Sequence record: NC_061450.1 | Reading direction: 5' to 3' (one strand) | Length of the DNA stretch: 64,000 nucleotides | In this document: piece after piece, positions 1 through 64,000 of the stretch | Numbering within the stretch: position 1 is the stretch's first letter | Layout of the letters: each line of letters opens with the position of its first letter | The notes under the pieces: model-generated | Databases searched by the model: none | What the model was told of the DNA's origin: nothing | The model's input: the letters and a program-made list of their open reading frames with translations, nothing else | Position numbers and translations under genes: made by a program

Positions 1-2
1 TG

Positions 3-152
3 GACGACGCCGTGCGCTTCCGTGCTGCCGTCAAAAAGATTGCCGATGTTGAAATTCAATTAGGCACAACGCTGCGCCTCACTCCCAAGAAGTATCTTGG
101 CTTTTGCGCGGCGCTGAAAAAACTTAAACAGTCTGGAGATAAAAATGTCTGA
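3..152 (+). CDS. 3' end of hypothetical protein (partial, runs off window start)
   Basis: Open frame from position 3 to TGA at 150-152, overlapping the ATG at 145. Confidence 0.6.
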   Translation, partial: DDAVRFRAAVKKIADVEIQLGTTLRLTPKKYLGFCAALKKLKQSGDKNV

Positions 153-1884
153 GATTACGCTGGAGCAGTATAAGGAGTTGCGTGCGCGTAACATTCTTGC
201 AGAGCCACCTTTTCTCGTTATCAACAAAACAAGTCCGCAGGGTTCAATCAGTTTTGAAGTTGTAGGCGATAACCTCAAATCGAAAACTGTTACCCTGCCA
301 GCATCGTATGCCTCTGTTGACCTGACGCACGTTGCCAGCGTTGATGCCCTGTTGTCCAGCTCAAGCCTCAAAGCATTGCTGGATAAAAACATGGTAGCAA
401 TCGTTAACGCTGACCAGATCGTTCCGCCTGTAAAAGCAATTGACCAGCCTACAGTTGATGCTGTGAATGCTGGTGGAACTGTTATCAGCGGTACCACTGT
501 TCCCAACGCAACAGTAATCGTGATGCAGGGTACCAACACGTGGCGCGGTGCATCTGACCCAAGTGGTCGCTTCTCAATTCCAATCTCGGGCCTGGTCGAA
601 GGTGATTACACCATCATGATCAGTGCGGAAGGCTATCAGACTCAGGGCTTCACGTTTACCGCTGGTCCAGTGGTTGAACAAGCATACCCTGCTGTCACTG
701 ACATTCAAGGTGAATATCGTGGAACGCATGTTACGGGCACCACAGTTCCTGACGCTGATGTATCTGCTACTTTTGGGGGCAAATCCTACGACGCTACTGC
801 CAACAGCAACGGCGCGTTTGATATTACCACCGACCCGCTGCCATTCGAGCCTGTCACTCTGACGTTTGCCGCCGAGGGCTACACAACTCATGAGCAGACC
901 TTCACACCAGCCGCAATCGAAATGACTGGTCTGTCTGTCAGCAAGCCTGAGTTCTTTGACACAGAGATCACTGGCTCAAGCGTTGCAGGCGAAGAAGATC
1001 TGGTAGTCATGGTTGCTCCTGATGGTCAGCAAGAAGTGCAGGCCGAAGTTGCAACTGACGGCACGTACAAGGCAACCATTCAGCCTCTGAAAGGCAGTGT
1101 GAAAGTCTATGCCAATGCTCCTGGCTATCGTCAGTCCGAAGTTACTGCACAGCCTGATCGCGGTACTCTGGGTAATGTGACTGTTGAAAGTGTTAGCGAG
1201 ACTTCTACTGAACTGCGTGGTAGTGTGGCTGGTATCAACAGCGCTGCCGGTGCAACGGTTGAAGTTGTGACTGAGGCGGGACAGACTAACGGCGTGGTAA
1301 ATGCTGACGGTTCATTTGTTGTGCCTAACGTGAACTTCTCCAAAGGCACAACAGGTACTGTTACAGTCAAGTCTGATTTCTATCAGGACAAGACAACCAA
1401 GTTTGATATCCTGAAGGACTTCTCAACGTTCACTATCGACCGTGCCGTTGAAGGCAATCCTGTTACTGGTACCACTGAGCCCAGCGCTAACATCGTCCTG
1501 ACTCAGAGCAACAACACCGCATCTGGTACATCAAACACTGATGGCCAGTACGCTATCGACTTCCCAGAAGTTGTTTCTGGTGAGTTGCAGGTAGACCTCA
1601 GCAAGCCGGGCTTTGCGCCTGAGCAGATTGAAGTACGCGTTGAAGTTGAAACGCGTCTGGTACTCAACCCTGTTGCGGTTGATGCTGCGTCTATCACAGG
1701 TCAAGGCACGCCTAACGCAGACGTTACCTTTACACAGGGTGCAAACACTGCAACTGGTAAAGTCGGCACCGACGGTCAACTTGACCTGCCTCTGACTTCT
1801 AACGTAGTTGCTGGTGAGTATACCGTAACTGCAAGTTTGTCTGGTTATGAAACCAAGACTTTGACTGAAACTGTTTCTGCTTAA
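145..1884 (+). CDS. Putative virion protein with six tandem Ig-like (bacterial Ig/carboxypeptidase-regulatory-like) domains
   Basis: 579 aa; GGAG RBS; six ~80-aa beta-rich repeats of pattern (I/V)TGTT.P.A.V...G...DG.(F/Y).I...GY; N-terminal ~90-aa domain shared with next ORF. Confidence 0.75.
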   Translation: MSEITLEQYKELRARNILAEPPFLVINKTSPQGSISFEVVGDNLKSKTVTLPASYASVDLTHVASVDALLSSSSLKALLDKNMVAIVNADQIVPPVKAIDQPTVDAVNAGGTVISGTTVPNATVIVMQGTNTWRGASDPSGRFSIPISGLVEGDYTIMISAEGYQTQGFTFTAGPVVEQAYPAVTDIQGEYRGTHVTGTTVPDADVSATFGGKSYDATANSNGAFDITTDPLPFEPVTLTFAAEGYTTHEQTFTPAAIEMTGLSVSKPEFFDTEITGSSVAGEEDLVVMVAPDGQQEVQAEVATDGTYKATIQPLKGSVKVYANAPGYRQSEVTAQPDRGTLGNVTVESVSETSTELRGSVAGINSAAGATVEVVTEAGQTNGVVNADGSFVVPNVNFSKGTTGTVTVKSDFYQDKTTKFDILKDFSTFTIDRAVEGNPVTGTTEPSANIVLTQSNNTASGTSNTDGQYAIDFPEVVSGELQVDLSKPGFAPEQIEVRVEVETRLVLNPVAVDAASITGQGTPNADVTFTQGANTATGKVGTDGQLDLPLTSNVVAGEYTVTASLSGYETKTLTETVSA

Positions 1885-1952
1885 CCGCAGACTGTCTTTA
1901 AAACTAATGGGAGTCCCTGTGGCTCCCCAAAACAATTTATCGGAGAGTACCC

Positions 1953-2627
1953 ATGGCTAAAGTAAAACCCATTACCCTGCGTCAGTATATGGATGACACT
2001 GACCTCAGCAAGGCACCAAGCCTGTTTGTTATCAACCGTACTTCTACGGTCGAAGAATCGCTGGGTAATATCAGCTTCTCCTGTCTGAACGACATGGGAC
2101 AGCAGTCAAGCGTTACCATTCATGCTACCGGCATTCCTCTGGACCTGACTTCACAGGTACCTGCTGAGAACCTGGTGCGTAGCTCGCACTTCCGCCGCAT
2201 CCTTGAAAAAGGTCAGGCCAGAATCGTTACCACTGAAAGCGCACTGACTTACATCAAAGAAAGTCCTGTGTATCAGGAAGAGTATGATCGCGTTTACAAC
2301 ATTCAGCGTGCCGAAGATGCAGACTTCAACGGTCGTGGCAGTCGCAGCGAAAGCGATGAAGAGATTGATCTGGACGGCGGTCTGGGTTCACGTCGCAAAA
2401 AACCAATCATGGAAGGCGAAGACTATTCGTCCAACATGTTTGTCAATGCGTTCATCCATCACTGCAACGACGACAGCTACACCGACAAGATGCTGAGCTC
2501 CGAGTTCCTGTCTAAGGGCATGGCTCTGCCGCGTCGTGAGCTGGAAATTCTGATGAAGAACGTCAACCGCCAAGAGATTCGTGATCTGGTTGTTCAGGTC
2601 ATTGAAGATCTGCCGGAAGGCGAATAA
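1953..2627 (+). CDS. Hypothetical protein, N-terminal domain paralogous to 145..1884
   Basis: 224 aa; GGAG RBS; ITLRQY/VINRTS/GNISF/LDLT align with ITLEQY/VINKTS/GSISF/VDLT. Confidence 0.8.
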   Translation: MAKVKPITLRQYMDDTDLSKAPSLFVINRTSTVEESLGNISFSCLNDMGQQSSVTIHATGIPLDLTSQVPAENLVRSSHFRRILEKGQARIVTTESALTYIKESPVYQEEYDRVYNIQRAEDADFNGRGSRSESDEEIDLDGGLGSRRKKPIMEGEDYSSNMFVNAFIHHCNDDSYTDKMLSSEFLSKGMALPRRELEILMKNVNRQEIRDLVVQVIEDLPEGE

Positions 2628-2631
2628 AGAT

Positions 2632-2670
2632 AAAAAAAAAGGGAGGCCCCGTAAGGAGTCTCCCTTTTCT
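2632..2670. terminator. Bidirectional intrinsic terminator
   Basis: A9-GGGAGGC...GTCTCCC-TTTT between convergent genes. Confidence 0.8.
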
Positions 2671-2682
2671 ATTACTACAGAC

Positions 2683-3774
2683 TCATTCGCGTTTCTCTTT
2701 TACTTTCTTTACCGTTTTCTTTTTGCTGACTACTTTCTCTGCGGGCTTTCTGTTCCAACCCAACTTCTTTGCAGGAATCAAACATGCCTTGCCATGCTTT
2801 TCTTTGAGTGCTGCTTTTACTTCACGAATGATTTCAATCGGACAGTTGTCGGGGTCCAGCTTAATCAATTCACCTTTCGCATTGAACTCACGAGGTAGTT
2901 TGAAGTGGCGCACCTTAACTCCACTTGCCTTGAATGCCTCCTGAATCTTGTTACGCAACAGCTTGCCGCCACCATCATTGTCCGTCATTGTATAGCAGGT
3001 ACTCGCTCCCAACATTTCAATGCTGCGCACCTTTGTCACGCCAAACTGCTCAGCACCCAACACTGCCAACGCCGGTATGCCGTATGACAACAATGCGAGA
3101 GCATCGCGTGGACCTTCTACCATCACAACATAGGTCAAGTTGAACTTCTTCATCATCTTGCGCGTCAGTTCAATCGGGAACAAGCCTTTCTCTTTTGCCC
3201 AATCGCCATTTGAGTTTACATAGCTGGTGCCGTTCATCTGCTTCCTGAGATATGCAGCAACACCACCTATGTATTTCGAACCATGCTTACACGGAAAGAA
3301 ACAAACGTTGCTGCCTGTGCGCTGTGCGTTCAACAATCCACCAGCAGCATTCACCAAAGCTCCTGGATAACCACGCCACTCAACATCTTCCGGCCATTCC
3401 ATGTAGCTGTTTCTGCCCAGTGCTTTCATCAACAGCGCAACTGATGCATACGTGCCGACACGATTCTCAATCCTGTCATACGTCTTGACCAAAGCACTCA
3501 GGGAGTTCTCACTGGCGTCTTTGAACTTCCACTCTTTGATCACATGCAGATTGCAGTGCTCTGCTATCTTGTTCCACTGGCCTTTCTCACCGCAACCAAA
3601 GCAGTGGAAAAAGCCCAGAGGTATCTCCATGCCGACAGAAGTATAAATGCCGCAGCTTGGAGTTTTATCATTGTGAAAAGGACAGCACACCATCACTGTG
3701 TCGCCGTTGTATTTCTTGTCACCAGGAATCTTGCCAATCTCTTCCATGATTGTTTGGTGTATATCTTGTGACAT
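2683..3774 (-). CDS. DNA primase (DnaG-type, Zn finger + TOPRIM)
   Basis: CCPFHNDKTPSC...FHCFGCG zinc-binding domain; TOPRIM motifs VMVEGPRDAL and TDNDGGG. Confidence 0.9.
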   Translation of the reverse strand: MSQDIHQTIMEEIGKIPGDKKYNGDTVMVCCPFHNDKTPSCGIYTSVGMEIPLGFFHCFGCGEKGQWNKIAEHCNLHVIKEWKFKDASENSLSALVKTYDRIENRVGTYASVALLMKALGRNSYMEWPEDVEWRGYPGALVNAAGGLLNAQRTGSNVCFFPCKHGSKYIGGVAAYLRKQMNGTSYVNSNGDWAKEKGLFPIELTRKMMKKFNLTYVVMVEGPRDALALLSYGIPALAVLGAEQFGVTKVRSIEMLGASTCYTMTDNDGGGKLLRNKIQEAFKASGVKVRHFKLPREFNAKGELIKLDPDNCPIEIIREVKAALKEKHGKACLIPAKKLGWNRKPAEKVVSKKKTVKKVKEKRE

Positions 3775-3817
3775 AATCACACCTGTTTGCTTAATTTAAA
3801 CGAACGATAATAAACAC

Positions 3818-3826
3818 TATTTACAG
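3818..3826 (-). promoter_or_regulatory. CTGTAAATA motif upstream of primase (candidate phage-sigma promoter)
   Basis: Reverse complement of TATTTACAG in the divergent intergenic gap. Confidence 0.45.
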
Positions 3827-3843
3827 TATCTAGGAGCGTGATT

Positions 3844-4152
3844 ATGCAGCAAGTATTCGCCACCAACCTGTCACGCCGCTACTATGACGCTCACTGGCTC
3901 AAGCTGTGTCGTCAGTTGGGGCTGGATGCTCAGCGTGATGGAGCATTCAACGGTGACACAATGATAGGCTTGAAAATCGATCTGCCTACCTTTGAATCTA
4001 TCTTGCCCAAGCTGGCCCACCTGAATCGAGTACAGGACAAAGTTGAAAACGAGGTACCTTACAGCGTATACCTGTTTGGCACGCGTCGTTATCGTTTTGT
4101 AAAGTTCAAGCAATACTGCGCTATAACCGAGGTATCAAATGAGGACGTTTGA
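3844..4152 (+). CDS. Hypothetical protein
   Basis: ORF with AGGAG RBS 7 nt before ATG 3844. Confidence 0.7.
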   Translation: MQQVFATNLSRRYYDAHWLKLCRQLGLDAQRDGAFNGDTMIGLKIDLPTFESILPKLAHLNRVQDKVENEVPYSVYLFGTRRYRFVKFKQYCAITEVSNEDV

Positions 4153-5221
4153 TAAAGTACCCAAGTATATGGACAACAGGCAGTTAAGTCGTATTGGCAG
4201 AATGATCGACGCAGCCCTTGATCACACGGTCAAGGAACGTCGTGAGTACATCAAAAAGCGTGTCAGTCCCTCAATGTTTCCTGTGTGCAGCGTGCTGGAG
4301 TATGCCAAGCTGCTTTACTCGAAACACAACAAGGCAATGACAGGCGAATCTGGTACCATGCTCAACATCTTTGCCAAAGCTGGTACAGGCATGCATGAAT
4401 CTGTGCAGAATGCTTTGGGTGCCAGCGGGCAGATGGTCGGGCATTGGAAGTGTCAGAACAGAAAGTGCGAAGAACACCACAAGACAAAAGATGTGTGGCG
4501 TGACGGCAAACGAGTCAAGAAGGGCAAGTTCACCCGTACCCGCTCCACGAATCACCTTTGTCCAAAGTGCAAACAGCCTATGGCTTACGTTGAACTCAAG
4601 GTACTCTATAAGTCCCTCAAAGGATATGTTGATGGTCTTATTGATAACCTCGATGGCACGTACAGCATCATTGACCTCAAGTCCACTACGGTCACCAAGG
4701 CTAGTGATGGCACGTTCTTTGTTAAGTACCACAGATATCAGATTGCAACCTACGCATACATCTTGAGTGCCCGTTACGGCTACAACATCCGTGACTACAC
4801 TCTGGTTTATGTGCCTCGTGACAATCCTAAAAAGTTTGTAGAAAAGAGTTTTGTGTATGACGAAGCCGAGGCCAAGACGGCGCGTGACTTTATGATGCGT
4901 CAGATCAATGCTTGGGATTCCTCAGTACGCAGCATCCAGCGTGGTGACCCTCGCGAAGCAATCAAACTCAAGCCATGCAAATCTGAAAAGCAATACTTTG
5001 AAGAAATGCACAGCGACTACAACCCATGTCCGTTGGTCAATCACTGCTTTATCACCTCGCACCTGACAAAGTTCCTTGAAGACCTTGAGCAGACAATCCT
5101 GGCCAATCCTGATTTGACCTACACAGAGATTGTTAGCCCACGCAAAGCTCAGGAGCAGGGACTGGTCAAGAAAAAGAACTTCCGCGAGAAGACTAAGGTA
5201 GTAAAACAATTTGAGCTTTGA
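4139..5221 (+). CDS. PD-(D/E)XK nuclease, Cas4/RecB-like exonuclease
   Basis: GYVDGL...IIDLKST catalytic motif, YQIATYAY (QxxxY) motif, Cys clusters (CSVLE, WKCQNRKC, CPKC, CPLVNHC). Confidence 0.75.
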   Translation: MRTFDKVPKYMDNRQLSRIGRMIDAALDHTVKERREYIKKRVSPSMFPVCSVLEYAKLLYSKHNKAMTGESGTMLNIFAKAGTGMHESVQNALGASGQMVGHWKCQNRKCEEHHKTKDVWRDGKRVKKGKFTRTRSTNHLCPKCKQPMAYVELKVLYKSLKGYVDGLIDNLDGTYSIIDLKSTTVTKASDGTFFVKYHRYQIATYAYILSARYGYNIRDYTLVYVPRDNPKKFVEKSFVYDEAEAKTARDFMMRQINAWDSSVRSIQRGDPREAIKLKPCKSEKQYFEEMHSDYNPCPLVNHCFITSHLTKFLEDLEQTILANPDLTYTEIVSPRKAQEQGLVKKKNFREKTKVVKQFEL

Positions 5222-5223
5222 CT

Positions 5224-5628
5224 ATGCGTAAAGAATTTGACAAGTCGATTTCCCGCATACGCGAGGCGATCAACACAATGGAGTTTGTGGGCAAAGACTG
5301 TGAGGACATGAGGCAATTGCTGTCATGCCTCAAGCACCCACGCTCCATCAGTGACCGCAGCTATTGTACCGTTGTGATGTTGGCCAGCCACGTTTGTGTG
5401 ACCGTGAGTCGTTACTACGAAGACATAAACCAGATGGACGTCAAACGTAACATGCTGCAAAACAAACTCTATACACCTGAGATCGGTAACAAGCTAGGCA
5501 GATTGCAACACGCCAGAGAAATCGTGGAGCGCAATGTTGATTGCTACAGGCAGTTGTTGACGTACCGCTGCCTTGCTGTCAAAAACATCTGCGACAACGT
5601 GCCGTTCAAAAACCGATACTACAGATAG
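5224..5628 (+). CDS. Hypothetical protein
   Basis: ORF tiling between neighbours. Confidence 0.7.
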   Translation: MRKEFDKSISRIREAINTMEFVGKDCEDMRQLLSCLKHPRSISDRSYCTVVMLASHVCVTVSRYYEDINQMDVKRNMLQNKLYTPEIGNKLGRLQHAREIVERNVDCYRQLLTYRCLAVKNICDNVPFKNRYYR

Positions 5629-5638
5629 GAGAACTCCC

Positions 5639-6181
5639 TTGGAAATTTTCGTAAGCATGAGCGCCCCTGCAACGGATAAAGACCGTTACAAGATGGGCAG
5701 CAGTGACGGCCAAACAGGTCGTGCAGATCTCAGTGAATACACCAATCTGGAGAAGAAACTTCGCATCAACGATGAAGCCGCAGAAAAGCAAAAGATGGCT
5801 AAACAGGCTAGTGGCGACAATTCTGTAAATAAGAAGAAAGCAGCCACTAAACCTAACAGCGATTCAGACAAGTCTGGAGGCGACGATGCAGAAGAAGACG
5901 AAGGATTCGGCGAGGACGATGACGACGGATTCGGCGACGACGACACAGATGGATTTGAATCTGATGATGGAGACGACTCCGATGCAGGAGACGATAGCTC
6001 AGACGATTCTGCCGATGATTCAGCAGATAGCAAGCCCAAGAAGGGTGCAGGAAAGAAATCAAAATCCGATGATGAAGATGGATCTGACGAATCCTCAGGT
6101 GATGAGGGGTCTGACGATGATGCGGATGATTCAGGAGAAGATGATGACGAGGAGCTTGACGAAAGCGACTTGGAAGAGTGA
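5639..6181 (+). CDS. Highly acidic low-complexity protein with MEIFVSMS leader
   Basis: TTG start 5639 after TAGGAG RBS; Asp/Glu/Ser/Gly-rich C-terminal two thirds. Confidence 0.7.
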   Translation: MEIFVSMSAPATDKDRYKMGSSDGQTGRADLSEYTNLEKKLRINDEAAEKQKMAKQASGDNSVNKKKAATKPNSDSDKSGGDDAEEDEGFGEDDDDGFGDDDTDGFESDDGDDSDAGDDSSDDSADDSADSKPKKGAGKKSKSDDEDGSDESSGDEGSDDDADDSGEDDDEELDESDLEE

Positions 6182-6644
6182 CGTTGAACAGTACGAGGCC
6201 CTGCGCGATTGCTTGATTGCCTTGACGTACAGCCTCAAGATCATGACATACCCTGGTATCAGCGCAGCCATCCGTCAGCACAACGACTTGCTGGTCATGA
6301 GCAACATCTGGTTCACAGGTAAGCCCGCTGACCAGTGGCGCTTTTACTCCATGAATCAAGATGGCGTTCGTAATCTGACTTGGCTTGTAAATCAGTTCAC
6401 AGGCATTGCTGCTTACTTTGGTCTGACAGGCGTTATCCACAGCTATCACGCATGTAACGCCGAACCTCGTATGTCGTCTATACTTGCTCGATACAATCAT
6501 GCTATTCGTGATCGTGCTCAGTGGCAGCGTAGCCGACAACTCGAATCTCGTCACCAAGAATTTAATCTCCCTAGAACAGCCTTTTATGTATTGAGGGAAA
6601 AATCTACAAATGGCCAAGTACAAATCACTGGCGAAGGCTCCTAA
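6144..6644 (+). CDS. Hypothetical protein (start uncertain)
   Basis: Normal-complexity 3' part of ORF 5886..6644; ATG 6144 has CAGGAG upstream. Confidence 0.5.
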   Translation: MTRSLTKATWKSDVEQYEALRDCLIALTYSLKIMTYPGISAAIRQHNDLLVMSNIWFTGKPADQWRFYSMNQDGVRNLTWLVNQFTGIAAYFGLTGVIHSYHACNAEPRMSSILARYNHAIRDRAQWQRSRQLESRHQEFNLPRTAFYVLREKSTNGQVQITGEGS

Positions 6645-7266
6645 AAAGAGCGCAGCCGCAAAGGCCGCTGAGGAACGTGCAAAAGGAATGCGACAAGTCA
6701 AGCGCGGTAACTATGAACAGGGTGTCAAAACTGTTTCAGCCGCAGGCAAGACTCGTCGCATGACGCAGGGTGAGAAGCGTGCAATTGCTATCACCCCGTT
6801 TACTCCCAAGCAGGTGCCTCAGCCTCCACAAACTGCAAAGACGTTGAAAGGCCTGAGCCTCAACGGTCTGATCAAAGCAAGTCCTCGCCTCATGAAAGAG
6901 AACGCGATGGAGTGCTATGTAACTTCTGTGAAACGTGGCAAGACAGCAAAAGCCCTGCCGTTTATCACAGCCAAAGTCCGACACAAAGATCCCCTGCGTC
7001 CTAACAAGACTGTGCGTTTGCATGAGACGATGATCATTGGTCTGGATGACCCGTTCAAACCCATCACCAAGCAAAAGCGTGTGATGTGTAGCTGTACCTG
7101 CGAGAACTGGGTGTTCATGTGGGAATACGCCAACGCAGAGCACGGCGCAGCGCGTATCATCTACGGCAACGGTGAGCCGCCAGGCTTTACCAACCCAGGT
7201 CATGCACCAGGTCTTTGCAAGCATCTTCTTGCGCTTGCAGACAAAATGAAAATTAACGGGGACTAA
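6610..7266 (+). CDS. SWIM-type zinc-finger protein
   Basis: CSCTC...(long insert)...LCKHLLAL = CxC...CxH pattern; basic N-terminus. Confidence 0.7.
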   Translation: MAKYKSLAKAPKKSAAAKAAEERAKGMRQVKRGNYEQGVKTVSAAGKTRRMTQGEKRAIAITPFTPKQVPQPPQTAKTLKGLSLNGLIKASPRLMKENAMECYVTSVKRGKTAKALPFITAKVRHKDPLRPNKTVRLHETMIIGLDDPFKPITKQKRVMCSCTCENWVFMWEYANAEHGAARIIYGNGEPPGFTNPGHAPGLCKHLLALADKMKINGD

Positions 7267-7271
7267 CTATT

Positions 7272-7454
7272 ATGACCACACAGCAATCCAAAACAAAAGC
7301 CCAGCCTGTTCAAAATCAGTGCATCCAATGTGCTGCCTCAGAAATGATGCAGATGTTGCATCGTGACCTGATGCGTGACGGCTATACCATCAACCGCGAT
7401 CAGCACGGTACTGCCGTTTCAATCTCTAAGAACGGACGTACCATCGAAATCTGA
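7272..7454 (+). CDS. Small hypothetical protein
   Basis: 60-aa ORF tiling between neighbours. Confidence 0.55.
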   Translation: MTTQQSKTKAQPVQNQCIQCAASEMMQMLHRDLMRDGYTINRDQHGTAVSISKNGRTIEI

Positions 7455-7465
7455 TAGGGACAGCA

Positions 7466-8005
7466 ATGCCAGAAGACTTTTATAGCTCAGACACTCACTA
7501 TACGCATGAGCGAACACTGAAACTCAGCCGACGCCCATTCGCCAATGTTACCGACATGGATGAGACCATGATACTGCGTACCAATGCGGCTTGTCGCCAT
7601 GTTGACACGTTGTATCATCTTGGTGATTTTGGTGACTACCGTATAGTGAGTCGTCTTGTTCCTCGTGTCATCCTCATCTGTGGCAACTACGAACACGACG
7701 ATATTAATAAATTTTATGGTGGTGACTTTCAGGAATTCCGTAAACGCCTTATGCAGCTTGGATTTAAAGACGTTATCCTAAACAGCATGGGCCATCGCGG
7801 TATGTGGCTGAATCACTTTCCTAACGGACGTGTTGAAGATCGTTTCAACCTGTTCGGTCACATTCATCGTTTGCAGATGGTCAAGCACAACGGTCTGAAT
7901 GTGGGTGTTGATTGCCATGACTACGCTCCAGTGAGCATGGAAACGGTTGAGTTTTACCGTGACGCCATTCAGAATCACTACGACGACGAGGTGTTTAATC
8001 CATGA
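7466..8005 (+). CDS. Calcineurin-like metallophosphoesterase
   Basis: Motifs SDTHY, HLGDF, CGNYEH, LNHFP, FGHIH, NVGVD. Confidence 0.85.
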   Translation: MPEDFYSSDTHYTHERTLKLSRRPFANVTDMDETMILRTNAACRHVDTLYHLGDFGDYRIVSRLVPRVILICGNYEHDDINKFYGGDFQEFRKRLMQLGFKDVILNSMGHRGMWLNHFPNGRVEDRFNLFGHIHRLQMVKHNGLNVGVDCHDYAPVSMETVEFYRDAIQNHYDDEVFNP

Positions 8006-8256
8006 GAGACTTCTATCCTGTGATCTGTAATCGCTATCGTCTTATTCTGGATGCCGAACCCGTGTGCAATCCTGAGCAGCCCACCAGCTTGGGACACCTT
8101 GTGTGGATGCTTGACCAGATTCAGACAAACACGGAACAAAGCCTGACCAAGAAACATCGCTGGTTGGGATGTGTGCAAGGCATCATGATTGCTCAGGGAA
8201 TGATCACTGTAAATGATGAGCGTGACGCAACACGCAACATCTTTAACGGGAGTTAG
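8002..8256 (+). CDS. Hypothetical phage protein (RWLGxVQG motif)
   Basis: 84 aa, ATGA overlap; KHRWLGCVQG. Confidence 0.7.
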   Translation: MRDFYPVICNRYRLILDAEPVCNPEQPTSLGHLVWMLDQIQTNTEQSLTKKHRWLGCVQGIMIAQGMITVNDERDATRNIFNGS

Positions 8257-8258
8257 CA

Positions 8259-8789
8259 ATGAACAAAAAGCCAGTAGCACGATTTATTCGCGGCATGACT
8301 GCGCCTGTCTCTTCCGAGCTTTTGCCGAATCCTTACCACATCGGTCCTGTTTTTGTTGACGAACTGATTCAGCCTACAGAACTTGGTATTTATCCAGGAC
8401 GTCAGACACCATACGACAAAGACACATCGGTGCTTGCTGCACTTAGTGCTCAGGTCATGGCTCGCATGTTAAGCCAGCAGGTAGCACAGGCTGTTGATAA
8501 AGCATTGCAGCCCAACGTTCCTATTCAGGCCGAAGTCAAGTTTGATCACAGCACAAACGGAATGGATATCGCAATGCATATCCAACACTGGGCGGAAGTT
8601 GTTCGTCAGACTCAGGTCGAAGAAACTGCGGTGCGTGTTCCACCTGAGCTGCGTGATCGCTTCAAAGCTGAGGGCTTTACTGATGACGAACTTGATCGCA
8701 TGGTCGTCTATCCAGAACGCTGCAACCTCACGCCTCCTAATTTAGAAATCGTCTACAAGCTGGACCCTAAAACTGATGGGGTGTCCTAG
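8259..8789 (+). CDS. Hypothetical protein
   Basis: 176-aa ORF in operon. Confidence 0.7.
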   Translation: MNKKPVARFIRGMTAPVSSELLPNPYHIGPVFVDELIQPTELGIYPGRQTPYDKDTSVLAALSAQVMARMLSQQVAQAVDKALQPNVPIQAEVKFDHSTNGMDIAMHIQHWAEVVRQTQVEETAVRVPPELRDRFKAEGFTDDELDRMVVYPERCNLTPPNLEIVYKLDPKTDGVS

Positions 8790-8988
8790 CTGTAGACGTG
8801 TTAGACGAATCTCTTACGGTGGACGTTCAGAAACGTTGGCAGCTCCAGCGCCTGAACCCGAAACCCTGAGTGCAGCACGTCTAACACCTCACGGGTGGGT
8901 AAAGACTTGTACCAAGTGTGGGCAAGTCTCCGACCCTTCACCTTTCGCTGATTCAATCACACAAACGTGTGGTTGCCAACGAGAGTGA
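8776..8988 (+). CDS. Small Cys-rich (zinc ribbon-like) protein
   Basis: CPSC, CTKC, CGC motifs in 70 aa. Confidence 0.5.
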   Translation: MGCPSCRRVRRISYGGRSETLAAPAPEPETLSAARLTPHGWVKTCTKCGQVSDPSPFADSITQTCGCQRE

Positions 8989-9006
8989 TAACGTAAAGGA
9001 AATATA

Positions 9007-9750
9007 ATGAGCAACGCGAAATTCCTCATTTCCGATCTACCTCGTACTGCTGACGTTTTATTCAGTCTTGAATTTTTCGTTCGCAATATAAATCAGATCC
9101 AAGATGACAAAATGCTTTTCCACAAGCAGCCTGGTCGTTGGGATAGCCTGAACGAAGCCACGACAACAAGTGACTGGCACTACTTGATTCAAACCCGCCT
9201 CGCCACGTTGAAGCATTTAGTCACACTGCCTCAGCCTACTGCCTTCCGTGACAGCTTTCGACAGTGTGATATTCGTTGGCGTGAAATTCATGAGGCCTAC
9301 TGTGATGAATATCCAGACCGAGTAGATACATTGCTTGCGATGGCGCCCACACCAGCCACAGCTCCTGCGTTCCAGAACGTCGAGTATACGCCTGAGAACT
9401 ACCGAGAGGTATACTGTGCTCAGTTTATGGAAGTTCAAAAGCAGATTGATGCTTACTGGCAGATGTGTGAATTTGAATATTTCCTGATTGGGTATACAGA
9501 AGGGTTTCTTCCAACACCTCGTGCTGATAGTGACTATCCCTATGAGCGTCTATGGTCTAGTGTTCAGAAACTCAGTTATAGACTGATGGACATTATGGTT
9601 GATAGCCGCATTAGTGGTGGCGTTAACGATGTATTACAGCGCTACGGCCGTGACGTTTCCATGCAGCATATCGTCGGTATGTGGAAGCACCTCAACCGCT
9701 GGACTGCTTACTCGGTAGTCCCCCATCAGGAGAAACGCAATGAGCAATGA
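9007..9750 (+). CDS. Hypothetical protein
   Basis: 247 aa; AAGGA RBS. Confidence 0.8.
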   Translation: MSNAKFLISDLPRTADVLFSLEFFVRNINQIQDDKMLFHKQPGRWDSLNEATTTSDWHYLIQTRLATLKHLVTLPQPTAFRDSFRQCDIRWREIHEAYCDEYPDRVDTLLAMAPTPATAPAFQNVEYTPENYREVYCAQFMEVQKQIDAYWQMCEFEYFLIGYTEGFLPTPRADSDYPYERLWSSVQKLSYRLMDIMVDSRISGGVNDVLQRYGRDVSMQHIVGMWKHLNRWTAYSVVPHQEKRNEQ

Positions 9751-10297
9751 AATGGTACCAGGTCTGGCAACACTTATTCAGGCAGTGGCAAGCGCTGTTA
9801 GCTTTGAATGCGACATTACTGATCAACAGTCAGGCAACGTGCCGATGTTCTCTCAGACTGTGGCGTTTGAAAACTTCAAACCTGTGATTGACTACAACGG
9901 CAGCAATACAGAAACCGCACAAGGCAAGCACCGTGTTATGGACATTGTGCTTTATCCTCGTCGCAACTTTGATTATGTTGCAGAGCACAGCCGCACTGTA
10001 TCCGAGCTTGAACTCGAAGCCCTTAAGAAGATCGGCGGTGAGATCTTAGTACCTCTGATTAGTGCAAATCAGATTCATGCAACGTCCCGTAGTTTTGTTC
10101 TGCCTGATGAACGTCCTGCAACTTTCATTCGCGTATTCAGCGCCAAAGACTATCCATGCGATGAGCACCCTGAAATGCTGTTGGGTCAGCCTCTGGGCAT
10201 GTATCATTGTCCTGCCTGCGGTGAAATGCAGATGGCAGGTTGTTTCCACCTTGACCGAGAGTTTGATGATGAAGGTAACCCTACCGATCAGCAATAG
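9740..10297 (+). CDS. Hypothetical protein with C-terminal zinc-ribbon-like motif
   Basis: 185 aa; CDEH...HCPACG...GCFH; AGGAG RBS. Confidence 0.75.
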   Translation: MSNEMVPGLATLIQAVASAVSFECDITDQQSGNVPMFSQTVAFENFKPVIDYNGSNTETAQGKHRVMDIVLYPRRNFDYVAEHSRTVSELELEALKKIGGEILVPLISANQIHATSRSFVLPDERPATFIRVFSAKDYPCDEHPEMLLGQPLGMYHCPACGEMQMAGCFHLDREFDDEGNPTDQQ

Positions 10298-10763
10298 TTC
10301 CGCACAAGATAGTGCTGGTGGCTATTGGGAAGTAAGACCTGATGGTCCATCTGAGCAAGTCATTCGTCAGATCGCAAGTTCTATTATGGACCTTGACGAT
10401 CTCGCCGATGACCTGCACGTCACACTGGCTTATGACAATACCAATCCGCAAGTTGCTGCCGAACTTATGCCTGACGCAGAGTTCCACGCAACAATTAGTG
10501 GCGTTGCTTTGTTTGGTGCTGGTGACAATTCAATTCTGGTACTGTTGTTGGACAGTCCTGAACTCCAGGCTGAGCATCAGCGTATTCATGCGTGCGGTTG
10601 TGCCAAGTTCGATCACAGCCCATACAACCCCCATGTAAGTATCAAGAAAGACGCTCAACAGCGTGACTTGGACTTTCTGCAGGATTGGTTGCTTAAGCCA
10701 GGCACTCCTCCGATTGACTTGCTGTTCACTGGTCAGCGCCGTGAACACTTGGATGCGGAATAG
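10266..10763 (+). CDS. 2H-phosphoesterase (T4 gp57B/Acb1-like or 2'-5' RNA ligase-like)
   Basis: Two HxT/S motifs: LHVTLAY and PHVSI; N-terminal GGYWEVRP resembles GLYVAAK of T4 57B; start uncertain (ATG 10266/10269). Confidence 0.75.
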   Translation: MMKVTLPISNSSAQDSAGGYWEVRPDGPSEQVIRQIASSIMDLDDLADDLHVTLAYDNTNPQVAAELMPDAEFHATISGVALFGAGDNSILVLLLDSPELQAEHQRIHACGCAKFDHSPYNPHVSIKKDAQQRDLDFLQDWLLKPGTPPIDLLFTGQRREHLDAE

Positions 10764-10771
10764 TAATATAT

Positions 10772-10797
10772 AACGGTGGCCCTGTGCCGCCGTTTTC
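10772..10797 (+). terminator. Intrinsic terminator
   Basis: AACGGTGGC-CCTGT-GCCGCCGTT followed by TT. Confidence 0.6.
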
Positions 10798-10816
10798 ACA
10801 TTCTAGGAGAAATTCT

Positions 10817-11131
10817 ATGGAAATCATTATCAGCCTCAGCAACACAGAACTGAATGCAGCTCCTGACCTGACTCCGCAAGCCCGTGCAGCCAACGACCGC
10901 GCTGAGCGTGAACGCCTTGAACTGGAGTACGCTGGTCAAGATCTCACAGACAAAGAGATCAAGAAACGGGAAGAAGAACAGAAAGAACTGGAAGAACAGC
11001 GCAAGAAAGATGACCCCGCTGCCCTGCCTAGTGAAATGCCCCAAGACATTGGACTGCCTAAATTCAAAGAAACAGACACCGCCACCAGCATCACAAACAG
11101 GCACGACAATTTGCCAGACGCCAAGATCTAA
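10817..11131 (+). CDS. Small charged protein with MEIIISLS leader
   Basis: TAGGAG RBS, ATG 10817; coiled-coil-like E/K-rich centre. Confidence 0.75.
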   Translation: MEIIISLSNTELNAAPDLTPQARAANDRAERERLELEYAGQDLTDKEIKKREEEQKELEEQRKKDDPAALPSEMPQDIGLPKFKETDTATSITNRHDNLPDAKI

Positions 11132-11133
11132 AA

Positions 11134-11142
11134 CTGTAAATA
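11134..11142 (+). promoter_or_regulatory. CTGTAAATA motif upstream of sigma-like gene
   Basis: Recurrent gene-junction motif. Confidence 0.45.
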
Positions 11143-11181
11143 TGCTACAACGAAAAGCACATTGCAAAAGGCATCTGTCGT

Positions 11182-12225
11182 ATGAAGAATAAGTCCAATC
11201 TCACAGGTGGCCAGATAGAAAACGTTATGGACACGCTGCTCCACGATTGTCTTCGCGAGATTGTTGAGAACACCGGCGTGTTCGACGTACAACTGACCTA
11301 CCTGCTGAGCTTGATTACATCAAACAAGAAGCGCAAGCCGCACAACGCTGCTAACCGTGACCGAGCAATCAGCCTTTTGATTCGTGCATTGAGTGTGCCT
11401 CGTGATCAAAAGATGCAGTACATTATGGAAGTGAAGATGGAAAGAAATTTCATCTACATGTTCCTGCAAAATGTAATTAACCGTTACTACCACCCATACG
11501 TAGACTTGTACCGCAAATATCTTGTTGTGCAAGACCCTGACCAACGTCGTCGCTATCAGGCACAGCTTGATGCCTATGTGCGTACTGTGGGTGCTGAGTC
11601 ACGTTCAAAGTTGTTTGTGGCACTCAACAACCTAAACGATCTCCTGCCTGTGTTCATGAGTTATTTCCACACTGTGGTAGATGACTTTTATCGCCTTTGC
11701 ACACAGCACGCAAAATTCTATGTTGATACCAATAGAGGCAAGCAGTATGACTCTAAGGACGTGCGCCAGAACTTCCTGCGCAACGTTATCATTGCTATCA
11801 ACAAGTATGACTCCAGTCGCGGTGCGATTGTGAGTTACGTCAAGTGGTGGATTCTGAATGCTCAAACGTGTAGCAGTTCAGAGCATGAGTATGGCATTGC
11901 CTATACCATACCTCAGACCCAGCGCAAGAAACTTGCGTCAGGGCAGGACACCACGTCAGTGAATTTCTCGGTTAGTCTTGACGCTCCCGCATCTGAGTCC
12001 GATGAAGGGATGGACGCATCGCTGCATCACAAGGTAAGTGATAGTCACCACCTTGAAGACACAGTGGACAGCGGACGACGTGCTGAGAAAATTGGGCTGT
12101 TGATCAAACGCATCGATCCCATGGGCATCGCCCGCCTCACAATGGATATACCTGAGGTGTTCGAGCCAGAAGAACGACAACACATGCGAAATCACATGCT
12201 CAAACAGGGCCTGTTAAACAAATAG
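11182..12225 (+). CDS. Phage RNA polymerase sigma factor, sigma70-family region 2/3-like
   Basis: AINKYDSSRGAIVSYVKWWILNA resembles sigma70 region 2.3-2.4 (AVDKF..RRGYKFSTYATWWIRQA); VSLDAP resembles region 3.2; no clear region 4 HTH. Confidence 0.7.
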   Translation: MKNKSNLTGGQIENVMDTLLHDCLREIVENTGVFDVQLTYLLSLITSNKKRKPHNAANRDRAISLLIRALSVPRDQKMQYIMEVKMERNFIYMFLQNVINRYYHPYVDLYRKYLVVQDPDQRRRYQAQLDAYVRTVGAESRSKLFVALNNLNDLLPVFMSYFHTVVDDFYRLCTQHAKFYVDTNRGKQYDSKDVRQNFLRNVIIAINKYDSSRGAIVSYVKWWILNAQTCSSSEHEYGIAYTIPQTQRKKLASGQDTTSVNFSVSLDAPASESDEGMDASLHHKVSDSHHLEDTVDSGRRAEKIGLLIKRIDPMGIARLTMDIPEVFEPEERQHMRNHMLKQGLLNK

Positions 12226-12229
12226 GAAT

Positions 12230-12238
12230 CTGTAAACA
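12230..12238 (+). promoter_or_regulatory. CTGTAAACA motif upstream of SSB gene
   Basis: Recurrent gene-junction motif. Confidence 0.45.
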
Positions 12239-12277
12239 GTAGCACAAGCAGATTCTACTCAATATTGAGGATTTAAG

Positions 12278-13561
12278 ATGGGACGCGGATTTGATTCCAT
12301 TCCAGACAAGAGCAGCCGTGACAATGTACGCGAAACTGACTTGTTCGAGGTTTATCAGTTAAACAAGAAAGCGAAAGACACGTGGGTAACTCTGCGTTTC
12401 CTGCCCGGTGATCTGTTGCCTATCAAAAAGCACTGGATCAAAATCATGGGCGGCAAAGACAAAGACAAGGAACTCAAGATTCCTCGTATGTGCGTCTCAT
12501 TCGACCCAGACAGTGCCAACAGTAAAGAACCTCTGCGTGGTATGAAGTGTCCGTACTGCGCTCTTGAACACGGAAACGATGAGTCAGGAGCACCAGCACA
12601 GTACGACTTCAAATGGTGGACTCAGGCGATTGTACGTGACGAGCAGGCCAGCGCTCCACGCAAGCAGCCGAAGCGTACCAAGACTGAACAGAAGACAGGC
12701 AAGAAAGAAAAGACCAGTGATAGCTGGACGCCTGTGTACTGCATCCCACTGACCAACAGTCAGGCTGGCATGATTCGAACCATGGGCGAACGTAACTTCG
12801 CTATGGTCAAAGACAAGAAGTCTGGTCAGAAAATCAAAACTCAGTTCCCGATCACTGACGCTAAGTACGGCCTGGATATTGATATCAAATATGTTCCAAG
12901 CAACCCGCCGACCAACCGTTATGTGATGGAGAAAGGCGAACGTACCCCACTGACCGAAGAAGAACGTGATTACCTCACGTGGAACTTTGATGATTGGGAA
13001 GGCATCTATGATGCGCTGGGTCGTCTGAACGAAGCTGACGCCATGACCGACTTCAAAAAGATGGACGTGATCGGCACCAACTCTGATTCAGACGATGATG
13101 ACGATGACGATGATGACAGCATGAGCCTCGGCAAGAAAAAGAAAGGCAAAGGCAAAGACTCATCGGCCAAGTCTGGTAAAAAGCGTCGCGCCCTCGATGA
13201 TGACGAGGACGATGATGACGACGACGAAGACGAAGATGATCGTCCGTCGAAAAAGAAAAAGGCCACCAAGTCTAAGCGCCTGCTGGACGATGATGAAGAT
13301 GACGATGATGACGATGATGAGGACGAAGATGATCGTCCTAAGAAGAAGAAAAAGTCTTCTGGTAAATCATCCAAGTCTTCCAAGTCCGTCAAAAAGAAAA
13401 GCAAGCGTGACGACGACGATGAAGACGACGAAGATGATGAAGACGAAAAGCCGAAGAAGAAAAAGAAATCTTCGGACAAGTCGTCTAAGTCTTCGGTGAA
13501 GAAAAAGAAAAAATCTTCTGATGACGACGAGCCTGTCAAAAAGAAGAAAAAGAAAAAGTAA
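12278..13561 (+). CDS. Putative single-stranded DNA-binding protein (gp32-like) with long acidic/basic disordered tail
   Basis: VTLRFLPG and CPYC motifs; directly upstream of RecA/UvsX; C-terminal ~160 aa of alternating D/E and K blocks. Confidence 0.6.
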   Translation: MGRGFDSIPDKSSRDNVRETDLFEVYQLNKKAKDTWVTLRFLPGDLLPIKKHWIKIMGGKDKDKELKIPRMCVSFDPDSANSKEPLRGMKCPYCALEHGNDESGAPAQYDFKWWTQAIVRDEQASAPRKQPKRTKTEQKTGKKEKTSDSWTPVYCIPLTNSQAGMIRTMGERNFAMVKDKKSGQKIKTQFPITDAKYGLDIDIKYVPSNPPTNRYVMEKGERTPLTEEERDYLTWNFDDWEGIYDALGRLNEADAMTDFKKMDVIGTNSDSDDDDDDDDDSMSLGKKKKGKGKDSSAKSGKKRRALDDDEDDDDDDEDEDDRPSKKKKATKSKRLLDDDEDDDDDDDEDEDDRPKKKKKSSGKSSKSSKSVKKKSKRDDDDEDDEDDEDEKPKKKKKSSDKSSKSSVKKKKKSSDDDEPVKKKKKKK

Positions 13562-13571
13562 TGTGACCAAC

Positions 13572-13602
13572 AGGGGTGGCTTATCGCCGCCCCTTTGTTT
13601 TT
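13572..13602 (+). terminator. Intrinsic terminator
   Basis: AGGGGTGGC-TTATC-GCCGCCCCT then TTGTTTTT. Confidence 0.75.
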
Positions 13603-13623
13603 CTCAACAGAGTAATCTACGAC

Positions 13624-16185
13624 ATGGCTAAAGCTAAAGCGAAAGCAGAAAAAGAACCGAAAGACAAAAAGACTAAAAAGCCCAAAAAGACGGCTGTGGC
13701 AAAAGCAATCGAACAAGATCAGATTGAATCGGTGAGCCGTGTTGTTGGCTTTGATATCGGCAGTCTGATGGACGATGAGCTGGACTTCATCGAGAAGAAA
13801 GTAAAAATCAGTTCGCAGGACGCAGCACGCTTTGCATTGCGTGTATCAACAGGTCAGCTTGCACTTGATATGTTCCTCAGTGGCGGCATTGTGCCTGGTG
13901 GCTGGTACACGTTCAGTGGTGGTGAGCAGTCCTGTAAATCAACGTTGACCATGAGCATCATGGCAAGTCTGATCAAGTTGTCCTACACTGGTATCAGTGC
14001 CGTGTTCGACTACGAAGGTTCAACTGATGCAGAGTATGTTGCTGGTCAGCTCAAAACGTTTGGCGTTAGTGTTGATGCCAAAACAATCTTTGGTGTGCGT
14101 GATCCAGACGATGAAAAACGCTGGCTGATCAAACCAAAAATCCGTTACTATGCGCCTGAGAACGGTACGCGCTTCTTTGACTTTATGTCCATGTTGCGTC
14201 GTCGTCTTCCCAAGAAGATTGTGGAGAAAGACGGCAGTGCCTGGCTGTACTTTGAGAACACCAAAGAGAACGCCAAGAAAGTTGCTGGCCATTACGACAA
14301 GAAGTGGTTCAGTGCGCACAACGAATTTAAAGTCCCTGCGTCTGACGGTCACATGCAGGCAATTGCGATTGTTGACTCCTATCCTGCAATGCTGCCTGAT
14401 CAGCTTGACGATGATGAAGGTTCAAACGCGATGGCTATTCAGGCGCGTATGTTCAGTGACGGCATCAAGCGTTTCCGTGGCGGTATGCGTAGCAAGATGA
14501 TCACCGTTGTTGGCGTTAACCAGTTGCGTCAAAAGCCTGCGACAATGTTCGGTAGCCCTGAGTATGAGCCTTGCGGCGATGCGTTGAAGTTCTATTGCTT
14601 TGATGAAGCAACTCAGATTCGTACCAACTATGGCACGCTGACTGCGCCTCAGATTCAAGATATCCTCGATAACCCAGACAAGCAGCATGGCTGTCCACTG
14701 CTGGTGGAAACACAGCACGGCTTTGAACCTATCATGAAAGCGTGGCAGGTAGAAGAAGACCGTCTTGTCATGAGCCTTGAGACTGCCAGCCGCAGCTACG
14801 TGGGCAGCGATCAGCATCGCCAGTTGGTGTTTATTCACGATATCACTGAGGCTGATGAGCCTGCATTACGCACAGAGTTCCGTACTCTGGCACAGATTGC
14901 AGCACAGCAGGCTTATCGTGAAATCTATGCGGTCATGCGTATCCCAAGTCCTGGTGAGATTCGTCTGCATGGCGCTAAAGAAGCTGACGCATCAAGCCGC
15001 TATGTTCTCCAGTTCCTGCGTGATGCCGCGCGTAGCAATATGATCAACGTTGCAGAGGGCTATCAGGTTGTTTGCACTGATATCGTGACCAACGAAGGTC
15101 ACCAGCAAGCTGTTATCAATAGCTTGGCTGACGTTGGTGTTATTGCACAGGCAAGCGGCAGTGATTCTGTTGTCGTGCCTGGCCTTAGCTTTGCAACACT
15201 GCGTAATATTCTCAATGACCGTTGCGCTACAGAGAAGTCACAGCTGGTACAACGCAGCGTGATGTTCCACTTGGCAATCAATGATGTGTTCCCAGATCTC
15301 AGCCGCTTTGTTGCCGAATATAACAAAGAAGTTAACGCTGATGAGGCGTCTTACTTCGGCGCTGATGGTGTTGAAGATCAATTCCTGTATCTGGCCGATG
15401 ACACAACTGTGGAATTGGCTCTGCATGGCCTGCTGCAACGCAGTATTGTTCCTCAGCATTACGACAACTACGAAGAAATCAGTCGTCAGGCTGCATACAT
15501 TGAAGACTTGATTACCTTCGAAGGTCAGAGTTTCCCTATCTCCTGCCGTGTGCGCACTGTGGAGAAAGAGATTGCTGAGCAGACTCGTCTGTGGGATGTT
15601 ACTGTTCCGGCCACCAGCATCATTGTCACCAACGGTTTTGTCAGCCACAACAGTGATGTGCGTATTCGTTTGGCATCGCGTGCTGTGCCTGCTGGCTGGC
15701 CTACGCTGAAAGATGAGCGTGGTATTGTCGGTGAGAAGTCTGTAACAGTTGAAGGCGGTGTTGACCGCTATCGCTTCATCGCAGCCAAGACCATCAAGAA
15801 CAAGATGGGTGGTATCCCTAACCAGCAGACGTGGATGCGACTGTGGGAAGCTGATGGTAATGGTGAAGCGCGTGGCTTTGACCCTGTGTTTGACACATGG
15901 CACTACCTGAAAACTCTGGGCCTGATCAGTGGTGTGCGTAAGCGCTTCAAAATCAAAGCGCCATGCCCACTTGCCTCAGACAAGCCTATGGATTGGGATC
16001 AGTTCCGTACGCTGATCAACGGCAGCAAGAAACAGATCGCAGAAGTGTGTGGCCAGCTTGGTGTTAAACCTGCGGGGCTGCGTGCGTGGTGCTTCAAATT
16101 CATTGTCAGTGACAAAGGCAGTGCTATGCTGAAAGACAGTATCAGCCATAGTGCCAAAGCTGGTGACGACGAAGGCGAAGACTAA
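13624..16185 (+). CDS. recA: RecA/UvsX-family recombinase, intein-containing
   Basis: Walker A variant SGGEQSCKST, Walker B IVDSY, QARMFS, VNQLR, MFGSPE, ALKFY, IKNK; start ATG 13624 (MAKAK). Confidence 0.9.
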   Translation: MAKAKAKAEKEPKDKKTKKPKKTAVAKAIEQDQIESVSRVVGFDIGSLMDDELDFIEKKVKISSQDAARFALRVSTGQLALDMFLSGGIVPGGWYTFSGGEQSCKSTLTMSIMASLIKLSYTGISAVFDYEGSTDAEYVAGQLKTFGVSVDAKTIFGVRDPDDEKRWLIKPKIRYYAPENGTRFFDFMSMLRRRLPKKIVEKDGSAWLYFENTKENAKKVAGHYDKKWFSAHNEFKVPASDGHMQAIAIVDSYPAMLPDQLDDDEGSNAMAIQARMFSDGIKRFRGGMRSKMITVVGVNQLRQKPATMFGSPEYEPCGDALKFYCFDEATQIRTNYGTLTAPQIQDILDNPDKQHGCPLLVETQHGFEPIMKAWQVEEDRLVMSLETASRSYVGSDQHRQLVFIHDITEADEPALRTEFRTLAQIAAQQAYREIYAVMRIPSPGEIRLHGAKEADASSRYVLQFLRDAARSNMINVAEGYQVVCTDIVTNEGHQQAVINSLADVGVIAQASGSDSVVVPGLSFATLRNILNDRCATEKSQLVQRSVMFHLAINDVFPDLSRFVAEYNKEVNADEASYFGADGVEDQFLYLADDTTVELALHGLLQRSIVPQHYDNYEEISRQAAYIEDLITFEGQSFPISCRVRTVEKEIAEQTRLWDVTVPATSIIVTNGFVSHNSDVRIRLASRAVPAGWPTLKDERGIVGEKSVTVEGGVDRYRFIAAKTIKNKMGGIPNQQTWMRLWEADGNGEARGFDPVFDTWHYLKTLGLISGVRKRFKIKAPCPLASDKPMDWDQFRTLINGSKKQIAEVCGQLGVKPAGLRAWCFKFIVSDKGSAMLKDSISHSAKAGDDEGED
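14596..15651 (+). mobile_element. Intein in RecA (352 aa) with apparently degenerate endonuclease region
   Basis: Starts at Cys (KFY|CFDEATQI), ends VTNGFVSHN|S; removal restores ALKFY-SDVRIRL, collinear with RecA ALKFYASVRLDI. Confidence 0.9.
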
Positions 16186-16225
16186 TCGTGTGGGCATGGA
16201 TGCCCCAACAACTAAGGAGTAACTT

Positions 16226-16606
16226 GTGGGAAATATCTATCCTGACCAGATTGGCTATATCGGCACCATCAAGCAAAGCCTTGACCAAGGTGCTGTGCGG
16301 CGTGACCTGACGATTCGCACGATGCTTGACGCTGAGCAGGCGATTGACCTTGGTCCTGATTACAAAGGTAGCAAAGTGTTCATCATCGGTATGAACGTTA
16401 TGCCTAAAGTGTATGACTCATTGGTCAATCACTTTGACCCGTGTGAAGTAGTAGCAGATGTTGAGCGTGGTTATCTCGGCAAAGTGCTGGGTCTGCCTGT
16501 GCTGGCTTCTGGCAATGTACCGCCTGACAGTGTGAGTTGTGCTCTGTTACTGCCTGACGACGATGATGTTTATATCATCGGTGCCGTGTTGTCCGTAGTA
16601 GTCTAA
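16226..16606 (+). CDS. Hypothetical protein resembling a capsid-protein P-domain segment
   Basis: AAGGAG RBS, GTG start; FDP...RGYLGKVLGLPVLASGNVP. Confidence 0.6.
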   Translation: MGNIYPDQIGYIGTIKQSLDQGAVRRDLTIRTMLDAEQAIDLGPDYKGSKVFIIGMNVMPKVYDSLVNHFDPCEVVADVERGYLGKVLGLPVLASGNVPPDSVSCALLLPDDDDVYIIGAVLSVVV

Positions 16607-16652
16607 ATCCAAATCAATCTATCTCGATAGCCCAAAGTGGCAGGAGAATTTT

Positions 16653-17393
16653 ATGAACGTAATCCAAGTCAAATCAAATGAAGTCCTTGAAGGCATGTTG
16701 CACGGCTTTATGCACAAGGGTGTCGCCGACGAAGCCCACACGCATTCTCCTCCTGATGTGGTTTATATCAGCACAAGTGACCGTGCCGCTGAGTTTGAAG
16801 TTCGCGGCATTCTGCGCAAGAACAACGTGCCCAACAACTTTTTAGTATCTGGCTACGGTAATCTGTTGTACAAGATCAGAGGCAGAACGTTGGGCAGCGT
16901 TGTTGTATTTGTGTCTCCCGAGTGTTTGCACGTTGACCGTGATTTGATGACAGGATGTCTGGCTCAACTTATTGAGCACAACACATCGGTAGGCTCTCAG
17001 TGGGTTCGAGAATCTTCTATGGTGATTCATGGTCCAAGCAGTGCCGTTATGGTTGAAGGGCTGCAGGCTCGTTTGTATCGGAACTATCTCGAACGCAACC
17101 CAATGTTCTATGCAGGCAGCACGGACCTTGAAAGCAATATCACCATGCAAGAATTCCATGACTTGATGGAAGAAACAAGTCTGTTGAAGTCACCTATGGA
17201 GAAGCAGATTCTGGCTTCGTATTATTTTGGTGATGAGTTTATGCAGCTAAACACCAAGCAGTTCTATAATGACCTATGCACTCTCCATCAGCGTATGCCT
17301 TCTCCTAATAGTTTGGTACTTAGTCCTAAGTTGATGTATCATGTGTACTGTCAGCGTATTTCATATCTGCGTCCTATGATTGCAACACTGTAA
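16653..17393 (+). CDS. Hypothetical protein
   Basis: 246 aa; CAGGAG RBS. Confidence 0.8.
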   Translation: MNVIQVKSNEVLEGMLHGFMHKGVADEAHTHSPPDVVYISTSDRAAEFEVRGILRKNNVPNNFLVSGYGNLLYKIRGRTLGSVVVFVSPECLHVDRDLMTGCLAQLIEHNTSVGSQWVRESSMVIHGPSSAVMVEGLQARLYRNYLERNPMFYAGSTDLESNITMQEFHDLMEETSLLKSPMEKQILASYYFGDEFMQLNTKQFYNDLCTLHQRMPSPNSLVLSPKLMYHVYCQRISYLRPMIATL

Positions 17394-17399
17394 ACAATG

Positions 17400-17428
17400 A
17401 GAGCGGCTTCGGTCGCTCTTTTACTTTT
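17400..17428 (+). terminator. Intrinsic terminator (UUCG hairpin)
   Basis: AGAGCGGC-TTCG-GTCGCTCT-TTT; preceded by CTGTAAACA (17388-17396). Confidence 0.75.
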
Positions 17429-17439
17429 AAGGACTAAAC

Positions 17440-18492
17440 ATGGCTGAAACCAAGTTCTACCAAGAAATCCATCAAGCTACGATAGAGACCAATTTCTCCA
17501 TCGGCGTCACTCGCAAGCATCTTACGTCTCAGCTTGAAAAACTGATTGAGACTAAGAACGGTAAGCTGCCTCATTATGGTTTTTCTTTTGAGGAATTCGG
17601 CAGCTTTGTAGGAGACAAGTATACACCTAATCCTGATATGGACTTACGCCAACAGGCAATGGCAGGCTGCACTCAAGTCATGTGTCACTTCATGTGGTCT
17701 TTCTCCAAGGGATCGTTTGAGCCAGAGCAGGAACTCAAAGAACACATCATCAAAAGCGATCCACCAAAAGTTCTGCCTTGTGCCATGTTGCGACAATTGC
17801 CTAGCTGGTCTCAATGGATTGACTGCGACGTTGCTGTTGATATAACTGAAAACGGCGTAATAGAACAGACGCTTAGCCTTACTGGCTTTTGGGCAACTTA
17901 CTGCAATGTAGGTGGCCGACTAAACTTATGCCTGACTGCTTTAGGTCTGTACTATCCGAAAGGTGATCACAACAGCGAAGATGATGACGCCCATTCTCAG
18001 GTTGCTCGTGTTTCCTGCATGTTTGAAATAGAAGAAGACAGACCTCTGGAAGATACGTGCTTGGTTGATGCATTCTTCATGAGCGCCAAAGGTAATCATG
18101 GCCTTTATGACGATCATCCAGAGTTCGAACCCATCAGCAACATGATCAAGCGCTGGGCCAAGCAGTCCGTAAACATACTTGTGTTTGTGGCTTCTGAGAT
18201 TGATAGCTTGCCTGCCGAAAATCGTACAGGCATTGTTCCACGACGTAAGGGCAAACACTATCGTCTTGCCACTGTTACCAAAGAGCGACGCTGGACAGTT
18301 GGACAAGAGTTCCTTACACCTATTCGGGAATACGAAGAAGCCTTGCGCACAATGACTGTAGCACAAAAGCGTGCTGCCCACATTCGTCGCGGTCACTATC
18401 ACAGCTTCTGGCGCGGCCCTCGTGATGGACAGCGTGAATTGTTTAGCAAATGGTTGCCTCCGTGTGTTGTCAGAGGAACTTTGGCAGACTAA
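17440..18492 (+). CDS. Hypothetical phage protein with C-terminal HxRRGH...W motif
   Basis: 350 aa; AAHIRRGHYHSFWRGP...KWLPPCVV. Confidence 0.8.
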   Translation: MAETKFYQEIHQATIETNFSIGVTRKHLTSQLEKLIETKNGKLPHYGFSFEEFGSFVGDKYTPNPDMDLRQQAMAGCTQVMCHFMWSFSKGSFEPEQELKEHIIKSDPPKVLPCAMLRQLPSWSQWIDCDVAVDITENGVIEQTLSLTGFWATYCNVGGRLNLCLTALGLYYPKGDHNSEDDDAHSQVARVSCMFEIEEDRPLEDTCLVDAFFMSAKGNHGLYDDHPEFEPISNMIKRWAKQSVNILVFVASEIDSLPAENRTGIVPRRKGKHYRLATVTKERRWTVGQEFLTPIREYEEALRTMTVAQKRAAHIRRGHYHSFWRGPRDGQRELFSKWLPPCVVRGTLAD

Positions 18493-18514
18493 GAATATTC
18501 TTAGACCTTTTCTC

Positions 18515-18550
18515 TAATTTGTAGTGCAGGCAAGAAGTGCCGCATACTAT
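18515..18550 (+). promoter_or_regulatory. TAATWTGTAGTGCRGGCAAG box, copy 1
   Basis: 18/20 identity to 20672-20691; followed by TACTAT. Confidence 0.5.
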
Positions 18551-18568
18551 CAATTGGGGATCACCTTT

Positions 18569-18838
18569 ATGTGTCAAAGAACTCTGGTACGTCTGCGTTA
18601 CCATTCGCGTAACGCAAGTTGGATAAACCGAACGGCCGAACCGCTGTCACTCAAACGAACAGCGGCTCAGGTAGACTGTGGTGTGTTTACTACAGCAGTC
18701 AAAGGATGTCGAACGGTTCAACTCTCACCGAATTTAGTCAACTTTTATCAGGGCCAAGATCTTGTCGGACAGAGTGTCTGGCATCAAAGCCCTGAGGGCG
18801 ATACTGAACTCCAGTTCCGTCTTCTCGCACCACACTAA
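18569..18838 (+). CDS. Possible small protein (or non-coding structured region)
   Basis: ATG 18569 after GGGGA; region also contains several hairpins. Confidence 0.3.
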   Translation: MCQRTLVRLRYHSRNASWINRTAEPLSLKRTAAQVDCGVFTTAVKGCRTVQLSPNLVNFYQGQDLVGQSVWHQSPEGDTELQFRLLAPH

Positions 18839-18955
18839 TAAAAACAATCACACAGCAACCTCCTAAGGGCTGCCAGAGACTTTGTGCTTTGGTAGCCTTT
18901 TCTCGTTTTGACGATAATTTTTGCCTACGATAAGACACGATTGTATGGAGCCCCG

Positions 18956-19612
18956 ATGGAAATCATGATTTCGCTGTCGTTCAAACAAATAGAGCCGCCC
19001 ATCGTATCATACGATCCGCAAAAGGCGCCACACGTTAACGACAACAGCAAGCCCGGCCAAGTATTTGACCTGCACACTTTGCAGCAAATGAGTTACCTGG
19101 ACATGAAGAAAGTCAAAGGTGATGCAGGCGCAAAGTATGCCAAGGTCATCGCACAGTGGCTCAACGGACAACGTAATATCGAGGTCAAGTTTCGCGTGTC
19201 CAAGCGCAGCAAGATCTCGATCGAGGTTAAGAACACCAAGCAGCTTGCAGCACGTTACACTGAAATCTATCTCCTGAGTCCTGAGAAGACTAAATCAAAG
19301 GATTGGGAACTGATTGGCACAGGCCCTCACGGCAATGAGAACGTTGTGCAGCTTGGTGGACGTATGCAACCTGATGTGTTGTATGCAACCGCTCGCAGCA
19401 TGTTGGGCGCTCACCTGCCTACAGACGAATGGCCTGGTGACAGCACCCGCGAGCAGGTAATCTTCAAATTTGATAAGATGCGCAGTGAGCACCGCAAGGT
19501 ACCTGACCGTGCATACAAATATGTAAACAACAACGAAACCCAATTGATCACCATGATGCAAGATGGCATGAGCATCGATGAGATTGTGGCTTGGGTACTA
19601 AACCAATACTGA
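18956..19612 (+). CDS. Hypothetical protein with MEIMISLS leader
   Basis: ATG 18956 after GGAG. Confidence 0.75.
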   Translation: MEIMISLSFKQIEPPIVSYDPQKAPHVNDNSKPGQVFDLHTLQQMSYLDMKKVKGDAGAKYAKVIAQWLNGQRNIEVKFRVSKRSKISIEVKNTKQLAARYTEIYLLSPEKTKSKDWELIGTGPHGNENVVQLGGRMQPDVLYATARSMLGAHLPTDEWPGDSTREQVIFKFDKMRSEHRKVPDRAYKYVNNNETQLITMMQDGMSIDEIVAWVLNQY

Positions 19613-19620
19613 GGAATCCT

Positions 19621-20454
19621 ATGAGTATCATTTCTATCTCGGCCACAAAAGCCCAAAAAGACGGTGCCAAGTATTTGTTCGGCACCAAAGGTGAAAGCAT
19701 TCTGTCCGTGCTTGAGTCTCTGTCGAAAGCCAAAGAACTGCGTAGCTCGCACCTCAACGGTCTGATCCTTATGCTGAAAGATGCAGAAGACGACGAGTTG
19801 ATCAAGTTCAAAAACAGTGCTGGTGGCAAGCGTACCGTTGAAGCAGCCAAGCTGTTAGCGACTGCCAAGACTCTGGGCACCAGCCTGAAAGGTCTGCGTG
19901 GCATTAAAGTGCCTAGCAAATGGATTCAAGATCACGATGACGCTAAAGCTGCTGGTGCTGTCGAAACTAAAACACATCGCGCTACAGGCAAAGGCACCAA
20001 GCCTCAGAAAGCCGAGAAGGTTGCTAACCCTCAGGCTCCTGAATCTGAGACCGTTGGTGCTGTAGTTGATCGTCGCTCGAAAAAAGCAAAAGTCGGGCCA
20101 GGCAAGACCAACGGTAAGTCTCAAGCCACGCTGGTGGACGAGCTTTCTGAAATGCAGCCTCGCAAGTTCTCTAAGCTGGGGATTGAGCGAGCTTCCAATT
20201 ACCTACATGCGGCACAAAGAGTTTTGCTTGACGCTTTACCGTGGAATGCGATCGGCACTTCCCAGGGAGGCAATGCCGAAGAGCTGAATGTCCTAGGAAA
20301 TAAAGGGAAACAGTTGCTTAATTTCTATGTTGAAGATGATGCGTGGTACGTTCGTGACCGCATCAAGAAAACAACGACCAAGTTAGGTGCTTTCGATATT
20401 TCCCAAGTTATAGATCTTGCCAAAGCTGCTGCAAAAATCAAAGGACCTGCGTAA
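19621..20454 (+). CDS. Basic (Lys/Ala-rich) hypothetical protein with MSIISIS leader
   Basis: ATG 19621 after GAGGA. Confidence 0.75.
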   Translation: MSIISISATKAQKDGAKYLFGTKGESILSVLESLSKAKELRSSHLNGLILMLKDAEDDELIKFKNSAGGKRTVEAAKLLATAKTLGTSLKGLRGIKVPSKWIQDHDDAKAAGAVETKTHRATGKGTKPQKAEKVANPQAPESETVGAVVDRRSKKAKVGPGKTNGKSQATLVDELSEMQPRKFSKLGIERASNYLHAAQRVLLDALPWNAIGTSQGGNAEELNVLGNKGKQLLNFYVEDDAWYVRDRIKKTTTKLGAFDISQVIDLAKAAAKIKGPA

Positions 20455-20469
20455 CCAAGTTACGTCAAG

Positions 20470-20496
20470 AAAGGGTGGCTTTGGCTGCCCTTTTCT
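20470..20496 (+). terminator. Intrinsic terminator
   Basis: AAAGGGTGGC-TTTG-GCTGCCCTTT-T. Confidence 0.75.
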
Positions 20497-20671
20497 CGTT
20501 CTGTCATAAAAATTTACACACCAATCATAAATAACCTCATCCTGCCTATCACTACATCCCATCGATTGATCACCTGCTGCATGCCTGCTGTTCCGGCCTG
20601 GACTAAGACCATTCTTATTAAGCTCTGGTACTGCCTACGATAATTGAATACACGTCTGTTTGATTTCTCGT

Positions 20672-20708
20672 TAATATGTAGTGCGGGCAAGCTACCCGCC
20701 TTGACTAT
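20672..20708 (+). promoter_or_regulatory. TAATWTGTAGTGCRGGCAAG box, copy 2
   Basis: 18/20 identity to 18515-18534; followed by GACTAT, then GAGGA RBS of next gene. Confidence 0.5.
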
Positions 20709-20724
20709 TAATGAGGAATATTCC

Positions 20725-22569
20725 ATGATCGAAGTAAATAGCTTTGCTGAACTACGCACCACTCCGCCTACCAAAGCGGGTGACACTGCGTATCTGAAAC
20801 GTTACTACGACAAGGACAGCAAGTTCCGTGGCGGTGGTTGGTTTGTTGGGTTCCCACAAAAGAACACACCAGCCGATGACGGCGGTATCAATGCTGTAGG
20901 TAAAGACGGTAAGGGCAATCCGTTCTTCTGGCAACGTGTTGTTGATGACCCTGCTGCAATCAACATCCTGCACTTCGGTGCGCGTCTGGACGGCAAGACC
21001 GATGACTCAGATGCCTATCGCCGTAACTTCATGTGGGTGTACAACATGAAAGACGGCAGCGACACTCTGGGCGTAAGCATTCCATCAGGTCCTATTCTGT
21101 TAAGCCCGATGGACTTCACCGACCTTGGTGAGATTCCGGTGTTCGCCATGTATGGTGATACGCGCTGTGAGAAAGGCTGGCGTCCACGCGTTCGCATCGT
21201 CAGTGACAAATCCAACAAGCAGGTGATCAAAGTCAATGCCCGCCGTGTTGTGATTCACGGCTTCAACTGGAACGGTCAGTGTACAGCACAGGTCAATGGC
21301 AAGAAGGTTGATCCAGAGACCATCAAAGGCGCTATCATGCCTGAGCAGCGTTCAAACAATCAGATCTTCTTTGAGAACGTCTGTCCTGCTGGTCAGTTTG
21401 TTGGCATTCGCTGCTTCCGTGGTGAGAACGTTGGTGGTTCAGCGTTGAAGTTCCAGGATACCTTGGACACCTCAATCACTGAAATCTACGGCAGCAAGAT
21501 CTTTGGTGCTATGATTGAAGCCAAGTGGTCAAACACCGTTGCTGGTGGCTGGAACCATTCTACGGCTGTACGTCTCGAAGACGGTAACTTCCAGTTCGGT
21601 TACGGCCCTGCTGTGTTGGACATGCCTCGTATGACTCAGGCTATCATGAAGAACATCTGGATTGAGCACACACGCTTCCCGGGTAACCTGAATGATGGTC
21701 AGTGGGTGTTTGAAGCTAACTCAATCGAAAGCTCTGACAACCCTCTGAACCTCGCCAACACTCGCTGCGTGGTCAATGGCTTCTACTTCCAGGGCCAGGG
21801 CACCATGAGCCTTGAACGTAAAGCAAGCACGGACAACTGGCTGAGTGGCTATGAGCGCGGCAACATCCGCATCGAGACCTACGGTATCTTGATGACTGAC
21901 GCCTGCTTCCGTCCTGGCTACTACACTGGTTACAAGATCACGAACAATACCGATCAGGACAAGTGGTTCTACATCGGTAGCTACTCGTTCCCTAAAGTCA
22001 ACCAGACGTGGCAGATTGAACTGCTGGGCACTGCACCAGGTGTTGTTCCTAACACCAAGCTGCAACAGCCTACGCAGATGGATGGCATGGGTCGTCGTGT
22101 GATCACCATGACACGCTGCATCAAACCGCAGAAGAAAGTATATGCGGACATGCACATGGAAGGTACCGACGCCATTGCGGATGTTGTGTATCAGCGTCTG
22201 TGGGAAGACTACGGCAAAGTGTGGGTCAAGCTGAAAGCCAACAGTGGTGACACTATCTTCAACATCACCACAACTGGTCCAACTCGCTTCGAAGCAGGTC
22301 AGTGTACCCTCTTCTCTGATGGTCCGTGTGAATGTACTGATCCAACTCTGGCTGAAATGACTGTCAGCGTTGAGAAGAATCAGAAAGACTATGCCCGTCC
22401 TCAGCAACGTTTCAGCCTGCACAACGGTCTGGCTGGCATCGGTGCAAACGAGCAGGGTATGGTTACCATGCAAACGGCAGAAGGAAAGGCGCCTAAAGAT
22501 CTTTCCAAACCGGCGGGCTTCACCTCGATTAATATCAACGGTGTTGACCGAGTTGTTCCCTACTACTAA
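20725..22569 (+). CDS. AmsF-like / tailspike-like beta-helix protein (putative polysaccharide-binding or depolymerising)
   Basis: N-terminus MIEVNSFAELRTT...LKRYYDKDSKFRGGG recalls Erwinia/Pantoea proteins annotated AmsF; ILHFGARLDGKTDDSDA is a pectate-lyase-fold N-terminal motif; tail-fibre-like end ININGVDRVVPYY. Confidence 0.65.
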   Translation: MIEVNSFAELRTTPPTKAGDTAYLKRYYDKDSKFRGGGWFVGFPQKNTPADDGGINAVGKDGKGNPFFWQRVVDDPAAINILHFGARLDGKTDDSDAYRRNFMWVYNMKDGSDTLGVSIPSGPILLSPMDFTDLGEIPVFAMYGDTRCEKGWRPRVRIVSDKSNKQVIKVNARRVVIHGFNWNGQCTAQVNGKKVDPETIKGAIMPEQRSNNQIFFENVCPAGQFVGIRCFRGENVGGSALKFQDTLDTSITEIYGSKIFGAMIEAKWSNTVAGGWNHSTAVRLEDGNFQFGYGPAVLDMPRMTQAIMKNIWIEHTRFPGNLNDGQWVFEANSIESSDNPLNLANTRCVVNGFYFQGQGTMSLERKASTDNWLSGYERGNIRIETYGILMTDACFRPGYYTGYKITNNTDQDKWFYIGSYSFPKVNQTWQIELLGTAPGVVPNTKLQQPTQMDGMGRRVITMTRCIKPQKKVYADMHMEGTDAIADVVYQRLWEDYGKVWVKLKANSGDTIFNITTTGPTRFEAGQCTLFSDGPCECTDPTLAEMTVSVEKNQKDYARPQQRFSLHNGLAGIGANEQGMVTMQTAEGKAPKDLSKPAGFTSININGVDRVVPYY

Positions 22570-22583
22570 AAGTGAGATCAATC

Positions 22584-23030
22584 ATGTCTTATAAAGTAGA
22601 ACTCTCTGTTGTAACTTCTGGCGGTAATGAACTTCCTGCTGATCTGAAAGAGTTTGCTGATGCTCATGGCATCACCTACGAAGTCACTGATGCAGGTTCA
22701 GATCGCAGTGTTGTGACCTTTGAGTCACAGGGTCGCGATCAGCTGGAAGATATGATTCGTCAGTCGTATGCGCCTTCAAAAGAAACAGAATGGTCGCAGT
22801 TCATTTCTCAGATTCACGCAGAAGGCGTTGATGCAGGCCAAGAGTCTTTCCTGACTCAAGGCACTCGCGAAGTTCCTCCTCACGTCTACAACGAAGACGA
22901 AGCTGTTGAACCTGCGGCTGACTCGGATGATGAAGACGAAATCGCCGAGCACGACGGTGAAGAAGATGGCGAAGAACGTATTAGTTCCCAGACCATCGCT
23001 TCTGACGCCGAGAAAGACGATCACAAGTAA
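22584..23030 (+). CDS. Acidic hypothetical protein
   Basis: ATG 22584; E/D-rich. Confidence 0.75.
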   Translation: MSYKVELSVVTSGGNELPADLKEFADAHGITYEVTDAGSDRSVVTFESQGRDQLEDMIRQSYAPSKETEWSQFISQIHAEGVDAGQESFLTQGTREVPPHVYNEDEAVEPAADSDDEDEIAEHDGEEDGEERISSQTIASDAEKDDHK

Positions 23031-23031
23031 T

Positions 23032-23040
23032 CTGTAAATA
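23032..23040 (+). promoter_or_regulatory. CTGTAAATA motif (TAATCTGTAAATA, identical to 41083-41095)
   Basis: Recurrent gene-junction motif. Confidence 0.5.
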
Positions 23041-23085
23041 AAATTCGAGGTACAATGACGTGCCTTGTTTAACATGGAGATTAGT

Positions 23086-23352
23086 ATGTCTGTTCAGCTT
23101 GAACTATCGAAACAGAATTTGGCGGATATCGAACTGCACACCTATAGTCGCATGACTATGACCGAGCTGGTAGATAAACTCCGCGCTGATGGTATCGTGG
23201 TTCGTTCCATTACTCCGTTCCGCCCTACTGGCACACCGATTCGCATCGATGTTGTCCGCAGTGATTTCGAGCGGTACATGGAACTCTATCGTGCGCCTGA
23301 GCCTATCAATGGTGAGTGGCAACCGTTAGAAGATGCATACGTGCAATACTAA
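23086..23352 (+). CDS. Hypothetical protein
   Basis: ATG 23086 after GGAG (alternative ATG 23074). Confidence 0.7.
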   Translation: MSVQLELSKQNLADIELHTYSRMTMTELVDKLRADGIVVRSITPFRPTGTPIRIDVVRSDFERYMELYRAPEPINGEWQPLEDAYVQY

Positions 23353-23359
23353 GAAGTTT

Positions 23360-23387
23360 AAAGGGCTGCCTTCGGGTGGCCCTTTTT
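23360..23387 (+). terminator. Intrinsic terminator (UUCG hairpin)
   Basis: AAAGGGCTGCC-TTCG-GGTGGCCCTTTTT. Confidence 0.85.
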
Positions 23388-23415
23388 CGTTTCATAATCA
23401 GAATAAGCTCAGACC

Positions 23416-23456
23416 AGACTTATCTCAAATCGCTGTAAATAGACTTATCTCAAATC
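23416..23456 (+). repeat. 16-bp direct repeat AGACTTATCTCAAATC x2 (25-bp period)
   Basis: Exact copies at 23416-23431 and 23441-23456 flanking a CTGTAAATA motif. Confidence 0.85.
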
Positions 23457-23457
23457 A

Positions 23458-23510
23458 GCAAAAAGCTGGTCAAAATACACGTTGAAAATGTGGCGAAAGT
23501 TAAGCACTAT
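23458..23510 (+). promoter_or_regulatory. Sigma70-type promoter with conserved upstream box, copy 1
   Basis: GCAAAAAGCTGGTCAAAA-6nt-TTGAAA-17nt-CACTAT. Confidence 0.7.
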
Positions 23511-23571
23511 ATAGACTCACGACGCAGCTTGTGGGCTGTGTCACTAATCAACATACACGAGGCAGCACACA

Positions 23572-23904
23572 ATGACAGAAGAACGCTATGCAGGTCAGAT
23601 CGACGCAGAACAGGTTGAATCAGTAACCGCCCTGATTGAGCGCATTAACCCCCAACTGCCGAAAGGCGTTCAGCTTGTTTTGTTCAGCGCCGACGAAACT
23701 GGCTTAGGCTTCGGCATGTTGATGGTTGTAAAGTTTGACGACAATGGCGAAGAGACTGGCGACTGGGGCTGGCACATCGATCTGCCCACCGAGTCTGGAC
23801 AGTACGCATTCACCTACGCAGGCAACTTCTGCCACGAGAATGAAGGCAAGGTCCCAGCGACCGACGAGGCCCTTGTTCAGAAAATCCGTTCACTTGAATT
23901 TTAA
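23572..23904 (+). CDS. Hypothetical protein
   Basis: GAGG RBS; first gene after promoter. Confidence 0.8.
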   Translation: MTEERYAGQIDAEQVESVTALIERINPQLPKGVQLVLFSADETGLGFGMLMVVKFDDNGEETGDWGWHIDLPTESGQYAFTYAGNFCHENEGKVPATDEALVQKIRSLEF

Positions 23905-23951
23905 TACGTGTGGCCTTGCGGGGCCACATCATCAACTATCGGAGTTTGACC

Positions 23952-24179
23952 ATGACAAAGAAACTGACCAAGCAGGACGTGCGTCCTATCATCGTTGCGT
24001 ATCTCGACAAGATCGAACAGGCGCCTGTGGAGATCAGCGACCGCCAACGTAAGAGCACGCTGTACCATCACGTTGTCGATCTGCGTAACAGTATGCTGGC
24101 TGATTGGTATTCGCCTGGCCAAGCACTTCGTTATCTCAAGCAAATGCAACGCAAGAATCAAGATCTGGTTAAAATCTGA
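23952..24179 (+). CDS. Hypothetical protein
   Basis: GGAG RBS, ATG 23952. Confidence 0.7.
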   Translation: MTKKLTKQDVRPIIVAYLDKIEQAPVEISDRQRKSTLYHHVVDLRNSMLADWYSPGQALRYLKQMQRKNQDLVKI

Positions 24180-24188
24180 GGAAACATC

Positions 24189-24908
24189 ATGCCATCTATC
24201 AATCAAAGTAAAGTCGCACGTCCCGCTGTCTCCGACGAGCGTGTGTTCGCCATAGAGAGTGTCAGTGACCTGTGTCGCGAACTCAAATCAAATCGTGCAC
24301 CTCGAGGCAAAGCGAAACTACGCAACGAACGCTGGGACGAGGCGAAACAGCTCCAGTCTGTTGTGAGTCACTTGATCATTTTGAGCCTCGGTAATCCTGA
24401 CTCGACATACAACGGTGATTACCCAGACACTGTAGGTAAAGCCCTGCAGGATGCTGAACGCAAGTCTTATGAACTGATCGACGACTGTATTGAGGAGGGC
24501 CTGTTGCCATTCCCGTACAAGAACGCGATGAAAGACCCGGACGCTGTTGTCGTCAAACCAAACACAGGCGGATATATAGCTCCACCTCGTAAGTCTTCTG
24601 TGGCTCCCATCACACACAAGAAGGGCGATCCCGTTCCTGAGAAGCTCAAGCTAAACAGTGAAACGCGTGCTGACCTGAAAGCATTCTGCGACGGCCAGAT
24701 ATCAATGCATGAACTCACAGAGAACCTGCAGGAAGAGCATGACTGTGATATTGTGCGTGTGCGCATTGCTACGCTGGAAGACAAGAAGACAGGCATCAAG
24801 ATCAAGCCTGACGGTGTTATCGCTTTTGATATTGAACGTACCGTGCGTCATCGCCGCGGTATCAACGGCAACATGATTGCCACTCACGCTGTTACCGTTA
24901 TCGTTTAA
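24189..24908 (+). CDS. Hypothetical protein
   Basis: 239 aa; GAGGA RBS. Confidence 0.8.
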   Translation: MPSINQSKVARPAVSDERVFAIESVSDLCRELKSNRAPRGKAKLRNERWDEAKQLQSVVSHLIILSLGNPDSTYNGDYPDTVGKALQDAERKSYELIDDCIEEGLLPFPYKNAMKDPDAVVVKPNTGGYIAPPRKSSVAPITHKKGDPVPEKLKLNSETRADLKAFCDGQISMHELTENLQEEHDCDIVRVRIATLEDKKTGIKIKPDGVIAFDIERTVRHRRGINGNMIATHAVTVIV

Positions 24909-24917
24909 GGAACTACT

Positions 24918-25520
24918 ATGAAAAAGTTCGGACTGTTTATCGCTGTTATGAATACCGACGTAGCCAACCCTGTTCGTTTGCGTTTGCATCAAATGGCCAT
25001 AGAAAGTGTCACCAAAGTGCATTTGCTTGTGGTCTCTGACAATCAGGAACCACGCCTGTGTTTCGTGGACCGCACCCATGTTTTGATTGAGTACCTGCCT
25101 GACGATATGGCTGATATCACTCTTTCAAACATCGTGTGCCGTGAAGTCGCTCAGCGTCCCAGCGATCATCTGATTCGTGAGACTATCGGCCATCGGGGCA
25201 ACACCTCGATCGAACCCGGCGCATGTTTCTTGCAAAAAGCCCCACCAGCACCACGTTCTATCGATCCTGATACGGACTACACCAAGTTCACTATGGAGTG
25301 CATTTCTTGGGAAGAGACAACCAACCCAGAAGTGTTGCGCTATATCTTCGGCAGTTTCCCTACCGCACTGATGGAAGCCGAGCTTGAGCGTCGCCGTGTT
25401 GAGAACGAACAGGAAGAGCAGCAGGACCAGCATGATGCAGACACTTGGACGCAAGAGCAGGATGAGTATGACGAGCACCAACGTCAGGAACTGGACCGTA
25501 TACGAGGACGTCATAAATGA
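24918..25520 (+). CDS. Hypothetical protein
   Basis: 200 aa; AAGGA RBS. Confidence 0.8.
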   Translation: MKKFGLFIAVMNTDVANPVRLRLHQMAIESVTKVHLLVVSDNQEPRLCFVDRTHVLIEYLPDDMADITLSNIVCREVAQRPSDHLIRETIGHRGNTSIEPGACFLQKAPPAPRSIDPDTDYTKFTMECISWEETTNPEVLRYIFGSFPTALMEAELERRRVENEQEEQQDQHDADTWTQEQDEYDEHQRQELDRIRGRHK

Positions 25521-26068
25521 AAGACAACCTCCTTACGGTGCTGGTACATCAAAGCGCGTGTGACAAGCCCATCACTATTCGTGCATTCTCGCGTGAAATG
25601 TTGAACATTCAATTCATGCGAGTGATCCTTGAATCTGATACCAGACCTCCGCGTGCATTCACTGTCAAAGAGTGCCGCGTAGTTGTTGAGAACTTGCACC
25701 CTATTCTTCCAGACACTGCGGAGTACACATTCCATATCACTAAGATGGAGCCCCGCAAGGAACCAGCCAAATCGACCTTGGCGTTTATGAAGAACAACGG
25801 GCGATACCACACAAGGCATATCGCCAACCCGATTATGATGCATGATAAAGTTGAGTTCACCTATGAGTATGTATCTGTGAAAGAGAATCCCAACAACTGG
25901 GTGCAGCATGAACGCTTTCGAGATTTCACCTGCAAGCAACTCTTGGATGAGATTGAACGCCGTCGATTGGAGTGTTTGTCGCATCGACCCCTGTACGATA
26001 GCAAGTCCACACCCATTACTGACTTGGAATGGGCAGAGTATGACAGGCGCCACACAGAAGAGGAATAA
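25517..26068 (+). CDS. Hypothetical protein
   Basis: 183 aa; GAGGA RBS; short ELERRR-like motif also in previous ORF. Confidence 0.75.
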   Translation: MKDNLLTVLVHQSACDKPITIRAFSREMLNIQFMRVILESDTRPPRAFTVKECRVVVENLHPILPDTAEYTFHITKMEPRKEPAKSTLAFMKNNGRYHTRHIANPIMMHDKVEFTYEYVSVKENPNNWVQHERFRDFTCKQLLDEIERRRLECLSHRPLYDSKSTPITDLEWAEYDRRHTEEE

Positions 26069-26071
26069 GCC

Positions 26072-26407
26072 ATGTCCATCTTATACATTCGCTGTACTGA
26101 GAATCAATTGCTCCGCCGCCGTGTTGAGCTAAGTTCCATGTACCACAAAAACATGCACCGTGTTTCCAACATTGTGCTGTTGGTAATCGACAACGCAGAC
26201 AGTGGCGAACTCAAATACGCGGCAGAGGTCAACGCGGCCTCCATCCATGTTGCAGTGCGCAGCAACTCAACCAGCCAGCTAACCATTGATGTTAAGCGCT
26301 ATACCAAGCGTCCGCTGACTGAACACCACAGAGCTTACGCCCGTTCGACGCATAAGCATATTCTTACTCAATCAGCCCATCGCGCAGAACTGAGCTGGTC
26401 AAAGTAG
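26072..26407 (+). CDS. Hypothetical protein
   Basis: 111 aa; GAGGA RBS. Confidence 0.7.
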   Translation: MSILYIRCTENQLLRRRVELSSMYHKNMHRVSNIVLLVIDNADSGELKYAAEVNAASIHVAVRSNSTSQLTIDVKRYTKRPLTEHHRAYARSTHKHILTQSAHRAELSWSK

Positions 26408-26410
26408 TCT

Positions 26411-26463
26411 GCAAATTGCTGGTCAAAATGTGAGTAGCATCGATCAGAACATTCTGATACACT
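26411..26463 (+). promoter_or_regulatory. Promoter with conserved upstream box, copy 2
   Basis: GCAAATTGCTGGTCAAAA-6nt-TAGCAT-17nt(TGA)-TACACT. Confidence 0.75.
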
Positions 26464-26522
26464 ATAGAGGCAGCACAATAACAACTACTCTCATTAACTT
26501 TTAAGCACCGGGGAAAATAATC

Positions 26523-26744
26523 ATGGCCGTCTTCGCAACAATCGTTATTGCGTTTGTCGTGTTGATTACGTTAATCACAGTTGTCATTTCCATAGGCAAC
26601 CGGACGATTGTAGCCGAGATGGAATATGATTTACAGGAAGCACTGGCAGCCATTGATGCGGCTCGCCGCTTTTACGCACGCCAATCTATGTACCACTTAT
26701 CAGGAAAGGACTATGCAAATCAAAAAATGGGTGTCACAAAATAA
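26523..26744 (+). CDS. Small membrane protein
   Basis: N-terminal hydrophobic helix VFATIVIAFVVLITLITVVISI. Confidence 0.7.
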   Translation: MAVFATIVIAFVVLITLITVVISIGNRTIVAEMEYDLQEALAAIDAARRFYARQSMYHLSGKDYANQKMGVTK

Positions 26745-27249
26745 TCGTATCTCTCAGGCAAGCCGCACACGTCTTGAGGAAACGGTCAACACTGAAATCC
26801 AACGCGTGATCGATCAGTGTTGTCTGCTGGTGGCCCGAGCTGAGACAGGCGGTGGCTTTGGACACGCTGCTGAGCACCTGACGCATCTGACCTGTATGCA
26901 CATCTATGCTCGTGGTCTGGGCGGCATTCAGCGTAACTGGCAAATGCCTACGTTAGTCATTTCATCGATTGACGTTATGCCCAGCTTCCAGCGCAAAGGC
27001 GTGTTCGCTGCTTTGTGTGATTCGTTAATCGATCACTGTATCCACAACAACTGGGTACTCAAAGTTGAAAACGTCTTGGTGCCGCATCTACGCAAGCATC
27101 TTGAACATCGTGGCTTCCTGCCATGTCCTAATGCTCATGGTACTGAGCTTGAGCACGGCAGTTTATACTGGCTGCCAAAACCCGAAGTGCGTGATCAACT
27201 GCCGCGCCTCGATATGTCGCGCATGAGTCAACTGAGGAATACAGCGTGA
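26713..27249 (+). CDS. GNAT-family acetyltransferase-like protein
   Basis: LVISSIDVMPSFQRKGVF (GNAT motif A); AAGGA RBS at ATG 26713. Confidence 0.65.
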   Translation: MQIKKWVSQNNRISQASRTRLEETVNTEIQRVIDQCCLLVARAETGGGFGHAAEHLTHLTCMHIYARGLGGIQRNWQMPTLVISSIDVMPSFQRKGVFAALCDSLIDHCIHNNWVLKVENVLVPHLRKHLEHRGFLPCPNAHGTELEHGSLYWLPKPEVRDQLPRLDMSRMSQLRNTA

Positions 27250-27461
27250 AGGCATTCTATCTCGCAATTCTCGCAGGCTGGACAAAGCTGCGGGGTTATG
27301 AACAGGTAGCAATCACCCTTGTGTTGGTGAACCTGTTAGGCGCCGTGTTAGTCAATATGATTAACCAAAACTTATCGCTGTTTCTACCCAGCGTGTTTCT
27401 GTTTGCTCTTAGCGGTATGGTCAGTGTTGGCCTCTGCATCAAAGAGCACAAGGTAGACTAA
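27246..27461 (+). CDS. Small membrane protein (2 TM)
   Basis: Two hydrophobic segments; GAGGA RBS, GTG start. Confidence 0.7.
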   Translation: MKAFYLAILAGWTKLRGYEQVAITLVLVNLLGAVLVNMINQNLSLFLPSVFLFALSGMVSVGLCIKEHKVD

Positions 27462-27497
27462 TCGCATTACCCATTTACTTTAGCTGAGGAGCTAACG

Positions 27498-27815
27498 ATG
27501 GCAACTTCATCAACTCAAATCACTTTCATCTTCCCTTTCCTGTCCACCTATGAAGTAACGCTGGGCAGCGGCAGTCTGGCTAACAAGCTGGGCTGCAATG
27601 AAATGCAGGAAAAGACCTACAATGGTCCTCAGGCACTCAACATCATGCTGGGCCTGCATGTGCAGGACGCGCTGCCTCTGTTTGATCGCAGCATTGTTAA
27701 CTTGATGGTCGATCATCAGGTGCGTTACGAAGAGGATATCGTCAGCGGCATGTATGATGCCTCAGGCCACGAGCCTCATGCTGGACTCATGGTTGTAGTC
27801 CACCACTTCCGTTAG
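27498..27815 (+). CDS. Hypothetical protein
   Basis: GAGGAG RBS. Confidence 0.75.
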   Translation: MATSSTQITFIFPFLSTYEVTLGSGSLANKLGCNEMQEKTYNGPQALNIMLGLHVQDALPLFDRSIVNLMVDHQVRYEEDIVSGMYDASGHEPHAGLMVVVHHFR

Positions 27816-27878
27816 TGGGATTGCTGGAACGTCTTTGCGAAGGCGTTCTGTCAATAATCACTGTGCTGAGGAGCATGT

Positions 27879-28289
27879 ATGAATCGCCCGCAACGCGGCA
27901 TCGTCTATAGTCTGTCAGAAATTCTGTGTGACCTTGAACTTCTGAAAAGCGCCGTTCTGTGTTTCTATGTGCAGGACGTGTGCTACCCAGACAACCGTAG
28001 CAGCACCGAGCAGATAGTCGATCACGAACACCTGACCGATGATAAATTTCTCAGCCTGCGGGGTTGGTCTGAGACTCAGTGGACGTTTGCTTACGAGACA
28101 AACGAATGGACTCCTGTGTTCCGCGCTGTTGATGATCGCAGTGTCGAGCAACTCTGTCACATTGAGCCGTATGTTGATCGTGATATGCAAGACATAAACC
28201 ACATGTGGGTAACACCTCGTGGTGGTGAACTTCCGCAACAGCCTGTTGCATACAATCCTGAAATCCATGGCACGTTGGAGGCACGATGA
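27879..28289 (+). CDS. Hypothetical protein
   Basis: GAGGAG RBS preceded by stable hairpin. Confidence 0.75.
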   Translation: MNRPQRGIVYSLSEILCDLELLKSAVLCFYVQDVCYPDNRSSTEQIVDHEHLTDDKFLSLRGWSETQWTFAYETNEWTPVFRAVDDRSVEQLCHIEPYVDRDMQDINHMWVTPRGGELPQQPVAYNPEIHGTLEAR

Positions 28290-28615
28290 ACAAAGAACAA
28301 CGCACTCGCATCATTACAGCAATGATGACCAATCTTATCGAGATTCGCAAAGTCACTGACATTGTGGTTCACGAACAAACCGTTGAGTTCAAGCTCAGGG
28401 GTAGTGCTTACATCGCGGAGATCTCTGAAAACCATCCCGATAAAATCAGTGTGCGCTTCCGCGACGACTATCAGTGGGCGCCCGACATTGAAAAGCAACT
28501 CAACCATCAGCCTCCAGTTAAGCATGTTGCCAATCGCGATCTGTTGCACCGTCCTCCGCAAAAGCCCAAGACGTTGCATGACGTGATTCAGTCCAAGTCT
28601 GTGCGTCGCAGTTAA
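28286..28615 (+). CDS. Hypothetical protein
   Basis: GGAGG RBS, ATGA overlap. Confidence 0.75.
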   Translation: MNKEQRTRIITAMMTNLIEIRKVTDIVVHEQTVEFKLRGSAYIAEISENHPDKISVRFRDDYQWAPDIEKQLNHQPPVKHVANRDLLHRPPQKPKTLHDVIQSKSVRRS

Positions 28616-28795
28616 TTGTTTGTAGAGGCTATTCCACCAGAGTGGCCTCGTTAAACAACAACCGCGGGGGATGGACTGTAAATGATAGATAGCACATAGC
28701 ACCAACACCAGAATTTGTAGTGGCAGTAAAGGCAATACAACAATCCACCGGCATAGACCGGTATACAGAAAATACCTAATCTCTAGGACATAAAA

Positions 28796-31303
28796 ATGAA
28801 AACTGCAATCAAAACTTCTATCGTAGCTTCTCTGGTAACTCTGGCTCTGGCACACGTATCAGCGGCCAATGCAACAACGCAGTATGACGGCGGCCTGATT
28901 AATGTGGGTGGCGGTGATGGTGGTCTGATTAACATCGGCGGTAACGGTGGCTTTATCAATATCGGAGGCAACACTGGAACTCAGACAGCCCTGAATGGTC
29001 TGAACACCAATCTGAATATTCTCGACGGCAAAGTAACCGTGATCGACGGTAAAGTTGTTGACCTGTCGAATAACGTTGCTGGTCTCAATACCACAGTATC
29101 TGGACTCAGCGGCACTGTGTCGCAGAACACCAAAGACATTGGTACGCTGACCAACAGCCTGAACTCGCAGAACACCAGCCTGACTAACGCTATCAATGCG
29201 GGCGACAAGCTGTTAAACGACAAACTGACCTCAGCTACTACCACGCTGGGCAGCCAGATCAAATCTACCAACGATCTCGCGGTGCAGGGTAACGCAACTG
29301 CAAACAACGCACTGACCACTGTGTACGGTCTGATCCCTCAGGTACTCAACAACGGCAAAGCAATCGCCGATGTGAAAACTGACCTGACCAAAGCTGTTGA
29401 TCAGGGCAAGCAAGTTGCAGGTCAACTCAATACCAAAATCGATGGTGTTGATTCAAAGGTTGATTCGCTGGCACAACAGGGGCAGGCTGCCTACACCGAA
29501 CTGAAAGGCGATGTGTCTCAGGTTGATGGACGTGTGACTGACCTCGCTAATCAGGGCAAGCAAGTTGCAGGCCAGCTCAACGATAAGATTGATGGCGTTT
29601 CAACTCAGACCAACGGCCGTATCGATGACCTGACTGCGAAAGCAAATCAGTTTGCATCCGATACAACTGCCGCTATCAGCAACGTTAACGATAAAGCCGA
29701 CGCAGGTATTGCGCTGGGTGCTGCCGCTAACGTAAAAGCTGATCTGGTTGGTGCTGGCCTCATCGCTAACTCTGTGTGGGATGCGCATCAGCAAAAAGAG
29801 ATTGATGCCAACACTAAAGGTCTGGCAGCAAACAACGCGCTGGATGCGAAACAGCAAACGCAGATTGACGCGAATACTAAGACGGGTACTCAGAACTCCA
29901 AAGACATTGGCGGTCTGCAATCCGGTCTCGCGGCAAACACAGCGGTTGATGCGAAACAACAGCATCAGATTGACTGGCTGAAAAGTGACTCGGCTGCCAA
30001 CAAAGCAACTGACGCTAAACAGCAAACGCAGATCGATGCCAATACCAAAACTGGCACGCAGAACGGTAAAGCAATCGGCGAACTGCAAACTGGTCTGGCT
30101 GTTACCGATGCACGTTCAATCGACAACAGCGGCCGCATCACTGATCTGGTTAACGTCACCGATAAAGATCGTACTGACATTAACACCCGTGTTGACGGTG
30201 TGTCCAATCAAGTCAACAAGAACGGTGAGCGCATTACCGACCTGGTCAATGTGACTGATAAAGACCGCACCGACATTAACGTGCGTGTTGATGGCGTGTC
30301 TAATCAAGTCAATCAAAACACCAACGACATTAAGAACGTGGGCAACGTTGCAAATGATGCGTACAACAACGCATACAACGCGCAGCAAACTGCCAACGCC
30401 GGTGTAGCAATCGGGCAGGACGCCAAGAACACTGCAATCAATGCGCAGAACACCGCGGACGTTGCAGTTGGTATCGGCCAGAAGAACAGCAACGATATCA
30501 TCAACACCAACAATGTTCTGAACCAGAACGTTAAGCAAACCCAGACCAACACCACCAACATTGTTAATCTGGATAATCGCACTACGCAGAACACCTCTGA
30601 TATTCAGACCACGCGCAACGATCTGACCAACACCAACAATGTGCTGACTCAGAACGTCAAGCAAACGCAGTCGAATACCAATCGTATCACGGTGAATGAA
30701 GGCAACATTGCCAACAACACCAAGCAGATCAATGTTAACACCACCAACATTGCTAACCACGAAACGCGCATCACCAACAGCGAAACCAACATTGCGAACA
30801 ACACCACTGAGATCAAAAAGACTCAGACTGTTGTCAACAACCAGGGTAAAGTGTTGCAGAACCATGAGACGCGTATCACCAACAACGAAACCAACATCAA
30901 CAACCTGGCTGGTGATTACTACCAGTTCCAAGATACCTACAACTACAACAATCAGGTCATCAATCAGAACATCCAGAGCTACTCTAATCAGGCTGTTCAG
31001 AAATCGAAAGCGTACACTGATCAGCAGGTCGGTAACCTGCGCAACGATTGGCAGCGTGGACGCAGCGAAGACCAGAGCGAATATCGTAGCGGTATCGCGG
31101 GTGTTGCTGCAATGTCTAACATCCCTAACGTTCCAGGCACCAAGTGGAACATGGGTGCAGGCGTGGGCCAGTTCCACGACAAGACAGCGCTGGCCGTTGG
31201 TGGTCACCTGAACATCAGCAACAACGTTTCTGTAAAAGCAAGTCTGGGCTTTGCTAATGACAGTGACGCCGTCGCTGGTATCGGTATGAGCATCGGTAAC
31301 TAA
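28796..31303 (+). CDS. Trimeric autotransporter adhesin (YadA-like)
   Basis: Signal peptide MKTAIK...AHVSAANA; Asn/Thr-rich heptad stalk; SKAYTDQQV neck; YadA-type anchor SGIAGVAAM...GAGVGQFHDKTALAVG...VKASLG...GIGMSIGN. Confidence 0.9.
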   Translation: MKTAIKTSIVASLVTLALAHVSAANATTQYDGGLINVGGGDGGLINIGGNGGFINIGGNTGTQTALNGLNTNLNILDGKVTVIDGKVVDLSNNVAGLNTTVSGLSGTVSQNTKDIGTLTNSLNSQNTSLTNAINAGDKLLNDKLTSATTTLGSQIKSTNDLAVQGNATANNALTTVYGLIPQVLNNGKAIADVKTDLTKAVDQGKQVAGQLNTKIDGVDSKVDSLAQQGQAAYTELKGDVSQVDGRVTDLANQGKQVAGQLNDKIDGVSTQTNGRIDDLTAKANQFASDTTAAISNVNDKADAGIALGAAANVKADLVGAGLIANSVWDAHQQKEIDANTKGLAANNALDAKQQTQIDANTKTGTQNSKDIGGLQSGLAANTAVDAKQQHQIDWLKSDSAANKATDAKQQTQIDANTKTGTQNGKAIGELQTGLAVTDARSIDNSGRITDLVNVTDKDRTDINTRVDGVSNQVNKNGERITDLVNVTDKDRTDINVRVDGVSNQVNQNTNDIKNVGNVANDAYNNAYNAQQTANAGVAIGQDAKNTAINAQNTADVAVGIGQKNSNDIINTNNVLNQNVKQTQTNTTNIVNLDNRTTQNTSDIQTTRNDLTNTNNVLTQNVKQTQSNTNRITVNEGNIANNTKQINVNTTNIANHETRITNSETNIANNTTEIKKTQTVVNNQGKVLQNHETRITNNETNINNLAGDYYQFQDTYNYNNQVINQNIQSYSNQAVQKSKAYTDQQVGNLRNDWQRGRSEDQSEYRSGIAGVAAMSNIPNVPGTKWNMGAGVGQFHDKTALAVGGHLNISNNVSVKASLGFANDSDAVAGIGMSIGN
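29402..30905 (+). repeat. Intragenic duplicated stalk modules in adhesin
   Basis: Pairs with periods 150 nt (QGKQVAGQLN), 168 nt (DAKQQTQIDANTKTGTQN), 96 nt (RITDLVNVTDKDRTDIN), 126 nt (NTNNVL.QNVKQTQ), 105 nt (NHETRITN). Confidence 0.85.
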
Positions 31304-31314
31304 GTAAAACCTCT

Positions 31315-31338
31315 GGGTGCCTTCGGGCACCCTTTGTT
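31315..31338 (+). terminator. Intrinsic terminator (UUCG hairpin)
   Basis: GGGTGCC-TTCG-GGCACCC-TTTGTT. Confidence 0.85.
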
Positions 31339-31358
31339 ACTTGTCAGGAGATTTCAAT

Positions 31359-31532
31359 ATGGGTTATCCAACTTGCGCTGATTGCGGTTGTCGAATCCGC
31401 AGCGGCTATTGCACCAACTGTCAGGAAGAAGCCTATATCATGGACGTTCAGGCGGCAGAAATGGATATAGAGTTCAGTCCTGAATTTTCAGAAGTAGCCG
31501 CAGAGCAACGTAGACCAATTAAAGGTGAGTAA
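31359..31532 (+). CDS. Small zinc-ribbon protein
   Basis: CADCG...YCTNC; CAGGAG RBS. Confidence 0.65.
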   Translation: MGYPTCADCGCRIRSGYCTNCQEEAYIMDVQAAEMDIEFSPEFSEVAAEQRRPIKGE

Positions 31533-32049
31533 AATGAATTTTGCTATCATCAAAGCACTCAAAGCAGTTGGCGAGGAGATTGATAGTCTGTTCAATGCCA
31601 GCCCATTCCATGAAACGTCTATTCGACTGACTTGGTCACAACAAGCAACAAACGACGATTTCCTCGATGAGTTTACTCGCATTGATTTCCGCGTGTTCAC
31701 CAAGCAAACTCATCCCAACGAACGTCAGCACAAGAAGATTGAAGACTACACGCTGGGCTTTGAGTTTCGTTGGGATGCCAGTGTCCCACAACCTGATGCC
31801 TATCTCCGTTTCGGATTGTACTCTGCTTCAGGCATGGAAGCAACTGTTCTACCATGGGTGCCTTATATGGACTTTATTGACCAGTCTGCTTTTGGGGTAT
31901 GCAACAGACTGCTGGGACAAGTTGCTCATGCGCCTGAGTTTCAGGCTCATTTAAAAACATATACCGATGCGGCCATTGATTCACGTTGGATTGCAGATGT
32001 TTTGAGTGCATTTGCAGATCAGCGCACCATGATCGAGTCATGCCTGTAG
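31525..32049 (+). CDS. Hypothetical protein
   Basis: 174-aa ORF in operon. Confidence 0.7.
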   Translation: MSKMNFAIIKALKAVGEEIDSLFNASPFHETSIRLTWSQQATNDDFLDEFTRIDFRVFTKQTHPNERQHKKIEDYTLGFEFRWDASVPQPDAYLRFGLYSASGMEATVLPWVPYMDFIDQSAFGVCNRLLGQVAHAPEFQAHLKTYTDAAIDSRWIADVLSAFADQRTMIESCL

Positions 32050-32333
32050 CCTATGAGGCTGTTGTCGAACTTGTGGAAGAAGACGGCAGCTACGATCTCC
32101 CCGAGCTTCCACACATCTACTCCGCGTATGTTCGTGACGTTTGGACCAACAAACGCATCGACGTAAAGACACGCGGTAAAACTAAATTGCCTGAGGGCAG
32201 AATACGTTGGTCAAAGTCCGAAGAACTCGTTGAGTGGTTTGACGTTGACCCTTCTCGCTATACACTTTTCATTGTCAGTCCGTGGTCAGAACCCCATGAC
32301 GACAAACAGGAACAAGGAACTCAAGATGAATAA
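32040..32333 (+). CDS. Hypothetical protein
   Basis: ATG 32040. Confidence 0.65.
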   Translation: MPVAYEAVVELVEEDGSYDLPELPHIYSAYVRDVWTNKRIDVKTRGKTKLPEGRIRWSKSEELVEWFDVDPSRYTLFIVSPWSEPHDDKQEQGTQDE

Positions 32334-33210
32334 CTACAGTGGCAACGTTGACGCAATCAAACCTACAGTAGGTACCCTTCCAGTTGTCTTAATTGATGGT
32401 CTGAGAAGTCCTTCTCTCGGCCGTGTTATGGAAAGTGTGTTGATGTGGCAGAACGGCGAGATTGAACTGCAACTCGTCTCAGGACAAGATGCACCCCATC
32501 GCACAGGTGTGTACCTGTGTACTGACAGTCGCGGTAATGTACGTTACGGTAGCTTAACTGCAACTGCCGCAGACTGTTTTCGATTCAAAGAAAGCTACGC
32601 TAATGGCGGCAGCACTATTTGGTACGACATGGACGCAATGCCGAGTGAGTTCGTTGAGCCAGACGATCTTGACTTGGCTGATCTCAGCAACTGGATGCTG
32701 ATCATGCCTCTGGTCAGTGGCAACTACAGCGACCACAGTATGTTCCCCGAAGGCTACAGTCCTCGCGTAGAAGAAGTTTCAAGTTCAATCTCTCCGACTC
32801 CTTGTGACAACCGCACGCCAGACCAGTTGAACTCCATCGAGAAGTCTGGCATGAATGACCCTGAGCACGTAGAGCATTCTGAGGGTTACTATCAGTTTTA
32901 TCGCTGGGCACAAAACTTGCGTGGTGAAAACTTGAGAGCATTTCTGCTTTCTCTGTCTGCGTTCTTCAAACGTGACGTAGGTACAACTGAGTTGTTGCAG
33001 ATGCCTTTGTCAGAGTGGCGTCAGTACGCAACTTATCTGGCCACCAGTAACGTTGGTCCTGAATTGCTGAGTCTCTTCACTATTTCTCACTGCCGAAACA
33101 TCTATGTGCTGGCACGTAGCAGCTACTATCGCAGAATGGATAAACAGCCTCTGCCTCAGCGTGATTACGATGCCATGCGTCTGGAGGTAACAAATGGTAG
33201 AACTTGCTAA
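32326..33210 (+). CDS. Hypothetical protein
   Basis: AAGGA RBS, ATG 32326. Confidence 0.75.
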   Translation: MNNYSGNVDAIKPTVGTLPVVLIDGLRSPSLGRVMESVLMWQNGEIELQLVSGQDAPHRTGVYLCTDSRGNVRYGSLTATAADCFRFKESYANGGSTIWYDMDAMPSEFVEPDDLDLADLSNWMLIMPLVSGNYSDHSMFPEGYSPRVEEVSSSISPTPCDNRTPDQLNSIEKSGMNDPEHVEHSEGYYQFYRWAQNLRGENLRAFLLSLSAFFKRDVGTTELLQMPLSEWRQYATYLATSNVGPELLSLFTISHCRNIYVLARSSYYRRMDKQPLPQRDYDAMRLEVTNGRTC

Positions 33211-33403
33211 GGGACCACTCGGACAGTTAGTTTTCGTCTGGCTCTCAGTAATGGGATACTTTGCAGCACGCATCTACGGTCTGATTCAGGATGAACCTCT
33301 TGGTCTGGCGTTCATGTTTGCTGCTGCTATTGTTATTATGCGCCTCACGCCAATGGCCTGTGAATCGTTTCGCACCTACTGGTATCAAAGAAGGAAGAAC
33401 TAA
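33194..33403 (+). CDS. Small membrane protein (2 TM)
   Basis: GGAGG RBS; two hydrophobic segments. Confidence 0.7.
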   Translation: MVELAKGPLGQLVFVWLSVMGYFAARIYGLIQDEPLGLAFMFAAAIVIMRLTPMACESFRTYWYQRRKN

Positions 33404-33732
33404 TGTTTACACGTCTCAAGGAATTTTTAGAGATCTGGCCAACAACGTCAGAGGCTCTGGAGAAGCGTGCTGCCTGTGTCAAGACCGGACACCACTGTTA
33501 CGTTGTGAAAAACAAAACAGGGCAGGCAGAAGCGCAGCAACGTGAAACCGCCGTGCTGTGTTCTCGCATCAACTCTGAACAACAGCGCGAAGACATTCGC
33601 CGTACAGTTGCCCGAGAGCTGGAGCGTGACACAACGCTGTACCCCAAGCTGTTGACCTTTGGCTCTACTGGTACTCTCATTGTGGCTCCATTGAGCTACG
33701 ACGTTAACATTGCAGACATGATGGACCTCTAA
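33403..33732 (+). CDS. Hypothetical protein
   Basis: TAATG coupling. Confidence 0.7.
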   Translation: MFTRLKEFLEIWPTTSEALEKRAACVKTGHHCYVVKNKTGQAEAQQRETAVLCSRINSEQQREDIRRTVARELERDTTLYPKLLTFGSTGTLIVAPLSYDVNIADMMDL

Positions 33733-33733
33733 C

Positions 33734-34576
33734 ATGCTAAACAAAATCTCATTCGGCGCGGCTCTTCCTTACATGGAAATACGCCACGACAAAAATCCCA
33801 AGCGCAGCCTCGTGCTTACCAACAAGTCGTTTGAGTTCGAGCCTGGTCTGAACATGCTGGTGGGCGCTAACGGCAGCGGTAAGTCAACTCTGCTTGAAGC
33901 CATCGCAAAGCGCTTCCTGTGCTTTAACTTCGGTACGCCAAACCTCGATAAAGAAACGTTTGGCTATATGTCTGAACTGTGGGAAAAAGATGAGGAGTGG
34001 TCGTGGCGGGATGAGAAGTTCCTGCCTTATGTCGATGTTGTGGCTGAACCTATCCCGTACACAATGTACGCCAGCCCTGAGTTCACCCCGATGGGGCAGC
34101 CCAATCGTGCCTATGCTATGTGCTATGGCTTGGGCAAGATCGCCACTGAATACTACGACAAGGTAGATAGCCATTCGAGCGGTCAGGGCATGAGCAACGT
34201 ACTTGCCTCCATGTTTGAAATTCTACGTGGTGCTGAACGTCCCATTGGCCGCAGACAGGTAGAAAAGCATGAATGGCGTGATGAACGTGACAGTGGTAAA
34301 AAGCAAGTCAACTGGCTGGACCAAAACATCTTACCCAAGTCTGATGCGCCAGTCACGTTGTTGCTGGACGAGCCTGAACGTGCTCTTGACCTGAATGCGC
34401 AACTCAAGTTCTGGGCAGACCTGACAGAGTTTAGCAAACAGCCCAACGTCCAGATCATTATCGCAACCCACAGCATCATTCCAATGTTTATGCCTGATAT
34501 CAAAGTCAACTATGTTGAAATGACCGATGGCTATGCAGACAGCTTGACACAAGGCGTCAGAAAACTCAGCAAATAG
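33734..34576 (+). CDS. Stand-alone ABC/SMC-type ATPase
   Basis: Walker A GANGSGKST, signature-like HSSGQ, Walker B LLLDEPE, H-loop IATH; no TM domain. Confidence 0.85.
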   Translation: MLNKISFGAALPYMEIRHDKNPKRSLVLTNKSFEFEPGLNMLVGANGSGKSTLLEAIAKRFLCFNFGTPNLDKETFGYMSELWEKDEEWSWRDEKFLPYVDVVAEPIPYTMYASPEFTPMGQPNRAYAMCYGLGKIATEYYDKVDSHSSGQGMSNVLASMFEILRGAERPIGRRQVEKHEWRDERDSGKKQVNWLDQNILPKSDAPVTLLLDEPERALDLNAQLKFWADLTEFSKQPNVQIIIATHSIIPMFMPDIKVNYVEMTDGYADSLTQGVRKLSK

Positions 34577-34621
34577 CTGGTCAAAACAACTGCTGCAAAA
34601 AGGAGTCTCGTGTGATATACT
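34569..34621 (+). promoter_or_regulatory. Promoter with conserved upstream box, copy 3
   Basis: GCAAATAGCTGGTCAAAA-6nt-CTGCAA-17nt(TGA)-TATACT. Confidence 0.75.
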
Positions 34622-34662
34622 TATTCAAGGGCAGTCAATCACAAATCTACAGGGACTTCACA

Positions 34663-34941
34663 ATGAACAAACATCAAAAGCGCTGCATCTTACGGGCGTT
34701 CTGCTTTGCACTAGGTCTATCGTTTTTATCGGGCCTGTGTGTAGGCTATTTCTTCTGGTTCGCCGAGCTTGATTTTACGATGGTTGCTATCGCCATCGGT
34801 TTTGGTGTTGTGGGTGTTGTTGGATTATTGGAGATAGGCACGTCCATCTCCAACTGCCTTGCACATGGACGTGTTAACGCTCGTCGGTATATCAACCGTA
34901 CTGTACGCAAAGCACGTTGTGATTTTGTAAACTATAGATAA
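34663..34941 (+). CDS. Small membrane protein (2 TM)
   Basis: AGGGA RBS; two hydrophobic segments. Confidence 0.7.
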   Translation: MNKHQKRCILRAFCFALGLSFLSGLCVGYFFWFAELDFTMVAIAIGFGVVGVVGLLEIGTSISNCLAHGRVNARRYINRTVRKARCDFVNYR

Positions 34942-34953
34942 TGCGAGGGCATT

Positions 34954-35307
34954 ATGATTCCTTATTACCACAGTCCGTTTTATTCGTCGTTGTTGATTTG
35001 GCGAAAACGTCTGCGTAACTGCGTTGCGTTGCTGATCGCCATCCTGTTGTTTCATGGGCGTGTGCCTCCTCCAGAATCTGTGCCAGACATGTGGTTCTGG
35101 ACAGGCTGTGTGTTTGGCGTGGTGTGCTTTGTTTGTTATTGCTACATGGCAATGTATGAGCGCTACATTCTTGAGGCATGTGACCACCTCAATAAAAACA
35201 CAATCATCGGCGTGCCTAACTTTGAAGCGTTAGAACATCGTCACGCAAAATGGTTCCGCCGTAAATTCAAATCGGAACCCCGTGAAACTAATACATGGAA
35301 AATTTAA
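34954..35307 (+). CDS. Small membrane protein (2 TM)
   Basis: GAGGG RBS; two hydrophobic segments. Confidence 0.65.
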   Translation: MIPYYHSPFYSSLLIWRKRLRNCVALLIAILLFHGRVPPPESVPDMWFWTGCVFGVVCFVCYCYMAMYERYILEACDHLNKNTIIGVPNFEALEHRHAKWFRRKFKSEPRETNTWKI

Positions 35308-35308
35308 C

Positions 35309-36469
35309 ATGACTATGCTACGCAACTTTACCGCTGTATTGCCTGTTACCTGCAACGCTGATTGTGGCTTTTGTCCTGAGAAAGAAATGGAAGAGAAAGC
35401 CAAGCCAAAAGAATGGCAGGCAGCTCTTATCGATGCAATCACTGACAACGAAGATCGTGTTGACCACGTATCAATCTCAGGCGGCGAGCCTACGCTGCGC
35501 ATGAACTTCCTGTTCGATACCATTGACGAGATCTTGTCGCGTACTGGCATCGGCAATGTCGGTCTGACAACAAATGGTCGCTTCCTTGAGTCTGCAAACA
35601 GCACGCTCAAATTTCTCGATCTGAATACAGACCGAATGCTCCGCAGCAAGCTGAGCCACCTTAATATCTCCATGCATTCGTTTGACCGTGCTATGGCAAA
35701 CAAGATTATGGGCGTTGAGTATTCGTGGACGCTGGACGATCTTGTACGCTTTCGCCGCCAGCTCGGCCGTGATGTTAGCTTTCACATTAACTTTGTTGTT
35801 AACCAGCACAACATTGGTAACATCGAACAGGAATTCATCCTGGCACAACGTTTCATGCACGCCAACCCTATGATAGACGTGGTGTTCCGTATTGACTACA
35901 ACAACGATAAACTCAATCGAGAACTGCGGACCTATGGTCAAAGTGTTGAAGCATGGCGCGAAGCAACTCGTGGTAGTATCAAGGAAGAGAAAGAGGCACG
36001 CAAGCGTATTCGCAAACAGCCAAAGCTGTTGCAAACGTTTGATGAGATCTTTAGCGGCAGTCTGACGGACATGCTAAATGACGACTGGCTGCCAAGTTCT
36101 GACCGTCCTAATACGTCAGCGTGCCCAAGCTGCTTCACGCATCAAAGTCCTGGGATCAATAACAGTTTCGCCTGGCTTAAGGCAAGCGCGTATGAACCCA
36201 ACGAAGATGAACCAGAGTTCACAGAGTTGGTATTCCACATGGACGGCAAGCTGTACTATGACTGGTCACGCAACACGCCTGTGCATAAAGACAAGCCACT
36301 TTCAGCTAAAGCGGTAAAACGTTATCGTGGCCGCCGTGAGTTTGATCTTGAACCGAAAGATGAGCAGCCCAAGAAGGCAGCTAAAAAGAAAAAGAAAGAC
36401 GTAGAAGTTAAAGGCGGGAGTTGTACCTTTCGCCAAACTTCTGGCTCATGTACTTTCCGCGGGAATTAA
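35309..36469 (+). CDS. Radical SAM superfamily enzyme
   Basis: CNADCGFC (CxxxCxxC), ISGGEP, LTTNG, LNISMH; C-terminal tandem GSCTFR repeat. Confidence 0.9.
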   Translation: MTMLRNFTAVLPVTCNADCGFCPEKEMEEKAKPKEWQAALIDAITDNEDRVDHVSISGGEPTLRMNFLFDTIDEILSRTGIGNVGLTTNGRFLESANSTLKFLDLNTDRMLRSKLSHLNISMHSFDRAMANKIMGVEYSWTLDDLVRFRRQLGRDVSFHINFVVNQHNIGNIEQEFILAQRFMHANPMIDVVFRIDYNNDKLNRELRTYGQSVEAWREATRGSIKEEKEARKRIRKQPKLLQTFDEIFSGSLTDMLNDDWLPSSDRPNTSACPSCFTHQSPGINNSFAWLKASAYEPNEDEPEFTELVFHMDGKLYYDWSRNTPVHKDKPLSAKAVKRYRGRREFDLEPKDEQPKKAAKKKKKDVEVKGGSCTFRQTSGSCTFRGN

Positions 36470-36471
36470 TC

Positions 36472-36729
36472 ATGGCAGTAGGCTTTGCAAAAGATGATGG
36501 CGTTAACGATACCATCGAAAGCAATATCAATAACGAGATTGATTTTGCTCGTGCCCAACTCATGGGCGTAGGCTCCGAGTATTGCTTGAATTGTGATTGT
36601 GAGATTCCTCTCCGCCGTCGTCAAGCAATGCCCAACGCCAAGTATTGTGTCGAGTGCCAGTCAGATCATGATGGCACAAGCCACAGTTATTATAACCGTC
36701 GTGGCTCCAAAGACAGCCAGCTGAGGTAA
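36472..36729 (+). CDS. TraR/DksA-family C4 zinc-finger protein (YbiI-like)
   Basis: CLNCDCEIPLRRRQAMPNAKYCVECQ; N-terminus MAVGFAKDD and C-terminus YNRRGSKDSQLR match my recollection of E. coli YbiI. Confidence 0.9.
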   Translation: MAVGFAKDDGVNDTIESNINNEIDFARAQLMGVGSEYCLNCDCEIPLRRRQAMPNAKYCVECQSDHDGTSHSYYNRRGSKDSQLR

Positions 36730-36731
36730 CA

Positions 36732-37052
36732 ATGAAACTACTTCATCGAATCAAGACACGCCTGCTAGGTCAGGCTCTTGATGCTAATCCTCACGCCAAG
36801 AAAGTTATGGCGTGTTTGATTAAGGTCGGCCCTGATGTTGAAGCAGCGGTGCAGCAACACTTGAACGTGAAGCGCCCTTTGTATTTAGTTAGTCGCAGTA
36901 AACTGCACCGCTTGATAGAATGTGCAGGCATCAAACTAAATGGCGGGGAACAGTACGCCATAGCTTTTCTTATGCTGGGTAAAAAGATTGGTGAACCAAG
37001 TTGCATCAATTTAACCACAGCCGATCTTTTTGCTCCTAAATGGCTTGTATGA
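36732..37052 (+). CDS. Hypothetical protein
   Basis: GAGGT RBS. Confidence 0.7.
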   Translation: MKLLHRIKTRLLGQALDANPHAKKVMACLIKVGPDVEAAVQQHLNVKRPLYLVSRSKLHRLIECAGIKLNGGEQYAIAFLMLGKKIGEPSCINLTTADLFAPKWLV

Positions 37053-37111
37053 GGGCCCTTACCGTGAATACCAAAACCCCAAAACGCAACAAAACAGTAT
37101 CGAGGTTTTTC

Positions 37112-37588
37112 ATGCCAGCTAAAACTCCATTCAGTCCTCAGCAATACGCTGATCATCAGGCGGAGCAACGAGAGTTACGTGAGGAATGGCTGGCTCGCAA
37201 GGTCCAAGACGTAAACGAAATCTTGTATAACATGGCAGGTGGTAAGTCTCAAAAAACCATGCTCAACCAGCGCAATGAAATGGACCCTGACTACATTGAC
37301 TATATTGTCAATCGCAGTGACGATCCAGACTATAAGCACATCAACAAAGATACCATTCTGATCTTTATCGATCTCGGTACGTCCTTGGTGTGTGACGATA
37401 ACCTGCTGACCGACTTTGCTCAGTTGTTTATCGATGTTGGCTGGGGCCCGAATACCTCAGCACATATCCGCGCTGGATACGAGTTCGATGTATGGCTGGC
37501 ATTGGAGCCTGTAGTCGAAGCCGATGACATGGATGATTTTCCTGACCCTGATAATCAGGAAGATGATGACGAGGAAGAGGACGAATGA
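37112..37588 (+). CDS. Hypothetical protein with acidic tail
   Basis: GAGG RBS before ATG 37112 (ORF open from 37040). Confidence 0.7.
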   Translation: MPAKTPFSPQQYADHQAEQRELREEWLARKVQDVNEILYNMAGGKSQKTMLNQRNEMDPDYIDYIVNRSDDPDYKHINKDTILIFIDLGTSLVCDDNLLTDFAQLFIDVGWGPNTSAHIRAGYEFDVWLALEPVVEADDMDDFPDPDNQEDDDEEEDE

Positions 37589-38193
37589 GAAATATCCCAC
37601 TTTCAGATTTAACTGTAGCCAAGTCCGGTGACCACACAGTTATTTCCATTGACGACAATTATCGTCACATCGGTCCTGAGGTCGGCATCTTCTACGAGAA
37701 GGCACTTGACCTCAGTGCTCAGGGTTTTAATCGCAATCAAGTGGCGTGCATCATGAATATTCCGCTTGAAGAAGTAGCACGTCTTGCCACAGGCAATCGT
37801 CCTTATCCTGAGATTCATGCGATGAACTCAACGGACGCTCAAGAACTCCCTGTCGTTGAGCAGAACGTTATGGAGTTTGAACGTGAGTTGCGTGAGGTTG
37901 ATCATCTGATTGGTATCGACACGCCTCGCCCTCGCCGTCGTATGGAAAGTCCAGCAATGCGTCAAGCCGCCCGAATGTCACAGATCAAACGTCGTGAAGC
38001 GGACTCGCCTCGCAACGTTGTATATCAGGCGCAAGATGACACTGCCCTGTTTGTTGCTACAGCCGCCACAGTGTACGCAGCATCATCCAGCAGTGACAGT
38101 GATACCTGTAGTCGTCCAAGCGACAGCTACTCCTCACCTTCGTATGATTCGCCGAGCAGTAGCGGCAGCGATAGCAGTAGTAGTTGCGACTAA
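37585..38193 (+). CDS. Hypothetical protein with HTH-like segment and Ser-rich tail
   Basis: GFNRNQVACIMNIPLEEVARL; ends SSSSDSDTCSRPSDSYSSPSYDSPSSSGSDSSSSCD. Confidence 0.75.
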   Translation: MRNIPLSDLTVAKSGDHTVISIDDNYRHIGPEVGIFYEKALDLSAQGFNRNQVACIMNIPLEEVARLATGNRPYPEIHAMNSTDAQELPVVEQNVMEFERELREVDHLIGIDTPRPRRRMESPAMRQAARMSQIKRREADSPRNVVYQAQDDTALFVATAATVYAASSSSDSDTCSRPSDSYSSPSYDSPSSSGSDSSSSCD

Positions 38194-38205
38194 GGAGGTC
38201 GTATA

Positions 38206-38352
38206 GTGAAACGCTTAATTGCCTTATTCCGTCGCTGGTGGTACAGCGATGAGATTGAACAACGTGAACGTCGTCTGCGCCGTATCGATGAGGAACTGAA
38301 ACTCAAGGCCGAGAACTTCAAGCAACAACCAGCAAAGCGCGTGAGTTGGTAA
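38206..38352 (+). CDS. Small 48-aa protein (below ORF-track cut-off)
   Basis: Strong TAAGGAGG RBS, GTG start: MKRLIALFRRWWYSDEIEQRERRLRRIDEELKLKAENFKQQPAKRVSW. Confidence 0.7.
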   Translation: MKRLIALFRRWWYSDEIEQRERRLRRIDEELKLKAENFKQQPAKRVSW

Positions 38353-38471
38353 CTAGCCTAGACCAACAATACAAACACGAGGCTACCAAAGACAAGCAGC
38401 GGTATGGCAGGATGGTGCGCACACAACCTGTCAGGCTTAATCTCATCCTTGCAAGAAGTGTCGAGGCTGCC

Positions 38472-38801
38472 ATGAGCATACCCGTAGAAATTGTAAAAGA
38501 CTTTGTATTCGTTAAACGCTTTTGCTACTGGTTAGCTGCGGAGTTGACTCAGGGCACAATGCTGTTAACGAACGAAGCAGATCGTGAAACAGTGATCAGC
38601 GCCTGTCGAAGTGTGCTGGAATCTTACAAGCCGCACTATGTGGCGTATGTTGTTAATGAAAAAATCTGGCCTGCTCTTAATGCGGCCATCGAACTTCGCG
38701 CTGTTGAAGTCGTTACCCGTGCGGCAAGCGCTGCCGATTGGTTTACTAACGAAAACGCCGAACTGTTCATTACTAGAGGACAATTAGATGCGCCCGAATG
38801 A
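38472..38801 (+). CDS. Hypothetical protein
   Basis: GAGG RBS before ATG 38472. Confidence 0.65.
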   Translation: MSIPVEIVKDFVFVKRFCYWLAAELTQGTMLLTNEADRETVISACRSVLESYKPHYVAYVVNEKIWPALNAAIELRAVEVVTRAASAADWFTNENAELFITRGQLDAPE

Positions 38802-39660
38802 TAAAGCCCAGTTTGATAATCACGAAGTAAATGCCGATGGCGTAATGTTAGAAATCTTGCGTGTCTTTGGCGATTGCGCTGAAATGCTGATCGTGTGTGA
38901 TGAAGAACAGCTCCGCGATCTTCTGGTTCAGTTCGGCACCTCCTACAACAACATCGAAGATTCTAATCGTCTGGAGCTGTTGTATCTGTTGAGCAAAAAA
39001 GTTAACGATCAAGACGATGCTCTGCGCGTTGGTGCCTTCTACACAAAAGAGTTTGGTGCTTGTGAGGACGATGAAGTCCTGCTTCACCTGTGTGAAGGCC
39101 TGATCGATTACGTCGCGCTCAATGACGACGAAGAGGAATCCGACGAGGAAGAAGATGACCTCGACGAAGACGAAGAAGATCAAACAACCTGCGATAGCTG
39201 CGGCAACGAGTTCGATTCTGTCGGACGTTGTAGTTGCGCCACCAGCTATGACTTTGAACAAGACCACGAAGAGGATAGTGCCATGATCAAGCCTAAAGAA
39301 ACAAGCGAAGTGCTGGCAGTTAATTATACCAACGCGGTAAACGCATTGCGTGATGATGTTGTGCTGCCTATGATTCCATACATCATTTCTACCGAAGGCG
39401 CTGACATTCACGTTCACACCGCCGAGCAGGTTCGTCTGTGGCTGCAACAGGCAACTCAGCGCGATCTGGAGCACATGCTGCATCATATTGTGGCGCCCGA
39501 TGAAGATCTGCGTGAACATGAGGTAATTCCTCAGAACCCAAATATGTTCAGCACCAAGCACATGGTACTGCTGGAAATTCTTAACGAACTCCATCCACAA
39601 GATCCACCAGAGCAACATGATGATGACGCAGACGACGAAGACTTCGCATTCAAGAACTAA
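38788..39660 (+). CDS. Acidic hypothetical protein with central CxxC..CxC motif
   Basis: GAGGA RBS; TCDSCG...GRCSC between acidic tracts. Confidence 0.8.
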   Translation: MRPNDKAQFDNHEVNADGVMLEILRVFGDCAEMLIVCDEEQLRDLLVQFGTSYNNIEDSNRLELLYLLSKKVNDQDDALRVGAFYTKEFGACEDDEVLLHLCEGLIDYVALNDDEEESDEEEDDLDEDEEDQTTCDSCGNEFDSVGRCSCATSYDFEQDHEEDSAMIKPKETSEVLAVNYTNAVNALRDDVVLPMIPYIISTEGADIHVHTAEQVRLWLQQATQRDLEHMLHHIVAPDEDLREHEVIPQNPNMFSTKHMVLLEILNELHPQDPPEQHDDDADDEDFAFKN

Positions 39661-39676
39661 CACTGAATTTCCAGGT

Positions 39677-40000
39677 ATGACCGACACGGAAGTCGAGTCT
39701 TTCTTACTTAGCCCAGCTTGTGGCTTTATCAAAGTACGCAAGCTGGAGGAAGGTGAGTGGATTGGACTCCTACGCCTTGCCTTCACTCTCAGTGTTTGTT
39801 GCGGCGTTGGGTCTATCACTTGCTTTAAGTATCGCTGGTGCTTTGAAGACCCAGCAGAAGCCGAGCACATGTTTGCAACGCTTGAATCCTACGACGATCC
39901 TCCGCAAGAAGATCACAGGCACAGTCTACGTGGTCATCGATATTGGGGACGTAAACCTCTTCTCAAAATGAAAGATGAAAACGGAATAGACAGATGGTAG
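39677..40000 (+). CDS. Hypothetical protein
   Basis: ATG 39677. Confidence 0.65.
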   Translation: MTDTEVESFLLSPACGFIKVRKLEEGEWIGLLRLAFTLSVCCGVGSITCFKYRWCFEDPAEAEHMFATLESYDDPPQEDHRHSLRGHRYWGRKPLLKMKDENGIDRW

Positions 40001-40353
40001 AACAGCATATTCTCGCTCGTATCTATGAGCACTGCGCCTCAGGCAAGTCTGATGAGGCTTTTCTTGTCGAGCTGGTAACTGAGTTTGACGGTGACGCGAA
40101 CAGCATTAACGAAAACCCTGAGCCGTTCCTCAAGTACCTGCACGCCAAGTGTGATTTTCTTGATTGGTTCAGCATCATGCTGGTAATTCAGGAACTATGT
40201 GGTCGTCAACTGCCTCGTGCATTTGATGAACGCCTTGAAGCCGCTACAACACTTGAAAAGTTTGACCAGGTGGTAGGTCCTTATTTGGAGCCGGAGCATG
40301 AATACCAAGAACGTGAAGATCACGAACACGGAGACACAGATGATTGTGCCTAA
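39994..40353 (+). CDS. Hypothetical protein
   Basis: 119-aa ORF in operon. Confidence 0.7.
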   Translation: MVEQHILARIYEHCASGKSDEAFLVELVTEFDGDANSINENPEPFLKYLHAKCDFLDWFSIMLVIQELCGRQLPRAFDERLEAATTLEKFDQVVGPYLEPEHEYQEREDHEHGDTDDCA

Positions 40354-40807
40354 TGCCCGAGAGCATACGGGTATGGAAAACGCTGTGATTCTGGTTCAGT
40401 CTGAAATCGATGCGGGCATTAAACGCATCGAACAAACTCTGTCAAACTTTGGCCTGTCCGCTAGTGATATCTTTTATGACCCTTGCTTCTTTGATGAACT
40501 TGAATCTCAAGGCGGCTGGGGCTGTACACTAAGTGAGGCGTCCAGAGAAAAGCTGCGGAATTGTGCTGCGGTTGAACTTCGAGCCATCGGTATGATGGGC
40601 GGCGATGATATCGAACAAATGCTGGATACCATTCGCGATACAGGTAACCAGATGCGTCGCCGTGCTGTGGCAGTAAGTGCCAGTCGTAGTGCTAAGCCTG
40701 ACAAGCGTACTGTCCGTCTGGAGCTTACGCTTGCAGAATATGACAGCTTGAAATCAAAAGCTGGTGGCCAGTCAATCCAAGATTACATCAAAAGGAAACT
40801 CTTGTGA
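40340..40807 (+). CDS. Protein with C-terminal ribbon-helix-helix-like DNA-binding segment
   Basis: GGAG RBS; RTVRLELTLAEYDSLKSKAGGQSIQDYIKRKL. Confidence 0.6.
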   Translation: MIVPNAREHTGMENAVILVQSEIDAGIKRIEQTLSNFGLSASDIFYDPCFFDELESQGGWGCTLSEASREKLRNCAAVELRAIGMMGGDDIEQMLDTIRDTGNQMRRRAVAVSASRSAKPDKRTVRLELTLAEYDSLKSKAGGQSIQDYIKRKLL

Positions 40808-41085
40808 AAGAACTAAATCCGATTGCCCTGCGTCCTTTGATTAAAAAGTTTCAGAAAGGCAGTGACCCACTGACCAACGACGAAGTTCGCAAGCTGCGTG
40901 AGTATTATCGTGTAGCCAGCGATGTGGCAAAAGCAGACCCTGCTTTGGAAGGCGTCAGCGCTTACGTCAACCTCAGCTATCAGCAACTGGACCGTTACTT
41001 TGAAGCGCGTAAGATGAGCGACGACGTTCCTGGTATTCACGGCGATGCTTGTGAAACAGTAAGTAGCCCACCACGCAAACCATAA
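40804..41085 (+). CDS. Hypothetical protein
   Basis: AAGGA RBS, GTG start. Confidence 0.7.
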   Translation: MKELNPIALRPLIKKFQKGSDPLTNDEVRKLREYYRVASDVAKADPALEGVSAYVNLSYQQLDRYFEARKMSDDVPGIHGDACETVSSPPRKP

Positions 41086-41086
41086 T

Positions 41087-41095
41087 CTGTAAATA
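41087..41095 (+). promoter_or_regulatory. CTGTAAATA motif followed by hairpin GGGAGATCT-GAAA-AGATTTCCC
   Basis: Recurrent gene-junction motif. Confidence 0.5.
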
Positions 41096-41150
41096 ACTCA
41101 TAGGGAGATCTGAAAAGATTTCCCATTGTGCATTCTGCTGGAGAAAAAGT

Positions 41151-41576
41151 ATGCCACGACCTATGTCTAGTCCCTACCGTTGTATGGAGATTACGCTGCA
41201 CAACATTCAGGCTTTCTTAGAAGACCTGCAACAGGACAGCGATGCAAAAGAATGTGTTGAACTCATGCAGCCTCATGTATGCAATCCTGAGATCACTATT
41301 CACGCTGCCTATTTTGAAAGCAGGCCAGTAGCTGTCATCGGTATTTATCGCGGTATGTATTTGGCTTTTGTAATTGTACGCCAGCCGCATCGTAGAAAAG
41401 GCGTTGGTCGTTGTTTGATGGACAAGTATGCAACTCAGGTTCAGTCTATCCTGATACCACATGCTGACCGTAGTGACAGCCTTGCTCACAAGTTTCTCCG
41501 CAACGTTGGATGGCGAGACTATAAGCAGATGGACCTTCAGACTGATTCTATGATACGTGAAGACTTTAAAGCATAG
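41151..41576 (+). CDS. GNAT-family acetyltransferase
   Basis: FVIVRQPHRRKGVGRCLM (motif A); FLRNVGW. Confidence 0.75.
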   Translation: MPRPMSSPYRCMEITLHNIQAFLEDLQQDSDAKECVELMQPHVCNPEITIHAAYFESRPVAVIGIYRGMYLAFVIVRQPHRRKGVGRCLMDKYATQVQSILIPHADRSDSLAHKFLRNVGWRDYKQMDLQTDSMIREDFKA

Positions 41577-41583
41577 GTAATTT

Positions 41584-42561
41584 ATGAAACTCGGTTTCGC
41601 CTGCAAGTATATCGACTACCGTGGCAAGCAGCCATTTGCAAGCCGCTCAGTTAATTTCAGCCAACTGTCAAAGCTCAGCCCTGAACAGCAAATCGACAAG
41701 CTGGTTGAGATTGCAGGCCATAATGTAGCTGCCTTGTTCAGCATGATTGAACACGTAGGCAAGCAGCGTCCTGACTTGCGCATGTTCCGTATCACAAGCG
41801 ATTTGTTTCCGTTGTTTACGCATCCCAAGGTGCATCACCTGTATGAGCGACACGTCAACCATCTAGTCAGCCTAGTACTGGCCATGTGTGGTAAAGTTGC
41901 TCGTCGGCATGGTGTGCGTCTTAGCTTTCATCCTGGTCAATTCACGGTGCTGGCCAGCGACAAGCCTCATGTTGTAGACAACGCAATCGAGGAGCTTGAG
42001 TACCACACATGGTGTGCCGTACAGATGGGTTATGGTCAGAAGTTCCAAGATTTCAAGATCAACATTCATCTGTCAGGTGCTGGTGGCGCAACTGAGTTTC
42101 GTCGTAATTTTAAACGTCTCAGCCCAGAGTGTCGTCGTATGCTCACGGTTGAGAATGATGAAGTCTCCTCCAGTGTTGAACAGTGTTTGACGCTGGCGGA
42201 TATCTGTCCTGTTGTTCTCGACATTCATCATCATTGGGTTATGACCAACGAATACATCATGCCCAGTGATGCCCGAGTTCAGCAGGTTATTGACTCATGG
42301 CGTGGCGTGCGTCCTACCATGCACTACTCTGTGTCGCGTCCTGAGTTCGTTCCTAGTGACCGTCTTCCTGATCAGAATAAGCTGTCCGTTGCCCGTGGTA
42401 AATTGCGTGCTCACTCTGACTACTATCACAACGATGCAGTCAACGAGTGGGCGTTAACGTTTGACCAGTTCGATATTATGTGTGAGTCAAAGGCAAAGAA
42501 TCTAGCCCGTACGCTGCTATTGCTAGACAAGCCTTATTCGACAAATCACTGGTCAAAATAG
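41584..42561 (+). CDS. uvsE: UV-damage endonuclease (UvsE/UVDE)
   Basis: MKLGFACK, FRITSDLFP, RLSFHPGQFTVLAS, LTVENDE, VLDIHHHW, AHSDY, DIMCESKAK. Confidence 0.93.
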   Translation: MKLGFACKYIDYRGKQPFASRSVNFSQLSKLSPEQQIDKLVEIAGHNVAALFSMIEHVGKQRPDLRMFRITSDLFPLFTHPKVHHLYERHVNHLVSLVLAMCGKVARRHGVRLSFHPGQFTVLASDKPHVVDNAIEELEYHTWCAVQMGYGQKFQDFKINIHLSGAGGATEFRRNFKRLSPECRRMLTVENDEVSSSVEQCLTLADICPVVLDIHHHWVMTNEYIMPSDARVQQVIDSWRGVRPTMHYSVSRPEFVPSDRLPDQNKLSVARGKLRAHSDYYHNDAVNEWALTFDQFDIMCESKAKNLARTLLLLDKPYSTNHWSK

Positions 42562-42593
42562 CGCTAGATGCTGTGGGCGGGACATGCTATAAT
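42541..42593 (+). promoter_or_regulatory. Promoter with conserved upstream box, copy 4 (overlaps uvsE 3' end)
   Basis: ACAAATCACTGGTCAAAA-6nt-TAGATG-17nt(TGC)-TATAAT. Confidence 0.75.
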
Positions 42594-42641
42594 CTGACTA
42601 GGCAGATAGTGTCACATTAAACGCTTTATGAGGTATGTTTA

Positions 42642-42941
42642 ATGTATACTGCACCGTCAGAAAAACCCAAGTCCCGCATCAACGAACTTGACCTGAGCCA
42701 GATTAGACTCAAGGTTGTTCCGCCGAGCCGCCGCATGTATCGTCTGGCACTTAACGTGCTGGAGATTGCACCTGAGATTAAGCGTGCTGCTCGTCGTGCT
42801 GGGATTGTTATGGGTATCGACAATTTCCGTGAAACGTTTACTGGTGAACGTAACGAGATTGTGAATCTTATTCAAAAACACCTAGCGCCCAACAACCCTG
42901 CCAAACAAAAGGAGTTGGTGCGCCAAATGACTGAGGCGTAA
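42642..42941 (+). CDS. Hypothetical protein
   Basis: GAGGT RBS. Confidence 0.75.
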   Translation: MYTAPSEKPKSRINELDLSQIRLKVVPPSRRMYRLALNVLEIAPEIKRAARRAGIVMGIDNFRETFTGERNEIVNLIQKHLAPNNPAKQKELVRQMTEA

Positions 42942-42942
42942 A

Positions 42943-43137
42943 ATGAAAGTAAGCCCTATACAGGCGCTGTTTCGATTTCTTGACCTCCCCAGGAAAACTG
43001 AGCAACGCCATAAACAACACCAGCAGCAGGGAAAGCCTGCACAAACTGAGTTTGAACAAAAACTATGTGCATCGATTGCTAGTCGCGAGGCATCCAATCA
43101 GGTGTACACTGCCGAAGGTAAGTTAAAGATTCTTTAA
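42943..43137 (+). CDS. Small hypothetical protein
   Basis: GAGG RBS, 64 aa. Confidence 0.55.
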   Translation: MKVSPIQALFRFLDLPRKTEQRHKQHQQQGKPAQTEFEQKLCASIASREASNQVYTAEGKLKIL

Positions 43138-43205
43138 CCTATGCCATCGAACAATGGAACTGTAGCACCACTTAACAAAAATAACACTGTGGTTTATCGG
43201 GAGAT

Positions 43206-43592
43206 ATGAAAATGATTGTTATCTGCAATAGCAGCATTGACTTTAGCCGTTCTCGTCTGCATCAAGGTGATGCGTTTGTGTTTGGCAAGAACAACATGCT
43301 AGTACGGGCAGATTTTATTATCCTGACCGACATGACAGGCATGTTCTATGTGATTAGACATTCTGACATTGTTTGGCCAGACCGGTTAGAGGGCGCAACT
43401 CATGTTGTCAAGATTCGAGCTTTTGCAACAATCCGAAAAATGGAAGTTGTTGCCGCTTGCCCTCGCTTTGAGCATCGACGCACTGGTACGCTGGCGTTTC
43501 GTAATCTTAGTTTTGAACTACGACTCCAGACGTTACCGTTTACTGTAACGGACTTCGGAGAATCTGAAAATGCCCCGCTACTTAGTGCATAA
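43206..43592 (+). CDS. Hypothetical protein
   Basis: GGGAG RBS. Confidence 0.65.
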   Translation: MKMIVICNSSIDFSRSRLHQGDAFVFGKNNMLVRADFIILTDMTGMFYVIRHSDIVWPDRLEGATHVVKIRAFATIRKMEVVAACPRFEHRRTGTLAFRNLSFELRLQTLPFTVTDFGESENAPLLSA

Positions 43593-43806
43593 CTGTTTAA
43601 CACCTTTTCAGGGCCTTGCGTATGCTGGGCCCGCCATGCAAGAGGCAGGCTATGAAGAAGATGCCGTTGCTGATTTTGAAAAGCTAGACCAAGCCATTGA
43701 ATGCGCGGACAAGTTACATGCCGTTGTTGATAGTGGCTGGTTAGTTGTCCATTCATTTAACGAACGGGTGCTGTATGATTCTCGCGCCGCCCAGCGCATA
43801 GGATAG
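43570..43806 (+). CDS. Hypothetical protein
   Basis: GGAG RBS. Confidence 0.65.
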   Translation: MPRYLVHNCLTPFQGLAYAGPAMQEAGYEEDAVADFEKLDQAIECADKLHAVVDSGWLVVHSFNERVLYDSRAAQRIG

Positions 43807-43814
43807 TGTAAATA
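43806..43814 (+). promoter_or_regulatory. GTGTAAATA motif followed by hairpin GCATGGC-TTGCGG-GCCATGC
   Basis: Recurrent gene-junction motif. Confidence 0.4.
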
Positions 43815-43866
43815 TCAATTACTGCATGGCTTGCGGGCCATGCTTCCCTCTTCTCAAGGACTAAAC

Positions 43867-44379
43867 ATGTTTTCTAAAATCGCTGTTGTATCTGCCTACC
43901 TCGCTATTGCTACCGCTGCCTCTCAAATGGCTCTCGCCACCGGCGTTTCAAATCTCACCGACCTTAGTCGCGAGATTGCGCTGTCTCAGCCCACGTACAC
44001 AATCACTTCCGAAATGGACAGTGACTGCAAGGCGCACTTCAAGGGCAATGAACAACTCCGTAAAGCTAATCTCGTTTTCGCCACCAGCAAGTCAACCATC
44101 GACAGTTATCCTGCATGGCCTCTGGTTTGCAGCTACGCAGTTATGTCCGACAAAGTCGCTGTAACTGATCTGGGCCGTGGTGATCGTCAAATTGATTTCC
44201 AGCGCGTCACAGACAGCAAGCCGTATCTGAGTATCATCCTCCAGCAAGTTACTGATGGTGAGGACGATACTGACTATCAAATGGTAATGATGAACAATCA
44301 GAGCCTGATGGAATACTCACGCCAGAAGCGTGTTATGACTCTGATGCTGGACCAGTACAAACACGTAGTTGGCGAATAA
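43867..44379 (+). CDS. Putative exported (signal-peptide) protein
   Basis: AAGGA RBS; MFSKIAVVSAYLAIATAASQMALA. Confidence 0.7.
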   Translation: MFSKIAVVSAYLAIATAASQMALATGVSNLTDLSREIALSQPTYTITSEMDSDCKAHFKGNEQLRKANLVFATSKSTIDSYPAWPLVCSYAVMSDKVAVTDLGRGDRQIDFQRVTDSKPYLSIILQQVTDGEDDTDYQMVMMNNQSLMEYSRQKRVMTLMLDQYKHVVGE

Positions 44380-44389
44380 GGAGAATATC

Positions 44390-45340
44390 ATGTTCCATAA
44401 CGTTAACACCAAAACCGTAACTGATTTCCCTGATCGCGTACTGCTTGAGCAACGCATTCGTCCTGTTGTTGAAGGACTGAATACCGGCCTTGACGTTCAC
44501 ATCAAGATATTCTCATGCGAGTGGCTGGTACCAGTCGATCACAATACAGGTGAGTTTCTTCGCGTAGAAGACGTGCTGCGTTTACTGCGCCGTAGCGTGG
44601 GCAACAAAGAACAAGGTGTTGGCACTGATCAGCACGCACGAAACTTCCTGCATCAGGTTAAAGATAGTCTCAGCATTGGACGCGCAACGCTGTATTCTCG
44701 TTATGCTCGCAGCCTGATGGCCAATTGCCTGCGTCGTCTGAACCCAAGCTATGACCATGTGTCACTGATTCAGATGGGTGACTACAACGTTCTGTACTTT
44801 GCCAACTCAGACAGTGAAGGCCGGCATGACGCCTCGTATAATGTGATTGGTTTGCTGTGTCCTCATGTAGAGCCTGACTGGCGTATGGATGACTTCTGCC
44901 GTCGCGAAGTTCAGCTTTATCAACATGACCTGTATGGGGATCGGGGTCGTCCTTCACAGGAAGAATATGTCCGAGAGAAAGGCTTTGATGAAATGTCGGA
45001 CAGTGAACTGCGTGAACATGCCTATCGTCTAAGCACGTTCGCCTGCCTCAACTCGTATCATCGTCTGACACGACAAGGCACGTATGCATTGCTGTATTCG
45101 TATGCGTTTGGTATACGCCCTCGACCAAACTTGTCGATTGAAGATCGCCTGACGATCTTGCCTCAGCGAATCCAAGATAAGAAAGTGACGGTTCAAGAGG
45201 CATTCTATTGGTTCCGCGTGCTGGGATGTAATCACGCGGTTGCATTACAGGATAGCTGGCGTGATGCCTATCGCAGCCTGTTGTTGACCCAAGTTCTTGA
45301 GTACGTGGAATATGCAGGCAAAGCTAAAACAACAGATTAA
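44390..45340 (+). CDS. Hypothetical protein
   Basis: TAAGGAG RBS, ATG 44390. Confidence 0.8.
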   Translation: MFHNVNTKTVTDFPDRVLLEQRIRPVVEGLNTGLDVHIKIFSCEWLVPVDHNTGEFLRVEDVLRLLRRSVGNKEQGVGTDQHARNFLHQVKDSLSIGRATLYSRYARSLMANCLRRLNPSYDHVSLIQMGDYNVLYFANSDSEGRHDASYNVIGLLCPHVEPDWRMDDFCRREVQLYQHDLYGDRGRPSQEEYVREKGFDEMSDSELREHAYRLSTFACLNSYHRLTRQGTYALLYSYAFGIRPRPNLSIEDRLTILPQRIQDKKVTVQEAFYWFRVLGCNHAVALQDSWRDAYRSLLLTQVLEYVEYAGKAKTTD

Positions 45341-45644
45341 GCACAAGGCTCACGCCGCGTCTGGAACGCATGTGGTGTATCAAGATGAGATACACCAGTT
45401 CGATAGCTTGATCACAACTCTGCGATTGGCTGTTGAGACCAATCCCAACATCAACAATAAAAAGTTTGCGCGTGTTGTGCGAGACCTTATTAACAACAAT
45501 CAGTATGGCACTTCGGAAGAGGTGCTTGCTGTGTTGGTAGTGCTGTATAAAAGCTCCAACCCCCTTCGAGACTTTGCAAAGCTCAGTGAAGATGCCTTGC
45601 TGTCTCGCGACGATGACAAACAGATAATGGTGGACATAGACTGA
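45312..45644 (+). CDS. Hypothetical protein
   Basis: ORF tiling between neighbours. Confidence 0.6.
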   Translation: MQAKLKQQIKHKAHAASGTHVVYQDEIHQFDSLITTLRLAVETNPNINNKKFARVVRDLINNNQYGTSEEVLAVLVVLYKSSNPLRDFAKLSEDALLSRDDDKQIMVDID

Positions 45645-46984
45645 TGGCTAAAAAACCGAATAACCTGAATGAAAAAACAATGCGCGAACGTGAGAATGCC
45701 GCGTACAAGACGCTGGTTGACCAAGCGGTTGATTGGGATACCTTGCGTGCCCGTGCTCGTAATCGTCTGAGTGGCCTGATGCTTAGCCGTGAGGATATCG
45801 GTCATGGTCGTGCTGACCACAGCCTGATGCTGCTGGCAGCTTTGTGGCATATCACTCCACGTTCAATGCGTACATCCAGTTTTCCTGAGACTCGCATTCG
45901 TCAGTTTGGCGGCGAAGTCAAAGAGACTGTACCTGTGCATCAACTGTTTCCACCGATTGCAGTGCGTCGTGCCTGTGTAGTTGCTGCGTCACTGGAGCAG
46001 AGCCTGCTGGTTATCAAAGACCACTTGGGAGAACTGCTGACTGGCAACTACTACGACAAAGCCGTGTGGCGCTACACCAGTCTGCCTATCAGCCAAGCAA
46101 TTCCCAACTTCTGGCCTCACATCTATGGCATCTTGGGTAACATTGCTATCACACGCCACGCAACACTCAACGGCCAGGAGCTGGACTTGAACTGCACTGT
46201 TGACCTGTTAGCCAATTCTGTACGTCACTATTTTGCTACACATGGTCTGGCCGACTCGCTCAAGATCGACGACATGAATGTTGTGGACGACGTAACTATC
46301 TCACTGTTCCTGACAGATGACCTTCGTGGTCTACGTGTTCGCAGCGTGCCTCTGTTCCGCAACATTTACGATACTGACAACGATAGCGGTTATGCATCTG
46401 CGGCGTTTGATGCGATTGAGTCTCCGTATCGCAATGTAACTCGTCCAGACCAAGTTGATCCAGATGTGGACGATGAAGAGGACGATTTTGACGACGTTAC
46501 CTTCCTCAGTGCTTACCTTACTTCCAAATCTGAAAACGCTCCAGATGTGAATGAGATTCGCGGTGTGTTTCTTCCACAAGTAGATGGTACACCTGTTGTG
46601 CAGACGATTCAGTTCCGTAACACCAGCAAGTCTTCCCTGTTTCAAGACGTTGAAGACTTGGCGAGTATTGGATTTAGTATTGTGTGGCGTACACAGGAAC
46701 ACTGTGTCCGTAACCTGCTGCCTCGCGAACTGCTGGAACTCAGTGCAGCCCTGTATGAAGTGGCGGAAATCGATATCCCATCTGATACGGGATCTATGGG
46801 ACCTCAGCCTGTTCGTGCTACGCGTGCTCGCAAGACTAAGGCCAGAAAATTGCTTAGCCGTACAGACATGGCAAACCAGCTCATTTACGCCGGTGTTAAA
46901 CATCGCTCAGCATTAAGTCACATGACTGACGATGAGGTGCGTGAACTCTACAATTCGTATAAGAGCCGCGACTCGGACATCTAA
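45644..46984 (+). CDS. Hypothetical protein with C-terminal helix-loop-helix module
   Basis: 446 aa; TGATG coupling; C-terminus resembles that of 59616..61124. Confidence 0.8.
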   Translation: MAKKPNNLNEKTMRERENAAYKTLVDQAVDWDTLRARARNRLSGLMLSREDIGHGRADHSLMLLAALWHITPRSMRTSSFPETRIRQFGGEVKETVPVHQLFPPIAVRRACVVAASLEQSLLVIKDHLGELLTGNYYDKAVWRYTSLPISQAIPNFWPHIYGILGNIAITRHATLNGQELDLNCTVDLLANSVRHYFATHGLADSLKIDDMNVVDDVTISLFLTDDLRGLRVRSVPLFRNIYDTDNDSGYASAAFDAIESPYRNVTRPDQVDPDVDDEEDDFDDVTFLSAYLTSKSENAPDVNEIRGVFLPQVDGTPVVQTIQFRNTSKSSLFQDVEDLASIGFSIVWRTQEHCVRNLLPRELLELSAALYEVAEIDIPSDTGSMGPQPVRATRARKTKARKLLSRTDMANQLIYAGVKHRSALSHMTDDEVRELYNSYKSRDSDI

Positions 46985-46987
46985 TCT

Positions 46988-47040
46988 GCAAATCTGTGGA
47001 CGAAACACAGCTAGTAGCAAACGCCAGTCTGTGATATACT
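46988..47040 (+). promoter_or_regulatory. Promoter with conserved upstream box, copy 5
   Basis: GCAAATCTGTGGACGAAA-6nt-TAGTAG-17nt(TGA)-TATACT. Confidence 0.7.
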
Positions 47041-47122
47041 AGCTGTGCAGCATCGTCGCTGCATACTACACTATAGCTCTCGAAGCTATCAACGCGAAAG
47101 CGTTTTATGAAGGACTATTCAG

Positions 47123-47419
47123 ATGGCAATTTCTCGCAAAAAAGCAGTTGATTCGATGACCAAGGTTTACAGCGCAAATCACGGCCGTTACCAAGTAATG
47201 TTGATGAAAGAAGACATGGGACCTGAGTCCTTGTTTCCTTTTCGTGAGCATGTAATTGCCGACATTCAGCGCGGACGTAATCCTCAGGATGTTGTAGACA
47301 ACATGGTTGAAGCGGCTATTCGTACAACACTGTTGGAACGACGCATGTCCAATGCGTACAACCCTCAGTTGCGTGACGTTATATCCGACGAAGTCCGTGA
47401 TCTGTTAAATCAACTGTAA
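47123..47419 (+). CDS. Hypothetical protein
   Basis: AAGGA RBS; leader with three hairpins. Confidence 0.75.
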   Translation: MAISRKKAVDSMTKVYSANHGRYQVMLMKEDMGPESLFPFREHVIADIQRGRNPQDVVDNMVEAAIRTTLLERRMSNAYNPQLRDVISDEVRDLLNQL

Positions 47420-47431
47420 GGAAATGCTGTA

Positions 47432-47995
47432 ATGAAAAAAGAAACAAAGAAGGCACTGTTAGCTGTGGGTGCAGGTGCTGCGACTGCCTGCGCTGTTGTG
47501 GGTGCAGTTGTGTTTTTAGGTCGCAGTGATTCAACGCATAATGCGTCTGTTATCACACACGGCTTGAAAGAGCTGGGCAAATTAGTTGGTGGTGATAGCA
47601 TGTTGGCAGGTGTTGGTGTTGTAGCAACCGTACCTGTCGTTGCTGCCACTGCTGGTTATGGTGCAGGTCACTTTGTATTTGATGAAGATACAATCAACAA
47701 AGCTGCCGGTACTCCTCCACCCGCTGCAACTAACCCTGATCCAGAACCACGTTTCTCTGAATACAACGACATGACAGCCTTTGTCGATGCATTGCGTAAG
47801 TGGGAAGCACGCCAGCCTGATGCTGAGGAAGATATTGTTGCTCAGTATGATCGCTGGGAAGAGGCGCAACGTGCGCGTCGTGCTTCACAGCCTGTGCATC
47901 CGATGTATAAAGGCAAGGTAGTTTCGCTGGACGAAGCCCGTCGCATAAATGTTCTCGATTTTATCGACGAAGATGATCTGGACGAAGCAATCTAA
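47432..47995 (+). CDS. Putative membrane-associated protein
   Basis: Two Gly/Ala/Val-rich hydrophobic segments; TAAGGA RBS. Confidence 0.75.
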   Translation: MKKETKKALLAVGAGAATACAVVGAVVFLGRSDSTHNASVITHGLKELGKLVGGDSMLAGVGVVATVPVVAATAGYGAGHFVFDEDTINKAAGTPPPAATNPDPEPRFSEYNDMTAFVDALRKWEARQPDAEEDIVAQYDRWEEAQRARRASQPVHPMYKGKVVSLDEARRINVLDFIDEDDLDEAI

Positions 47996-48003
47996 ACATT
48001 CTT

Positions 48004-48029
48004 GGGCAGCCTTGCGGGTCTGCCCTTTT
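48004..48029 (+). terminator. Intrinsic terminator
   Basis: GGGCAG...CTGCCC-TTTT. Confidence 0.7.
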
Positions 48030-48051
48030 CAACACTAGGGAAAAACAAACT

Positions 48052-48654
48052 GTGAACAATTCAAAGGAACTTGTTATGGACTGGATGGCGCTGTACTTAT
48101 TTACTAATGTGCGTGCGGCACTTAATGTAGGCAAAAAAGCCGGTGCACCGCCAGAAGAGATCTGGAAGGCTTGCTACTCCTCTCAGATGCGTGCGCGTGA
48201 TTCCATCGACAATCCAAACAACACGCAGCCTGTATCAGAAGGCACCCGTGCGCTTGTTAGCGGTCTGCATCAGGCACTGTTCCCAATGGGAGACTCAATG
48301 ACTTTCTCCCAGCGCCTGATGATGCTTGAATTGTTCATCGAAGAAGAGATCTCAAAGTGTCTCGGCGGTAAGTACCTGTGGCCTCACATGTACACGGCTG
48401 AACACTTGCAGGCTCTGGGATTTCAAGAAACGGAACTCCCAGGATTCTATCGGGTACCTTATTACTTGATCGATAACCTGTCGCGTAATGTTATGTTGTT
48501 TGATGCTGGTGGTCAGGTTACAACAACTATTGAAGCTGCTGAACCCAAGTCTGGTTATGTACCGGATGATAGCGGTATGCTGCCTTTCGGTATGTGGGCG
48601 CTTGGTCAGATGCCTGATCAGCATAAAGAAAATTTCTTTTTGGAGAATCTTTGA
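48052..48654 (+). CDS. Hypothetical protein
   Basis: 200 aa; start may be ATG 48077. Confidence 0.75.
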   Translation: MNNSKELVMDWMALYLFTNVRAALNVGKKAGAPPEEIWKACYSSQMRARDSIDNPNNTQPVSEGTRALVSGLHQALFPMGDSMTFSQRLMMLELFIEEEISKCLGGKYLWPHMYTAEHLQALGFQETELPGFYRVPYYLIDNLSRNVMLFDAGGQVTTTIEAAEPKSGYVPDDSGMLPFGMWALGQMPDQHKENFFLENL

Positions 48655-49088
48655 TGGGCGTAGTTAAAGGTATTGATGCAAACAGCTTTCCTGCTCAGTC
48701 GCGTGACGTTGGTGTTAAGTCACTGCTTGAGACGCGGCGTGGTAATTTTCCTGCTGTTGCTGTTCGTCGTGACCGTGATGACCCAAACGATGTTATCTGG
48801 CGTATTGACGGTGAGACTTTGCCTCTGAGTATGAACTTTGGCCCAGACCAGCACGCTTTCATTTCACAGCGTGTCATGGATGAATATCCAGATGAGCAGT
48901 TCATTCGTGAGCGCCCTGAATACTGCAGGGAAGGCAAAACAACTCAAATCGGATTTCACTACGGTGACTATGCCTGTGAAGGTGTTTTCGTTTATGATCG
49001 AGGTCCGTTCACTGTCTTCCGTATCACGTCGGGTGCGCATGAAGGTCGCTATATCGGCGCACACGAATGCCAGTATAAACACGTTTGA
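48654..49088 (+). CDS. Hypothetical protein
   Basis: GGAG RBS, TGATG coupling. Confidence 0.7.
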   Translation: MGVVKGIDANSFPAQSRDVGVKSLLETRRGNFPAVAVRRDRDDPNDVIWRIDGETLPLSMNFGPDQHAFISQRVMDEYPDEQFIRERPEYCREGKTTQIGFHYGDYACEGVFVYDRGPFTVFRITSGAHEGRYIGAHECQYKHV

Positions 49089-49098
49089 GGGCAGTCTA

Positions 49099-49359
49099 AT
49101 GGTTATAACCAACCGCGATAAATTCAGAAAGCTGTTTGCCGATGACAACACGCATTACGTTAGTCTTATGACAGCCGACGGTCAGGGCCAAGATGTTGGC
49201 TACATGAACTCACCACTCGAAGTACAGGCTGCCGTGCTTAACTTTGCCTACTCTCGTGGTGTGAATCGAGTCACAGCGACTTTTGGTCGCAACGTTATGG
49301 CGGACCCAGATGTGATCCTGGTGTTCCATGTTAGCTACGACGTTAAGATTGAGGATTGA
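49099..49359 (+). CDS. Hypothetical protein
   Basis: GAGGG RBS, ATG 49099. Confidence 0.65.
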   Translation: MVITNRDKFRKLFADDNTHYVSLMTADGQGQDVGYMNSPLEVQAAVLNFAYSRGVNRVTATFGRNVMADPDVILVFHVSYDVKIED

Positions 49360-49361
49360 TC

Positions 49362-49550
49362 ATGAGTATCTATAAAATCCTTATCATTACCAGCCGAGAG
49401 AACAACAACGTTGGTGGTGTTGGTGTTAGTCAAATTGTTGTTGACTACCCGAACAAGTCCGCTGCTGATGAAGCGGCACGAAACCTTAAATTCGCTCAGG
49501 ATGAAAACAAAACTGGGCCTCATACTGTCACAATGATCAAACTGTATTAA
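49362..49550 (+). CDS. Small hypothetical protein
   Basis: GAGGA RBS. Confidence 0.6.
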   Translation: MSIYKILIITSRENNNVGGVGVSQIVVDYPNKSAADEAARNLKFAQDENKTGPHTVTMIKLY

Positions 49551-49559
49551 GGAACAAAG

Positions 49560-50063
49560 ATGCAGATTCAAATCCAACCAACTGGCAACATCGAAAACTT
49601 CATCGCACCGAAGCGCGGCTCAGCCCATGCTGCTGGTCTGGATATCTTTGCTCAGGAAGATATGCTTATCAGCGAAGAGACCCATCTGTTTGACCTGGGT
49701 TTCAAAGCAGCACTGATCTGTCCTGAAGGTACCAACTATGTTGCTGTGCTGGTACCACGCTCAGGCTCAGGCGCCAAGTACAACGTGCAACTGTCTAACA
49801 CTCTGGGTGTTATCGACAGCGACTATCGCGGTGAGTGGAAAGCAGCTATCCACCTCGGTGGTAAAGGTACAGAGAAAAAATCTCTGGAGCACTGGAACGG
49901 CGAACGCTATGTCAACACTCTTGAGTTCAAACGTGGTGAAGCTATCTGCCAGATGATCTTTATCGAAGTACCTCTGGTCGATGTGCTGGTCAGCGCAGAC
50001 GAACTGCCTGAGACTGGCCGTGGTGATGGTGGCTTTGGTTCTACCGACAAGCCACGCGTTTAA
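49560..50063 (+). CDS. dut: dUTPase (trimeric)
   Basis: Motifs GSAHAAGLDI, VPRSG, GVIDSDYRGE, ICQM, RGDGGFGST. Confidence 0.95.
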   Translation: MQIQIQPTGNIENFIAPKRGSAHAAGLDIFAQEDMLISEETHLFDLGFKAALICPEGTNYVAVLVPRSGSGAKYNVQLSNTLGVIDSDYRGEWKAAIHLGGKGTEKKSLEHWNGERYVNTLEFKRGEAICQMIFIEVPLVDVLVSADELPETGRGDGGFGSTDKPRV

Positions 50064-50125
50064 GCATTATCTGATACCGTGCGTCTTGCGGGGCGCACGT
50101 ACTCCGTTACTAATTTCACCAATCG

Positions 50126-50134
50126 GTGTAAATA
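50126..50134 (+). promoter_or_regulatory. GTGTAAATA motif upstream of operon containing transglycosylase
   Basis: Recurrent gene-junction motif. Confidence 0.4.
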
Positions 50135-50153
50135 TGAGTATTGAGACGAGACT

Positions 50154-50465
50154 ATGCCAAAAAAGTATTTACTGCCGAGAGAACGTCCAAGCCCACTTGT
50201 GAATCTCAGGGCCTATTTGCTGCATTGTGCCAAGAAGCCCAATGACCACCGTGAGGTGTTTAAGCATTACTACCAAAAGAGTCAGCGCCTGCTACACAAA
50301 CAGCGCTTCTTCCTAGGTAACTTGTTTGGTCACAAGTTAAAGACCAAGAAAGGCGCAGTTCGTTATACAGTGATTTGGATTGATCCATATAACTTCGACT
50401 GCTTAGTATTAGACCACGTGGAGAAGCTGCCCAAATTCAAAAACCTTTACGGCCTGATTCTTTAG
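50154..50465 (+). CDS. Basic hypothetical protein
   Basis: 103-aa ORF. Confidence 0.65.
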   Translation: MPKKYLLPRERPSPLVNLRAYLLHCAKKPNDHREVFKHYYQKSQRLLHKQRFFLGNLFGHKLKTKKGAVRYTVIWIDPYNFDCLVLDHVEKLPKFKNLYGLIL

Positions 50466-50505
50466 ACAGGTCCTAGCGCCGATTTCACTAGGAGACACTT
50501 CTTCA

Positions 50506-51177
50506 ATGGTAACTATCATCAACAATCGCACCGACGAGGTAATAAGACGCCTGAACGTCACCATCTGGACACTAGCTGCTATGCTGTTCTGTTTCTACAG
50601 CGTTGTGGTCAGCTATCAGGCAAACGCAAGTCTTTCGACTGAACCCAACAACAATATCTCCCTACAAGACTCGGTATCATTGGACCCTGCCAACCGAGTT
50701 GCATTACAGGTGTTAGAAAGACAGGAGCGACAGCGAGAAGCTAAACGCGCCTTAGCCGCATCACCAAGTCACAAGCGGCTCAATGCTATTTATTCACATT
50801 TACCGCGGCCCAAAGACCTTGGCCTTGAATTTGATCGCGCTGCCAAGAAGTACAACGTAAGCGCAAGATTGCTGCTGTCAATGTGTGTCGCAGAGTCTCA
50901 TCTAGGCGTTAGGAAACGCAACAGTAGTGGGGCAACAGGCATTTGTCAGATCATTCCGTCTCAACACGGAACAACGGCCCGAGCCATGTACGATTATCGC
51001 AAGAACATCGACTTGGCAGCCAAAATACTCAGTGACTACTCAAAGCAGTGTGGGGGTCAGTGGTGTGCAGTGCAAGCCTACAATGTGGGAATCACAGCAT
51101 ACAAGAAAGGCGTAAGAGCAAGAGGCTACTTAGCTACGGTTAAGCAGGAATACAACAAACAAATCAGGTCCATCTGA
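50506..51177 (+). CDS. Lytic transglycosylase (SLT domain) with N-terminal membrane anchor
   Basis: VAES catalytic Glu, GATGICQI, AYNVG; hydrophobic helix aa ~17-36; TAGGAG RBS. Confidence 0.85.
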   Translation: MVTIINNRTDEVIRRLNVTIWTLAAMLFCFYSVVVSYQANASLSTEPNNNISLQDSVSLDPANRVALQVLERQERQREAKRALAASPSHKRLNAIYSHLPRPKDLGLEFDRAAKKYNVSARLLLSMCVAESHLGVRKRNSSGATGICQIIPSQHGTTARAMYDYRKNIDLAAKILSDYSKQCGGQWCAVQAYNVGITAYKKGVRARGYLATVKQEYNKQIRSI

Positions 51178-51187
51178 GGAGCAACGA

Positions 51188-51823
51188 ATGAAAATCAATT
51201 TAGAACAACTCTATTTGTTACAGTGTGAAGTCCTGCGTCCATTTTCACCAACTCAGGAATTTGCGTTACTCAATCTCGTGGTCGATAACGTTAGCGAAGC
51301 CGAGCTGGAAGAGTTTGGTGCTGATGTTGTTCAGGCTTTCCCGCACATGCAACGTCTGTACTCAGGCTTTATCAATGCCAGCCAGAACATCCCTAACATC
51401 ATGCCTTTCGCCGTGCCTGTCATGGACAGTGAAAGCGCATTGCAAGATGTTCTTGCCGACACCGAGACTGGACTTAACTTGAGTCCTGCATTGATTGGCA
51501 TTCTTACTCGGGCCTGTAGTCGTGTTCCTGTTGCCGAGCCTCACGTTGATGAACTCAACTTTCCTGTTGAGCACGCGCCTGCACTGACACCTGAGATCAT
51601 TGCTCAGTTGGCATTGTCTGCTATTCGTTATGGCTTGGCACCCATCGTTGTTCGTCCCACCAGAGAGCAACGCAACAACCGTGCTAACTGGTCGCTGAAT
51701 TGCTCTAAGCTGTTTGGCACAAAGTTCGTTGAAGAAAATCCACTATCGCCTACTCAGCGTCTTGAGTATCGCGTTTGTGGTCGCAGCACTCTTGAGATTG
51801 CGCGTCTGCAATCTGTAAACTAA
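51188..51823 (+). CDS. Hypothetical protein
   Basis: GAGGAG RBS. Confidence 0.8.
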   Translation: MKINLEQLYLLQCEVLRPFSPTQEFALLNLVVDNVSEAELEEFGADVVQAFPHMQRLYSGFINASQNIPNIMPFAVPVMDSESALQDVLADTETGLNLSPALIGILTRACSRVPVAEPHVDELNFPVEHAPALTPEIIAQLALSAIRYGLAPIVVRPTREQRNNRANWSLNCSKLFGTKFVEENPLSPTQRLEYRVCGRSTLEIARLQSVN

Positions 51824-51834
51824 GCATGTCCATT

Positions 51835-51861
51835 GGGAGACTCTTCGGGGTCTCCCTTTTT
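51835..51861 (+). terminator. Intrinsic terminator (UUCG hairpin)
   Basis: GGGAGACTC-TTCG-GGGTCTCCC-TTTTT. Confidence 0.85.
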
Positions 51862-51882
51862 ACTTTTCACAGGAAAAACGAT

Positions 51883-52650
51883 ATGAATATTCAAGGCATG
51901 AACTTCTTCCAGCTCCAGCAAAAGATCGATGAAGTATTCGACCACGCTATCATGCATCTTGGCTTGGAGGAGATGTGGGAGTACGTTGTCAAGAACAACA
52001 AAAGTGGTAGCCACTATAACTATCACTCAACTCGCCACATGAAAGAAATGGCAACCATCGCCTACTGGTTGTTAAATCGCAGCTACTATCAACAGGCATT
52101 CCAAAGTCCCGACGCTATCTGGGCTTACGATCAATGCAAGGCAATGATGGCTGCCTGTCTGATTCACGACATGAACCACAGTCTGGGCCGCAAAGACGAC
52201 GATTACAATATCACTCAGGCAATTGATGCACTGATCGCCATGATGCAACAGCACCCTTACGCCTTGACCTTCCTCAGCGTGGACAGTGTGCAGATTGCAG
52301 AAGTGGAACGCAACATCCGTATCACGCGCTTCCCGTACTCAGACGACATGCAACCAAACACTATCTACCAGAAGTGCATTCGTGATGCGGACATCCTGTA
52401 TTCAATGCAGGACTCTGCGGCTAAGGCTGTGGTAGATAACCTGCGCCTTGAAATGGGCATTCGCTTTGACAAGTATCGTACCTGCACTCGTCAGGAGTTT
52501 ATTGCAGACCGTATGCCGTTTATCAAGACCTGCAAGATGTTCACTCAAGCGGCGCAGGACGTTATGCGCCAGCAGCTTGAGTTCGGTGCGCATGAAGTTC
52601 ACTTACTCTCGTATGCGGCTGATGCCGACGCTACTGATAACAGCAAATAA
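51883..52650 (+). CDS. HD-domain metal-dependent phosphohydrolase
   Basis: YHSTRH, LIHDMNH, IRDAD motifs. Confidence 0.8.
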   Translation: MNIQGMNFFQLQQKIDEVFDHAIMHLGLEEMWEYVVKNNKSGSHYNYHSTRHMKEMATIAYWLLNRSYYQQAFQSPDAIWAYDQCKAMMAACLIHDMNHSLGRKDDDYNITQAIDALIAMMQQHPYALTFLSVDSVQIAEVERNIRITRFPYSDDMQPNTIYQKCIRDADILYSMQDSAAKAVVDNLRLEMGIRFDKYRTCTRQEFIADRMPFIKTCKMFTQAAQDVMRQQLEFGAHEVHLLSYAADADATDNSK

Positions 52651-52695
52651 CTGGCTATAATAGGCGTAGAATACGAGGTCTGCGCCTGATATAAT
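52643..52695 (+). promoter_or_regulatory. Promoter with conserved upstream box, copy 6 (degenerate box)
   Basis: GCAAATAACTGGCTATAA-6nt-TAGAAT-17nt(TGA)-TATAAT. Confidence 0.65.
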
Positions 52696-52724
52696 AAAAG
52701 CTCAACACAAAGAGGGCTTGCATA

Positions 52725-52925
52725 GTGGACATTCTTCTCACGTTGAGCAAGATGGGATTCTATGTGCTGGGCATGATAACGCTTGGTGCTCATCTTCTCA
52801 CAATCGTTTATCGCACGATCAAGATTCATGATTGGCGTGCTAAACGAAAGGCTAAAAAGCCAAAGTCACAACTTGATATTCTTCGCAAGCGTCTGGCTCG
52901 CCAGCGCAAATCAATTCTCCGTTAG
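52725..52925 (+). CDS. Small membrane protein with basic C-terminus
   Basis: One TM helix then K/R-rich tail. Confidence 0.65.
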   Translation: MDILLTLSKMGFYVLGMITLGAHLLTIVYRTIKIHDWRAKRKAKKPKSQLDILRKRLARQRKSILR

Positions 52926-52933
52926 AGGTAAGT

Positions 52934-53500
52934 ATGAAAAAAGAACTCCGTGAAAATATGCGTAACGTGGCAGCCAACTATGAAGGCCGTGAAGAAACGC
53001 GCCGTCAAACAACGCTGATCGCCGAGACTATGTTTGGTGCCAGCCTGTTTCATTCTGGTCCAACCAGCCCCTTGTCCATGCGCAAGGATATCGTTAGCGT
53101 CCACGAAATCATCTTGATTCGTACCGAGCCGACCTATGCACGCCTGAATAAAGAACTGAACAAGTTGGGCTTCCGTACTGATTACTTGTCCGCCGATGTT
53201 AAAGGCTATGCGCAGTATGCCACCATGTACCTTCAGGAGATGGAACGTCACGTTCAGTGGGCAGATACAATCTCAGCCCTGAACGAGGCAGATGTTCTCG
53301 AATGCGCATTCATTCCTGTGTATCTCGATCCACTCGGTGCGCGTGTGCTGGTATACACTCAAACCAGCTCCGTACACAATGCGGATGAAGTTGCGGAACT
53401 GCGTGACCTGTTCTTGGCAAAGAAAATGCCAGCGTATTTCAAATCCCACAATATGATCGTTGAAGCTGTTAACCCAATCTATGAGCGCAAGGAGAAGTAA
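52934..53500 (+). CDS. Hypothetical protein
   Basis: GAGGT RBS. Confidence 0.8.
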   Translation: MKKELRENMRNVAANYEGREETRRQTTLIAETMFGASLFHSGPTSPLSMRKDIVSVHEIILIRTEPTYARLNKELNKLGFRTDYLSADVKGYAQYATMYLQEMERHVQWADTISALNEADVLECAFIPVYLDPLGARVLVYTQTSSVHNADEVAELRDLFLAKKMPAYFKSHNMIVEAVNPIYERKEK

Positions 53501-53501
53501 C

Positions 53502-53945
53502 ATGAGCAAGCAATTAAAGTTTGATGAACGGCGTAAGGCAGTTGTTCAACTCAGTGCATGGTTCACGATGACTGAGGAAAATCTCAAGGCGTTTGGTGAT
53601 TGCGCTCACGAACACAGATACAGTAATGCCCGTGAGCATCAGGCACATCTGGGCATGTTGCAAATGAATGTCCACCGTACAATGCACAGTGAAGGCATGA
53701 CGGACGAAAGTGGCCTGTGCGCTTGTCTAACTTTTACCGAAATCACCAGCACAGGCACCCGTGCAGAAATCCTGCTGTTCTCTGATATGACGGATATGGG
53801 TGGCTTCCGCGCTGACTACTGCCACATGCAGGACTTGCTGCGCCGTGTTGCTGATGAGAACGGATTTAAATACTCCTCACTCTGGACATTCGTCGCTCCT
53901 GAGTACCGTAAAGACACAGAGTTCATGGAGTTGCTAGATGCCTAA
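53502..53945 (+). CDS. Hypothetical protein
   Basis: AAGGAG RBS, ATG 53502. Confidence 0.75.
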   Translation: MSKQLKFDERRKAVVQLSAWFTMTEENLKAFGDCAHEHRYSNAREHQAHLGMLQMNVHRTMHSEGMTDESGLCACLTFTEITSTGTRAEILLFSDMTDMGGFRADYCHMQDLLRRVADENGFKYSSLWTFVAPEYRKDTEFMELLDA

Positions 53946-54276
53946 AGTATTGCACATTGGTCAGTTCGGTATTCATCTAACGCAGCCTGAGCCAACCGCT
54001 GATCGCGTTAACGATATGCGCCTGAACAGCAAGCGTGTTGGTGAGCTGGTGGGATTTCTCAATGAGCGTATTGTGGAGAAGACGTTTGGAGGAACATCCT
54101 CTCCAACTGTCACATGGCGGGAAGTCATTGGCGTACAGAGTTTTATCTACGGTGAACTCTATGTTTACGCCGAAGGCTTGCCTGAAAATGCCTGTGCTGC
54201 TGCTATCTCCGCAGTCCAAAGCGTGTGCAATCAATTCCAGTGCACCATGAAGTTCGAGCAGTTACACAAGTTTTAA
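53938..54276 (+). CDS. Hypothetical protein
   Basis: GGAG RBS. Confidence 0.75.
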   Translation: MPKVLHIGQFGIHLTQPEPTADRVNDMRLNSKRVGELVGFLNERIVEKTFGGTSSPTVTWREVIGVQSFIYGELYVYAEGLPENACAAAISAVQSVCNQFQCTMKFEQLHKF

Positions 54277-54302
54277 TCTTTTCTTCTCAGACAGGAGGTT
54301 GT

Positions 54303-54746
54303 ATGAATGACCAGATGGCTAGTGCTGTTGTGGAGATACGTGCGGTTACCCGCGAACCGGAATCAATCGACAGTGTGACGGACATGCACCACGTTGTTAT
54401 CTCTATGCATGAACGCATCGTTGAAAGCTCTTACGTGGTTCGCTGTACTTTGTCTGGCGTGTCCAGCAAGGGTCACCAGATAGCTTGCATCGTTAACGTC
54501 CGACCAATCGGCATCAAGCCTGAGGCTGAATTGCAGTATATGTTGCGTCGTGTTTGTCGTCATTTGAAACGCATGGCCAATGAAAGAAATCTCGGCTTCA
54601 CCGTCAGTCATTCAACTTATGATCTCTTTGTCGCACAGGAACACAAAAATGTCAAAGAAAGAAAATCGCCAAAAGCTCCACGCGCTAATCGTCGCGAACA
54701 TTCCACTCACACAACATTTGCTGCGGGAGTCCTTGCAGGAATCTGA
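54303..54746 (+). CDS. Hypothetical protein
   Basis: AGGAGGT RBS; 3' end overlaps next gene by 98 nt. Confidence 0.65.
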   Translation: MNDQMASAVVEIRAVTREPESIDSVTDMHHVVISMHERIVESSYVVRCTLSGVSSKGHQIACIVNVRPIGIKPEAELQYMLRRVCRHLKRMANERNLGFTVSHSTYDLFVAQEHKNVKERKSPKAPRANRREHSTHTTFAAGVLAGI

Positions 54747-55098
54747 GCAGGATGATGTAGCCGACATTGCACTCACCTTAGATCAGGGCCGTGCAGTGTT
54801 TCGCTTGACTGGTGAGCCAGGCATGATCGCTAACTCGTTTGAAGTCAAACTCTCCTGGAGCGAGAAGCAGGCCTATCGAATGAAGGTCAAGCCTCACAAG
54901 TACCTGCGTGAGAAAGTCAAAGAGACCGTCAAGCTGGCCAGTGACCGCACGTGGGGTGAGCATGATGACTCGTATGGCTTTAAGCAGGACAAGAAGCTGT
55001 ATAGTCGCGTCAGGGAAGAGCTGGTGGACAGTATGCTGCGTGCTTTTGTTAGTGACCGTGTCCGTACATTGTTTAAGGAGTTTAATGATGGAATTTAA
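54649..55098 (+). CDS. Hypothetical protein
   Basis: CAGGA RBS, ATG 54649. Confidence 0.7.
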   Translation: MSKKENRQKLHALIVANIPLTQHLLRESLQESEQDDVADIALTLDQGRAVFRLTGEPGMIANSFEVKLSWSEKQAYRMKVKPHKYLREKVKETVKLASDRTWGEHDDSYGFKQDKKLYSRVREELVDSMLRAFVSDRVRTLFKEFNDGI

Positions 55099-55366
55099 AG
55101 ACCTGCCGTTGAAAGTTCAAGTCATTGTCATGATGATGCACAGCATCGGTGTTTTGGAATCACTGTGTGAGTCGCAGAATCTGACTCAAAAGGATTTTGA
55201 AAACGTGGTTGCCGAAACTTACGCCGCCATAGGTGTTGAGGCCGACTATATGAAGCAACTCATTGATGGCCTGACTGCGGAAGAAGAACGGCTGATGAAT
55301 GACTACCTCGATGATCACAACATGGAAGTTGAAGAAGACAACAGCAACGAACCAAAGGTACATTAA
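55088..55366 (+). CDS. Hypothetical protein
   Basis: TAAGGAG RBS. Confidence 0.7.
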   Translation: MEFKDLPLKVQVIVMMMHSIGVLESLCESQNLTQKDFENVVAETYAAIGVEADYMKQLIDGLTAEEERLMNDYLDDHNMEVEEDNSNEPKVH

Positions 55367-56349
55367 TGAAACATGTTTCTCTTCCCAAGCACGACGATAC
55401 CACACGCGCTCTGTTGATTGATGGCCCAGTTTACGAAGGCTGGCTGATCTACGTTCCTTGCCGTTTGTCCAATGACAGAGAGCTGCAAATTCCCGTTGCA
55501 TCCCGTGAGGGGTATGGTATTCACACTCGCAAGCAACCTATTCTCTTAATACCCGCACACGCCAAACCAGAACTAGCCATTGCTACTTTGCAGATACGTC
55601 GCATAGTGCATACCAAGAACTTGATGGAAGATACACCTCACTGCCATATCGATGATGCCGTTGCGATTGACCTGACAAGCTACCGCGCAGGCTTGGGAGA
55701 AGCAAGCACGCGCACAGGACGATTCGCATATGTCTGGCCTCATGGGCGTGAGAAAAGTTTAGCGACAGGACGCGCTATTCATGAACTGCGAATCGGAGCA
55801 GAATCCATTCACCATCCTGAGCTTGATGCAATTGAGCAGGCAGATATGGACGCTGCCCAGGCGGAACTTGATTTGCACAAGAGCTGGAAGAAGTTGTATT
55901 GTGACCACATCACAGGGCGCCTGACTATCGTGCTGCCTGGGATCGACACTGTTACAACCTATGCAGGCCAAGACTTGGATGAAATGCCCTTGGTATACTG
56001 CAAGTATATGCACACCGGTGCGGGTCGTGGACTAAACTCCGATGCCTTTAGTACCGACTATGCCGCCAAGCTGGCTCCAGTACGCCACGAGCTTATTCAG
56101 TTTATTGAAATGCTGAGTGGCATGTCCGCGATGGTAAGCAATGATATCGAGTTTACCTATGACGGCGCCACTCCTTCGATCACGTTCAAGCACAAGGACA
56201 AACGTCTTGACCTGCGCGTTAACGATCTGCCTATGATTGGCCGCTTCCTTGTAGTTGACCCAAGCAAGGAAGATTTCGATAGCATGTTGACGACGTATGA
56301 AACCCTGACTCTGGCTATTAACTCAATCACCACGAGGTTGACACAATGA
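55366..56349 (+). CDS. Hypothetical protein
   Basis: 327 aa; TAATG coupling. Confidence 0.75.
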   Translation: MKHVSLPKHDDTTRALLIDGPVYEGWLIYVPCRLSNDRELQIPVASREGYGIHTRKQPILLIPAHAKPELAIATLQIRRIVHTKNLMEDTPHCHIDDAVAIDLTSYRAGLGEASTRTGRFAYVWPHGREKSLATGRAIHELRIGAESIHHPELDAIEQADMDAAQAELDLHKSWKKLYCDHITGRLTIVLPGIDTVTTYAGQDLDEMPLVYCKYMHTGAGRGLNSDAFSTDYAAKLAPVRHELIQFIEMLSGMSAMVSNDIEFTYDGATPSITFKHKDKRLDLRVNDLPMIGRFLVVDPSKEDFDSMLTTYETLTLAINSITTRLTQ

Positions 56350-56732
56350 AAACTTATGACCCACGTTCAAAGCTGATTCGTACCAATAAGTCTGGACAAG
56401 CGCTGGTGGACGTTGCAGTGGGTGAAGACACCCAGACGGTTGCTTTTACCGTACCCAACGTTGTTATCGTTGCTGCTGTTGGTGAGTCGAGTAGTTGGTC
56501 CGGTCAGAAGTTCGATGGCTATGCTTACCTGCCAAATGCCGAAGCACTTAACGCATTTCGTGCGCATCTTGAAAAGACCAAGACGTATGAGGAGTATTCG
56601 TTTATCGTTGACGTAAGCCTCAAAGCTATCACGTCAGAGGGGATTGAGGTCATGCGTAGCAAGCTCACAGAATGCCCAGATCGTCCATGGCTGTGGGTAA
56701 ACACTGATTTCTCATGCAAGCTGTGGGACTAA
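56346..56732 (+). CDS. Hypothetical protein
   Basis: GAGGT RBS, ATGA overlap. Confidence 0.75.
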   Translation: MKTYDPRSKLIRTNKSGQALVDVAVGEDTQTVAFTVPNVVIVAAVGESSSWSGQKFDGYAYLPNAEALNAFRAHLEKTKTYEEYSFIVDVSLKAITSEGIEVMRSKLTECPDRPWLWVNTDFSCKLWD

Positions 56733-56737
56733 AAGCT

Positions 56738-56790
56738 GCAAATTGCTGGTCAAAATAGCTGTTGAACAAAAAGCTGTGTTTTGATAGAAT
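56738..56790 (+). promoter_or_regulatory. Promoter with conserved upstream box, copy 7
   Basis: GCAAATTGCTGGTCAAAA-6nt-TTGAAC-17nt(TGA)-TAGAAT. Confidence 0.8.
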
Positions 56791-56821
56791 AGTAGTGGGA
56801 GGGCATTCAGCCTTCTCACTA

Positions 56822-56844
56822 TACAACGTCTGAGGAGACGCACA
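56822..56844 (+). repeat. 23-bp RBS cassette, copy 1
   Basis: TACAACGTCTGAGGAGACGCACA, identical at 57308-57330. Confidence 0.9.
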
Positions 56845-57273
56845 GTGACTCGAATGAATGAACGCCAGAAACACGAAGCACGTAATTCAGACCCATACGA
56901 TTGGCACAACCTGGAAATTGATATCACCAAGCTGTTGTTGCTTGCCGAAGATAAAAGAAAGTCTGTGGTATTTGCACCGATGAACTTATTTCCCAAGTTC
57001 ACCGAGTACAACAATCTAGGCTACGTGTTGCACCAGCTCAATGATTTTCGTCTGAGTTCTTTAATGACTGAAAATGAGCGAATCAAAGGTCACTGGATTG
57101 CGACTGACGGTGATCATCTGGACTACGTTATTTTTCTGCGTCTGCCAGATGCAAACACCGAAGTAGATGTGTTTGACCCGCGTGACAGAGAGTTGGTCAA
57201 GGGGCGTATGCTTTCTCCTACCTTCCTGTGTATGCCTGAGAACTTCGATCTGTTTAAAACAGAAAGCCGCTAA
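56845..57273 (+). CDS. Hypothetical protein
   Basis: GAGGAG RBS, GTG start. Confidence 0.75.
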   Translation: MTRMNERQKHEARNSDPYDWHNLEIDITKLLLLAEDKRKSVVFAPMNLFPKFTEYNNLGYVLHQLNDFRLSSLMTENERIKGHWIATDGDHLDYVIFLRLPDANTEVDVFDPRDRELVKGRMLSPTFLCMPENFDLFKTESR

Positions 57274-57307
57274 ACATCCGATGCCTGCTTATGCGGGCAT
57301 TATCAAG

Positions 57308-57330
57308 TACAACGTCTGAGGAGACGCACA
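57308..57330 (+). repeat. 23-bp RBS cassette, copy 2
   Basis: Identical to 56822-56844. Confidence 0.9.
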
Positions 57331-57840
57331 ATGAGTGAGACTATGAACCACCAGTTTGATGACGAGTCGCAAGTTGCAATCAACACCGCTGTTCAGGAGG
57401 TGCGCAACATTCTTGCCGAGACACCTGTGGCTCCAATTGATATCGCAATTGCAGGTGCTCGTGTTTATCTGACAGTTGCCGAGCATCTTGGTGGTCACCC
57501 GCTTGATGTGCGTTTCGTACATGACAACAAAATTGTTAGCATGGCAATGCGTGTTACTACCGTGCCTAGTGACCAAGAGTTCGAAGCCAACGGCATTAAC
57601 ATCGAACATCAAAAGATGTTGACGATGGCTATCATGGATGGATTCGACAAGGCTGTTGAACTGGAAGTCATCAGCGGTTATGAGCAGGGCGCGATGTTTG
57701 TTGCTGCCTTGCGTGTGTTGTATATGGGATTGGTTGAAGACCCAAGTGTTAAGGAACTTAGATTCCGACACAGCCAGAAAAACAACGTGATCAACATTTT
57801 AAATCCTGCCAGAGGAAACTCCGAAAATGAGAACGGTTAA
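57331..57840 (+). CDS. Hypothetical protein
   Basis: GAGGAG RBS. Confidence 0.8.
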   Translation: MSETMNHQFDDESQVAINTAVQEVRNILAETPVAPIDIAIAGARVYLTVAEHLGGHPLDVRFVHDNKIVSMAMRVTTVPSDQEFEANGINIEHQKMLTMAIMDGFDKAVELEVISGYEQGAMFVAALRVLYMGLVEDPSVKELRFRHSQKNNVINILNPARGNSENENG

Positions 57841-58015
57841 CGATATTATCAAGGTGCTGAAAGAGCAGCGAGTAGTTACCATCCCACAGAGTCAGAGCAG
57901 CATTGTTCCTGACCTGTGCTTCACACTTGACGTGTGGTGCATTCCTCACCGTCGTCGTGATGTAGACAGCTTACAACATGGCCGTCAGGTGCGTATTGAA
58001 CTGCGGAATAGTTAA
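57827..58015 (+). CDS. Small hypothetical protein
   Basis: GAGGA RBS, 62 aa. Confidence 0.55.
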   Translation: MRTVNDIIKVLKEQRVVTIPQSQSSIVPDLCFTLDVWCIPHRRRDVDSLQHGRQVRIELRNS

Positions 58016-58102
58016 GCAGCGTTTGGCCCAGCAATTTGGGCCATTCTTTTAAGTGTTGTTCAAGACAGCATTTAGACGAATATTAACCTGCTATCAGAAT
58101 CT

Positions 58103-58155
58103 ACAAATACGTGGACAAAAGACGCGTTGTATCACGTTACTGATTGTGAGATAAT
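58103..58155 (+). promoter_or_regulatory. Promoter with conserved upstream box, copy 8
   Basis: ACAAATACGTGGACAAAA-6nt-TTGTAT-17nt(TGA)-GATAAT. Confidence 0.7.
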
Positions 58156-58161
58156 AGACGT

Positions 58162-58374
58162 GCAGTATGAGACGTGAGGAATCGTACTGTAATTGACTGA
58201 CAACTCTTTGGGCGTACAATCGGCCATCAACATTCCTGTGATTGTACGCTCCTTTTTCAAGTGGCTTTGAAGTTTAAGGCTACTTGCGAAAGGGTTCGAT
58301 ACCCTTTGAGCGCTGCCGGATTTACGCGGTTTTCACCGACAGTGCTCTCATGCTAAACCGCAAAGGAAATAACC
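58162..58374 (+). ncRNA. Candidate structured leader / ncRNA with T-loop hairpin and pseudoknot
   Basis: Five hairpins read by eye; TTCGATA loop on AAAGGG/CCCTTT stem; GCGGTTT loop complementary to AAACCGC next to RBS. Confidence 0.55.
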
Positions 58375-58947
58375 ATGCCAGAATTACGCAAGCCTCGTCC
58401 AGCAGATAAATTCTCTCAGGCACGCGCTGCAAAGAACTCTCCTGAAAGGCAAGAAGCCGCTGCGCAAAAGAAAATCTCACGCGGGCCTAAAGCATCTGGT
58501 CCTCGTCGCAATGCTATGCAGTTAGAATCGCCGACTAAGATTCGCGATGAAGAACGTGTGTTGAATCTTGTGCTGTTTATTCTACGCGGCTGGAAACAAG
58601 CAAAGGCTGATAGTGAAGCCAGCGCCTCACAGGGCATTATCAAAGTGAGTCGCAAGGAAATTGAAATCGCATTGCGTGATCTTAAAAACACGCGCTTCAC
58701 TAAAATCCCGACGTTGATTAATGACGTGCTGGTCTATAACGAAATCGTTGCCGAGTTCGGACAGTGGGTGTATGTCGAGCACGACCATCCAGACTGGATG
58801 TTCATCTTAACGCCTCCGAGTGAGACGTTGGTAACGCGCTGCCGCATTCGTCGCAACAAAGAGACAGGCGACCTGACGCAACTTATTGCAAGTGAAGCGT
58901 TGCTGCCTGTAGAGGACGAATATGAAGAAGACGAGGAGAAAGAATAA
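58375..58947 (+). CDS. Hypothetical protein (basic N-terminus, acidic C-terminus)
   Basis: AAGGA RBS. Confidence 0.8.
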   Translation: MPELRKPRPADKFSQARAAKNSPERQEAAAQKKISRGPKASGPRRNAMQLESPTKIRDEERVLNLVLFILRGWKQAKADSEASASQGIIKVSRKEIEIALRDLKNTRFTKIPTLINDVLVYNEIVAEFGQWVYVEHDHPDWMFILTPPSETLVTRCRIRRNKETGDLTQLIASEALLPVEDEYEEDEEKE

Positions 58948-59237
58948 TGACTATTCAAACTCCTGCTGTTGTTGCTGAGTCGCTGGTGCATAACGCCCAA
59001 AATTATTTTGGGATCAAAGGTAAGTCCTGTACGCGATTTTCAACGACAGAGAAAAACATTCTGTTGCTGAGTGGTCATAATCGCTATCTTCCTGACGACT
59101 ATGTTGACCAGCTCAAGCGTTCTTTTCACGATATTGATTGGCTGATGTTTAAAGTTGGCACTGACGACTATGCTTTTTTAAGTCTCAGTCAAACCAAAAA
59201 CTGGTCGCGTCTGTCAATGAAATATCTCGATAAATAA
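58947..59237 (+). CDS. Hypothetical protein
   Basis: TAATG coupling. Confidence 0.7.
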   Translation: MTIQTPAVVAESLVHNAQNYFGIKGKSCTRFSTTEKNILLLSGHNRYLPDDYVDQLKRSFHDIDWLMFKVGTDDYAFLSLSQTKNWSRLSMKYLDK

Positions 59238-59249
59238 TTCCTGACAAAT

Positions 59250-59474
59250 AAGAGGGCATCGCATCAGGTGCCACGATTATAAACTGCAAGCGATTTGCTG
59301 GCCCCTGTGCTTACCCACATCCCCCAAGATACAGAGTTGCATTGGGTGCCGGCTCTTTTTTGAAGTGTTCTGCGAGAGAGCGCTTCACAAAGGTATAGTC
59401 CATGATTGTTTCACTTAGACTGCTTATCGTCTCTATGTCCGATGATACGCGTGGCGATAAGCAGTCACTTTTTT
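59250..59474 (+). ncRNA. Candidate structured non-coding RNA block with two U-tract-terminated stems
   Basis: No ORF; stems 59250-60/59345-57 (+U6), 59362-71/59377-86, 59418-31/59453-66 (+U6). Confidence 0.45.
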
Positions 59475-59502
59475 ACAGAGCATCAACCAGTCTGTGTTCT
59501 GT

Positions 59503-59555
59503 GCAAAAGCGTGGTCAAAATAGCTGTTGTGTTTGACCAGTCTTTATCGTACCAT
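59503..59555 (+). promoter_or_regulatory. Promoter with conserved upstream box, copy 9
   Basis: GCAAAAGCGTGGTCAAAA-6nt-TTGTGT-17nt-TACCAT. Confidence 0.75.
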
Positions 59556-59615
59556 ATAAACAGTTGAGCAATAGTGCTCAACACATTGCATATACTAATA
59601 CTGAGGAGTATTAAC

Positions 59616-61124
59616 ATGGCTCGTATCGAAACTTCTACTAACCTGATTGGCAAAACTATCACTCTGCTGGACGGCACCAAAGCTAAAATCACTGGCGCCA
59701 TCGCTAGTGGTTATCAGCACGACAAAGGCACCAAGCGCATCCCAACCCGTTGCGTCGTTAAGAAAGGCAGTGGTTTTGCTGAAATCGAAAAGCTGCCTAT
59801 GTCGCAACTGACTGACACTGGCGAAGGTTATGTTGAGCGTAAAGCAACCGCTGCCAAGCCTGCTGCTAAAACTTCGAAAGCAGCCAAGACCACTAAGGTG
59901 GCCGCTAAAACTCCGCGTGCTGCTAAAACTGAAAAAGCCGTCAAGCCTTCTCGCAAGGCAAAAGCTGCCGAAGAGCCTGCCGAGCCACGCACTCGCGTTC
60001 GTCGTAAAAAATCAGCCGCTGCTGAGCCTGTAATGATTCAGGCAGTCGATGAAGATTTTGCTACCTCTCTGGCGCAGCGCCTGTTTGAGCACCTGAAAGA
60101 TAACGAACTGTTGCGCCTCAACACTGACAACGCAACGCCTGTAGCTAACGACTACGATCTGAAATACGGCGTAGAGTTCGCTGAGCCGAACATGATTCAC
60201 GTCACGCTGGGCATCGAATACGCCATGCCGCAGCCTGAGCCAGAAGCTGGCACTGACGTAGAGCTGGACGATGCAGTTGTTGCGCGTGCTGCTAAGAAAG
60301 TCGGCAAGACTGTTGGCAAGAAACTTGCCGCAGCGATCAAGAAAGCGTATGGCATCCCTGCTGCTGAGTTCCTGCCGGGCACCGTGCTGTCACTCAACGA
60401 AGCCCAGTTCATCTACTGCGGCCCGTCGAAAGATGATGCAGACACTGCGTATCTGTACAGCGCCGAAACTGATAAGTTCCGTCCTGTGACTTCTGTCAAT
60501 CTGTCCAAGTATGAGCTGGTCATGGACGATGAAGAGGCAGAAGAGGAAGAGGAAGAGGAAGAAGAGGACGAAGAAGAAGAGGACGTCGCTGATGATTCTT
60601 CCGATGAATATACCTACGTCTCTGTGACTAAGCAGCATCTGGCAGACGTTAGCAAAAGCGTGACCGCCAAGTATCACCAGAAGATGGCTGATATGTGGGG
60701 CATCGATGCAGACGTGCTGGTCCCTGGTCTGGTACTGTCAGATGGCGAAACAACATTCGCATACGTCGGCTTCAACAGCAAAGGCGCGTTAATCGTTATC
60801 GACCCAGAAGATGGCGAACTGATGATCTACAAGAAAGCCGACGTTGACACGCTGACCGACTTCGCTGCTGTTATCGGCGATGAGGGCGAAGAAGAAGCAG
60901 AAGACGACGCCGAAGAAGAAGAAGATGGCGACGACGAAGAAGAGGAAGAGGAAGAAGAGGAAGGCGAAGACGACGACTTTGATTTCTCTGATGACGACAA
61001 CGAAGACTTCTCTGACCTGAACCACGACGAGCTGGTGGACAAAGTGACTGAGCTGGGTCTGGCCAAGCCACGCGCTGCTGCTAAAATGTCAGAAGAAGAC
61101 CTGCGCGAACTTCTGTCTAACTAA
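59616..61124 (+). CDS. Modular protein with histone-H1-like K/A-rich linker, acidic tracts and duplicated domain
   Basis: GAGGAG RBS, ATG 59616; AAKPAAKTSKAAKTTK linker; two PG(T/L)VLS modules; poly-E tracts. Confidence 0.85.
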   Translation: MARIETSTNLIGKTITLLDGTKAKITGAIASGYQHDKGTKRIPTRCVVKKGSGFAEIEKLPMSQLTDTGEGYVERKATAAKPAAKTSKAAKTTKVAAKTPRAAKTEKAVKPSRKAKAAEEPAEPRTRVRRKKSAAAEPVMIQAVDEDFATSLAQRLFEHLKDNELLRLNTDNATPVANDYDLKYGVEFAEPNMIHVTLGIEYAMPQPEPEAGTDVELDDAVVARAAKKVGKTVGKKLAAAIKKAYGIPAAEFLPGTVLSLNEAQFIYCGPSKDDADTAYLYSAETDKFRPVTSVNLSKYELVMDDEEAEEEEEEEEEDEEEEDVADDSSDEYTYVSVTKQHLADVSKSVTAKYHQKMADMWGIDADVLVPGLVLSDGETTFAYVGFNSKGALIVIDPEDGELMIYKKADVDTLTDFAAVIGDEGEEEAEDDAEEEEDGDDEEEEEEEEEGEDDDFDFSDDDNEDFSDLNHDELVDKVTELGLAKPRAAAKMSEEDLRELLSN

Positions 61125-61186
61125 TCGAACAACCGGGCGCCCGCCGCAGGGCGCTTAACTCATTTCATATTCTGGAGACTTACGAT

Positions 61187-62320
61187 ATGGCGAAGGCTAA
61201 ATCAATCCAAACGACCAACACCAATCTGCTGTATGCTCGTGTTGTTCGTGCTGACGGTACTAAAACGTTCATCAACAAAATCAACGCCAACGGTTACGGC
61301 ACTGACGCGAAAGGTGGTCAGATTCACAAAACGCGTATCGTCCAGGCAGGCAAAACTTTGCGTGAACTGCCAGAAGCTATGGCGAAAGGTGAGTTTGTTC
61401 TTGTCGGTGGTATCGCGCACAAGCTCAACAAAAAACAACAGCGTGGCCTTGCGTCTGGTGACGATGCGTTTCTCGATGATATCAATGTTGACCTCGATCG
61501 TCTGCAATTCGTTGAGCCTGAGACTGCGACAACCGGCCGTCGTGCTACTCTGCATACGCCAGAGACTATCGCAAAGCGTGTGTCCAAGCGTGCTCTGAAA
61601 TCAGCAACAGAAAAAGCTGAGAAACAGCCCAGCGCCAAGCGTTCACGCAAAGCAGCAAAAGCTGAGGGCATTGAGGTTGATATGCTCGACAAGAAATCAC
61701 AGACAGCCACACGCAAGCGTGATCGTAAAGCCGCATCCGATACATCTGTGATTAAGCAGATGCCACGCGAGTTAAAGCGGCTTATCAGTGACGGCCAGAT
61801 CAAGCTCAACAGCAAGCAAGCTGAACAGGTGCTGACAAGTCTGGGGCTTGACGCTGAGTTTTACGCTATGTCCATTGAGAAACATTTCGGTGGTCTGAGT
61901 CTTGTACTGCCTCAACGTGAAGCGCCTGTAGAGAAGAAAGGCAAACGTGCTTCTACCAAAGAGCCGACGTATGTTGCTGCCAAGCAGGTCAAGCAGTTGG
62001 TCAAGAATCTCAAAACCCGTCTGGTACCGCCTACAGCAAAGTTCGCCGCTCAGCACAAAAAGAAACTTAAGGAAGTGCGTGAGTTCTGGAGCAAGGCTCT
62101 GGGCATGAGTTCTCACAAGGACGTCAAGCCCGGCCTGACAGTTATCGACGACTACGGTAACAAGTTAGTGCTGGTAGCGATTGACGCTGTATCAACAGTG
62201 TTCGCTCCAGCCAAGAAAGACGGCGATGAGCGTTTGTTTGCTCATGCCCTTCTCAATCAGAACGGCAGCCCACGTCACTTTAAGCTGGCACCTGCTGATG
62301 AACTGGATGCGTCCGTATGA
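61187..62320 (+). CDS. Basic paralog of 59616..61124
   Basis: GGAG RBS; shared DGTK...GY N-terminal module and PGLTV C-terminal module. Confidence 0.8.
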   Translation: MAKAKSIQTTNTNLLYARVVRADGTKTFINKINANGYGTDAKGGQIHKTRIVQAGKTLRELPEAMAKGEFVLVGGIAHKLNKKQQRGLASGDDAFLDDINVDLDRLQFVEPETATTGRRATLHTPETIAKRVSKRALKSATEKAEKQPSAKRSRKAAKAEGIEVDMLDKKSQTATRKRDRKAASDTSVIKQMPRELKRLISDGQIKLNSKQAEQVLTSLGLDAEFYAMSIEKHFGGLSLVLPQREAPVEKKGKRASTKEPTYVAAKQVKQLVKNLKTRLVPPTAKFAAQHKKKLKEVREFWSKALGMSSHKDVKPGLTVIDDYGNKLVLVAIDAVSTVFAPAKKDGDERLFAHALLNQNGSPRHFKLAPADELDASV

Positions 62321-62715
62321 AGATAAAACACAACGACGTTCTGGTAAATGGCATTTTTGCTCAACTGTATAGCCGCATGACACTCGCGGCTTGTCAGGGT
62401 CTGTATGTTTATTGGGGCGACCTTAGCCCAGTATTGTTTGGTATGCAGTTTGATAAAGTAGACGACGATCAAGCAGAAGCCCTGTGGGCCATTCTTGATG
62501 AGTCAATCAAGATGGACGCCAAAGCTGGACGTCTGCCACTTGCAGCATTGTTTGTATCTCGCAAAGGCGGAGCGCGTACACCACGCGACCAGTTCTATGT
62601 GTCCTATAAACACCACTACGGTAAAAGCATCACCGAGCAGGACTGGTCAGATATTGTAAAAAGTATCTGGCAGACCTACCAACTGCGCGGTAAATCGCTG
62701 GAGCATTCAAAATGA
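62317..62715 (+). CDS. Hypothetical protein
   Basis: ATGA overlap. Confidence 0.7.
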   Translation: MKIKHNDVLVNGIFAQLYSRMTLAACQGLYVYWGDLSPVLFGMQFDKVDDDQAEALWAILDESIKMDAKAGRLPLAALFVSRKGGARTPRDQFYVSYKHHYGKSITEQDWSDIVKSIWQTYQLRGKSLEHSK

Positions 62716-63182
62716 AGCCGAGCAAAGTTAAGATCAGCCGTAGCCCGATGCGTCCCGAAGAAGTCAACCACAAGCTGGCAAACATTGCCAACATGATTCT
62801 CGGCACCATCGGAACGCAAGTGACGTTGATGAGTCAGACCATGACTCTCAACATGGCAAACTATCACTGGCTTACCAACGTAACAGACACAGAGCAAGAT
62901 ACTCCTGCCAACAAGCAGCTCTTGCATAAAACTGTAAAAGACGTAAACGAGTATTGTAGAACCAACAAGATTCGTCTGGGATTACTAATTATCCCGCACA
63001 CGTCTGCTTCTGATTACGCCTCAGATGAAGTGTGTGCCATTCCGTGGGCGCATGTCTGTACGGACGCAAGACTACGCCAGACGGTTAAGAGCCTGTTTGA
63101 AAGGGTTGAAGCTGACAACGAAGACGGACACAAGTTTGTGCGTGACGCCAAAACCGATGCAGAGGGTGGCAATGTTTTATAA
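62712..63182 (+). CDS. Hypothetical protein
   Basis: GGAG RBS, ATGA overlap. Confidence 0.75.
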   Translation: MKPSKVKISRSPMRPEEVNHKLANIANMILGTIGTQVTLMSQTMTLNMANYHWLTNVTDTEQDTPANKQLLHKTVKDVNEYCRTNKIRLGLLIIPHTSASDYASDEVCAIPWAHVCTDARLRQTVKSLFERVEADNEDGHKFVRDAKTDAEGGNVL

Positions 63183-64000
63183 AGAACTGTTTTCGCCAGA
63201 GGAACATCAAACGTTTTTGAATTTGGTGGGCTGGCGATTAATTGATAGCGCGGTACCCAAGTATCTTGAAAGCTCCCAGCACGCGCTTAAGGTGCGACAC
63301 AGTGTGATCAAGTACAACCGCCCGTCACAGATTACTACGCCTATCTTGCCGCGTATTCGTACCACAACTGTTATGCGTTTGTTTCGTGCCATTCGTGATG
63401 GCAACTTGGGATTGCCTTGTGCGCAGCTTGCTGCATTGTTTGACCTGGGTATGGGCGTTCCCAAGCAACGTGACATTGCGCAGTACATCAGGGACTACAA
63501 TCCTGAACATGACCCAAACGGCGAAGCACTTAAAAGCATTCGCACTATGGTGGTACAGTATCAGCGCAAGGTTCGTCGCAGTCTGAACAACTGGCAGTAT
63601 CTGCCACCAGCAGAGTATGTGGCTCAGTTGTTGAAGATGCAGCGGTTCATCGGTCTCAAAGAAAACGGTTACAAAAAGCGTCTTGCAGTACCGGACGGGA
63701 TACCTGTTGTGTTGATCTACGCGAACAGCAACGTGGCTGAAAAAGAGTTCACGCTGGTAGATGCGTTTATGATCAGCGCTCTTGGGTATCCCGTTCCATT
63801 TGCTCAGACGGCATTGCGTAAAGAGTTCAAAGCGCCAAAGACATTCAAGTCTAAAGCGTTGGCAGGACGCAGTATGTACGCGATGGTTATGGGTATTGTC
63901 TACTGGCCTGGAGAAAAGGCTTTCAAGATGATGCGCATGTGCCGTAGTCTGGACATTGATGACTACACTGTGTTGCTTGACCAGTTCGAAGACCTGCAAA
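63172..64000 (+). CDS. Hypothetical protein (partial, runs off window end; absent from ORF track)
   Basis: GAGGG RBS, ATG 63172 (MFYKELFSPEEH...), read stop-free to 64000. Confidence 0.75.
   Translation, partial: MFYKELFSPEEHQTFLNLVGWRLIDSAVPKYLESSQHALKVRHSVIKYNRPSQITTPILPRIRTTTVMRLFRAIRDGNLGLPCAQLAALFDLGMGVPKQRDIAQYIRDYNPEHDPNGEALKSIRTMVVQYQRKVRRSLNNWQYLPPAEYVAQLLKMQRFIGLKENGYKKRLAVPDGIPVVLIYANSNVAEKEFTLVDAFMISALGYPVPFAQTALRKEFKAPKTFKSKALAGRSMYAMVMGIVYWPGEKAFKMMRMCRSLDIDDYTVLLDQFEDLQ

Follow-up and report, generated by a model that had tools for sequence, protein, structure and literature searches.

An N-terminal peptide tag on unrelated proteins of Erwinia phage pEa_SNUABM_5 and related jumbo phages: a candidate capsid-targeting address

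The stretch of DNA analysed here (the window, 64,000 nucleotides of the sequence record NC_061450.1) belongs to the Erwinia phage pEa_SNUABM_5, a jumbo phage with a genome of 267,169 bp (267 kb), and carries on its plus strand three genes whose products begin with a common eight-residue pattern, called the tag below. The first of them, gp237 (5639..6181, 180 aa), starts from a TTG codon and has the tag in residues 1-8 (window 5639-5662), downstream of which the product is a polyacidic disordered protein with a net charge of -44. The second, gp247 (10817..11131), encodes an acidic protein of 104 aa with the tag in residues 1-8 (10817-10840) and is followed directly by the gene for gp248, the phage sigma factor. 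A G+C-rich hairpin with a T-run, resembling a terminator, occupies 10773..10797 of the same strand, after the stop of gp246 and before the ribosome-binding site of gp247. The third, gp255 (18956..19612, 218 aa, tag in residues 1-8, 18956-18979), is preceded at a distance of 42 nt by ATAATTT (18914..18920, plus strand), a variant of the promoter-like motif CTAATTT, and the consensus form occupies the equivalent place in Yoloswag and SNUABM_7. A preliminary description of this DNA had proposed the three starts (5639 with its TTG, 10817 and 18956) and a good ribosome-binding site for each gene, and both agree with what we find: the starts are the annotated CDS starts of gp237, gp247 and gp255, and a GGAG-type ribosome-binding site is present at each.

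Orthologues of gp237 with the tag occur in Yoloswag, where the start is also TTG, in Alexandra-like phages, in Y3 and in the Dickeya clade. Among gp247 orthologues (32-46% identity) M1, S6, L7 and S8 are invariant and residues 9-24 are not alignable; the Dickeya-clade orthologues have at their start a related alternating strand, with acidic residues in place of serine. A gp255 homologue with 39% identity possesses the core I-x-I-S-L-S, offset by two residues, and in 1.84 billion proteins gp255 has no more than two cluster representatives. The AlphaFold2 model of gp255 is a poor one (pLDDT 60); its first 36 residues score below 50, which places the tag outside the modelled fold. A fold search with this model gave no significant match (the top one, PsiB with E 0.34, is not evidence), an ESM Atlas search with gp255 gave no usable match, and Pfam and PHROG scans assigned no function to gp237, gp247, gp255, gp256, gp194, gp199, gp209, gp210 or gp226.

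Four weaker variants of the tag had also been suggested for the window, and conservation among the relatives leaves only part of them standing. The gp256 protein (19621..20454, plus strand, 277 aa) has a degenerate N-terminal tag, one residue shorter, which is kept in Yoloswag and is replaced in Y3 and SNUABM_7 by a different, longer N-terminus; it is a borderline bearer. It seems doubtful that gp246 (10266..10763, plus strand), an Acb1-like 2H phosphodiesterase (Pfam Acb1 PF23474, E 6e-13), belongs to the set, its N-terminus being not kept in the Y3 or SNUABM_7 orthologues. The remaining two, gp259 (22584..23030) and gp260 (23086..23352), both on the plus strand, are unsupported as members because their orthologues lack the pattern: that of gp259 in Yoloswag is without it, and that of gp260 in SNUABM_7 has no serine at position 6.

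In the six-frame translation of all 267,169 bp the strict pattern E-I-x-[IV]-S-[LM]-S has six matches, five of which lie directly behind the start codon of a long annotated ORF, namely gp237, gp247, gp255 and, elsewhere in the genome, gp194 (minus strand, genome position 160908, 725 aa) and gp209 (minus strand, genome position 171686, 146 aa); the sixth is internal to gp145. The chance expectation is 7.8e-5 in 352 N-termini and 0.12 across the six frames. Looser forms, M-K-[LV]-x-[LV]-S-L-S or offset by one residue, are found on gp126 (Nudix), gp155 (NAD ligase), gp226 and gp199, and with them SNUABM_5 has about ten tag-headed genes, the full consensus being M-[EKQ]-[ILMV]-x-[IVL]-S-[LM]-S, frequently with Ala next. 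A position matrix picks out, at a score of at least 12, 5-7 of the predicted N-termini in each genome, compared with 0.01 on average when residues 2-30 are shuffled; since it was derived from the very instances it scores, the count of the regular expression is the independent test. More than 40 instances across genomes have the tag starting with residue 1; inside proteins it is nearly absent, and its frequency is 100 to 3000 times higher N-terminally than internally. Both the genome-wide scan of N-termini and the comparison with internal positions had been put forward as checks in the preliminary description, and with five strict N-terminal matches and this N-terminal excess chance is out as an origin of the pattern; the shared tag is real, and stronger than it had been described.

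At positions 6 and 8 of the tag all six serine codons are used, with AGY and TCN interchanging, five or more leucine codons are in use at position 7, and the DNA 5' of the tagged genes is unrelated except for the ribosome-binding site. Such variation at synonymous sites, together with the unrelated upstream DNA, means that selection acts on the peptide, and a DNA repeat or an RNA operator is out as its source. Paralogy of the bearers is also out: when the first ten residues are taken away no similar pair is left (best E-value 0.11). The tag is essentially confined to position 1 and selected as a peptide; with residues 1, 3, 5 and 7 hydrophobic and serines at 6 and 8, it looks like a short beta-strand of amphipathic character in a flexible tail.

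It might still be argued that the pattern reflects no common protein function at all, being produced by selection on translation initiation (an A-rich second codon and weak mRNA structure), by an RNA operator for a translational repressor like RegA of T4, or simply by a common first beta-strand. GAA is indeed the second codon in 18 of 19 cases with Glu, compared with 59% GAA genome-wide, the position-2 residues E, K and Q are mostly encoded by VAA codons, and a hairpin with a T-run is situated just before several tagged genes. We nevertheless regard this explanation as very improbable, for the AGY-TCN switches at Ser 6 and Ser 8 and the five or more codons of Leu 7 leave no conserved RNA sequence, five strict matches stand against about 8e-5 expected with a strong N-terminal enrichment, and in the Nudix protein the tag lies within an extension ahead of the fold, the PaBG orthologue lacking this 13-residue extension.

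Between 5 and 10 tag-headed genes were found in each of Yoloswag, Y3, Alexandra, SNUABM_7, the Dickeya JA phages and four distant metagenomic jumbo contigs; the tag is absent from PaBG, from Lu11 and from 0.95 Mb of unrelated viral DNA. The proteins similar to gp210 have it in Y3 and SNUABM_7 and have none in SNUABM_5 and Yoloswag, so that, as in the Nudix case, orthologues gain and lose the tag, and it moves between protein families. In the Dickeya phages and distant jumbo contigs tagged proteins match the ART-PolyVal domain PF18760 (E 2e-27, 2e-25 and 4e-5), and tagged proteins of the relatives also give a match to the SprT-like domain PF10263 (E 5e-10) and to internal parts of PHROG families of 1664 and 2900 positions. 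Neither ART-PolyVal nor SprT-like domains were found on the tagged proteins of SNUABM_5, and ART-PolyVal is detectable neither in gp199 nor in Y3_206.

The tagged set of SNUABM_5 includes a Nudix hydrolase, the polyacidic protein with net charge -44 and a polybasic one with net charge +19. To these may be added gp183, a 1937-aa SNF2-type helicase, whose N-terminus has a shortened tag that is kept in three relatives, and which is orthologous to PaBG gp202 (30% identity over about 1900 aa); mass spectrometry of purified PaBG virions assigned PaBG gp202 to band 1, at 221 kDa (PMC7412058 Table 1). Most bearers are encoded amid genes of replication, recombination and transcription, with the clamp loader, Mre11, helicases, an exonuclease and the sigma factor among their neighbours, and on the annotated starts of the head-module proteins gp145 to gp152 the tag was not found. 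Of the 60 genomic occurrences of the motif CTAATTT, 29 fall no more than 90 nt upstream of a gene start. The motif precedes structural operons (tail sheath, gp148, gp156, gp159, gp163), the tagged operons gp194, gp255, gp200-199, gp210-209, gp227-226 and gp127-126, and also the operon containing Mre11.

From the observations above, the tag is most likely a portable peptide address, placed on otherwise dissimilar proteins throughout a large clade of jumbo phages, and its likeliest destination would be the assembling prohead. The tag may dock on a component inside the head, for example the portal, the inner face of the capsid or a protein of the scaffold or core; the docked bearers would then be enclosed, exit with the DNA at the next infection and act there first, a logic that would be shared with two known signals, the T4 capsid-targeting sequence (CTS) carried by Alt and the internal proteins and the one at the N-terminus of P1 DarB. 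That the tag is such a capsid-targeting and ejection address may well be true, and we stop just short of calling it probable. The wider suggestion, that one sequence-defined address for capsid loading and ejection could serve the whole clade, comprising Erwinia, Dickeya and Yersinia phages and environmental relatives, we would make with slightly more reserve.

Of the known systems the T4 CTS is close in format. It is an amphipathic helix with a terminal Glu, after which the prohead protease cuts; on IPI-III and Alt it occupies, like the tag, about ten residues at the extreme N-terminus of otherwise dissimilar proteins whose genes lie outside the head gene cluster. In sequence the two have no resemblance, the tag being beta-strand-like with two invariant serines and no recurring cleavage site, and the tag occurs on about 12 orthologous groups as against four or five T4 proteins with a CTS; packaging, which belongs to the T4 system, would here be a predicted function. 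Among the packaged T4 cargo are an ADP-ribosyltransferase and small proteins of high charge (PMC9024508, PMC5512222), and the tagged set, here or in the relatives, likewise contains ART-domain proteins and small proteins of polyacidic or polybasic character. In P1, DarB, an anti-restriction protein of about 250 kDa of the helicase/methylase type, is packaged by an N-terminal signal and thought to enter the cell; its first 30 residues suffice for loading of a reporter, whereas nine do not, and the authors saw no N-terminal consensus among the Dar proteins (PMC9024508). The giant helicase gp183, whose PaBG orthologue is found in virions, is comparable to DarB, while the clear eight-residue consensus on many proteins of many phages is what distinguishes the tag from the P1 case. 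The ART-PolyVal and SprT-like (MPTase) domains on tagged proteins of the relatives recall the polyvalent proteins of Iyer, Burroughs, Anand, de Souza and Aravind (2017), in which these domains are predicted to be packaged and injected, as deduced from MuF/portal fusions and gene context, with no short N-terminal address described (PMC5512222); in the phages considered here the domains mostly reside on separate small proteins, each with a tag of its own.

Several indirect lines of evidence favour the capsid as destination: the tag is N-terminal, as are the proven T4 and P1 signals (PMC9024508), the relatives place it on ART-PolyVal and SprT-like proteins, the set holds very acidic and very basic small proteins similar to the T4 internal proteins, the PaBG orthologue of gp183 is a virion protein, several tagged operons have a promoter-like motif in common with structural operons, and the first 36 residues of the gp255 model are unstructured, as would suit a free tail. 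Against it speak the absence of the tag from PaBG, the one relative whose virion proteome was consulted, and from the head-module proteins, the location of most bearers among genes of replication, recombination and transcription, the unusual character of a ligase and a Nudix enzyme as head cargo, the occurrence of CTAATTT also before the operon of Mre11, and the fact that the ART-PolyVal and SprT-like bearers are those of the relatives and not of SNUABM_5. The preliminary description had seen in the pattern a packaging/cleavage address for head cargo injected into the host. Its packaging half is contradicted by none of the results and is favoured indirectly by the N-terminal format, the effector domains and the virion orthologue of gp183; as to its cleavage half, neither [LI]-x-E nor another recurring protease site was found within 40 residues past the tag across orthologous groups (L-x-E triplets are isolated in gp237 and gp194 and not general), so that a T4-like later removal of the tag is unsupported.

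The neighbourhood of the bearers leads to another reading, in which the tag would be a replisome docking strand that binds the phage beta-type sliding clamp gp177, or other replication hub, and recruits accessory factors. The T4 clamp gp45 binds a motif common to the polymerase, gp33 and gp55, bacterial Hda has an N-terminal QLxLxL, and the hexapeptide clamp motif has an alternating hydrophobic pattern, to which the alternating hydrophobics of the tag are similar. The phage does encode a three-domain DnaN-fold clamp, gp177 (AlphaFold2 pLDDT 86; Foldseek TM 0.70-0.76 to bacterial clamps), found by its fold, as Pfam models of the T4 gp45 clamp and of the DnaN N-terminal domain have no match in the genome, and it encodes a clamp loader, gp211, and a family A polymerase as well. 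The polymerase has, after an Ala-rich linker, a conserved C-terminal tail with the core I-x-I-S in 20 relatives, but the agreement extends to three or four residues only, and C-termini in general show no enrichment of the core; a clamp-loader scan of viral contigs gave one useful locus, the rest being swamped by a poly-Lys pattern. Beta-clamp motifs (QL[SD]LF, QLxLxL, the latter at the Hda N-terminus) share with the tag a short alternating-hydrophobic strand, a possible N-terminal position and unrelated carriers in DNA metabolism, but they may be N-terminal, C-terminal or internal, whereas the tag is fixed at residue 1, has neither Gln nor an aromatic residue, keeps its serines invariant and appears on proteins outside DNA metabolism too. 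ADP-ribosyltransferases, a SprT-like peptidase and polyacidic proteins would be unexpected clients of a clamp, and PaBG retains the clamp and yet has no tag, which altogether makes this reading clearly improbable in our opinion. Less improbable, if still unlikely, is a tag for some other common partner in the infected cell, that is an N-terminal degron for a host AAA+ protease such as ClpXP, which would allow a timed removal of the bearers, or a strand for targeting to a chaperone or condensate. The strictly N-terminal position with retained Met (residue 2 being E, K or Q), the disordered tail in the gp255 model and the mixed functions of the bearers are in line with it, and so are the variants in which three hydrophobic residues come after Met-Lys, since they resemble one class of N-terminal ClpX motif. 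We know of no degron or chaperone motif that contains the invariant S-L-S, position 2 is mostly Glu and not basic, the tag is limited to one phage lineage while host proteases are universal, and the over-representation of effector-type domains among the bearers would be left unexplained.

The proteins which jumbo phages bring in with their DNA are largely unknown, and they bear on how bacterial defences are evaded in the first seconds of infection. To our knowledge, N-terminal capsid-targeting signals have been shown by experiment only for T4 and for P1 DarB, and neither gives a consensus that could be searched, so that a consensus tag on a dozen protein families in many genomes would provide a list of testable candidates. 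If the capsid address is real, an injected first-strike proteome could be read from the genome sequence, and it would include enzymes (ADP-ribosyltransferases, a SprT-like peptidase, a Nudix enzyme and a giant helicase) as well as polybasic proteins and polyacidic ones that resemble DNA mimics. Eight residues might then be enough to load foreign proteins into these large heads, which would be a simple handle for Erwinia and Dickeya phages already studied in crop protection. Should the destination be a different one, for example the clamp, a protease or some compartment, the tag still marks out in each genome about ten uncharacterised proteins as a set that is co-regulated or co-localised.

Two further observations concern single bearers. 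A hairpin similar to the one before gp247 lies ahead of the gp247 orthologues of Yoloswag, Y3 and SNUABM_7, as well as ahead of the gp209 orthologues, and gp199 joins into one product regions that in Y3 are separate tagged proteins.

Bases 186,001-250,000 of the 267,169-bp genome of Erwinia phage pEa_SNUABM_5 (NC_061450.1) make up the window. This jumbo myovirus of the genus Rivsvirus is grouped with Yoloswag, Y3, Alexandra and the Dickeya JA/AD1 phages, the Pseudomonas phages PaBG and Lu11 being more distant. The shared leader that the preliminary description saw on gp237, gp247 and gp255 is borne out: all three coincide with CDS starts in the annotation and have good ribosome-binding sites, the start codon of gp237 being TTG. 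A six-frame search of the genome with the strict pattern (E-I-x-[IV]-S-[LM]-S) returned six matches, and in five of them the motif comes straight after the start codon of a long gene in the annotation. Besides the three it brought up gp194 (725 aa) and gp209 (146 aa), on the minus strand at genome positions 160908 and 171686, which are an independent confirmation, since the pattern had been defined on the other three. From amino-acid frequencies one would expect 7.8e-5 strict N-termini in 352 proteins and 0.12 matches across six frames. Looser forms of the tag, as we call the octapeptide M-[EKQ]-[ILMV]-x-[IVL]-S-[LM]-S (Lys at 2, Leu/Val at 3 and 5, or a one-residue shift), start gp126, gp155, gp226 and gp199, and gp183, a 1937-aa SNF2-type helicase, begins with a form two residues shorter. 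Scores of at least 12 bits against a position matrix occur at N-termini, taken from rough gene calls, 5-7 times per genome versus 0.01 after shuffling, a figure that measures contrast and not discovery, since the matrix was built from the tag instances themselves. The tag is 100 to 3000 times commoner at N-termini than internally; an equal frequency had been named beforehand as one of the grounds for giving up the idea.

The weaker variants proposed at that stage fared less well: gp256 is borderline (one residue shorter, kept in Yoloswag only), gp246 is doubtful, and membership of gp259 and gp260 is not supported. gp246 (window 10266-10763) is annotated as an RNA 2',3'-cyclic phosphodiesterase and is probably an anti-defence gene, because it matches the anti-CBASS family Acb1 (PF23474, E 6e-13) and the 2H phosphoesterase superfamily. 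A tag-like octapeptide also lies 11 residues past an ATG in the open frame of a putative gene at window 54577-54640, plus strand (genome 240610).

Upstream of the five strict sites no common DNA was found beyond the ribosome-binding site. Among 29 tag instances from four genomes all six serine codons are present at Ser 6 and Ser 8, AGY and TCN both being frequent, and no one-step silent change leads from one to the other; at Leu 7 at least five codons occur. This free codon choice, together with the unrelated upstream DNA, shows that selection is on the peptide and rules out both a repeated DNA element and an RNA operator. Codon bias is seen at codon 2 only, where GAA encodes Glu in 18 of 19 cases; it is in line with the common preference for an A-rich codon there, which may also explain the alternation of E, K and Q at this position.

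As judged by BLASTP, in which no pair was significant after removal of the first ten residues, the bearers are unrelated to one another. They include the polyacidic gp237 (net -44), the polybasic gp209 (net +19) and the small acidic gp247, whose gene comes just before that of the phage sigma factor. In gp126, a Nudix hydrolase, the tag stands ahead of the fold; gp155 is a LigA-type NAD-dependent ligase, gp194 a member of a large family without assigned function, and gp255 is almost without relatives. The tag is found on about twelve orthologous groups somewhere and is gained and lost among orthologues: the PaBG Nudix protein starts about 13 residues later, without it, gp210-like proteins carry it in Y3 and SNUABM_7 and lack it in SNUABM_5 and Yoloswag, and the ligase tag is weak, and absent in Y3. 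gp199 (642 aa) unites regions which Y3 encodes as separate tagged proteins. In gp247 orthologues (32-46% identity) M1, S6, L7 and S8 never vary and residues 9-24 do not align; a 39%-identical gp255 homologue keeps the core with a two-residue shift, the remainder of its N-terminal 20 residues being not alignable, and residues 1-36 of gp255 are unstructured in an AlphaFold2 model that is poor overall (pLDDT 60). The gene for gp194, which lies 25 kb upstream of the window (genome 158731-160908, minus strand), bears the annotation exonuclease SbcD, but its product has no metallophosphatase domain; the true Mre11/SbcD is the adjoining gp193, which does have one. Over its N-terminal third gp194 is a member of a very large family, with more than 213 homologues of which some carry DUF4116, and in this family A-L-x-P-S-x-Y-R..W is conserved immediately after the tag.

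With a degenerate DNA pattern we obtained eight start-codon matches in Yoloswag versus none with the reversed control, clear tagged sets in Y3, Alexandra and SNUABM_7, and nothing convincing in PaBG and Lu11. Counting starts that combine the tag with a ribosome-binding site, the whole genomes of Yoloswag, Y3 and SNUABM_7 have 5-8 each and that of PaBG none. The region of the sigma-factor gene was compared in 34 viral contigs. Where this factor is at least 76% identical, every locus has a tagged gp247 orthologue and all loci but one a tagged gp237 orthologue; in the Dickeya clade, where identity is about 70%, two of four loci have the tag on the gp237 orthologue, and that of gp247 starts with a related alternating strand, acidic residues replacing serine. 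The gp194 family retains the tag at just 35-40% identity over the N-terminal third. Across 77 viral loci with gp194 homologues, Erwinia phages have 3-4 and Dickeya phages 6-7 tagged starts per 22 kb, and four distant jumbo contigs (130-287 kb) have 2-4; in 60 unrelated loci (0.95 Mb) there is no tagged start. This spread and this absence make the tag a trait of one lineage, a large clade of jumbo phages.

We consider it quite possible, though somewhat short of probable, that the tag is, much as the preliminary description proposed, an address for capsid loading and ejection. The T4 targeting sequence loads small polyacidic and polybasic proteins, and the presence of gp237 and gp209 among the bearers likewise favours packaging. 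So do tagged proteins of the Dickeya phages and distant contigs: among them are ADP-ribosyltransferases of two ART-PolyVal kinds (E 2e-27, 2e-25, 4e-5) and one SprT-like metallopeptidase (E 5e-10). Such domains are hallmarks of polyvalent proteins, which Iyer et al. inferred to be head-packaged and co-injected with DNA, the packaged ADP-ribosyltransferase Alt of T4 being the prototype (PMC5512222). Against PHROG, the tagged ART protein hits stretches inside giant families. Further support comes from PaBG gp202, a 221-kDa helicase-like protein that forms band 1 of purified virions (PMC7412058, Table 1): gp183 is orthologous to it by mass and sequence (30% identity over about 1900 residues), therefore this phage family packages giant DarB-like helicases. 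Yoloswag, Y3 and SNUABM_7 retain the shortened gp183 tag, which is at the N-terminus, as is the signal of P1 DarB (PMC9024508). Against packaging stand the head-module proteins, none of which is tagged at its annotated start, the ligase and Nudix bearers, which would be odd head cargo, and the effector-type bearers, which are in relatives and not in this genome. No protease site recurs after the tag, which also speaks against packaging and leaves the suggestion of a cleavage address unsupported.

The tagged genes lie mostly in replication neighbourhoods, among primase, exonuclease, SSB, UvsX, sigma factor, Mre11/Rad50, helicases and clamp loader, which also counts against packaging and would suit docking to the clamp or replisome, a function we regard as quite improbable. 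The alternating hydrophobic residues of the tag recall bacterial clamp-binding hexapeptides, and the phage has a clamp of its own: gp177 (genome 137064-138242, minus strand), without a Pfam match, is by its model (pLDDT 86), which superposes on bacterial DnaN clamps with TM 0.70-0.76, a strongly diverged sliding clamp of DnaN fold. The family A polymerase gp179 (genome 138514-141672, minus strand) has a conserved basic C-terminal tail after an Ala-rich linker, with the core I-x-I-S in 20 relatives, and this is likely a clamp-interaction tail; its likeness to the tag is however thin, just three or four residues, and the tag core has no general enrichment at C-termini. Another common partner, such as a protease, a chaperone or a compartment, is unlikely, and that the tag has no shared protein function is very improbable. 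Address signals sit strictly at residue 1, as the tag does and clamp docking motifs do not, which favours the capsid-loading address over docking. No published description of the motif was found in the literature searched, and the tag is best filed, provisionally, with N-terminal capsid-targeting signals.

The motif CTAATTT (long form (G)CTAATTT), a candidate phage-specific (late or middle) promoter, occurs 60 times genome-wide, 29 of these within 90 nt upstream of a same-strand gene start. It stands ahead of structural operons (sheath, gp148, gp156, gp159, gp163) and of the operons gp194, gp255, gp200-199, gp210-209, gp227-226 and gp127-126, several of the operons with the motif being without assigned function; in the window, motifs of this type precede gp234 (3791-3797), gp254 (18514-18520) and gp255 (18914-18920). 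It suggests that the tagged operons bearing it would be co-expressed with virion genes, and a motif common to structural and tagged operons again favours packaging.

Terminator-like hairpins with a T-run lie directly upstream of the ribosome-binding sites of gp247 (window 10773-10797) and gp209 (genome about 171700-171745, minus strand); their position is conserved in Yoloswag, Y3 and SNUABM_7, and they may serve the tagged genes as attenuators or as stabilising 5' stems. For gp152 (genome 108299-109303, minus strand) the true start probably lies upstream of the annotated one at 109168: over 45 further N-terminal residues the Yoloswag orthologue is 75% identical, and it has the full tag at its start, and the extended frame in SNUABM_5, starting at 109303, has a form two residues shorter. 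gp149 (genome 106016-107095) and gp218 (176656-177624), both on the minus strand, are annotated as M34-type metallopeptidases; gp149 adjoins the prohead protease and has a KMPT-N domain (PF20294, E 7.5e-27).

Follow-up and report, generated by a model that had tools for sequence, protein, structure and literature searches.

Erwinia phage pEa_SNUABM_5, a jumbo phage of the fire-blight bacterium with a genome of 267 kb, carries a discrete class of sites marked by an 18-base box, RCAAAWNNSTGGWCRAAA, which precedes a sigma-70-type -10 hexamer at a nearly constant distance. It is proposed, with slightly less than even confidence, that the box is a composite upstream element of host RNA polymerase promoters (sigma-70, extended -10), in which a site for a phage-specified factor would lie beside an A-tract placed for alphaCTD. 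The window analysed here is a stretch of 64,000 nt (record NC_061450.1, 186001-250000), and coordinates refer to the window unless the record is named.

Box sites in the genome of pEa_SNUABM_5

The original prediction described nine promoters sharing the box, and all nine are real. Eight exact matches to RCAAAWNNSTGGWCRAAA are found in the window, all on the + strand and at the predicted coordinates, and the site at 52643 is a variant with three mismatches. With up to two mismatches allowed, 1.23 matches are expected by chance, and eight were reached in 0 of 100 shuffles. The genome-wide total, however, is 11 rather than nine, with two additional sites just past the end of the window (record 257885 and 262805). 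All 11 are on the + strand (none on the - strand of the whole genome) and inside a block of 53 kb (record 209458-262805), and their PWM scores are 22-35 bits compared to 16.5 for the next best match in the genome. Because of these scores, the single strand and the single block, the box sites are a discrete class. Sequence conservation runs approximately 5 nt further 5' than the box itself (A.TC.).

The gap between the box and the -10 hexamer is 29 nt in 10 of the 11 sites and 28 nt in one, and nine have the extended -10 element TGn. Within the window, the predicted spacing of exactly 29 nt was confirmed for every box, as was TGn at seven of the nine sites. Using a strict -10 test (A2, T6 and at least 4/6; background frequency 1.3%), eight of the nine window sites qualify (binomial p ~8e-15), and the sequences have the make-up of extended -10 sigma-70 promoters (TGn with a TATAAT-like hexamer, A2, T6). 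The -35 hexamers had been described as variable and mostly poor. Poor they are, with T.G only, but their first base is almost always T and the third usually G; over six phages, the -35 slot has TTG at 18 sites and TAG at 18. Conservation is confined to the box, T.G and the -10 and does not extend to the spacers between them.

Start codons lie 30-220 nt 3' of the -10 hexamers. A generic promoter scan gave no excess of promoters (21 found, 21.2 expected) and detected only one of the box promoters, that with the box at 56738. Several box promoters have core scores under those of random intragenic matches, the very weak ones being 6.7-7.7, so the box is their distinguishing feature. Among the recognisable sigma-70-like promoters in the 267 kb genome, those that are intergenic and co-oriented with genes are the box promoters only.

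The box overlaps coding sequence in 4/11 sites, and in the window it is indeed kept, as predicted, within the 3' ends of the ABC-ATPase (34569), UvsE (42541) and HD-type (52643) genes. The prediction that the class drives an accessory regulon needs widening, as downstream of the two sites past the window lie the gyrase B operon and the gene that follows topoisomerase IV A.

Conservation of the layout and divergence of the core

The proposed motif scan of related phages showed that the box layout recurs in six relatives from other genera, giving 63 box sites in seven phages. Among 57 sites in six phages, a -10-like hexamer lies exactly 29 nt downstream in 47 (p ~1e-78 at a background of 1.3%) and a qualifying hexamer at 28-32 nt in 54, with TGn in 42. 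NCTB, counted apart from this set, has 29-nt spacing at 6/6 sites. Together with the 11-site statistics, this recurrence supports the view that these promoters form a class of their own, specific to the phage family and carrying its upstream element at a fixed distance. No transcription data or promoter work on this phage family, and no earlier description of the box, was found in the searchable literature.

Taking the -10 hexamer as -12 to -7 places the box at -59 to -42. The 29-nt spacing is common to all seven phages, as are G at approximately -49, AAA at -44 to -42 and T at -35, and box positions C2, A3, A5, G11 and A17 are invariant in 57/57 sites. Positions 4, 7, 9, 10, 12, 13 and 14 are lineage-dependent (permutation p <= 0.0005; 57 sites, six phages), and the stretch at positions 9-14 varies from lineage to lineage. 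The core at positions 10-14 is TGGWC in Rivsvirus, Yoloswagvirus and Alexandravirus, AGGCT in Y3, TGTCC in JA11, CGGCT in fHe-Yen9-02 and GGTAC in NCTB (TGGTAC at 9-14). Cores differ even between phages of the same host, namely SNUABM5 and Y3 on E. amylovora, and AD1 and JA11 on D. solani MK10. Similarly, the promoter at the uvsE end (42541) has orthologues in Yoloswag, AD1, Y3, fHe-Yen9-02 and NCTB, each with the core of its own lineage. The end of the uvsE stop codon falls at box position 9, 16, 21 or 27, depending on the phage, and conservation of the box is therefore not a coding constraint. Minority boxes with each other's core type in Y3 and AD1, and the TGGTC/TGGAC polymorphism of the Alexandraviruses, indicate that the reader tolerates variation and make the argument from co-evolution weaker.

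Candidate readers of the box

The lineage-specific core implies, as far as sequence comparison can tell, a putative cognate sequence-specific DNA-binding protein. The original prediction offered a UP-like element or a phage activator as alternatives; variation of the core by lineage among phages with a common host speaks for a phage-specified binder rather than a plain UP element, and as the 3' A-run falls exactly on the proximal-subsite position of alphaCTD, the two may coexist as one composite element. In such an element, the 3' A-run (-45 to -42) would sit on the usual docking position of one alphaCTD, while a lineage-specified factor would read the G/C-containing core around the invariant G at -49 in a sequence-specific manner, probably with the A/T-rich 5' arm as part of its recognition. 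Factor and alphaCTD would then jointly recruit or stabilise the polymerase at promoters with a poor -35 (T.G only). The centre of the proximal subsite is near -43, and an A-run of 3 nt or more is enough (PMC3326320). At rrnB P1 it is the adenines from -41 to -43 that are critical, and an activator site works together with a partial UP element in Mu Pm (PMC4390567). We infer that the box promoters would be used by the host sigma-70 holoenzyme and act early, that the box would activate transcription and that its reader is probably phage-encoded. If the box promoters are the first used, a factor made by the phage would be absent at time zero and would have to arrive by injection; alternatively, the box would become active only after a basal phase. 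We consider it somewhat less likely than not that the box serves as operator for a transcription factor that is new and specific to the family, which would come in with the DNA or be produced at once, co-evolve with its site and cooperate with an alphaCTD docked on the A-run. In the 'hairy' jumbo phages (Rivsvirus, Yoloswagvirus, Alexandravirus, Sasquatchvirus, Salmondvirus and relatives), the host-polymerase phase of gene expression would then be defined by this class-I-like activation module.

The mode of action proposed for the composite element would resemble that of a class I activator, or of Mor at Mu Pm. Like class I promoters (CRP, lac-type; PMC4132738), the box promoters have a discrete site 5' of the -35 at stringent spacing, conserved across the regulon (11 sites and six other phages), and leave space for an alphaCTD to fit between activator and sigma region 4. 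The box differs in having its centre at approximately -50 to -54 rather than -61.5, in being asymmetric without a dyad, and in that its activator is only putative. With Mu Pm (PMC4390567) it would share a phage promoter with a poor -35 and an activator site that works together with an adjoining alphaCTD A-tract, but Pm has the opposite order (Mor at -43.5 and alphaCTD further upstream, near -55) and a dyad as its Mor site, and it is a single promoter whereas the box defines a genome-wide class.

The main rival of the composite reading is a purely alphaCTD-read element, that is, a sequence-specific UP-type element recognised directly by host alphaCTDs without a phage factor or, in a variant, by alphaCTD after modification by a phage enzyme (as by T4 Alt/ModA). 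We regard this as rather unlikely, yet it has several attractions. It would work at time zero with no need for a phage protein, and box and UP elements (rrnB P1 type; Estrem, Ross, Gourse, cited in PMC4390567, PMC3326320) would both offset weak core elements. At -59 to -42 the box is in the UP register (approximately -60 to -40, 5' of the -35), with A/T runs at either end, and the centre of the 3' A-run (-43.5) nearly coincides with the proximal subsite near -43 (PMC3326320); in NCTB these runs are a T-tract and then AAAA. The features common to phages of different hosts (G at -49, AAA, T at -35) could be readable by a conserved host component. Moreover, the search gave no phage DNA-binding candidate: no DNA-binding fold was found in approximately 35 phage proteins by Pfam, PHROGs and NCBIfam scans, nor in two AlphaFold models and Foldseek searches, and the proteins scanned included none with a MotA or AsiA Pfam domain. 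On the other hand, UP elements are A/T-rich and degenerate, without conserved G/C, whereas the box has 10-12/18 A/T, confines its A/T runs to the flanks and has a far better conserved, G/C-containing core (G11 in 57/57) that is nearly invariant per genome. Phages that infect the same host strain differ in this core according to lineage, at the orthologous uvsE promoter the core has been altered in place, and the centre of the 5' A-run (-56) is approximately 3 bp off that of the distal subsite (-53).

Alternatively, the box might be the operator of a phage repressor for later shut-off, with the extended -10 and A-runs alone giving initial activity. The time-zero problem would thereby be solved, the lineage-specific core fits a phage-encoded binder, and the spacer at 59503 has a second, inverted half-site where a polymerase could be blocked, with a similar copy in Yoloswag. 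This half-site was not seen in AD1 or JA11, however, the very weak cores would be poor promoters if unaided, and sites at -59 to -42 with a strictly fixed spacing typically belong to activators rather than to repressors. We consider this explanation improbable.

T4 offers phage-specific promoter classes for the host polymerase in which, as in pEa_SNUABM_5, an extra element lies at a fixed distance from a sigma-70 -10. T4 middle promoters depend on MotA, with AsiA, and the MotA box at -30 replaces the -35; T4 early promoters have A-rich or A/T-rich upstream regions without a G/C core, and Alt modifies alpha. The box differs in its location (-59 to -42) and its G/C core. A MotA-dependent middle promoter was rejected, as the conserved element is at -59 to -42 rather than a TGCTTtA-like one at -30 and the -35 slot keeps T.G. 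A sigma-54 promoter (GG at -24 and GC at -12) on the reverse strand of the box was likewise rejected, as TGACCAG..ATTTGC has GA for GG and the block has no - strand genes.

The PeSLs of T4-type phages combine a terminator and an early promoter in one motif, through which genes are shuffled (PMC4122927, PMC2839356). The box promoters are similarly repeated, putatively early promoter motifs among small variable genes, some with stem-loops, but mostly lack the upstream terminator of the PeSL cassette and, as noted, partly overlap coding sequence. In a terminator scan of 43001-63000 (five box sites), a terminator-like hairpin was found upstream of the boxes at 58103 and 59503 only, and the boxes at 34569, 42541 and 52643 lie within coding sequence, which leaves a terminator no room. 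With a terminator stem-loop upstream in 2/8 judged in-window sites, the PeSL cassette was rejected. It is likewise highly improbable that the box sites are PeSL-like mobile promoter cassettes homogenised by recombination or gene conversion, for which a dedicated core reader would be unnecessary. Sites do flank small variable genes, and uniformity within genomes with divergence between them is what gene conversion produces; yet conversion tracts would not spare the unrelated spacers between box, T.G and -10, promoter positions are orthologous across genera, and the upstream hairpins are as few as just given.

Promoter classes and individual sites

The gene for a phage sigma-like factor (347 aa) lies at 11182-12225 on the + strand, outside the box promoters, with a class B copy, aatCTGTAAATA, just upstream at 11135; the factor probably reads class B promoters (aatCTGTAAATA). 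T4 and pEa_SNUABM_5 each have a separate TATAAATA-like promoter class. It could be argued that this sigma-like factor, or polymerase carrying it, also reads the 5' arm of the box, so that each site would work as a dual or a switching promoter. Taken with its flank (aaTCtGCAAAT), the 5' arm is essentially one T-to-C change away from the class B consensus aaatCTGTAAATA, class B is found in all relatives, and two JA11 boxes lie 29 nt upstream of a class-B-like cTGTAAACT core. Nevertheless, TGCAAAT on its own is neither enriched in the genome nor biased to one strand (19 + versus 22 -), NCTB retains class B while its 5' arm is a T-tract rather than GCAAAT, and the fixed spacing to a sigma-70-type -10 is left unexplained, so that we give this explanation very little weight.

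According to a recent review (PMC13282480), most jumbo phages have no polymerase of their own, rely on that of the host and frequently encode sigma homologs. The timing of their gene expression is largely unstudied. The promoter map obtained here is concrete and can be tested; it applies to a group of at least seven genera, several of them used as biocontrol agents of fire blight and soft rot, with a box-marked host-type class, a T4-late-like class (aatCTGTAAATA) that is probably phage-sigma-read, and possibly a third. The lineage-specific core is a natural specificity-swap handle on the reader, and the box could serve as a compact phage-inducible promoter part.

The nine window promoters, all on the + strand, vary in detail. 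The first (23458-23510; box 23458-23475, -35 slot TTGAAA) has the weakest -10 (CACTAT, 23505-23510), without TGn, and at 23434, 24 nt upstream, there is a class B motif, TGTAAATA. The second (26411-26463; box 26411-26428, TAGCAT, TGa-TACACT) starts its box 4 nt from the preceding stop codon, with a partial second box copy, GCTGGTCAAAG, 21 nt upstream. The promoters in the ABC-ATPase gene (34569-34621; box 34569-34586, CTGCAA, TGa-TATACT) and uvsE (42541-42593; box 42541-42558, TAGATG, TGc-TATAAT) are followed by a fifth (46988-47040; box 46988-47005 with TGGAC core, TAGTAG, TGa-TATACT), which has a GCAGC/GCTGC hairpin at the predicted 5' end of its transcript. The sixth, in the HD-type gene (52643-52695; TAGAAT, TGa-TATAAT), has the degenerate box GCAAATAACTGGCTATAA of 22 bits. 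A strong hairpin (z = -4.8) is present at the predicted transcript 5' end of the seventh (56738-56790; box 56738-56755, TTGAAC, TGa-TAGAAT). The eighth (58103-58155; box 58103-58120 with TGGAC core, TTGTAT, TGa-GATAAT) is preceded by a terminator-like hairpin at 58024-58043 and followed by a 220-nt leader. In the ninth (59503-59555; box 59503-59520, TTGTGT, TACCAT without TGn), the upstream terminator-like hairpin is at 59451-59468 and the spacer holds an inverted copy of the 3' half of the box, TTTGACCAG.

Box promoters of pEa_SNUABM_5

The window is 100% identical to record positions 186001-250000 of Erwinia phage pEa_SNUABM_5 (SNUABM5; MW366843, 267,169 bp, genus Rivsvirus). The genes of the whole genome fall into a + strand block, which starts near 184.6 kb and crosses the origin to end at 44.4 kb, and a - strand block between 44.4 and 184.5 kb, where the genes for structure and replication lie. 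The annotation of the genome includes no phage RNA polymerase.

Nine promoters in the window had been predicted to share an 18-bp upstream element (the box), and they are named here by the window start of that box (23458, 26411, 34569, 42541, 46988, 52643, 56738, 58103 and 59503). The coordinates given for the consensus were reproduced: it matches the window exactly at eight places, each on +, and 52643 is a variant with three mismatches; at up to two mismatches, 1.23 matches would be expected in the window by chance. Each -10-like hexamer lies exactly 29 nt past its own box and seven have a TGn, also as claimed. The original prediction of nine sites holds for the window but falls short of the genome-wide total of 11, which consists of ten exact matches on + (none on -) and the degenerate site. 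A PWM sets these 11 sites (22-35 bits) apart from all else in the genome (16.5 bits or less), and all of them lie between record positions 209458 and 262805. Of the two sites beyond the window, one stands before the gyrase B operon and the other before the gene that follows topoisomerase IV A. Four of the boxes reach back into the end of the preceding gene. When the sites are aligned on the box, information content is limited to A.TC., the box, T.G at the -35 slot and TG.TA..T, and the spacers between these conserved elements are of unrelated sequence. PeSL-like conversion cassettes are a highly improbable explanation of this arrangement, and a signal acting at the RNA level is very unlikely because the box stands at a fixed distance from a DNA element.

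A sigma-70 scoring scan of both strands returned, as high-scoring intergenic sites co-oriented with genes, only box promoters and one site within the 58103 leader; the remaining matches were dispersed within genes in both orientations. Five box promoters scored only 6.7-7.7 and the 23458 promoter has no hexamer meeting the -10 filter of the scan, so that these six rank beneath many chance matches. A generic promoter scan, for which a fair -35 is obligatory, gave no more sites than chance (21 found, 21.2 expected), and 56738 was the sole box promoter among them. The box promoters thus belong to the extended -10 type, their -35 hexamers are poor, and the box is what distinguishes them. This class could be the one left for unmodified host polymerase to use, and on that ground we infer it to be early.

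There are also several features associated with individual promoters. In about six of the 11, a stable hairpin stands exactly where the transcript is predicted to begin (z down to -4.8), for example downstream of the -10 hexamers at window 47045-47070, 56795-56825 and 59560-59585, and several of these share tGCAG 6-7 nt past the -10. Such hairpins may serve as 5' stem-loops that stabilise the mRNA. The 59503 promoter holds, in the spacer that separates its -35 slot from its -10, an inverted copy of the 3' half of the box (TTTGACCAG, window 59527-59535); a similar inverted half is present in the Yoloswag ortholog and absent from those of AD1 and JA11. Furthermore, the gene block served by box promoters codes for a DksA/TraR-type zinc-finger protein (window 26523-26744; Pfam E = 1e-9) and for two proteins annotated as GNAT acetyltransferases (36472-36729 and 41151-41576), all of them plausible candidates for modifying host RNA polymerase.

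Conservation and the lineage-specific core

Scanning a sequence collection with the box pattern gave chiefly chance single matches, and Yoloswag emerged among them. The motif scan of related phages proposed with the original prediction was carried out over syntenic regions, and the box and its spacing were present in six relatives. The PWM located 13 sites in Yoloswag, 11 in Dickeya phage AD1, seven in Dickeya phage JA11 and eight in Yersinia phage fHe-Yen9-02 (Yen9-02), with all clear matches on the + strand and with identical spacing; a looser pattern including a -10 filter located seven in Erwinia phage Y3. Marine phage NCTB, which scored negative at first, carries six sites whose 5' arm differs (ACTTTTTTATC.TGGTACAAAA) and which again stand exactly 29 nt from TGcTATAAT. 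Distant metagenomic contigs bearing uvsE (43-49% identity) lacked the box. Among the six enterobacterial phages, a -10-like hexamer stands exactly 29 nt downstream in 47/57 sites (p ~1e-78), or in 40/50 when Y3 is left out, and TGn is present in 42/57. Promoter positions are orthologous as well: the promoter at the 3' end of uvsE recurs in six of seven phages, and the promoter pair upstream of the 502-aa gene is also found in Yoloswag, JA11, Y3, Yen9-02 and NCTB.

Within the box, C2, A3, A5, G11 and A17 are invariant in all 57 enterobacterial sites. Positions 4, 7, 9, 10, 12, 13 and 14 are significantly informative about lineage (permutation p ≤ 0.0005) and show low entropy within lineages. 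The core (positions 10-14) reads TGGWC in Rivsvirus, Yoloswagvirus and Alexandravirus (T/A polymorphic in the last), AGGCT in Y3, TGTCC in the JA11 type, CGGCT in Yen9-02 and GGTAC in NCTB (positions 9-14 being TGGTAC). It differs between phages that share a host, namely SNUABM5 and Y3 on E. amylovora and AD1 and JA11 on D. solani MK10, and at the orthologous uvsE promoter it is altered in place while the uvsE stop codon shifts relative to the box. Judging from these comparisons, both a coding constraint on the box and a host protein as the reader of the core are argued against, and a reader specified by each phage would fit, with the caveat that Y3 and AD1 have minority boxes of the other core type. 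A conserved host component could be what reads the universally kept G, AAA and T.

Searches of the accessible literature by phage names, family names and motif strings found no prior description of these promoters. Phage promoters that carry an upstream element or an activator site are already well known; the box sequence, its composite geometry, its family-wide conservation and its lineage-specific core are new. The box promoters thus represent a solid, testable regulatory architecture within an unstudied jumbo-phage family, and no new principle unless the reader turns out to be unusual.

Other promoter motifs and the 58103 leader

K-mer enrichment in intergenic DNA of SNUABM5 revealed a second promoter class, aatCTGTAAATA (class B), which resembles a T4 late promoter. 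The T4 late promoter element is TATAAATA. All 37 exact copies of TGTAAATA point the same way as the gene that follows, even at the lone - strand primase gene, and CTGTAAAT is co-oriented with the gene 42 times vs 2. Copies of the class occur in both gene blocks, in the window at 3825 (-), 5824, 11135, 23033, 23434, 41088, 43807 and 50127, and in all relatives, NCTB included. Start codons follow 24-41 nt 3' of the motif, which suggests that it functions as a -10-type element. One copy lies directly 5' of a sigma-like gene (window 11182-12225; weak Pfam Sigma70_r2 match, PHROG annotated 'RNA polymerase sigma factor') and two lie immediately 5' of box promoters. Most simply, class B is the one used by the sigma-like factor; that this factor reads the box is distinctly improbable. 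The 5' arm of the box with its flank (aaTCtGCAAAT) is one base off the class B motif (aaTCTGTAAAT), but TGCAAAT by itself shows neither enrichment nor orientation bias, and NCTB has a T-tract in place of the arm. GCTAATTT, with ten copies on - and one on + in the genome, may be a third (late?) promoter motif; examples in the - strand block are at record 73330, 115170, 156630 and 172330, and four copies lie in intergenic gaps of that block.

The long 5' leader of the 190-aa gene (window 58262-58374) is conserved at the nucleotide level in Yoloswag, AD1 and JA11. It contains a T-arm-like hairpin (GGGTTCGATACCC) and a long stem, with compensatory changes in 5/17 predicted pairs, and may be a cis-regulatory RNA; Rfam gave no match to it or anywhere in the window. 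A near-consensus sigma-70 promoter (TTGACT, 16 nt, TACAAT; window 58193-58220) lies in the leader 3' of box promoter 58103, and no counterpart was seen in the Yoloswag leader sequence.

Candidate readers of the box

If the hexamer is numbered -12 to -7, the box reaches from -59 to -42; G11 is then at -49, A16-18 are at -44 to -42 and a conserved T is at -35. The alphaCTD subsites are centred near -43 (proximal) and -53 (distal), three-base A-runs are enough to narrow the minor groove (PMC3326320), and the critical adenines of rrnB P1 are -41 to -43 (as cited in PMC4390567). The 3' A-run of the box (-45 to -42, centre -43.5) falls on the proximal subsite, and the centre of the 5' run, at -56, misses that of the distal subsite by about 3 bp. 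Given this match and this offset, we favour a composite element, in which alphaCTD would dock on the 3' A-run and a specific factor would occupy the core and 5' arm. Such an element would be analogous to CRP class I promoters and, in mirror order, to Mu Pm with Mor and a partial UP element (PMC4390567). Reading purely by alphaCTD is the strongest rival, though unlikely. A repressor operator would remove the problem that a phage-made factor is absent when the first promoters fire, but it fits the box position poorly and is improbable.

The search for a binder of the proposed composite element gave no candidate from protein-family scans and structure models. The invariant positions fit none of IHF, Fis, DnaA, CRP, the MarA/SoxS marbox, sigma-E or sigma-54 on either strand, and none of these motifs withstands the changes of the core from one lineage to another. 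Pfam, PHROGs and NCBIfam scans of the sigma-like, DksA-like, 'co-activator' and 'repressor' proteins and about 25 conserved box-region proteins gave no DNA-binding match; the annotated 'repressor' is ParB-like. The sigma-like factor had no sequence match in the PDB. The model of the 190-aa protein (window 58375-58947; pLDDT 76) had no significant PDB match (best E 0.3, TM 0.2) and matched only family members in a viral library, and that of the 99-aa protein (42642-42941; pLDDT 79) is a small alpha/beta fold without a significant match. The most conserved protein of the block (255 aa, record 255193-255960, outside the window) is 96% identical to that of Yoloswag and was rejected as a transcription factor, having instead lysine/alanine-rich segments and very long D/E runs; its role may be to mimic DNA or to soak up nucleoid proteins. 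Codons of D/E repeats predominate among strand-asymmetric k-mers in all relatives.

The box was also rejected as Chi, since GCTGGT occurs in five boxes, the octamer in none, and other lineages lack even GCTGGT. The Chi octamer GCTGGTGG is itself the commonest 8-mer of the SNUABM5 genome (rank 1/62,301), with 121 copies (63 on +, 58 on -), whereas about 8 would be expected at random and a third-order Markov model predicts about 18. Their spread over both orientations and several reading frames suggests selection at the DNA level, perhaps for protection from RecBCD.

What the first reader, a model, noticed from the sequence alone, without database searches (positions are those of the whole stretch)
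28796..31303. Complete type Vc (YadA-like) adhesin encoded by a phage
Seen: Sec signal peptide, Gly-rich GGLIN(V/I)GG head repeats, long N/T-rich stalk and membrane anchor, with its own upstream motifs and terminator. Known: trimeric autotransporters are bacterial outer-membrane adhesins causing autoaggregation and surface adhesion. Inference: infected cells display it to clump with uninfected hosts or stick to plant surfaces so progeny are released among new hosts, or to shield receptors.
Basis: partly seen in the sequence, partly recalled or inferred. Interest (0 to 1): 0.65.

Follow-up and report, generated by a model that had tools for sequence, protein, structure and literature searches.

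The report
Phage-encoded trimeric autotransporter surface fibre
A lytic jumbo virus of the fire-blight bacterium carries an intact, conserved gene for a very long bacterial-type surface fibre that the infected cell should display on its outer membrane. The gene was already annotated, similar genes sit in many lytic phages, and what they do for the phage is untested.

Summary
The window is Erwinia phage pEa_SNUABM_5 (267 kb, no integrase found). ORF 28796-31303(+) is gp273, already labelled "putative autoagglutinating adhesin" in GenBank.

- a classic Sec signal peptide;
- three Gly-rich nonapeptide repeats;
- about 570 helical residues of polar heptad coiled coil, roughly 85 nm;
- a YadA_anchor domain above Pfam's cut-off, whose model (helix plus four strands) matches only solved AtaA, Hia and YadA anchors;
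- a conserved terminator.

Caveats: there is no canonical YadA head or neck, no sigma-70 promoter match, and the protein ends in Asn instead of the usual aromatic residue. That Asn is conserved in two close relatives.

The gene is under purifying selection (dN/dS 0.12). Its nearest relatives are all phage-borne, and no bacterial match exceeded about 30-43% identity. YadA-anchor proteins of 122-860 aa, all with signal peptides, sit in non-structural regions of at least eight lytic phage groups, which a 2013 paper had already noted.

So it is a real type Vc autotransporter made by the infected cell, not a virion fibre. Its purpose (adhesion or aggregation versus surface shielding) is inference only. 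The scan had flagged this same stretch before (s1-414252). Novelty is low, but the open functional question is testable.

The parts
28618..28658 (+). Stable hairpin just after the preceding gene (gp272); a terminator-like insulator upstream of the adhesin gene
   Evidence: RNA fold -24 kcal/mol, z -2.7; sequence. The U-tail is weak, so terminator function is inferred.
28747..28762 (+). Small hairpin in the 5' leader, followed by a conserved ATACAGAAAA stretch
   Evidence: Fold. The stem is kept with different letters in Yoloswag (alignment A4). Function unknown.
28785..28788 (+). Shine-Dalgarno AGGA, 7 nt before the ATG
   Evidence: Read directly.
28796..28873 (+). Sec-type signal peptide (residues 1 to about 26; cleavage after VSA, SAA or ANA)
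   Evidence: The same architecture is present in all ten phage homologues read. No SignalP run was possible, so this is a rule-based call.
28886..28972 (+). Distal tip: three Gly-rich nonapeptide repeats (residues 31-59), probably a small beta structure
   Evidence: dN/dS 0.06. No Pfam match, no informative Atlas match, and only Yoloswag found by word search. Short strands at low pLDDT in the monomer model.
28973..31075 (+). Stalk (residues 60-760): five long helical segments (60-172, 181-317, 379-418, 445-539, 564-726) broken by four short non-helical connectors
   Evidence: AF2 secondary structure (low pLDDT, so only the helix/non-helix pattern is used). Heptad power. Profile hits to YadA stalk fragments, EibD and the P22 needle coiled coil.
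30134..30332 (+). 96-nt (32-residue) tandem stalk repeat: 2 copies here, 3 copies in relatives
   Evidence: TRF. All four public runs and L012 carry one extra in-frame unit.
30686..30916 (+). Eleven unbroken heptads (residues 631-707) with I/V/L at a and Asn or another polar residue at d
   Evidence: This is the most conserved stalk part across four phage groups.
31076..31300 (+). YadA-like membrane anchor (residues 761-835): pore helix plus four beta strands; ends ...GIGMSIGN
   Evidence: Pfam PF03895. YadA anchor 2lme at E 5e-4 with one sequence and 3e-8 with the profile. AF2 pLDDT 89 and Foldseek top five all TAA anchors. Terminal Asn conserved in L011 and L012.
31315..31342 (+). Intrinsic terminator (7-bp GC stem, TTCG loop, T-run) 12 nt after the stop codon
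   Evidence: Conserved position with compensatory stem changes in L011, L012, L013, L014 and L015.

Best explanation
gp273 is a genuine, intact type Vc (trimeric autotransporter) protein that is under selection and is made by the infected Erwinia cell, not built into the virion.

Inferred pathway:
1. The monocistronic, terminator-flanked gene is expressed during the latent period.
2. The Sec system exports the precursor and the signal peptide is removed.
3. The host BAM machinery inserts three C-terminal four-strand units as one 12-stranded barrel.
4. The Cys-free passenger threads out and zips into a trimeric polar coiled coil about 85-100 nm long, capped by a small Gly-rich tip.

Most likely purpose: the fibre makes the infected cell sticky, through tip- or stalk-mediated adhesion or auto-aggregation. 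That would keep the cell in contact with neighbouring hosts or surfaces when the slowly diffusing jumbo virions are released.

Shown here: family, fold, signal peptide, stalk chemistry, purifying selection, non-structural context and phage-only close relatives.

Inferred: export, trimerisation, surface display, timing and the adhesive role.

My odds are about 0.9 that it is an outer-membrane autotransporter of the infected cell, and about 0.4-0.45 that adhesion or aggregation is its main role.
For: - Family and fold: PF03895 above the cut-off. The model of residues 636-835 has pLDDT 89, with one long helix plus four strands. Its only significant PDB matches are the AtaA, Hia and YadA anchors, TM 0.72-0.82 normalised to target length.
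- Export signal and composition: a Sec signal peptide, no Cys and three Pro in 835 residues.
- Stalk: polar-core heptads and profile hits only to trimeric coiled coils.
- Selection: dN/dS 0.12 over the whole length and 0.06 at the tip. Third-position bias of variants in four independent studies.
- Not structural: the neighbours are orphan small genes, and replication, recombination and sigma-factor genes lie in the same region.
- Accessory gene: within the jumbo clade it was found only in pEa_SNUABM_5, Yoloswag and some metagenomic relatives.
- Homologues in phiEco32, N4-like, T4-like and Privateer-like phages also lie among early or nucleotide-metabolism genes, and all have signal peptides.
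- No integrase was found.
- Adhesion-type anatomy: a conserved distal tip that differs between lineages, and a stalk whose repeat number varies in frame.
Against: - There is no expression, localisation or phenotype data.
- The trimer test could not be run.
- The C-terminal residue is Asn, whereas the other nine phage homologues end in F or W. BAM recognition may therefore be atypical.
- There is no canonical head or neck, and the tip has no relatives of known function.
- Phage homologues of 122-194 aa have almost no passenger. The ancestral phage role may therefore lie in the anchor or in a short stub, such as masking a receptor, rather than in adhesion.
- No promoter was identified.
Confidence: 0.5

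Rival explanations
1. Surface shield or exclusion device. The lawn of fibres (or, in the short phage versions, a stub next to the barrel) covers or binds receptors on the infected cell and on its debris. This blocks superinfection by competing phages and stops progeny from being wasted on lysed-cell fragments, as Llp, Cor and TraT-type outer-membrane proteins do.
For: The family occurs in at least eight lytic phage groups, and the passenger can shrink to a few dozen residues. It lies in early or non-structural regions. Strong purifying rather than diversifying selection fits a conserved host target.
Against: No receptor is known for this phage. The phage carries an EPS-depolymerase-like spike gene nearby, which suggests that capsule, not a protein, is the first receptor. 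A sparse fibre would not obviously mask capsule. No autotransporter has been shown to act this way, as far as my searches found.
Confidence: 0.25
2. Outer-membrane or BAM perturbation. The conserved part is the barrel, and mass production of it loads the BAM pathway or alters envelope properties (vesiculation, lysis timing, host outer-membrane protein display). The passenger would be secondary.
For: The anchor and the adjoining 150 residues are the only parts shared by all phage lineages. Minimal versions exist.
Against: In the pEa_SNUABM_5 lineage the whole 760-residue passenger is under the same constraint as the anchor: dN/dS is 0.06-0.12 in every segment except the 26-codon signal peptide (0.40, from four differences). 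A dispensable passenger would not show this.
Confidence: 0.1
3. Virion fibre or tail protein, as RefSeq labels several homologues.
For: RefSeq calls the Yoloswag, phiEco32, SP-076 and CsaP_009 homologues 'tail protein'. PHROG 17426 is filed under 'tail'. YadA-domain proteins of cyanophages are found in virions (PMC9146016).
Against: The label follows the PHROG category, not data. A cleavable Sec signal peptide and an outer-membrane beta-barrel are incompatible with cytoplasmic virion assembly. The gene is not in a structural module and is not conserved across the clade. As far as that paper describes them, the cyanophage proteins share YadA-type domains, and no membrane anchor is mentioned.
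Confidence: 0.05
4. Recently captured host gene with no role for the phage (a passenger or decaying moron).
For: The terminal Asn departs from the usual aromatic beta-signal residue.
Against: dN/dS is 0.12. The frame is intact in all relatives, including three-repeat variants. The terminal Asn is itself conserved. GC content is like the rest of the phage. No close bacterial homologue turned up in the 5.8-billion-protein word search, two pattern scans of 185,579 species genomes, or six-frame searches of 401 Enterobacteriaceae genomes, where the longest matches reached about 30% identity and short anchor-only matches 43%.
Confidence: 0.03

Closest known systems
YadA / Hia / AtaA (prototype trimeric autotransporter adhesins, type Vc secretion)
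   Same: Sec signal peptide, Cys-free passenger, polar-core trimeric coiled-coil stalk, and a C-terminal helix plus four-strand anchor (PF03895). The predicted anchor superposes on the solved AtaA, Hia and YadA anchors.
   Different: Encoded by a lytic phage. No YadA-like head or neck motifs. The passenger is almost all coiled coil (about 85 nm from the helical residues; by my recollection YadA is about 23 nm). The tip is a lineage-specific Gly-rich repeat. The last residue is Asn, not an aromatic. Sequence identity to YadA's anchor is only about 26%.
YadA-anchor proteins of other virulent phages (phiEco32 gp119, Salmonella FSL SP-058/076, Proteus Privateer, Cronobacter CsaP_009, T4-like phiR1-RT g139 and CGG4-1, Pantoea AAM22, Erwinia phiEa2809/Bue1, Yoloswag gp261)
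   Same: All have a signal peptide plus coiled coil plus YadA anchor, lie outside tail modules and have no known function. The yadA homologues of phiEco32 and SP-058/076 (with others) were noted in print in 2013 (PMC3728262). Yoloswag gp261 is a syntenic orthologue at 49-53% identity. Bue1 and phiEa2809 share 62% identity over the last 200 residues.
   Different: gp273 and its close relative L012 are the longest (835-860 aa against 122-751). They carry the Gly-rich tip and end in Asn instead of F or W.
Eib immunoglobulin-binding proteins and Saa of E. coli (prophage- or plasmid-borne TAAs; from my own knowledge, not tested here beyond a weak profile hit)
   Same: Mobile-element-encoded TAAs with long coiled-coil stalks that cause chain formation or auto-agglutination. 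The GenBank name of gp273 derives from similarity to Saa. There is a weak profile hit to EibD (E 0.036).
   Different: Eib genes are lysogenic-conversion genes of temperate prophages, expressed for the benefit of the lysogen. gp273 sits in a phage without an integrase and can only act during a lytic cycle.

Membership tests
Trimeric autotransporter adhesin (type Vc) | C-terminal YadA-like membrane anchor domain (Pfam PF03895) above the curated cut-off | tested here: met
   36.2 bits against a cut-off of 22.7, residues 781-833. 42.2 bits in the six-frame genome search. The profile matches YadA anchor 2lme at E 3e-8.
Trimeric autotransporter adhesin (type Vc) | Anchor topology: one pore-traversing helix followed by four beta strands per chain, superposable on solved anchors | tested here: met
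   AF2 model pLDDT 89, H2-139 then E149-158, 161-173, 176-185, 190-198. The Foldseek top five are AtaA, Hia (three entries) and YadA anchors, E 1e-5 to 4e-4. The next hit is at E 0.09.
Trimeric autotransporter adhesin (type Vc) | N-terminal Sec signal peptide | tested here: met
   Rule-based reading: two Lys, a 12-residue hydrophobic core, A-x-A sites. Conserved in all homologues. No dedicated predictor was available.
Trimeric autotransporter adhesin (type Vc) | Trimeric coiled-coil stalk next to the anchor, often with Asn at core position d | tested here: met
   Eleven unbroken heptads at residues 631-707, a = I/V/L in 11 of 11, d = Asn in 5 of 11 and otherwise mostly polar. Heptad power. Profile hits only to trimeric coiled coils. 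The oligomeric state itself was not tested.
Trimeric autotransporter adhesin (type Vc) | Aromatic C-terminal residue (beta-signal for BAM) | tested here: not met
   gp273 ends in ...GIGMSIGN. The nine other phage homologues read end in F or W. The Asn is conserved in L011 and L012, so it is not a sequencing error. This feature is usual rather than strictly defining, and the alternating hydrophobic pattern of the last strand is kept.
Trimeric autotransporter adhesin (type Vc) | Homotrimer forming a 12-stranded barrel | not testable with these tools
Trimeric autotransporter adhesin (type Vc) | YadA-like head (PF05658) and neck/stalk (PF05662) modules (common but not obligatory) | tested here: not met
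   No hit in the whole protein at E up to 1, nor in three fragments at E up to 10.
Trimeric autotransporter adhesin (type Vc) | Surface display and adhesive activity | not testable with these tools
   Needs expression, fractionation and aggregation or binding assays.
Phage tail fibre / virion protein | Encoded in a structural module, assembled in the cytoplasm (no export signal), present in virions | tested here: not met
   A signal peptide and an outer-membrane barrel are present. Neighbours are non-structural orphans. Virion content could not be tested, and I found no proteome for this phage or Yoloswag.

The most novel reading that the evidence does not exclude
Lytic phages of many lineages share a phage-resident family of trimeric autotransporters, from 120-aa stubs to 860-aa fibres with exchangeable tips. 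They use it as a general device to re-dress the infected cell's surface during the latent period. In capsule-rich Erwinia, the roughly 100-nm version acts as a 'fishing line' that tethers uninfected hosts or surfaces to the doomed cell, so that slowly diffusing jumbo virions find new hosts. That would be a virus-driven social behaviour of the infected cell that has not been demonstrated for any lytic phage.
Probability: 0.25. Interest if true: 0.7.

Novelty: already known. Interest (0 to 1): 0.35.

Why it matters
The gene itself is not a discovery. The public record names it an adhesin, and yadA-like genes in virulent phages were pointed out years ago.

The unexplored question is why strictly lytic phages, which kill their host within an hour or so, keep an outer-membrane fibre gene under strong purifying selection and trade its C-terminal module among unrelated phages of the same host. 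A clear answer (host recruitment, anchoring in biofilm or on plant surfaces, or exclusion of competitors) would add a new item to the list of ways in which phages manipulate infected cells. It would also bear on how Erwinia phages spread when used against fire blight.

The survey here frames that experiment. It shows signal peptides in every homologue, the size range, phage-only close relatives, the repeat-number polymorphism and the unusual terminal Asn.

Tried and rejected
- The full-length AF2 monomer has mean pLDDT 55. I used only its helix/non-helix pattern and did not use it for fold search.
- The ESM Atlas search of the tip (residues 25-110) scored at most 0.81, which is chance level.
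- The word search of residues 1-130 found only Yoloswag.
- Two pattern scans of genome contigs gave either nothing or only matches of 29-35% identity in Chimaeribacter and Dyella.
- The sigma-70 promoter scan found none. Two conserved upstream words occur nowhere else in the window above chance, so no promoter class or timing could be assigned.
- A PHROG scan of ten neighbours gave no functions.
- Ten literature searches found no functional, proteomic or transcriptomic study of any phage YadA-anchor protein. The phiEco32 genome paper is not held.
- No RNA run holds the gene, so expression is unverified.
- I considered a helper lipoprotein or periplasmic partner (SadB or TpgA type) next to the gene. 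The neighbours show no signal peptide or lipobox.
- I considered RTX-type Ca-binding nonapeptides for the tip. I rejected this by eye because the conserved Asp position is missing.
- The large representative-protein search was not used. It carries no names or context, so it could not separate phage from bacterial relatives.
Full report
**What the window is.** The stretch is 100% identical to Erwinia phage pEa_SNUABM_5 (NC_061450 / MW366843). This is a 267,169-bp jumbo myovirus of the genus Rivsvirus, isolated on Erwinia amylovora. Window coordinate plus 186,000 gives the record coordinate. The ORF at 28796-31303(+) is gp273 (YP_010303062), already annotated "putative autoagglutinating adhesin". 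The complete genome has one YadA_anchor gene and no tyrosine integrase. GC content around the gene (0.48-0.50) matches the rest of the window.

**Checking the observation.** The ORF encodes 835 residues.
- Signal peptide: residues 1-26 form a textbook Sec signal peptide, with Lys2 and Lys6, a 12-residue hydrophobic core, and VSA/SAA/ANA cleavage motifs.
- Gly-rich repeats: residues 32-59 are three tandem Gly-rich units of 9-10 residues.
- Composition: 14.5% Asn, 11% Thr, no Cys and only three Pro.
- Heptad periodicity is strong in most segments. Residues 631-707 are eleven unbroken heptads with I/V/L at position a and Asn or another polar residue at position d. From my own knowledge, this is the polar-core chemistry typical of autotransporter stalks.
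- Pfam finds only YadA_anchor (residues 781-833, E 6.6e-9, 36.2 bits against a cut-off of 22.7). PHROGs places it in phrog_17426, "adhesin".
- A model of residues 636-835 built on 17 sequences has pLDDT 89. It consists of one long helix followed by four strands. Its only significant matches among 350,542 PDB chains are the transmembrane anchors of AtaA, Hia and YadA, with TM 0.72-0.82 on the target. The next hit is at E 0.09.
- The full-length monomer model is of low confidence. It shows five long helices (about 570 helical residues, roughly 85 nm) separated by four short non-helical connectors.
- A profile of seven family members hits only trimeric coiled coils in the PDB: YadA, EibD, the P22 needle and reovirus sigma-1.

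**Flanking signals.**
- Twelve bases after the stop codon lies a 7-bp GC stem with a TTCG loop and a T-run (z -4.0). Five relatives keep it at the same place with compensatory stem changes.
- Upstream there is a -24 kcal/mol hairpin just after gp272, a small leader hairpin that Yoloswag keeps with different letters, and AGGA 7 nt before the ATG.
- No sigma-70-like promoter was found, and the conserved upstream words are unique in the window.
- The gene therefore looks like an insulated single-gene unit, but its promoter and timing remain unknown.

**Caveats to "complete YadA-like".**
- No YadA_head or YadA_stalk/neck model matches, even for fragments at E up to 10. The Gly-rich tip has no relatives beyond its own lineage. 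It is a tip of unknown fold, not a known head.
- The protein ends ...GIGMSIGN, whereas the nine other phage homologues I read all end in F or W. The terminal Asn recurs in two IMG/VR relatives of 94-96% identity over the C-terminal 233 residues. It is therefore a fixed lineage trait rather than an error. The alternating hydrophobic pattern of the last strand is retained.

**The gene is functional.**
- Four independent public data sets carry copies that are mostly 95% or more identical, about 98% on the long contigs: two coded organisms, silage metagenomes and groundwater metagenomes.
- Of the 38 in-ORF variants that were listed (101 further variants were not displayed), 33 are at third codon positions, p = 1e-11.
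- Against the IMG/VR relative L012, dN/dS is 0.12 overall: 0.06 for the tip, 0.10-0.12 along the stalk and 0.09 for the anchor. A second pair (L013/L015) gives 0.09.
- All four runs and L012 carry three copies of a 96-nt (32-residue) stalk repeat, of which the window has two. These are in-frame length variants.

**Relatives.**
- Yoloswag gp261 (742 aa) is a full-length orthologue at 49-53% identity. It has partly the same neighbours: homologues of gp268 and gp270 upstream, and of gp277-279 downstream.
- Two other large viral contigs (L013 at 66 kb and L015 at 287 kb) carry versions of 732-751 aa with a different N-terminal tip and unrelated neighbours.
- The Ackermannviridae Erwinia phages phiEa2809 and Bue1 (470-491 aa), and a 350-kb phage-like contig (P0004, 472 aa), share only the last 200-480 residues, at 62% and 39% identity.
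- The C-terminal stalk-plus-anchor module is therefore exchanged among unrelated phages, while the tips differ.
- No close bacterial homologue was found:
  - In the word search of 5.8 billion proteins, the four best hits are phage or phage-like, and the best bacterial hit is a Croceicoccus adhesin at E 6e-18.
  - Two pattern scans of one genome from each of 185,579 species gave nothing, or 29-35% identity.
  - Six-frame searches of 401 genomes of the GTDB family holding L018 (Chimaeribacter) gave at best 30% identity over long matches and 43% over short anchor-only matches.
- These are samples and pattern-based scans, so the correct wording is "not found", not "absent".

**A wider phage family.**
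- tblastn finds YadA-anchor proteins in 73 phage records. They include phiEco32-like, N4-like (FSL SP-058/076), Privateer-like (Proteus, Cronobacter), T4-like (phiR1-RT, TG1, SKML-39, CGG4-1) and roughly 48-kb Pantoea, Erwinia and Pseudomonas phages.
- I read ten of them. Lengths run from 122 to 835 aa and every one has a Sec-type signal peptide. For phiEco32 this is true once the obviously over-extended RefSeq start is ignored.
- They sit among early or nucleotide-metabolism genes, such as dUTPase, a sigma-70 decoy and the tRNA region. They are not in tail modules.
- RefSeq's "tail protein" label for several of them simply follows the PHROG category.
- A 2013 paper already pointed out yadA homologues in the virulent phages SP-058, SP-076, phiEco32 and My1, away from tail genes, and left the function open (PMC3728262).
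- Cyanophage "YadA-domain" proteins are virion components (PMC9146016). As described there, they share head- or stalk-type domains, and no anchor is mentioned.
- I found no functional, proteomic or transcriptomic study of any anchor-bearing phage protein.

**How it most likely works.**
- Shown: the protein has everything needed to follow the type Vc route, and nothing that fits a virion part.
- Inferred: during the latent period the precursor crosses the inner membrane by Sec. BAM assembles three anchors into one barrel. The Cys-free passenger emerges and folds into a fibre of about 85-100 nm with a Gly-rich tip.
- Purpose: this rests on inference only. I favour adhesion or aggregation of the infected cell (about 0.4-0.45), for three reasons. 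The whole passenger, not just the anchor, is under constraint. The distal tip is conserved within a lineage and swapped between lineages, like a binding module. The longest versions occur in phages of the heavily encapsulated Erwinia and Pantoea, where a fibre would have to clear the capsule.
- Main rival: surface shielding or exclusion (about 0.25), favoured by the existence of nearly passenger-less versions in T4-like phages.
- Other rivals: envelope or BAM perturbation (about 0.1), a virion role (about 0.05) and a decaying capture (about 0.03).

**Novelty and score.**
The scan had also flagged this same stretch before (s1-414252).
- New here, at the descriptive level: signal peptides are present in every homologue read, close relatives are phage-only, the C-terminal module is exchanged between unrelated Erwinia phages, the stalk repeat number is polymorphic, and the terminal Asn is conserved.
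- Interest is moderate to low (0.35). It rests on the open and easily testable question of what an outer-membrane fibre does for a lytic phage.

Noticed in passing
window 31359-31532 (+), gp274; also L027 3490-3660: The 57-aa Cys-rich (CxxC-x8-CxxC) protein just downstream of the adhesin terminator has a 61%-identical homologue, with 74.5% DNA identity over 94 nt. That homologue lies directly downstream of the 369-aa YadA-anchor gene of the unrelated 48-kb phage 15G / Pseudomonas phage 15b. The pair is absent from Yoloswag, L013, L015, phiEa2809 and AAM22. It may be a co-transferred module or a coincidence.
   Followed up: partly
window 30134-30332: The 96-nt stalk repeat is polymorphic in copy number. 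There are two copies in the isolate and three in all four public runs laid and in IMG/VR relative L012, always in frame.
   Followed up: yes
L005 2443-3240 (phiEco32 phi32_119): The RefSeq start of the phiEco32 YadA-anchor gene looks over-extended, with a Cys-rich, non-signal N-terminus. An internal Met gives a normal signal peptide. Several RefSeq 'tail protein' labels for these genes appear to be inherited from the PHROG category rather than from data.
   Followed up: partly
window 145-1884 (+), gp231: Annotated 'LPXTG cell wall anchor protein', but Pfam shows repeated CarboxypepD_reg and bacterial Ig (Big_6) domains. It is more likely an Ig-like decoration or adhesion protein than a Gram-positive sortase substrate.
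   Followed up: partly
window 11182-12225 (+), gp248: A phage-encoded RpoD-family sigma factor lies in the same region as the primase, SSB, UvsX and exonuclease genes. Its promoter specificity might define the timing class of gp273, but no motif was found.
   Followed up: no
window 28600-31400 against public runs X1, X3, X4, X7: Close relatives of this phage region (mostly 95% or more identical) occur in silage and groundwater metagenomes and in two coded organism data sets from four different studies. The phage lineage is therefore environmentally widespread beyond the Korean stream isolate.
   Followed up: partly
L004 (ENA contig k141_38465, 349,780 bp): A jumbo-phage-like contig made of densely packed small same-strand orphan genes carries a 472-aa relative of the adhesin (P0004). 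Its C-terminal two-thirds align with gp273. The host is unknown.
   Followed up: no
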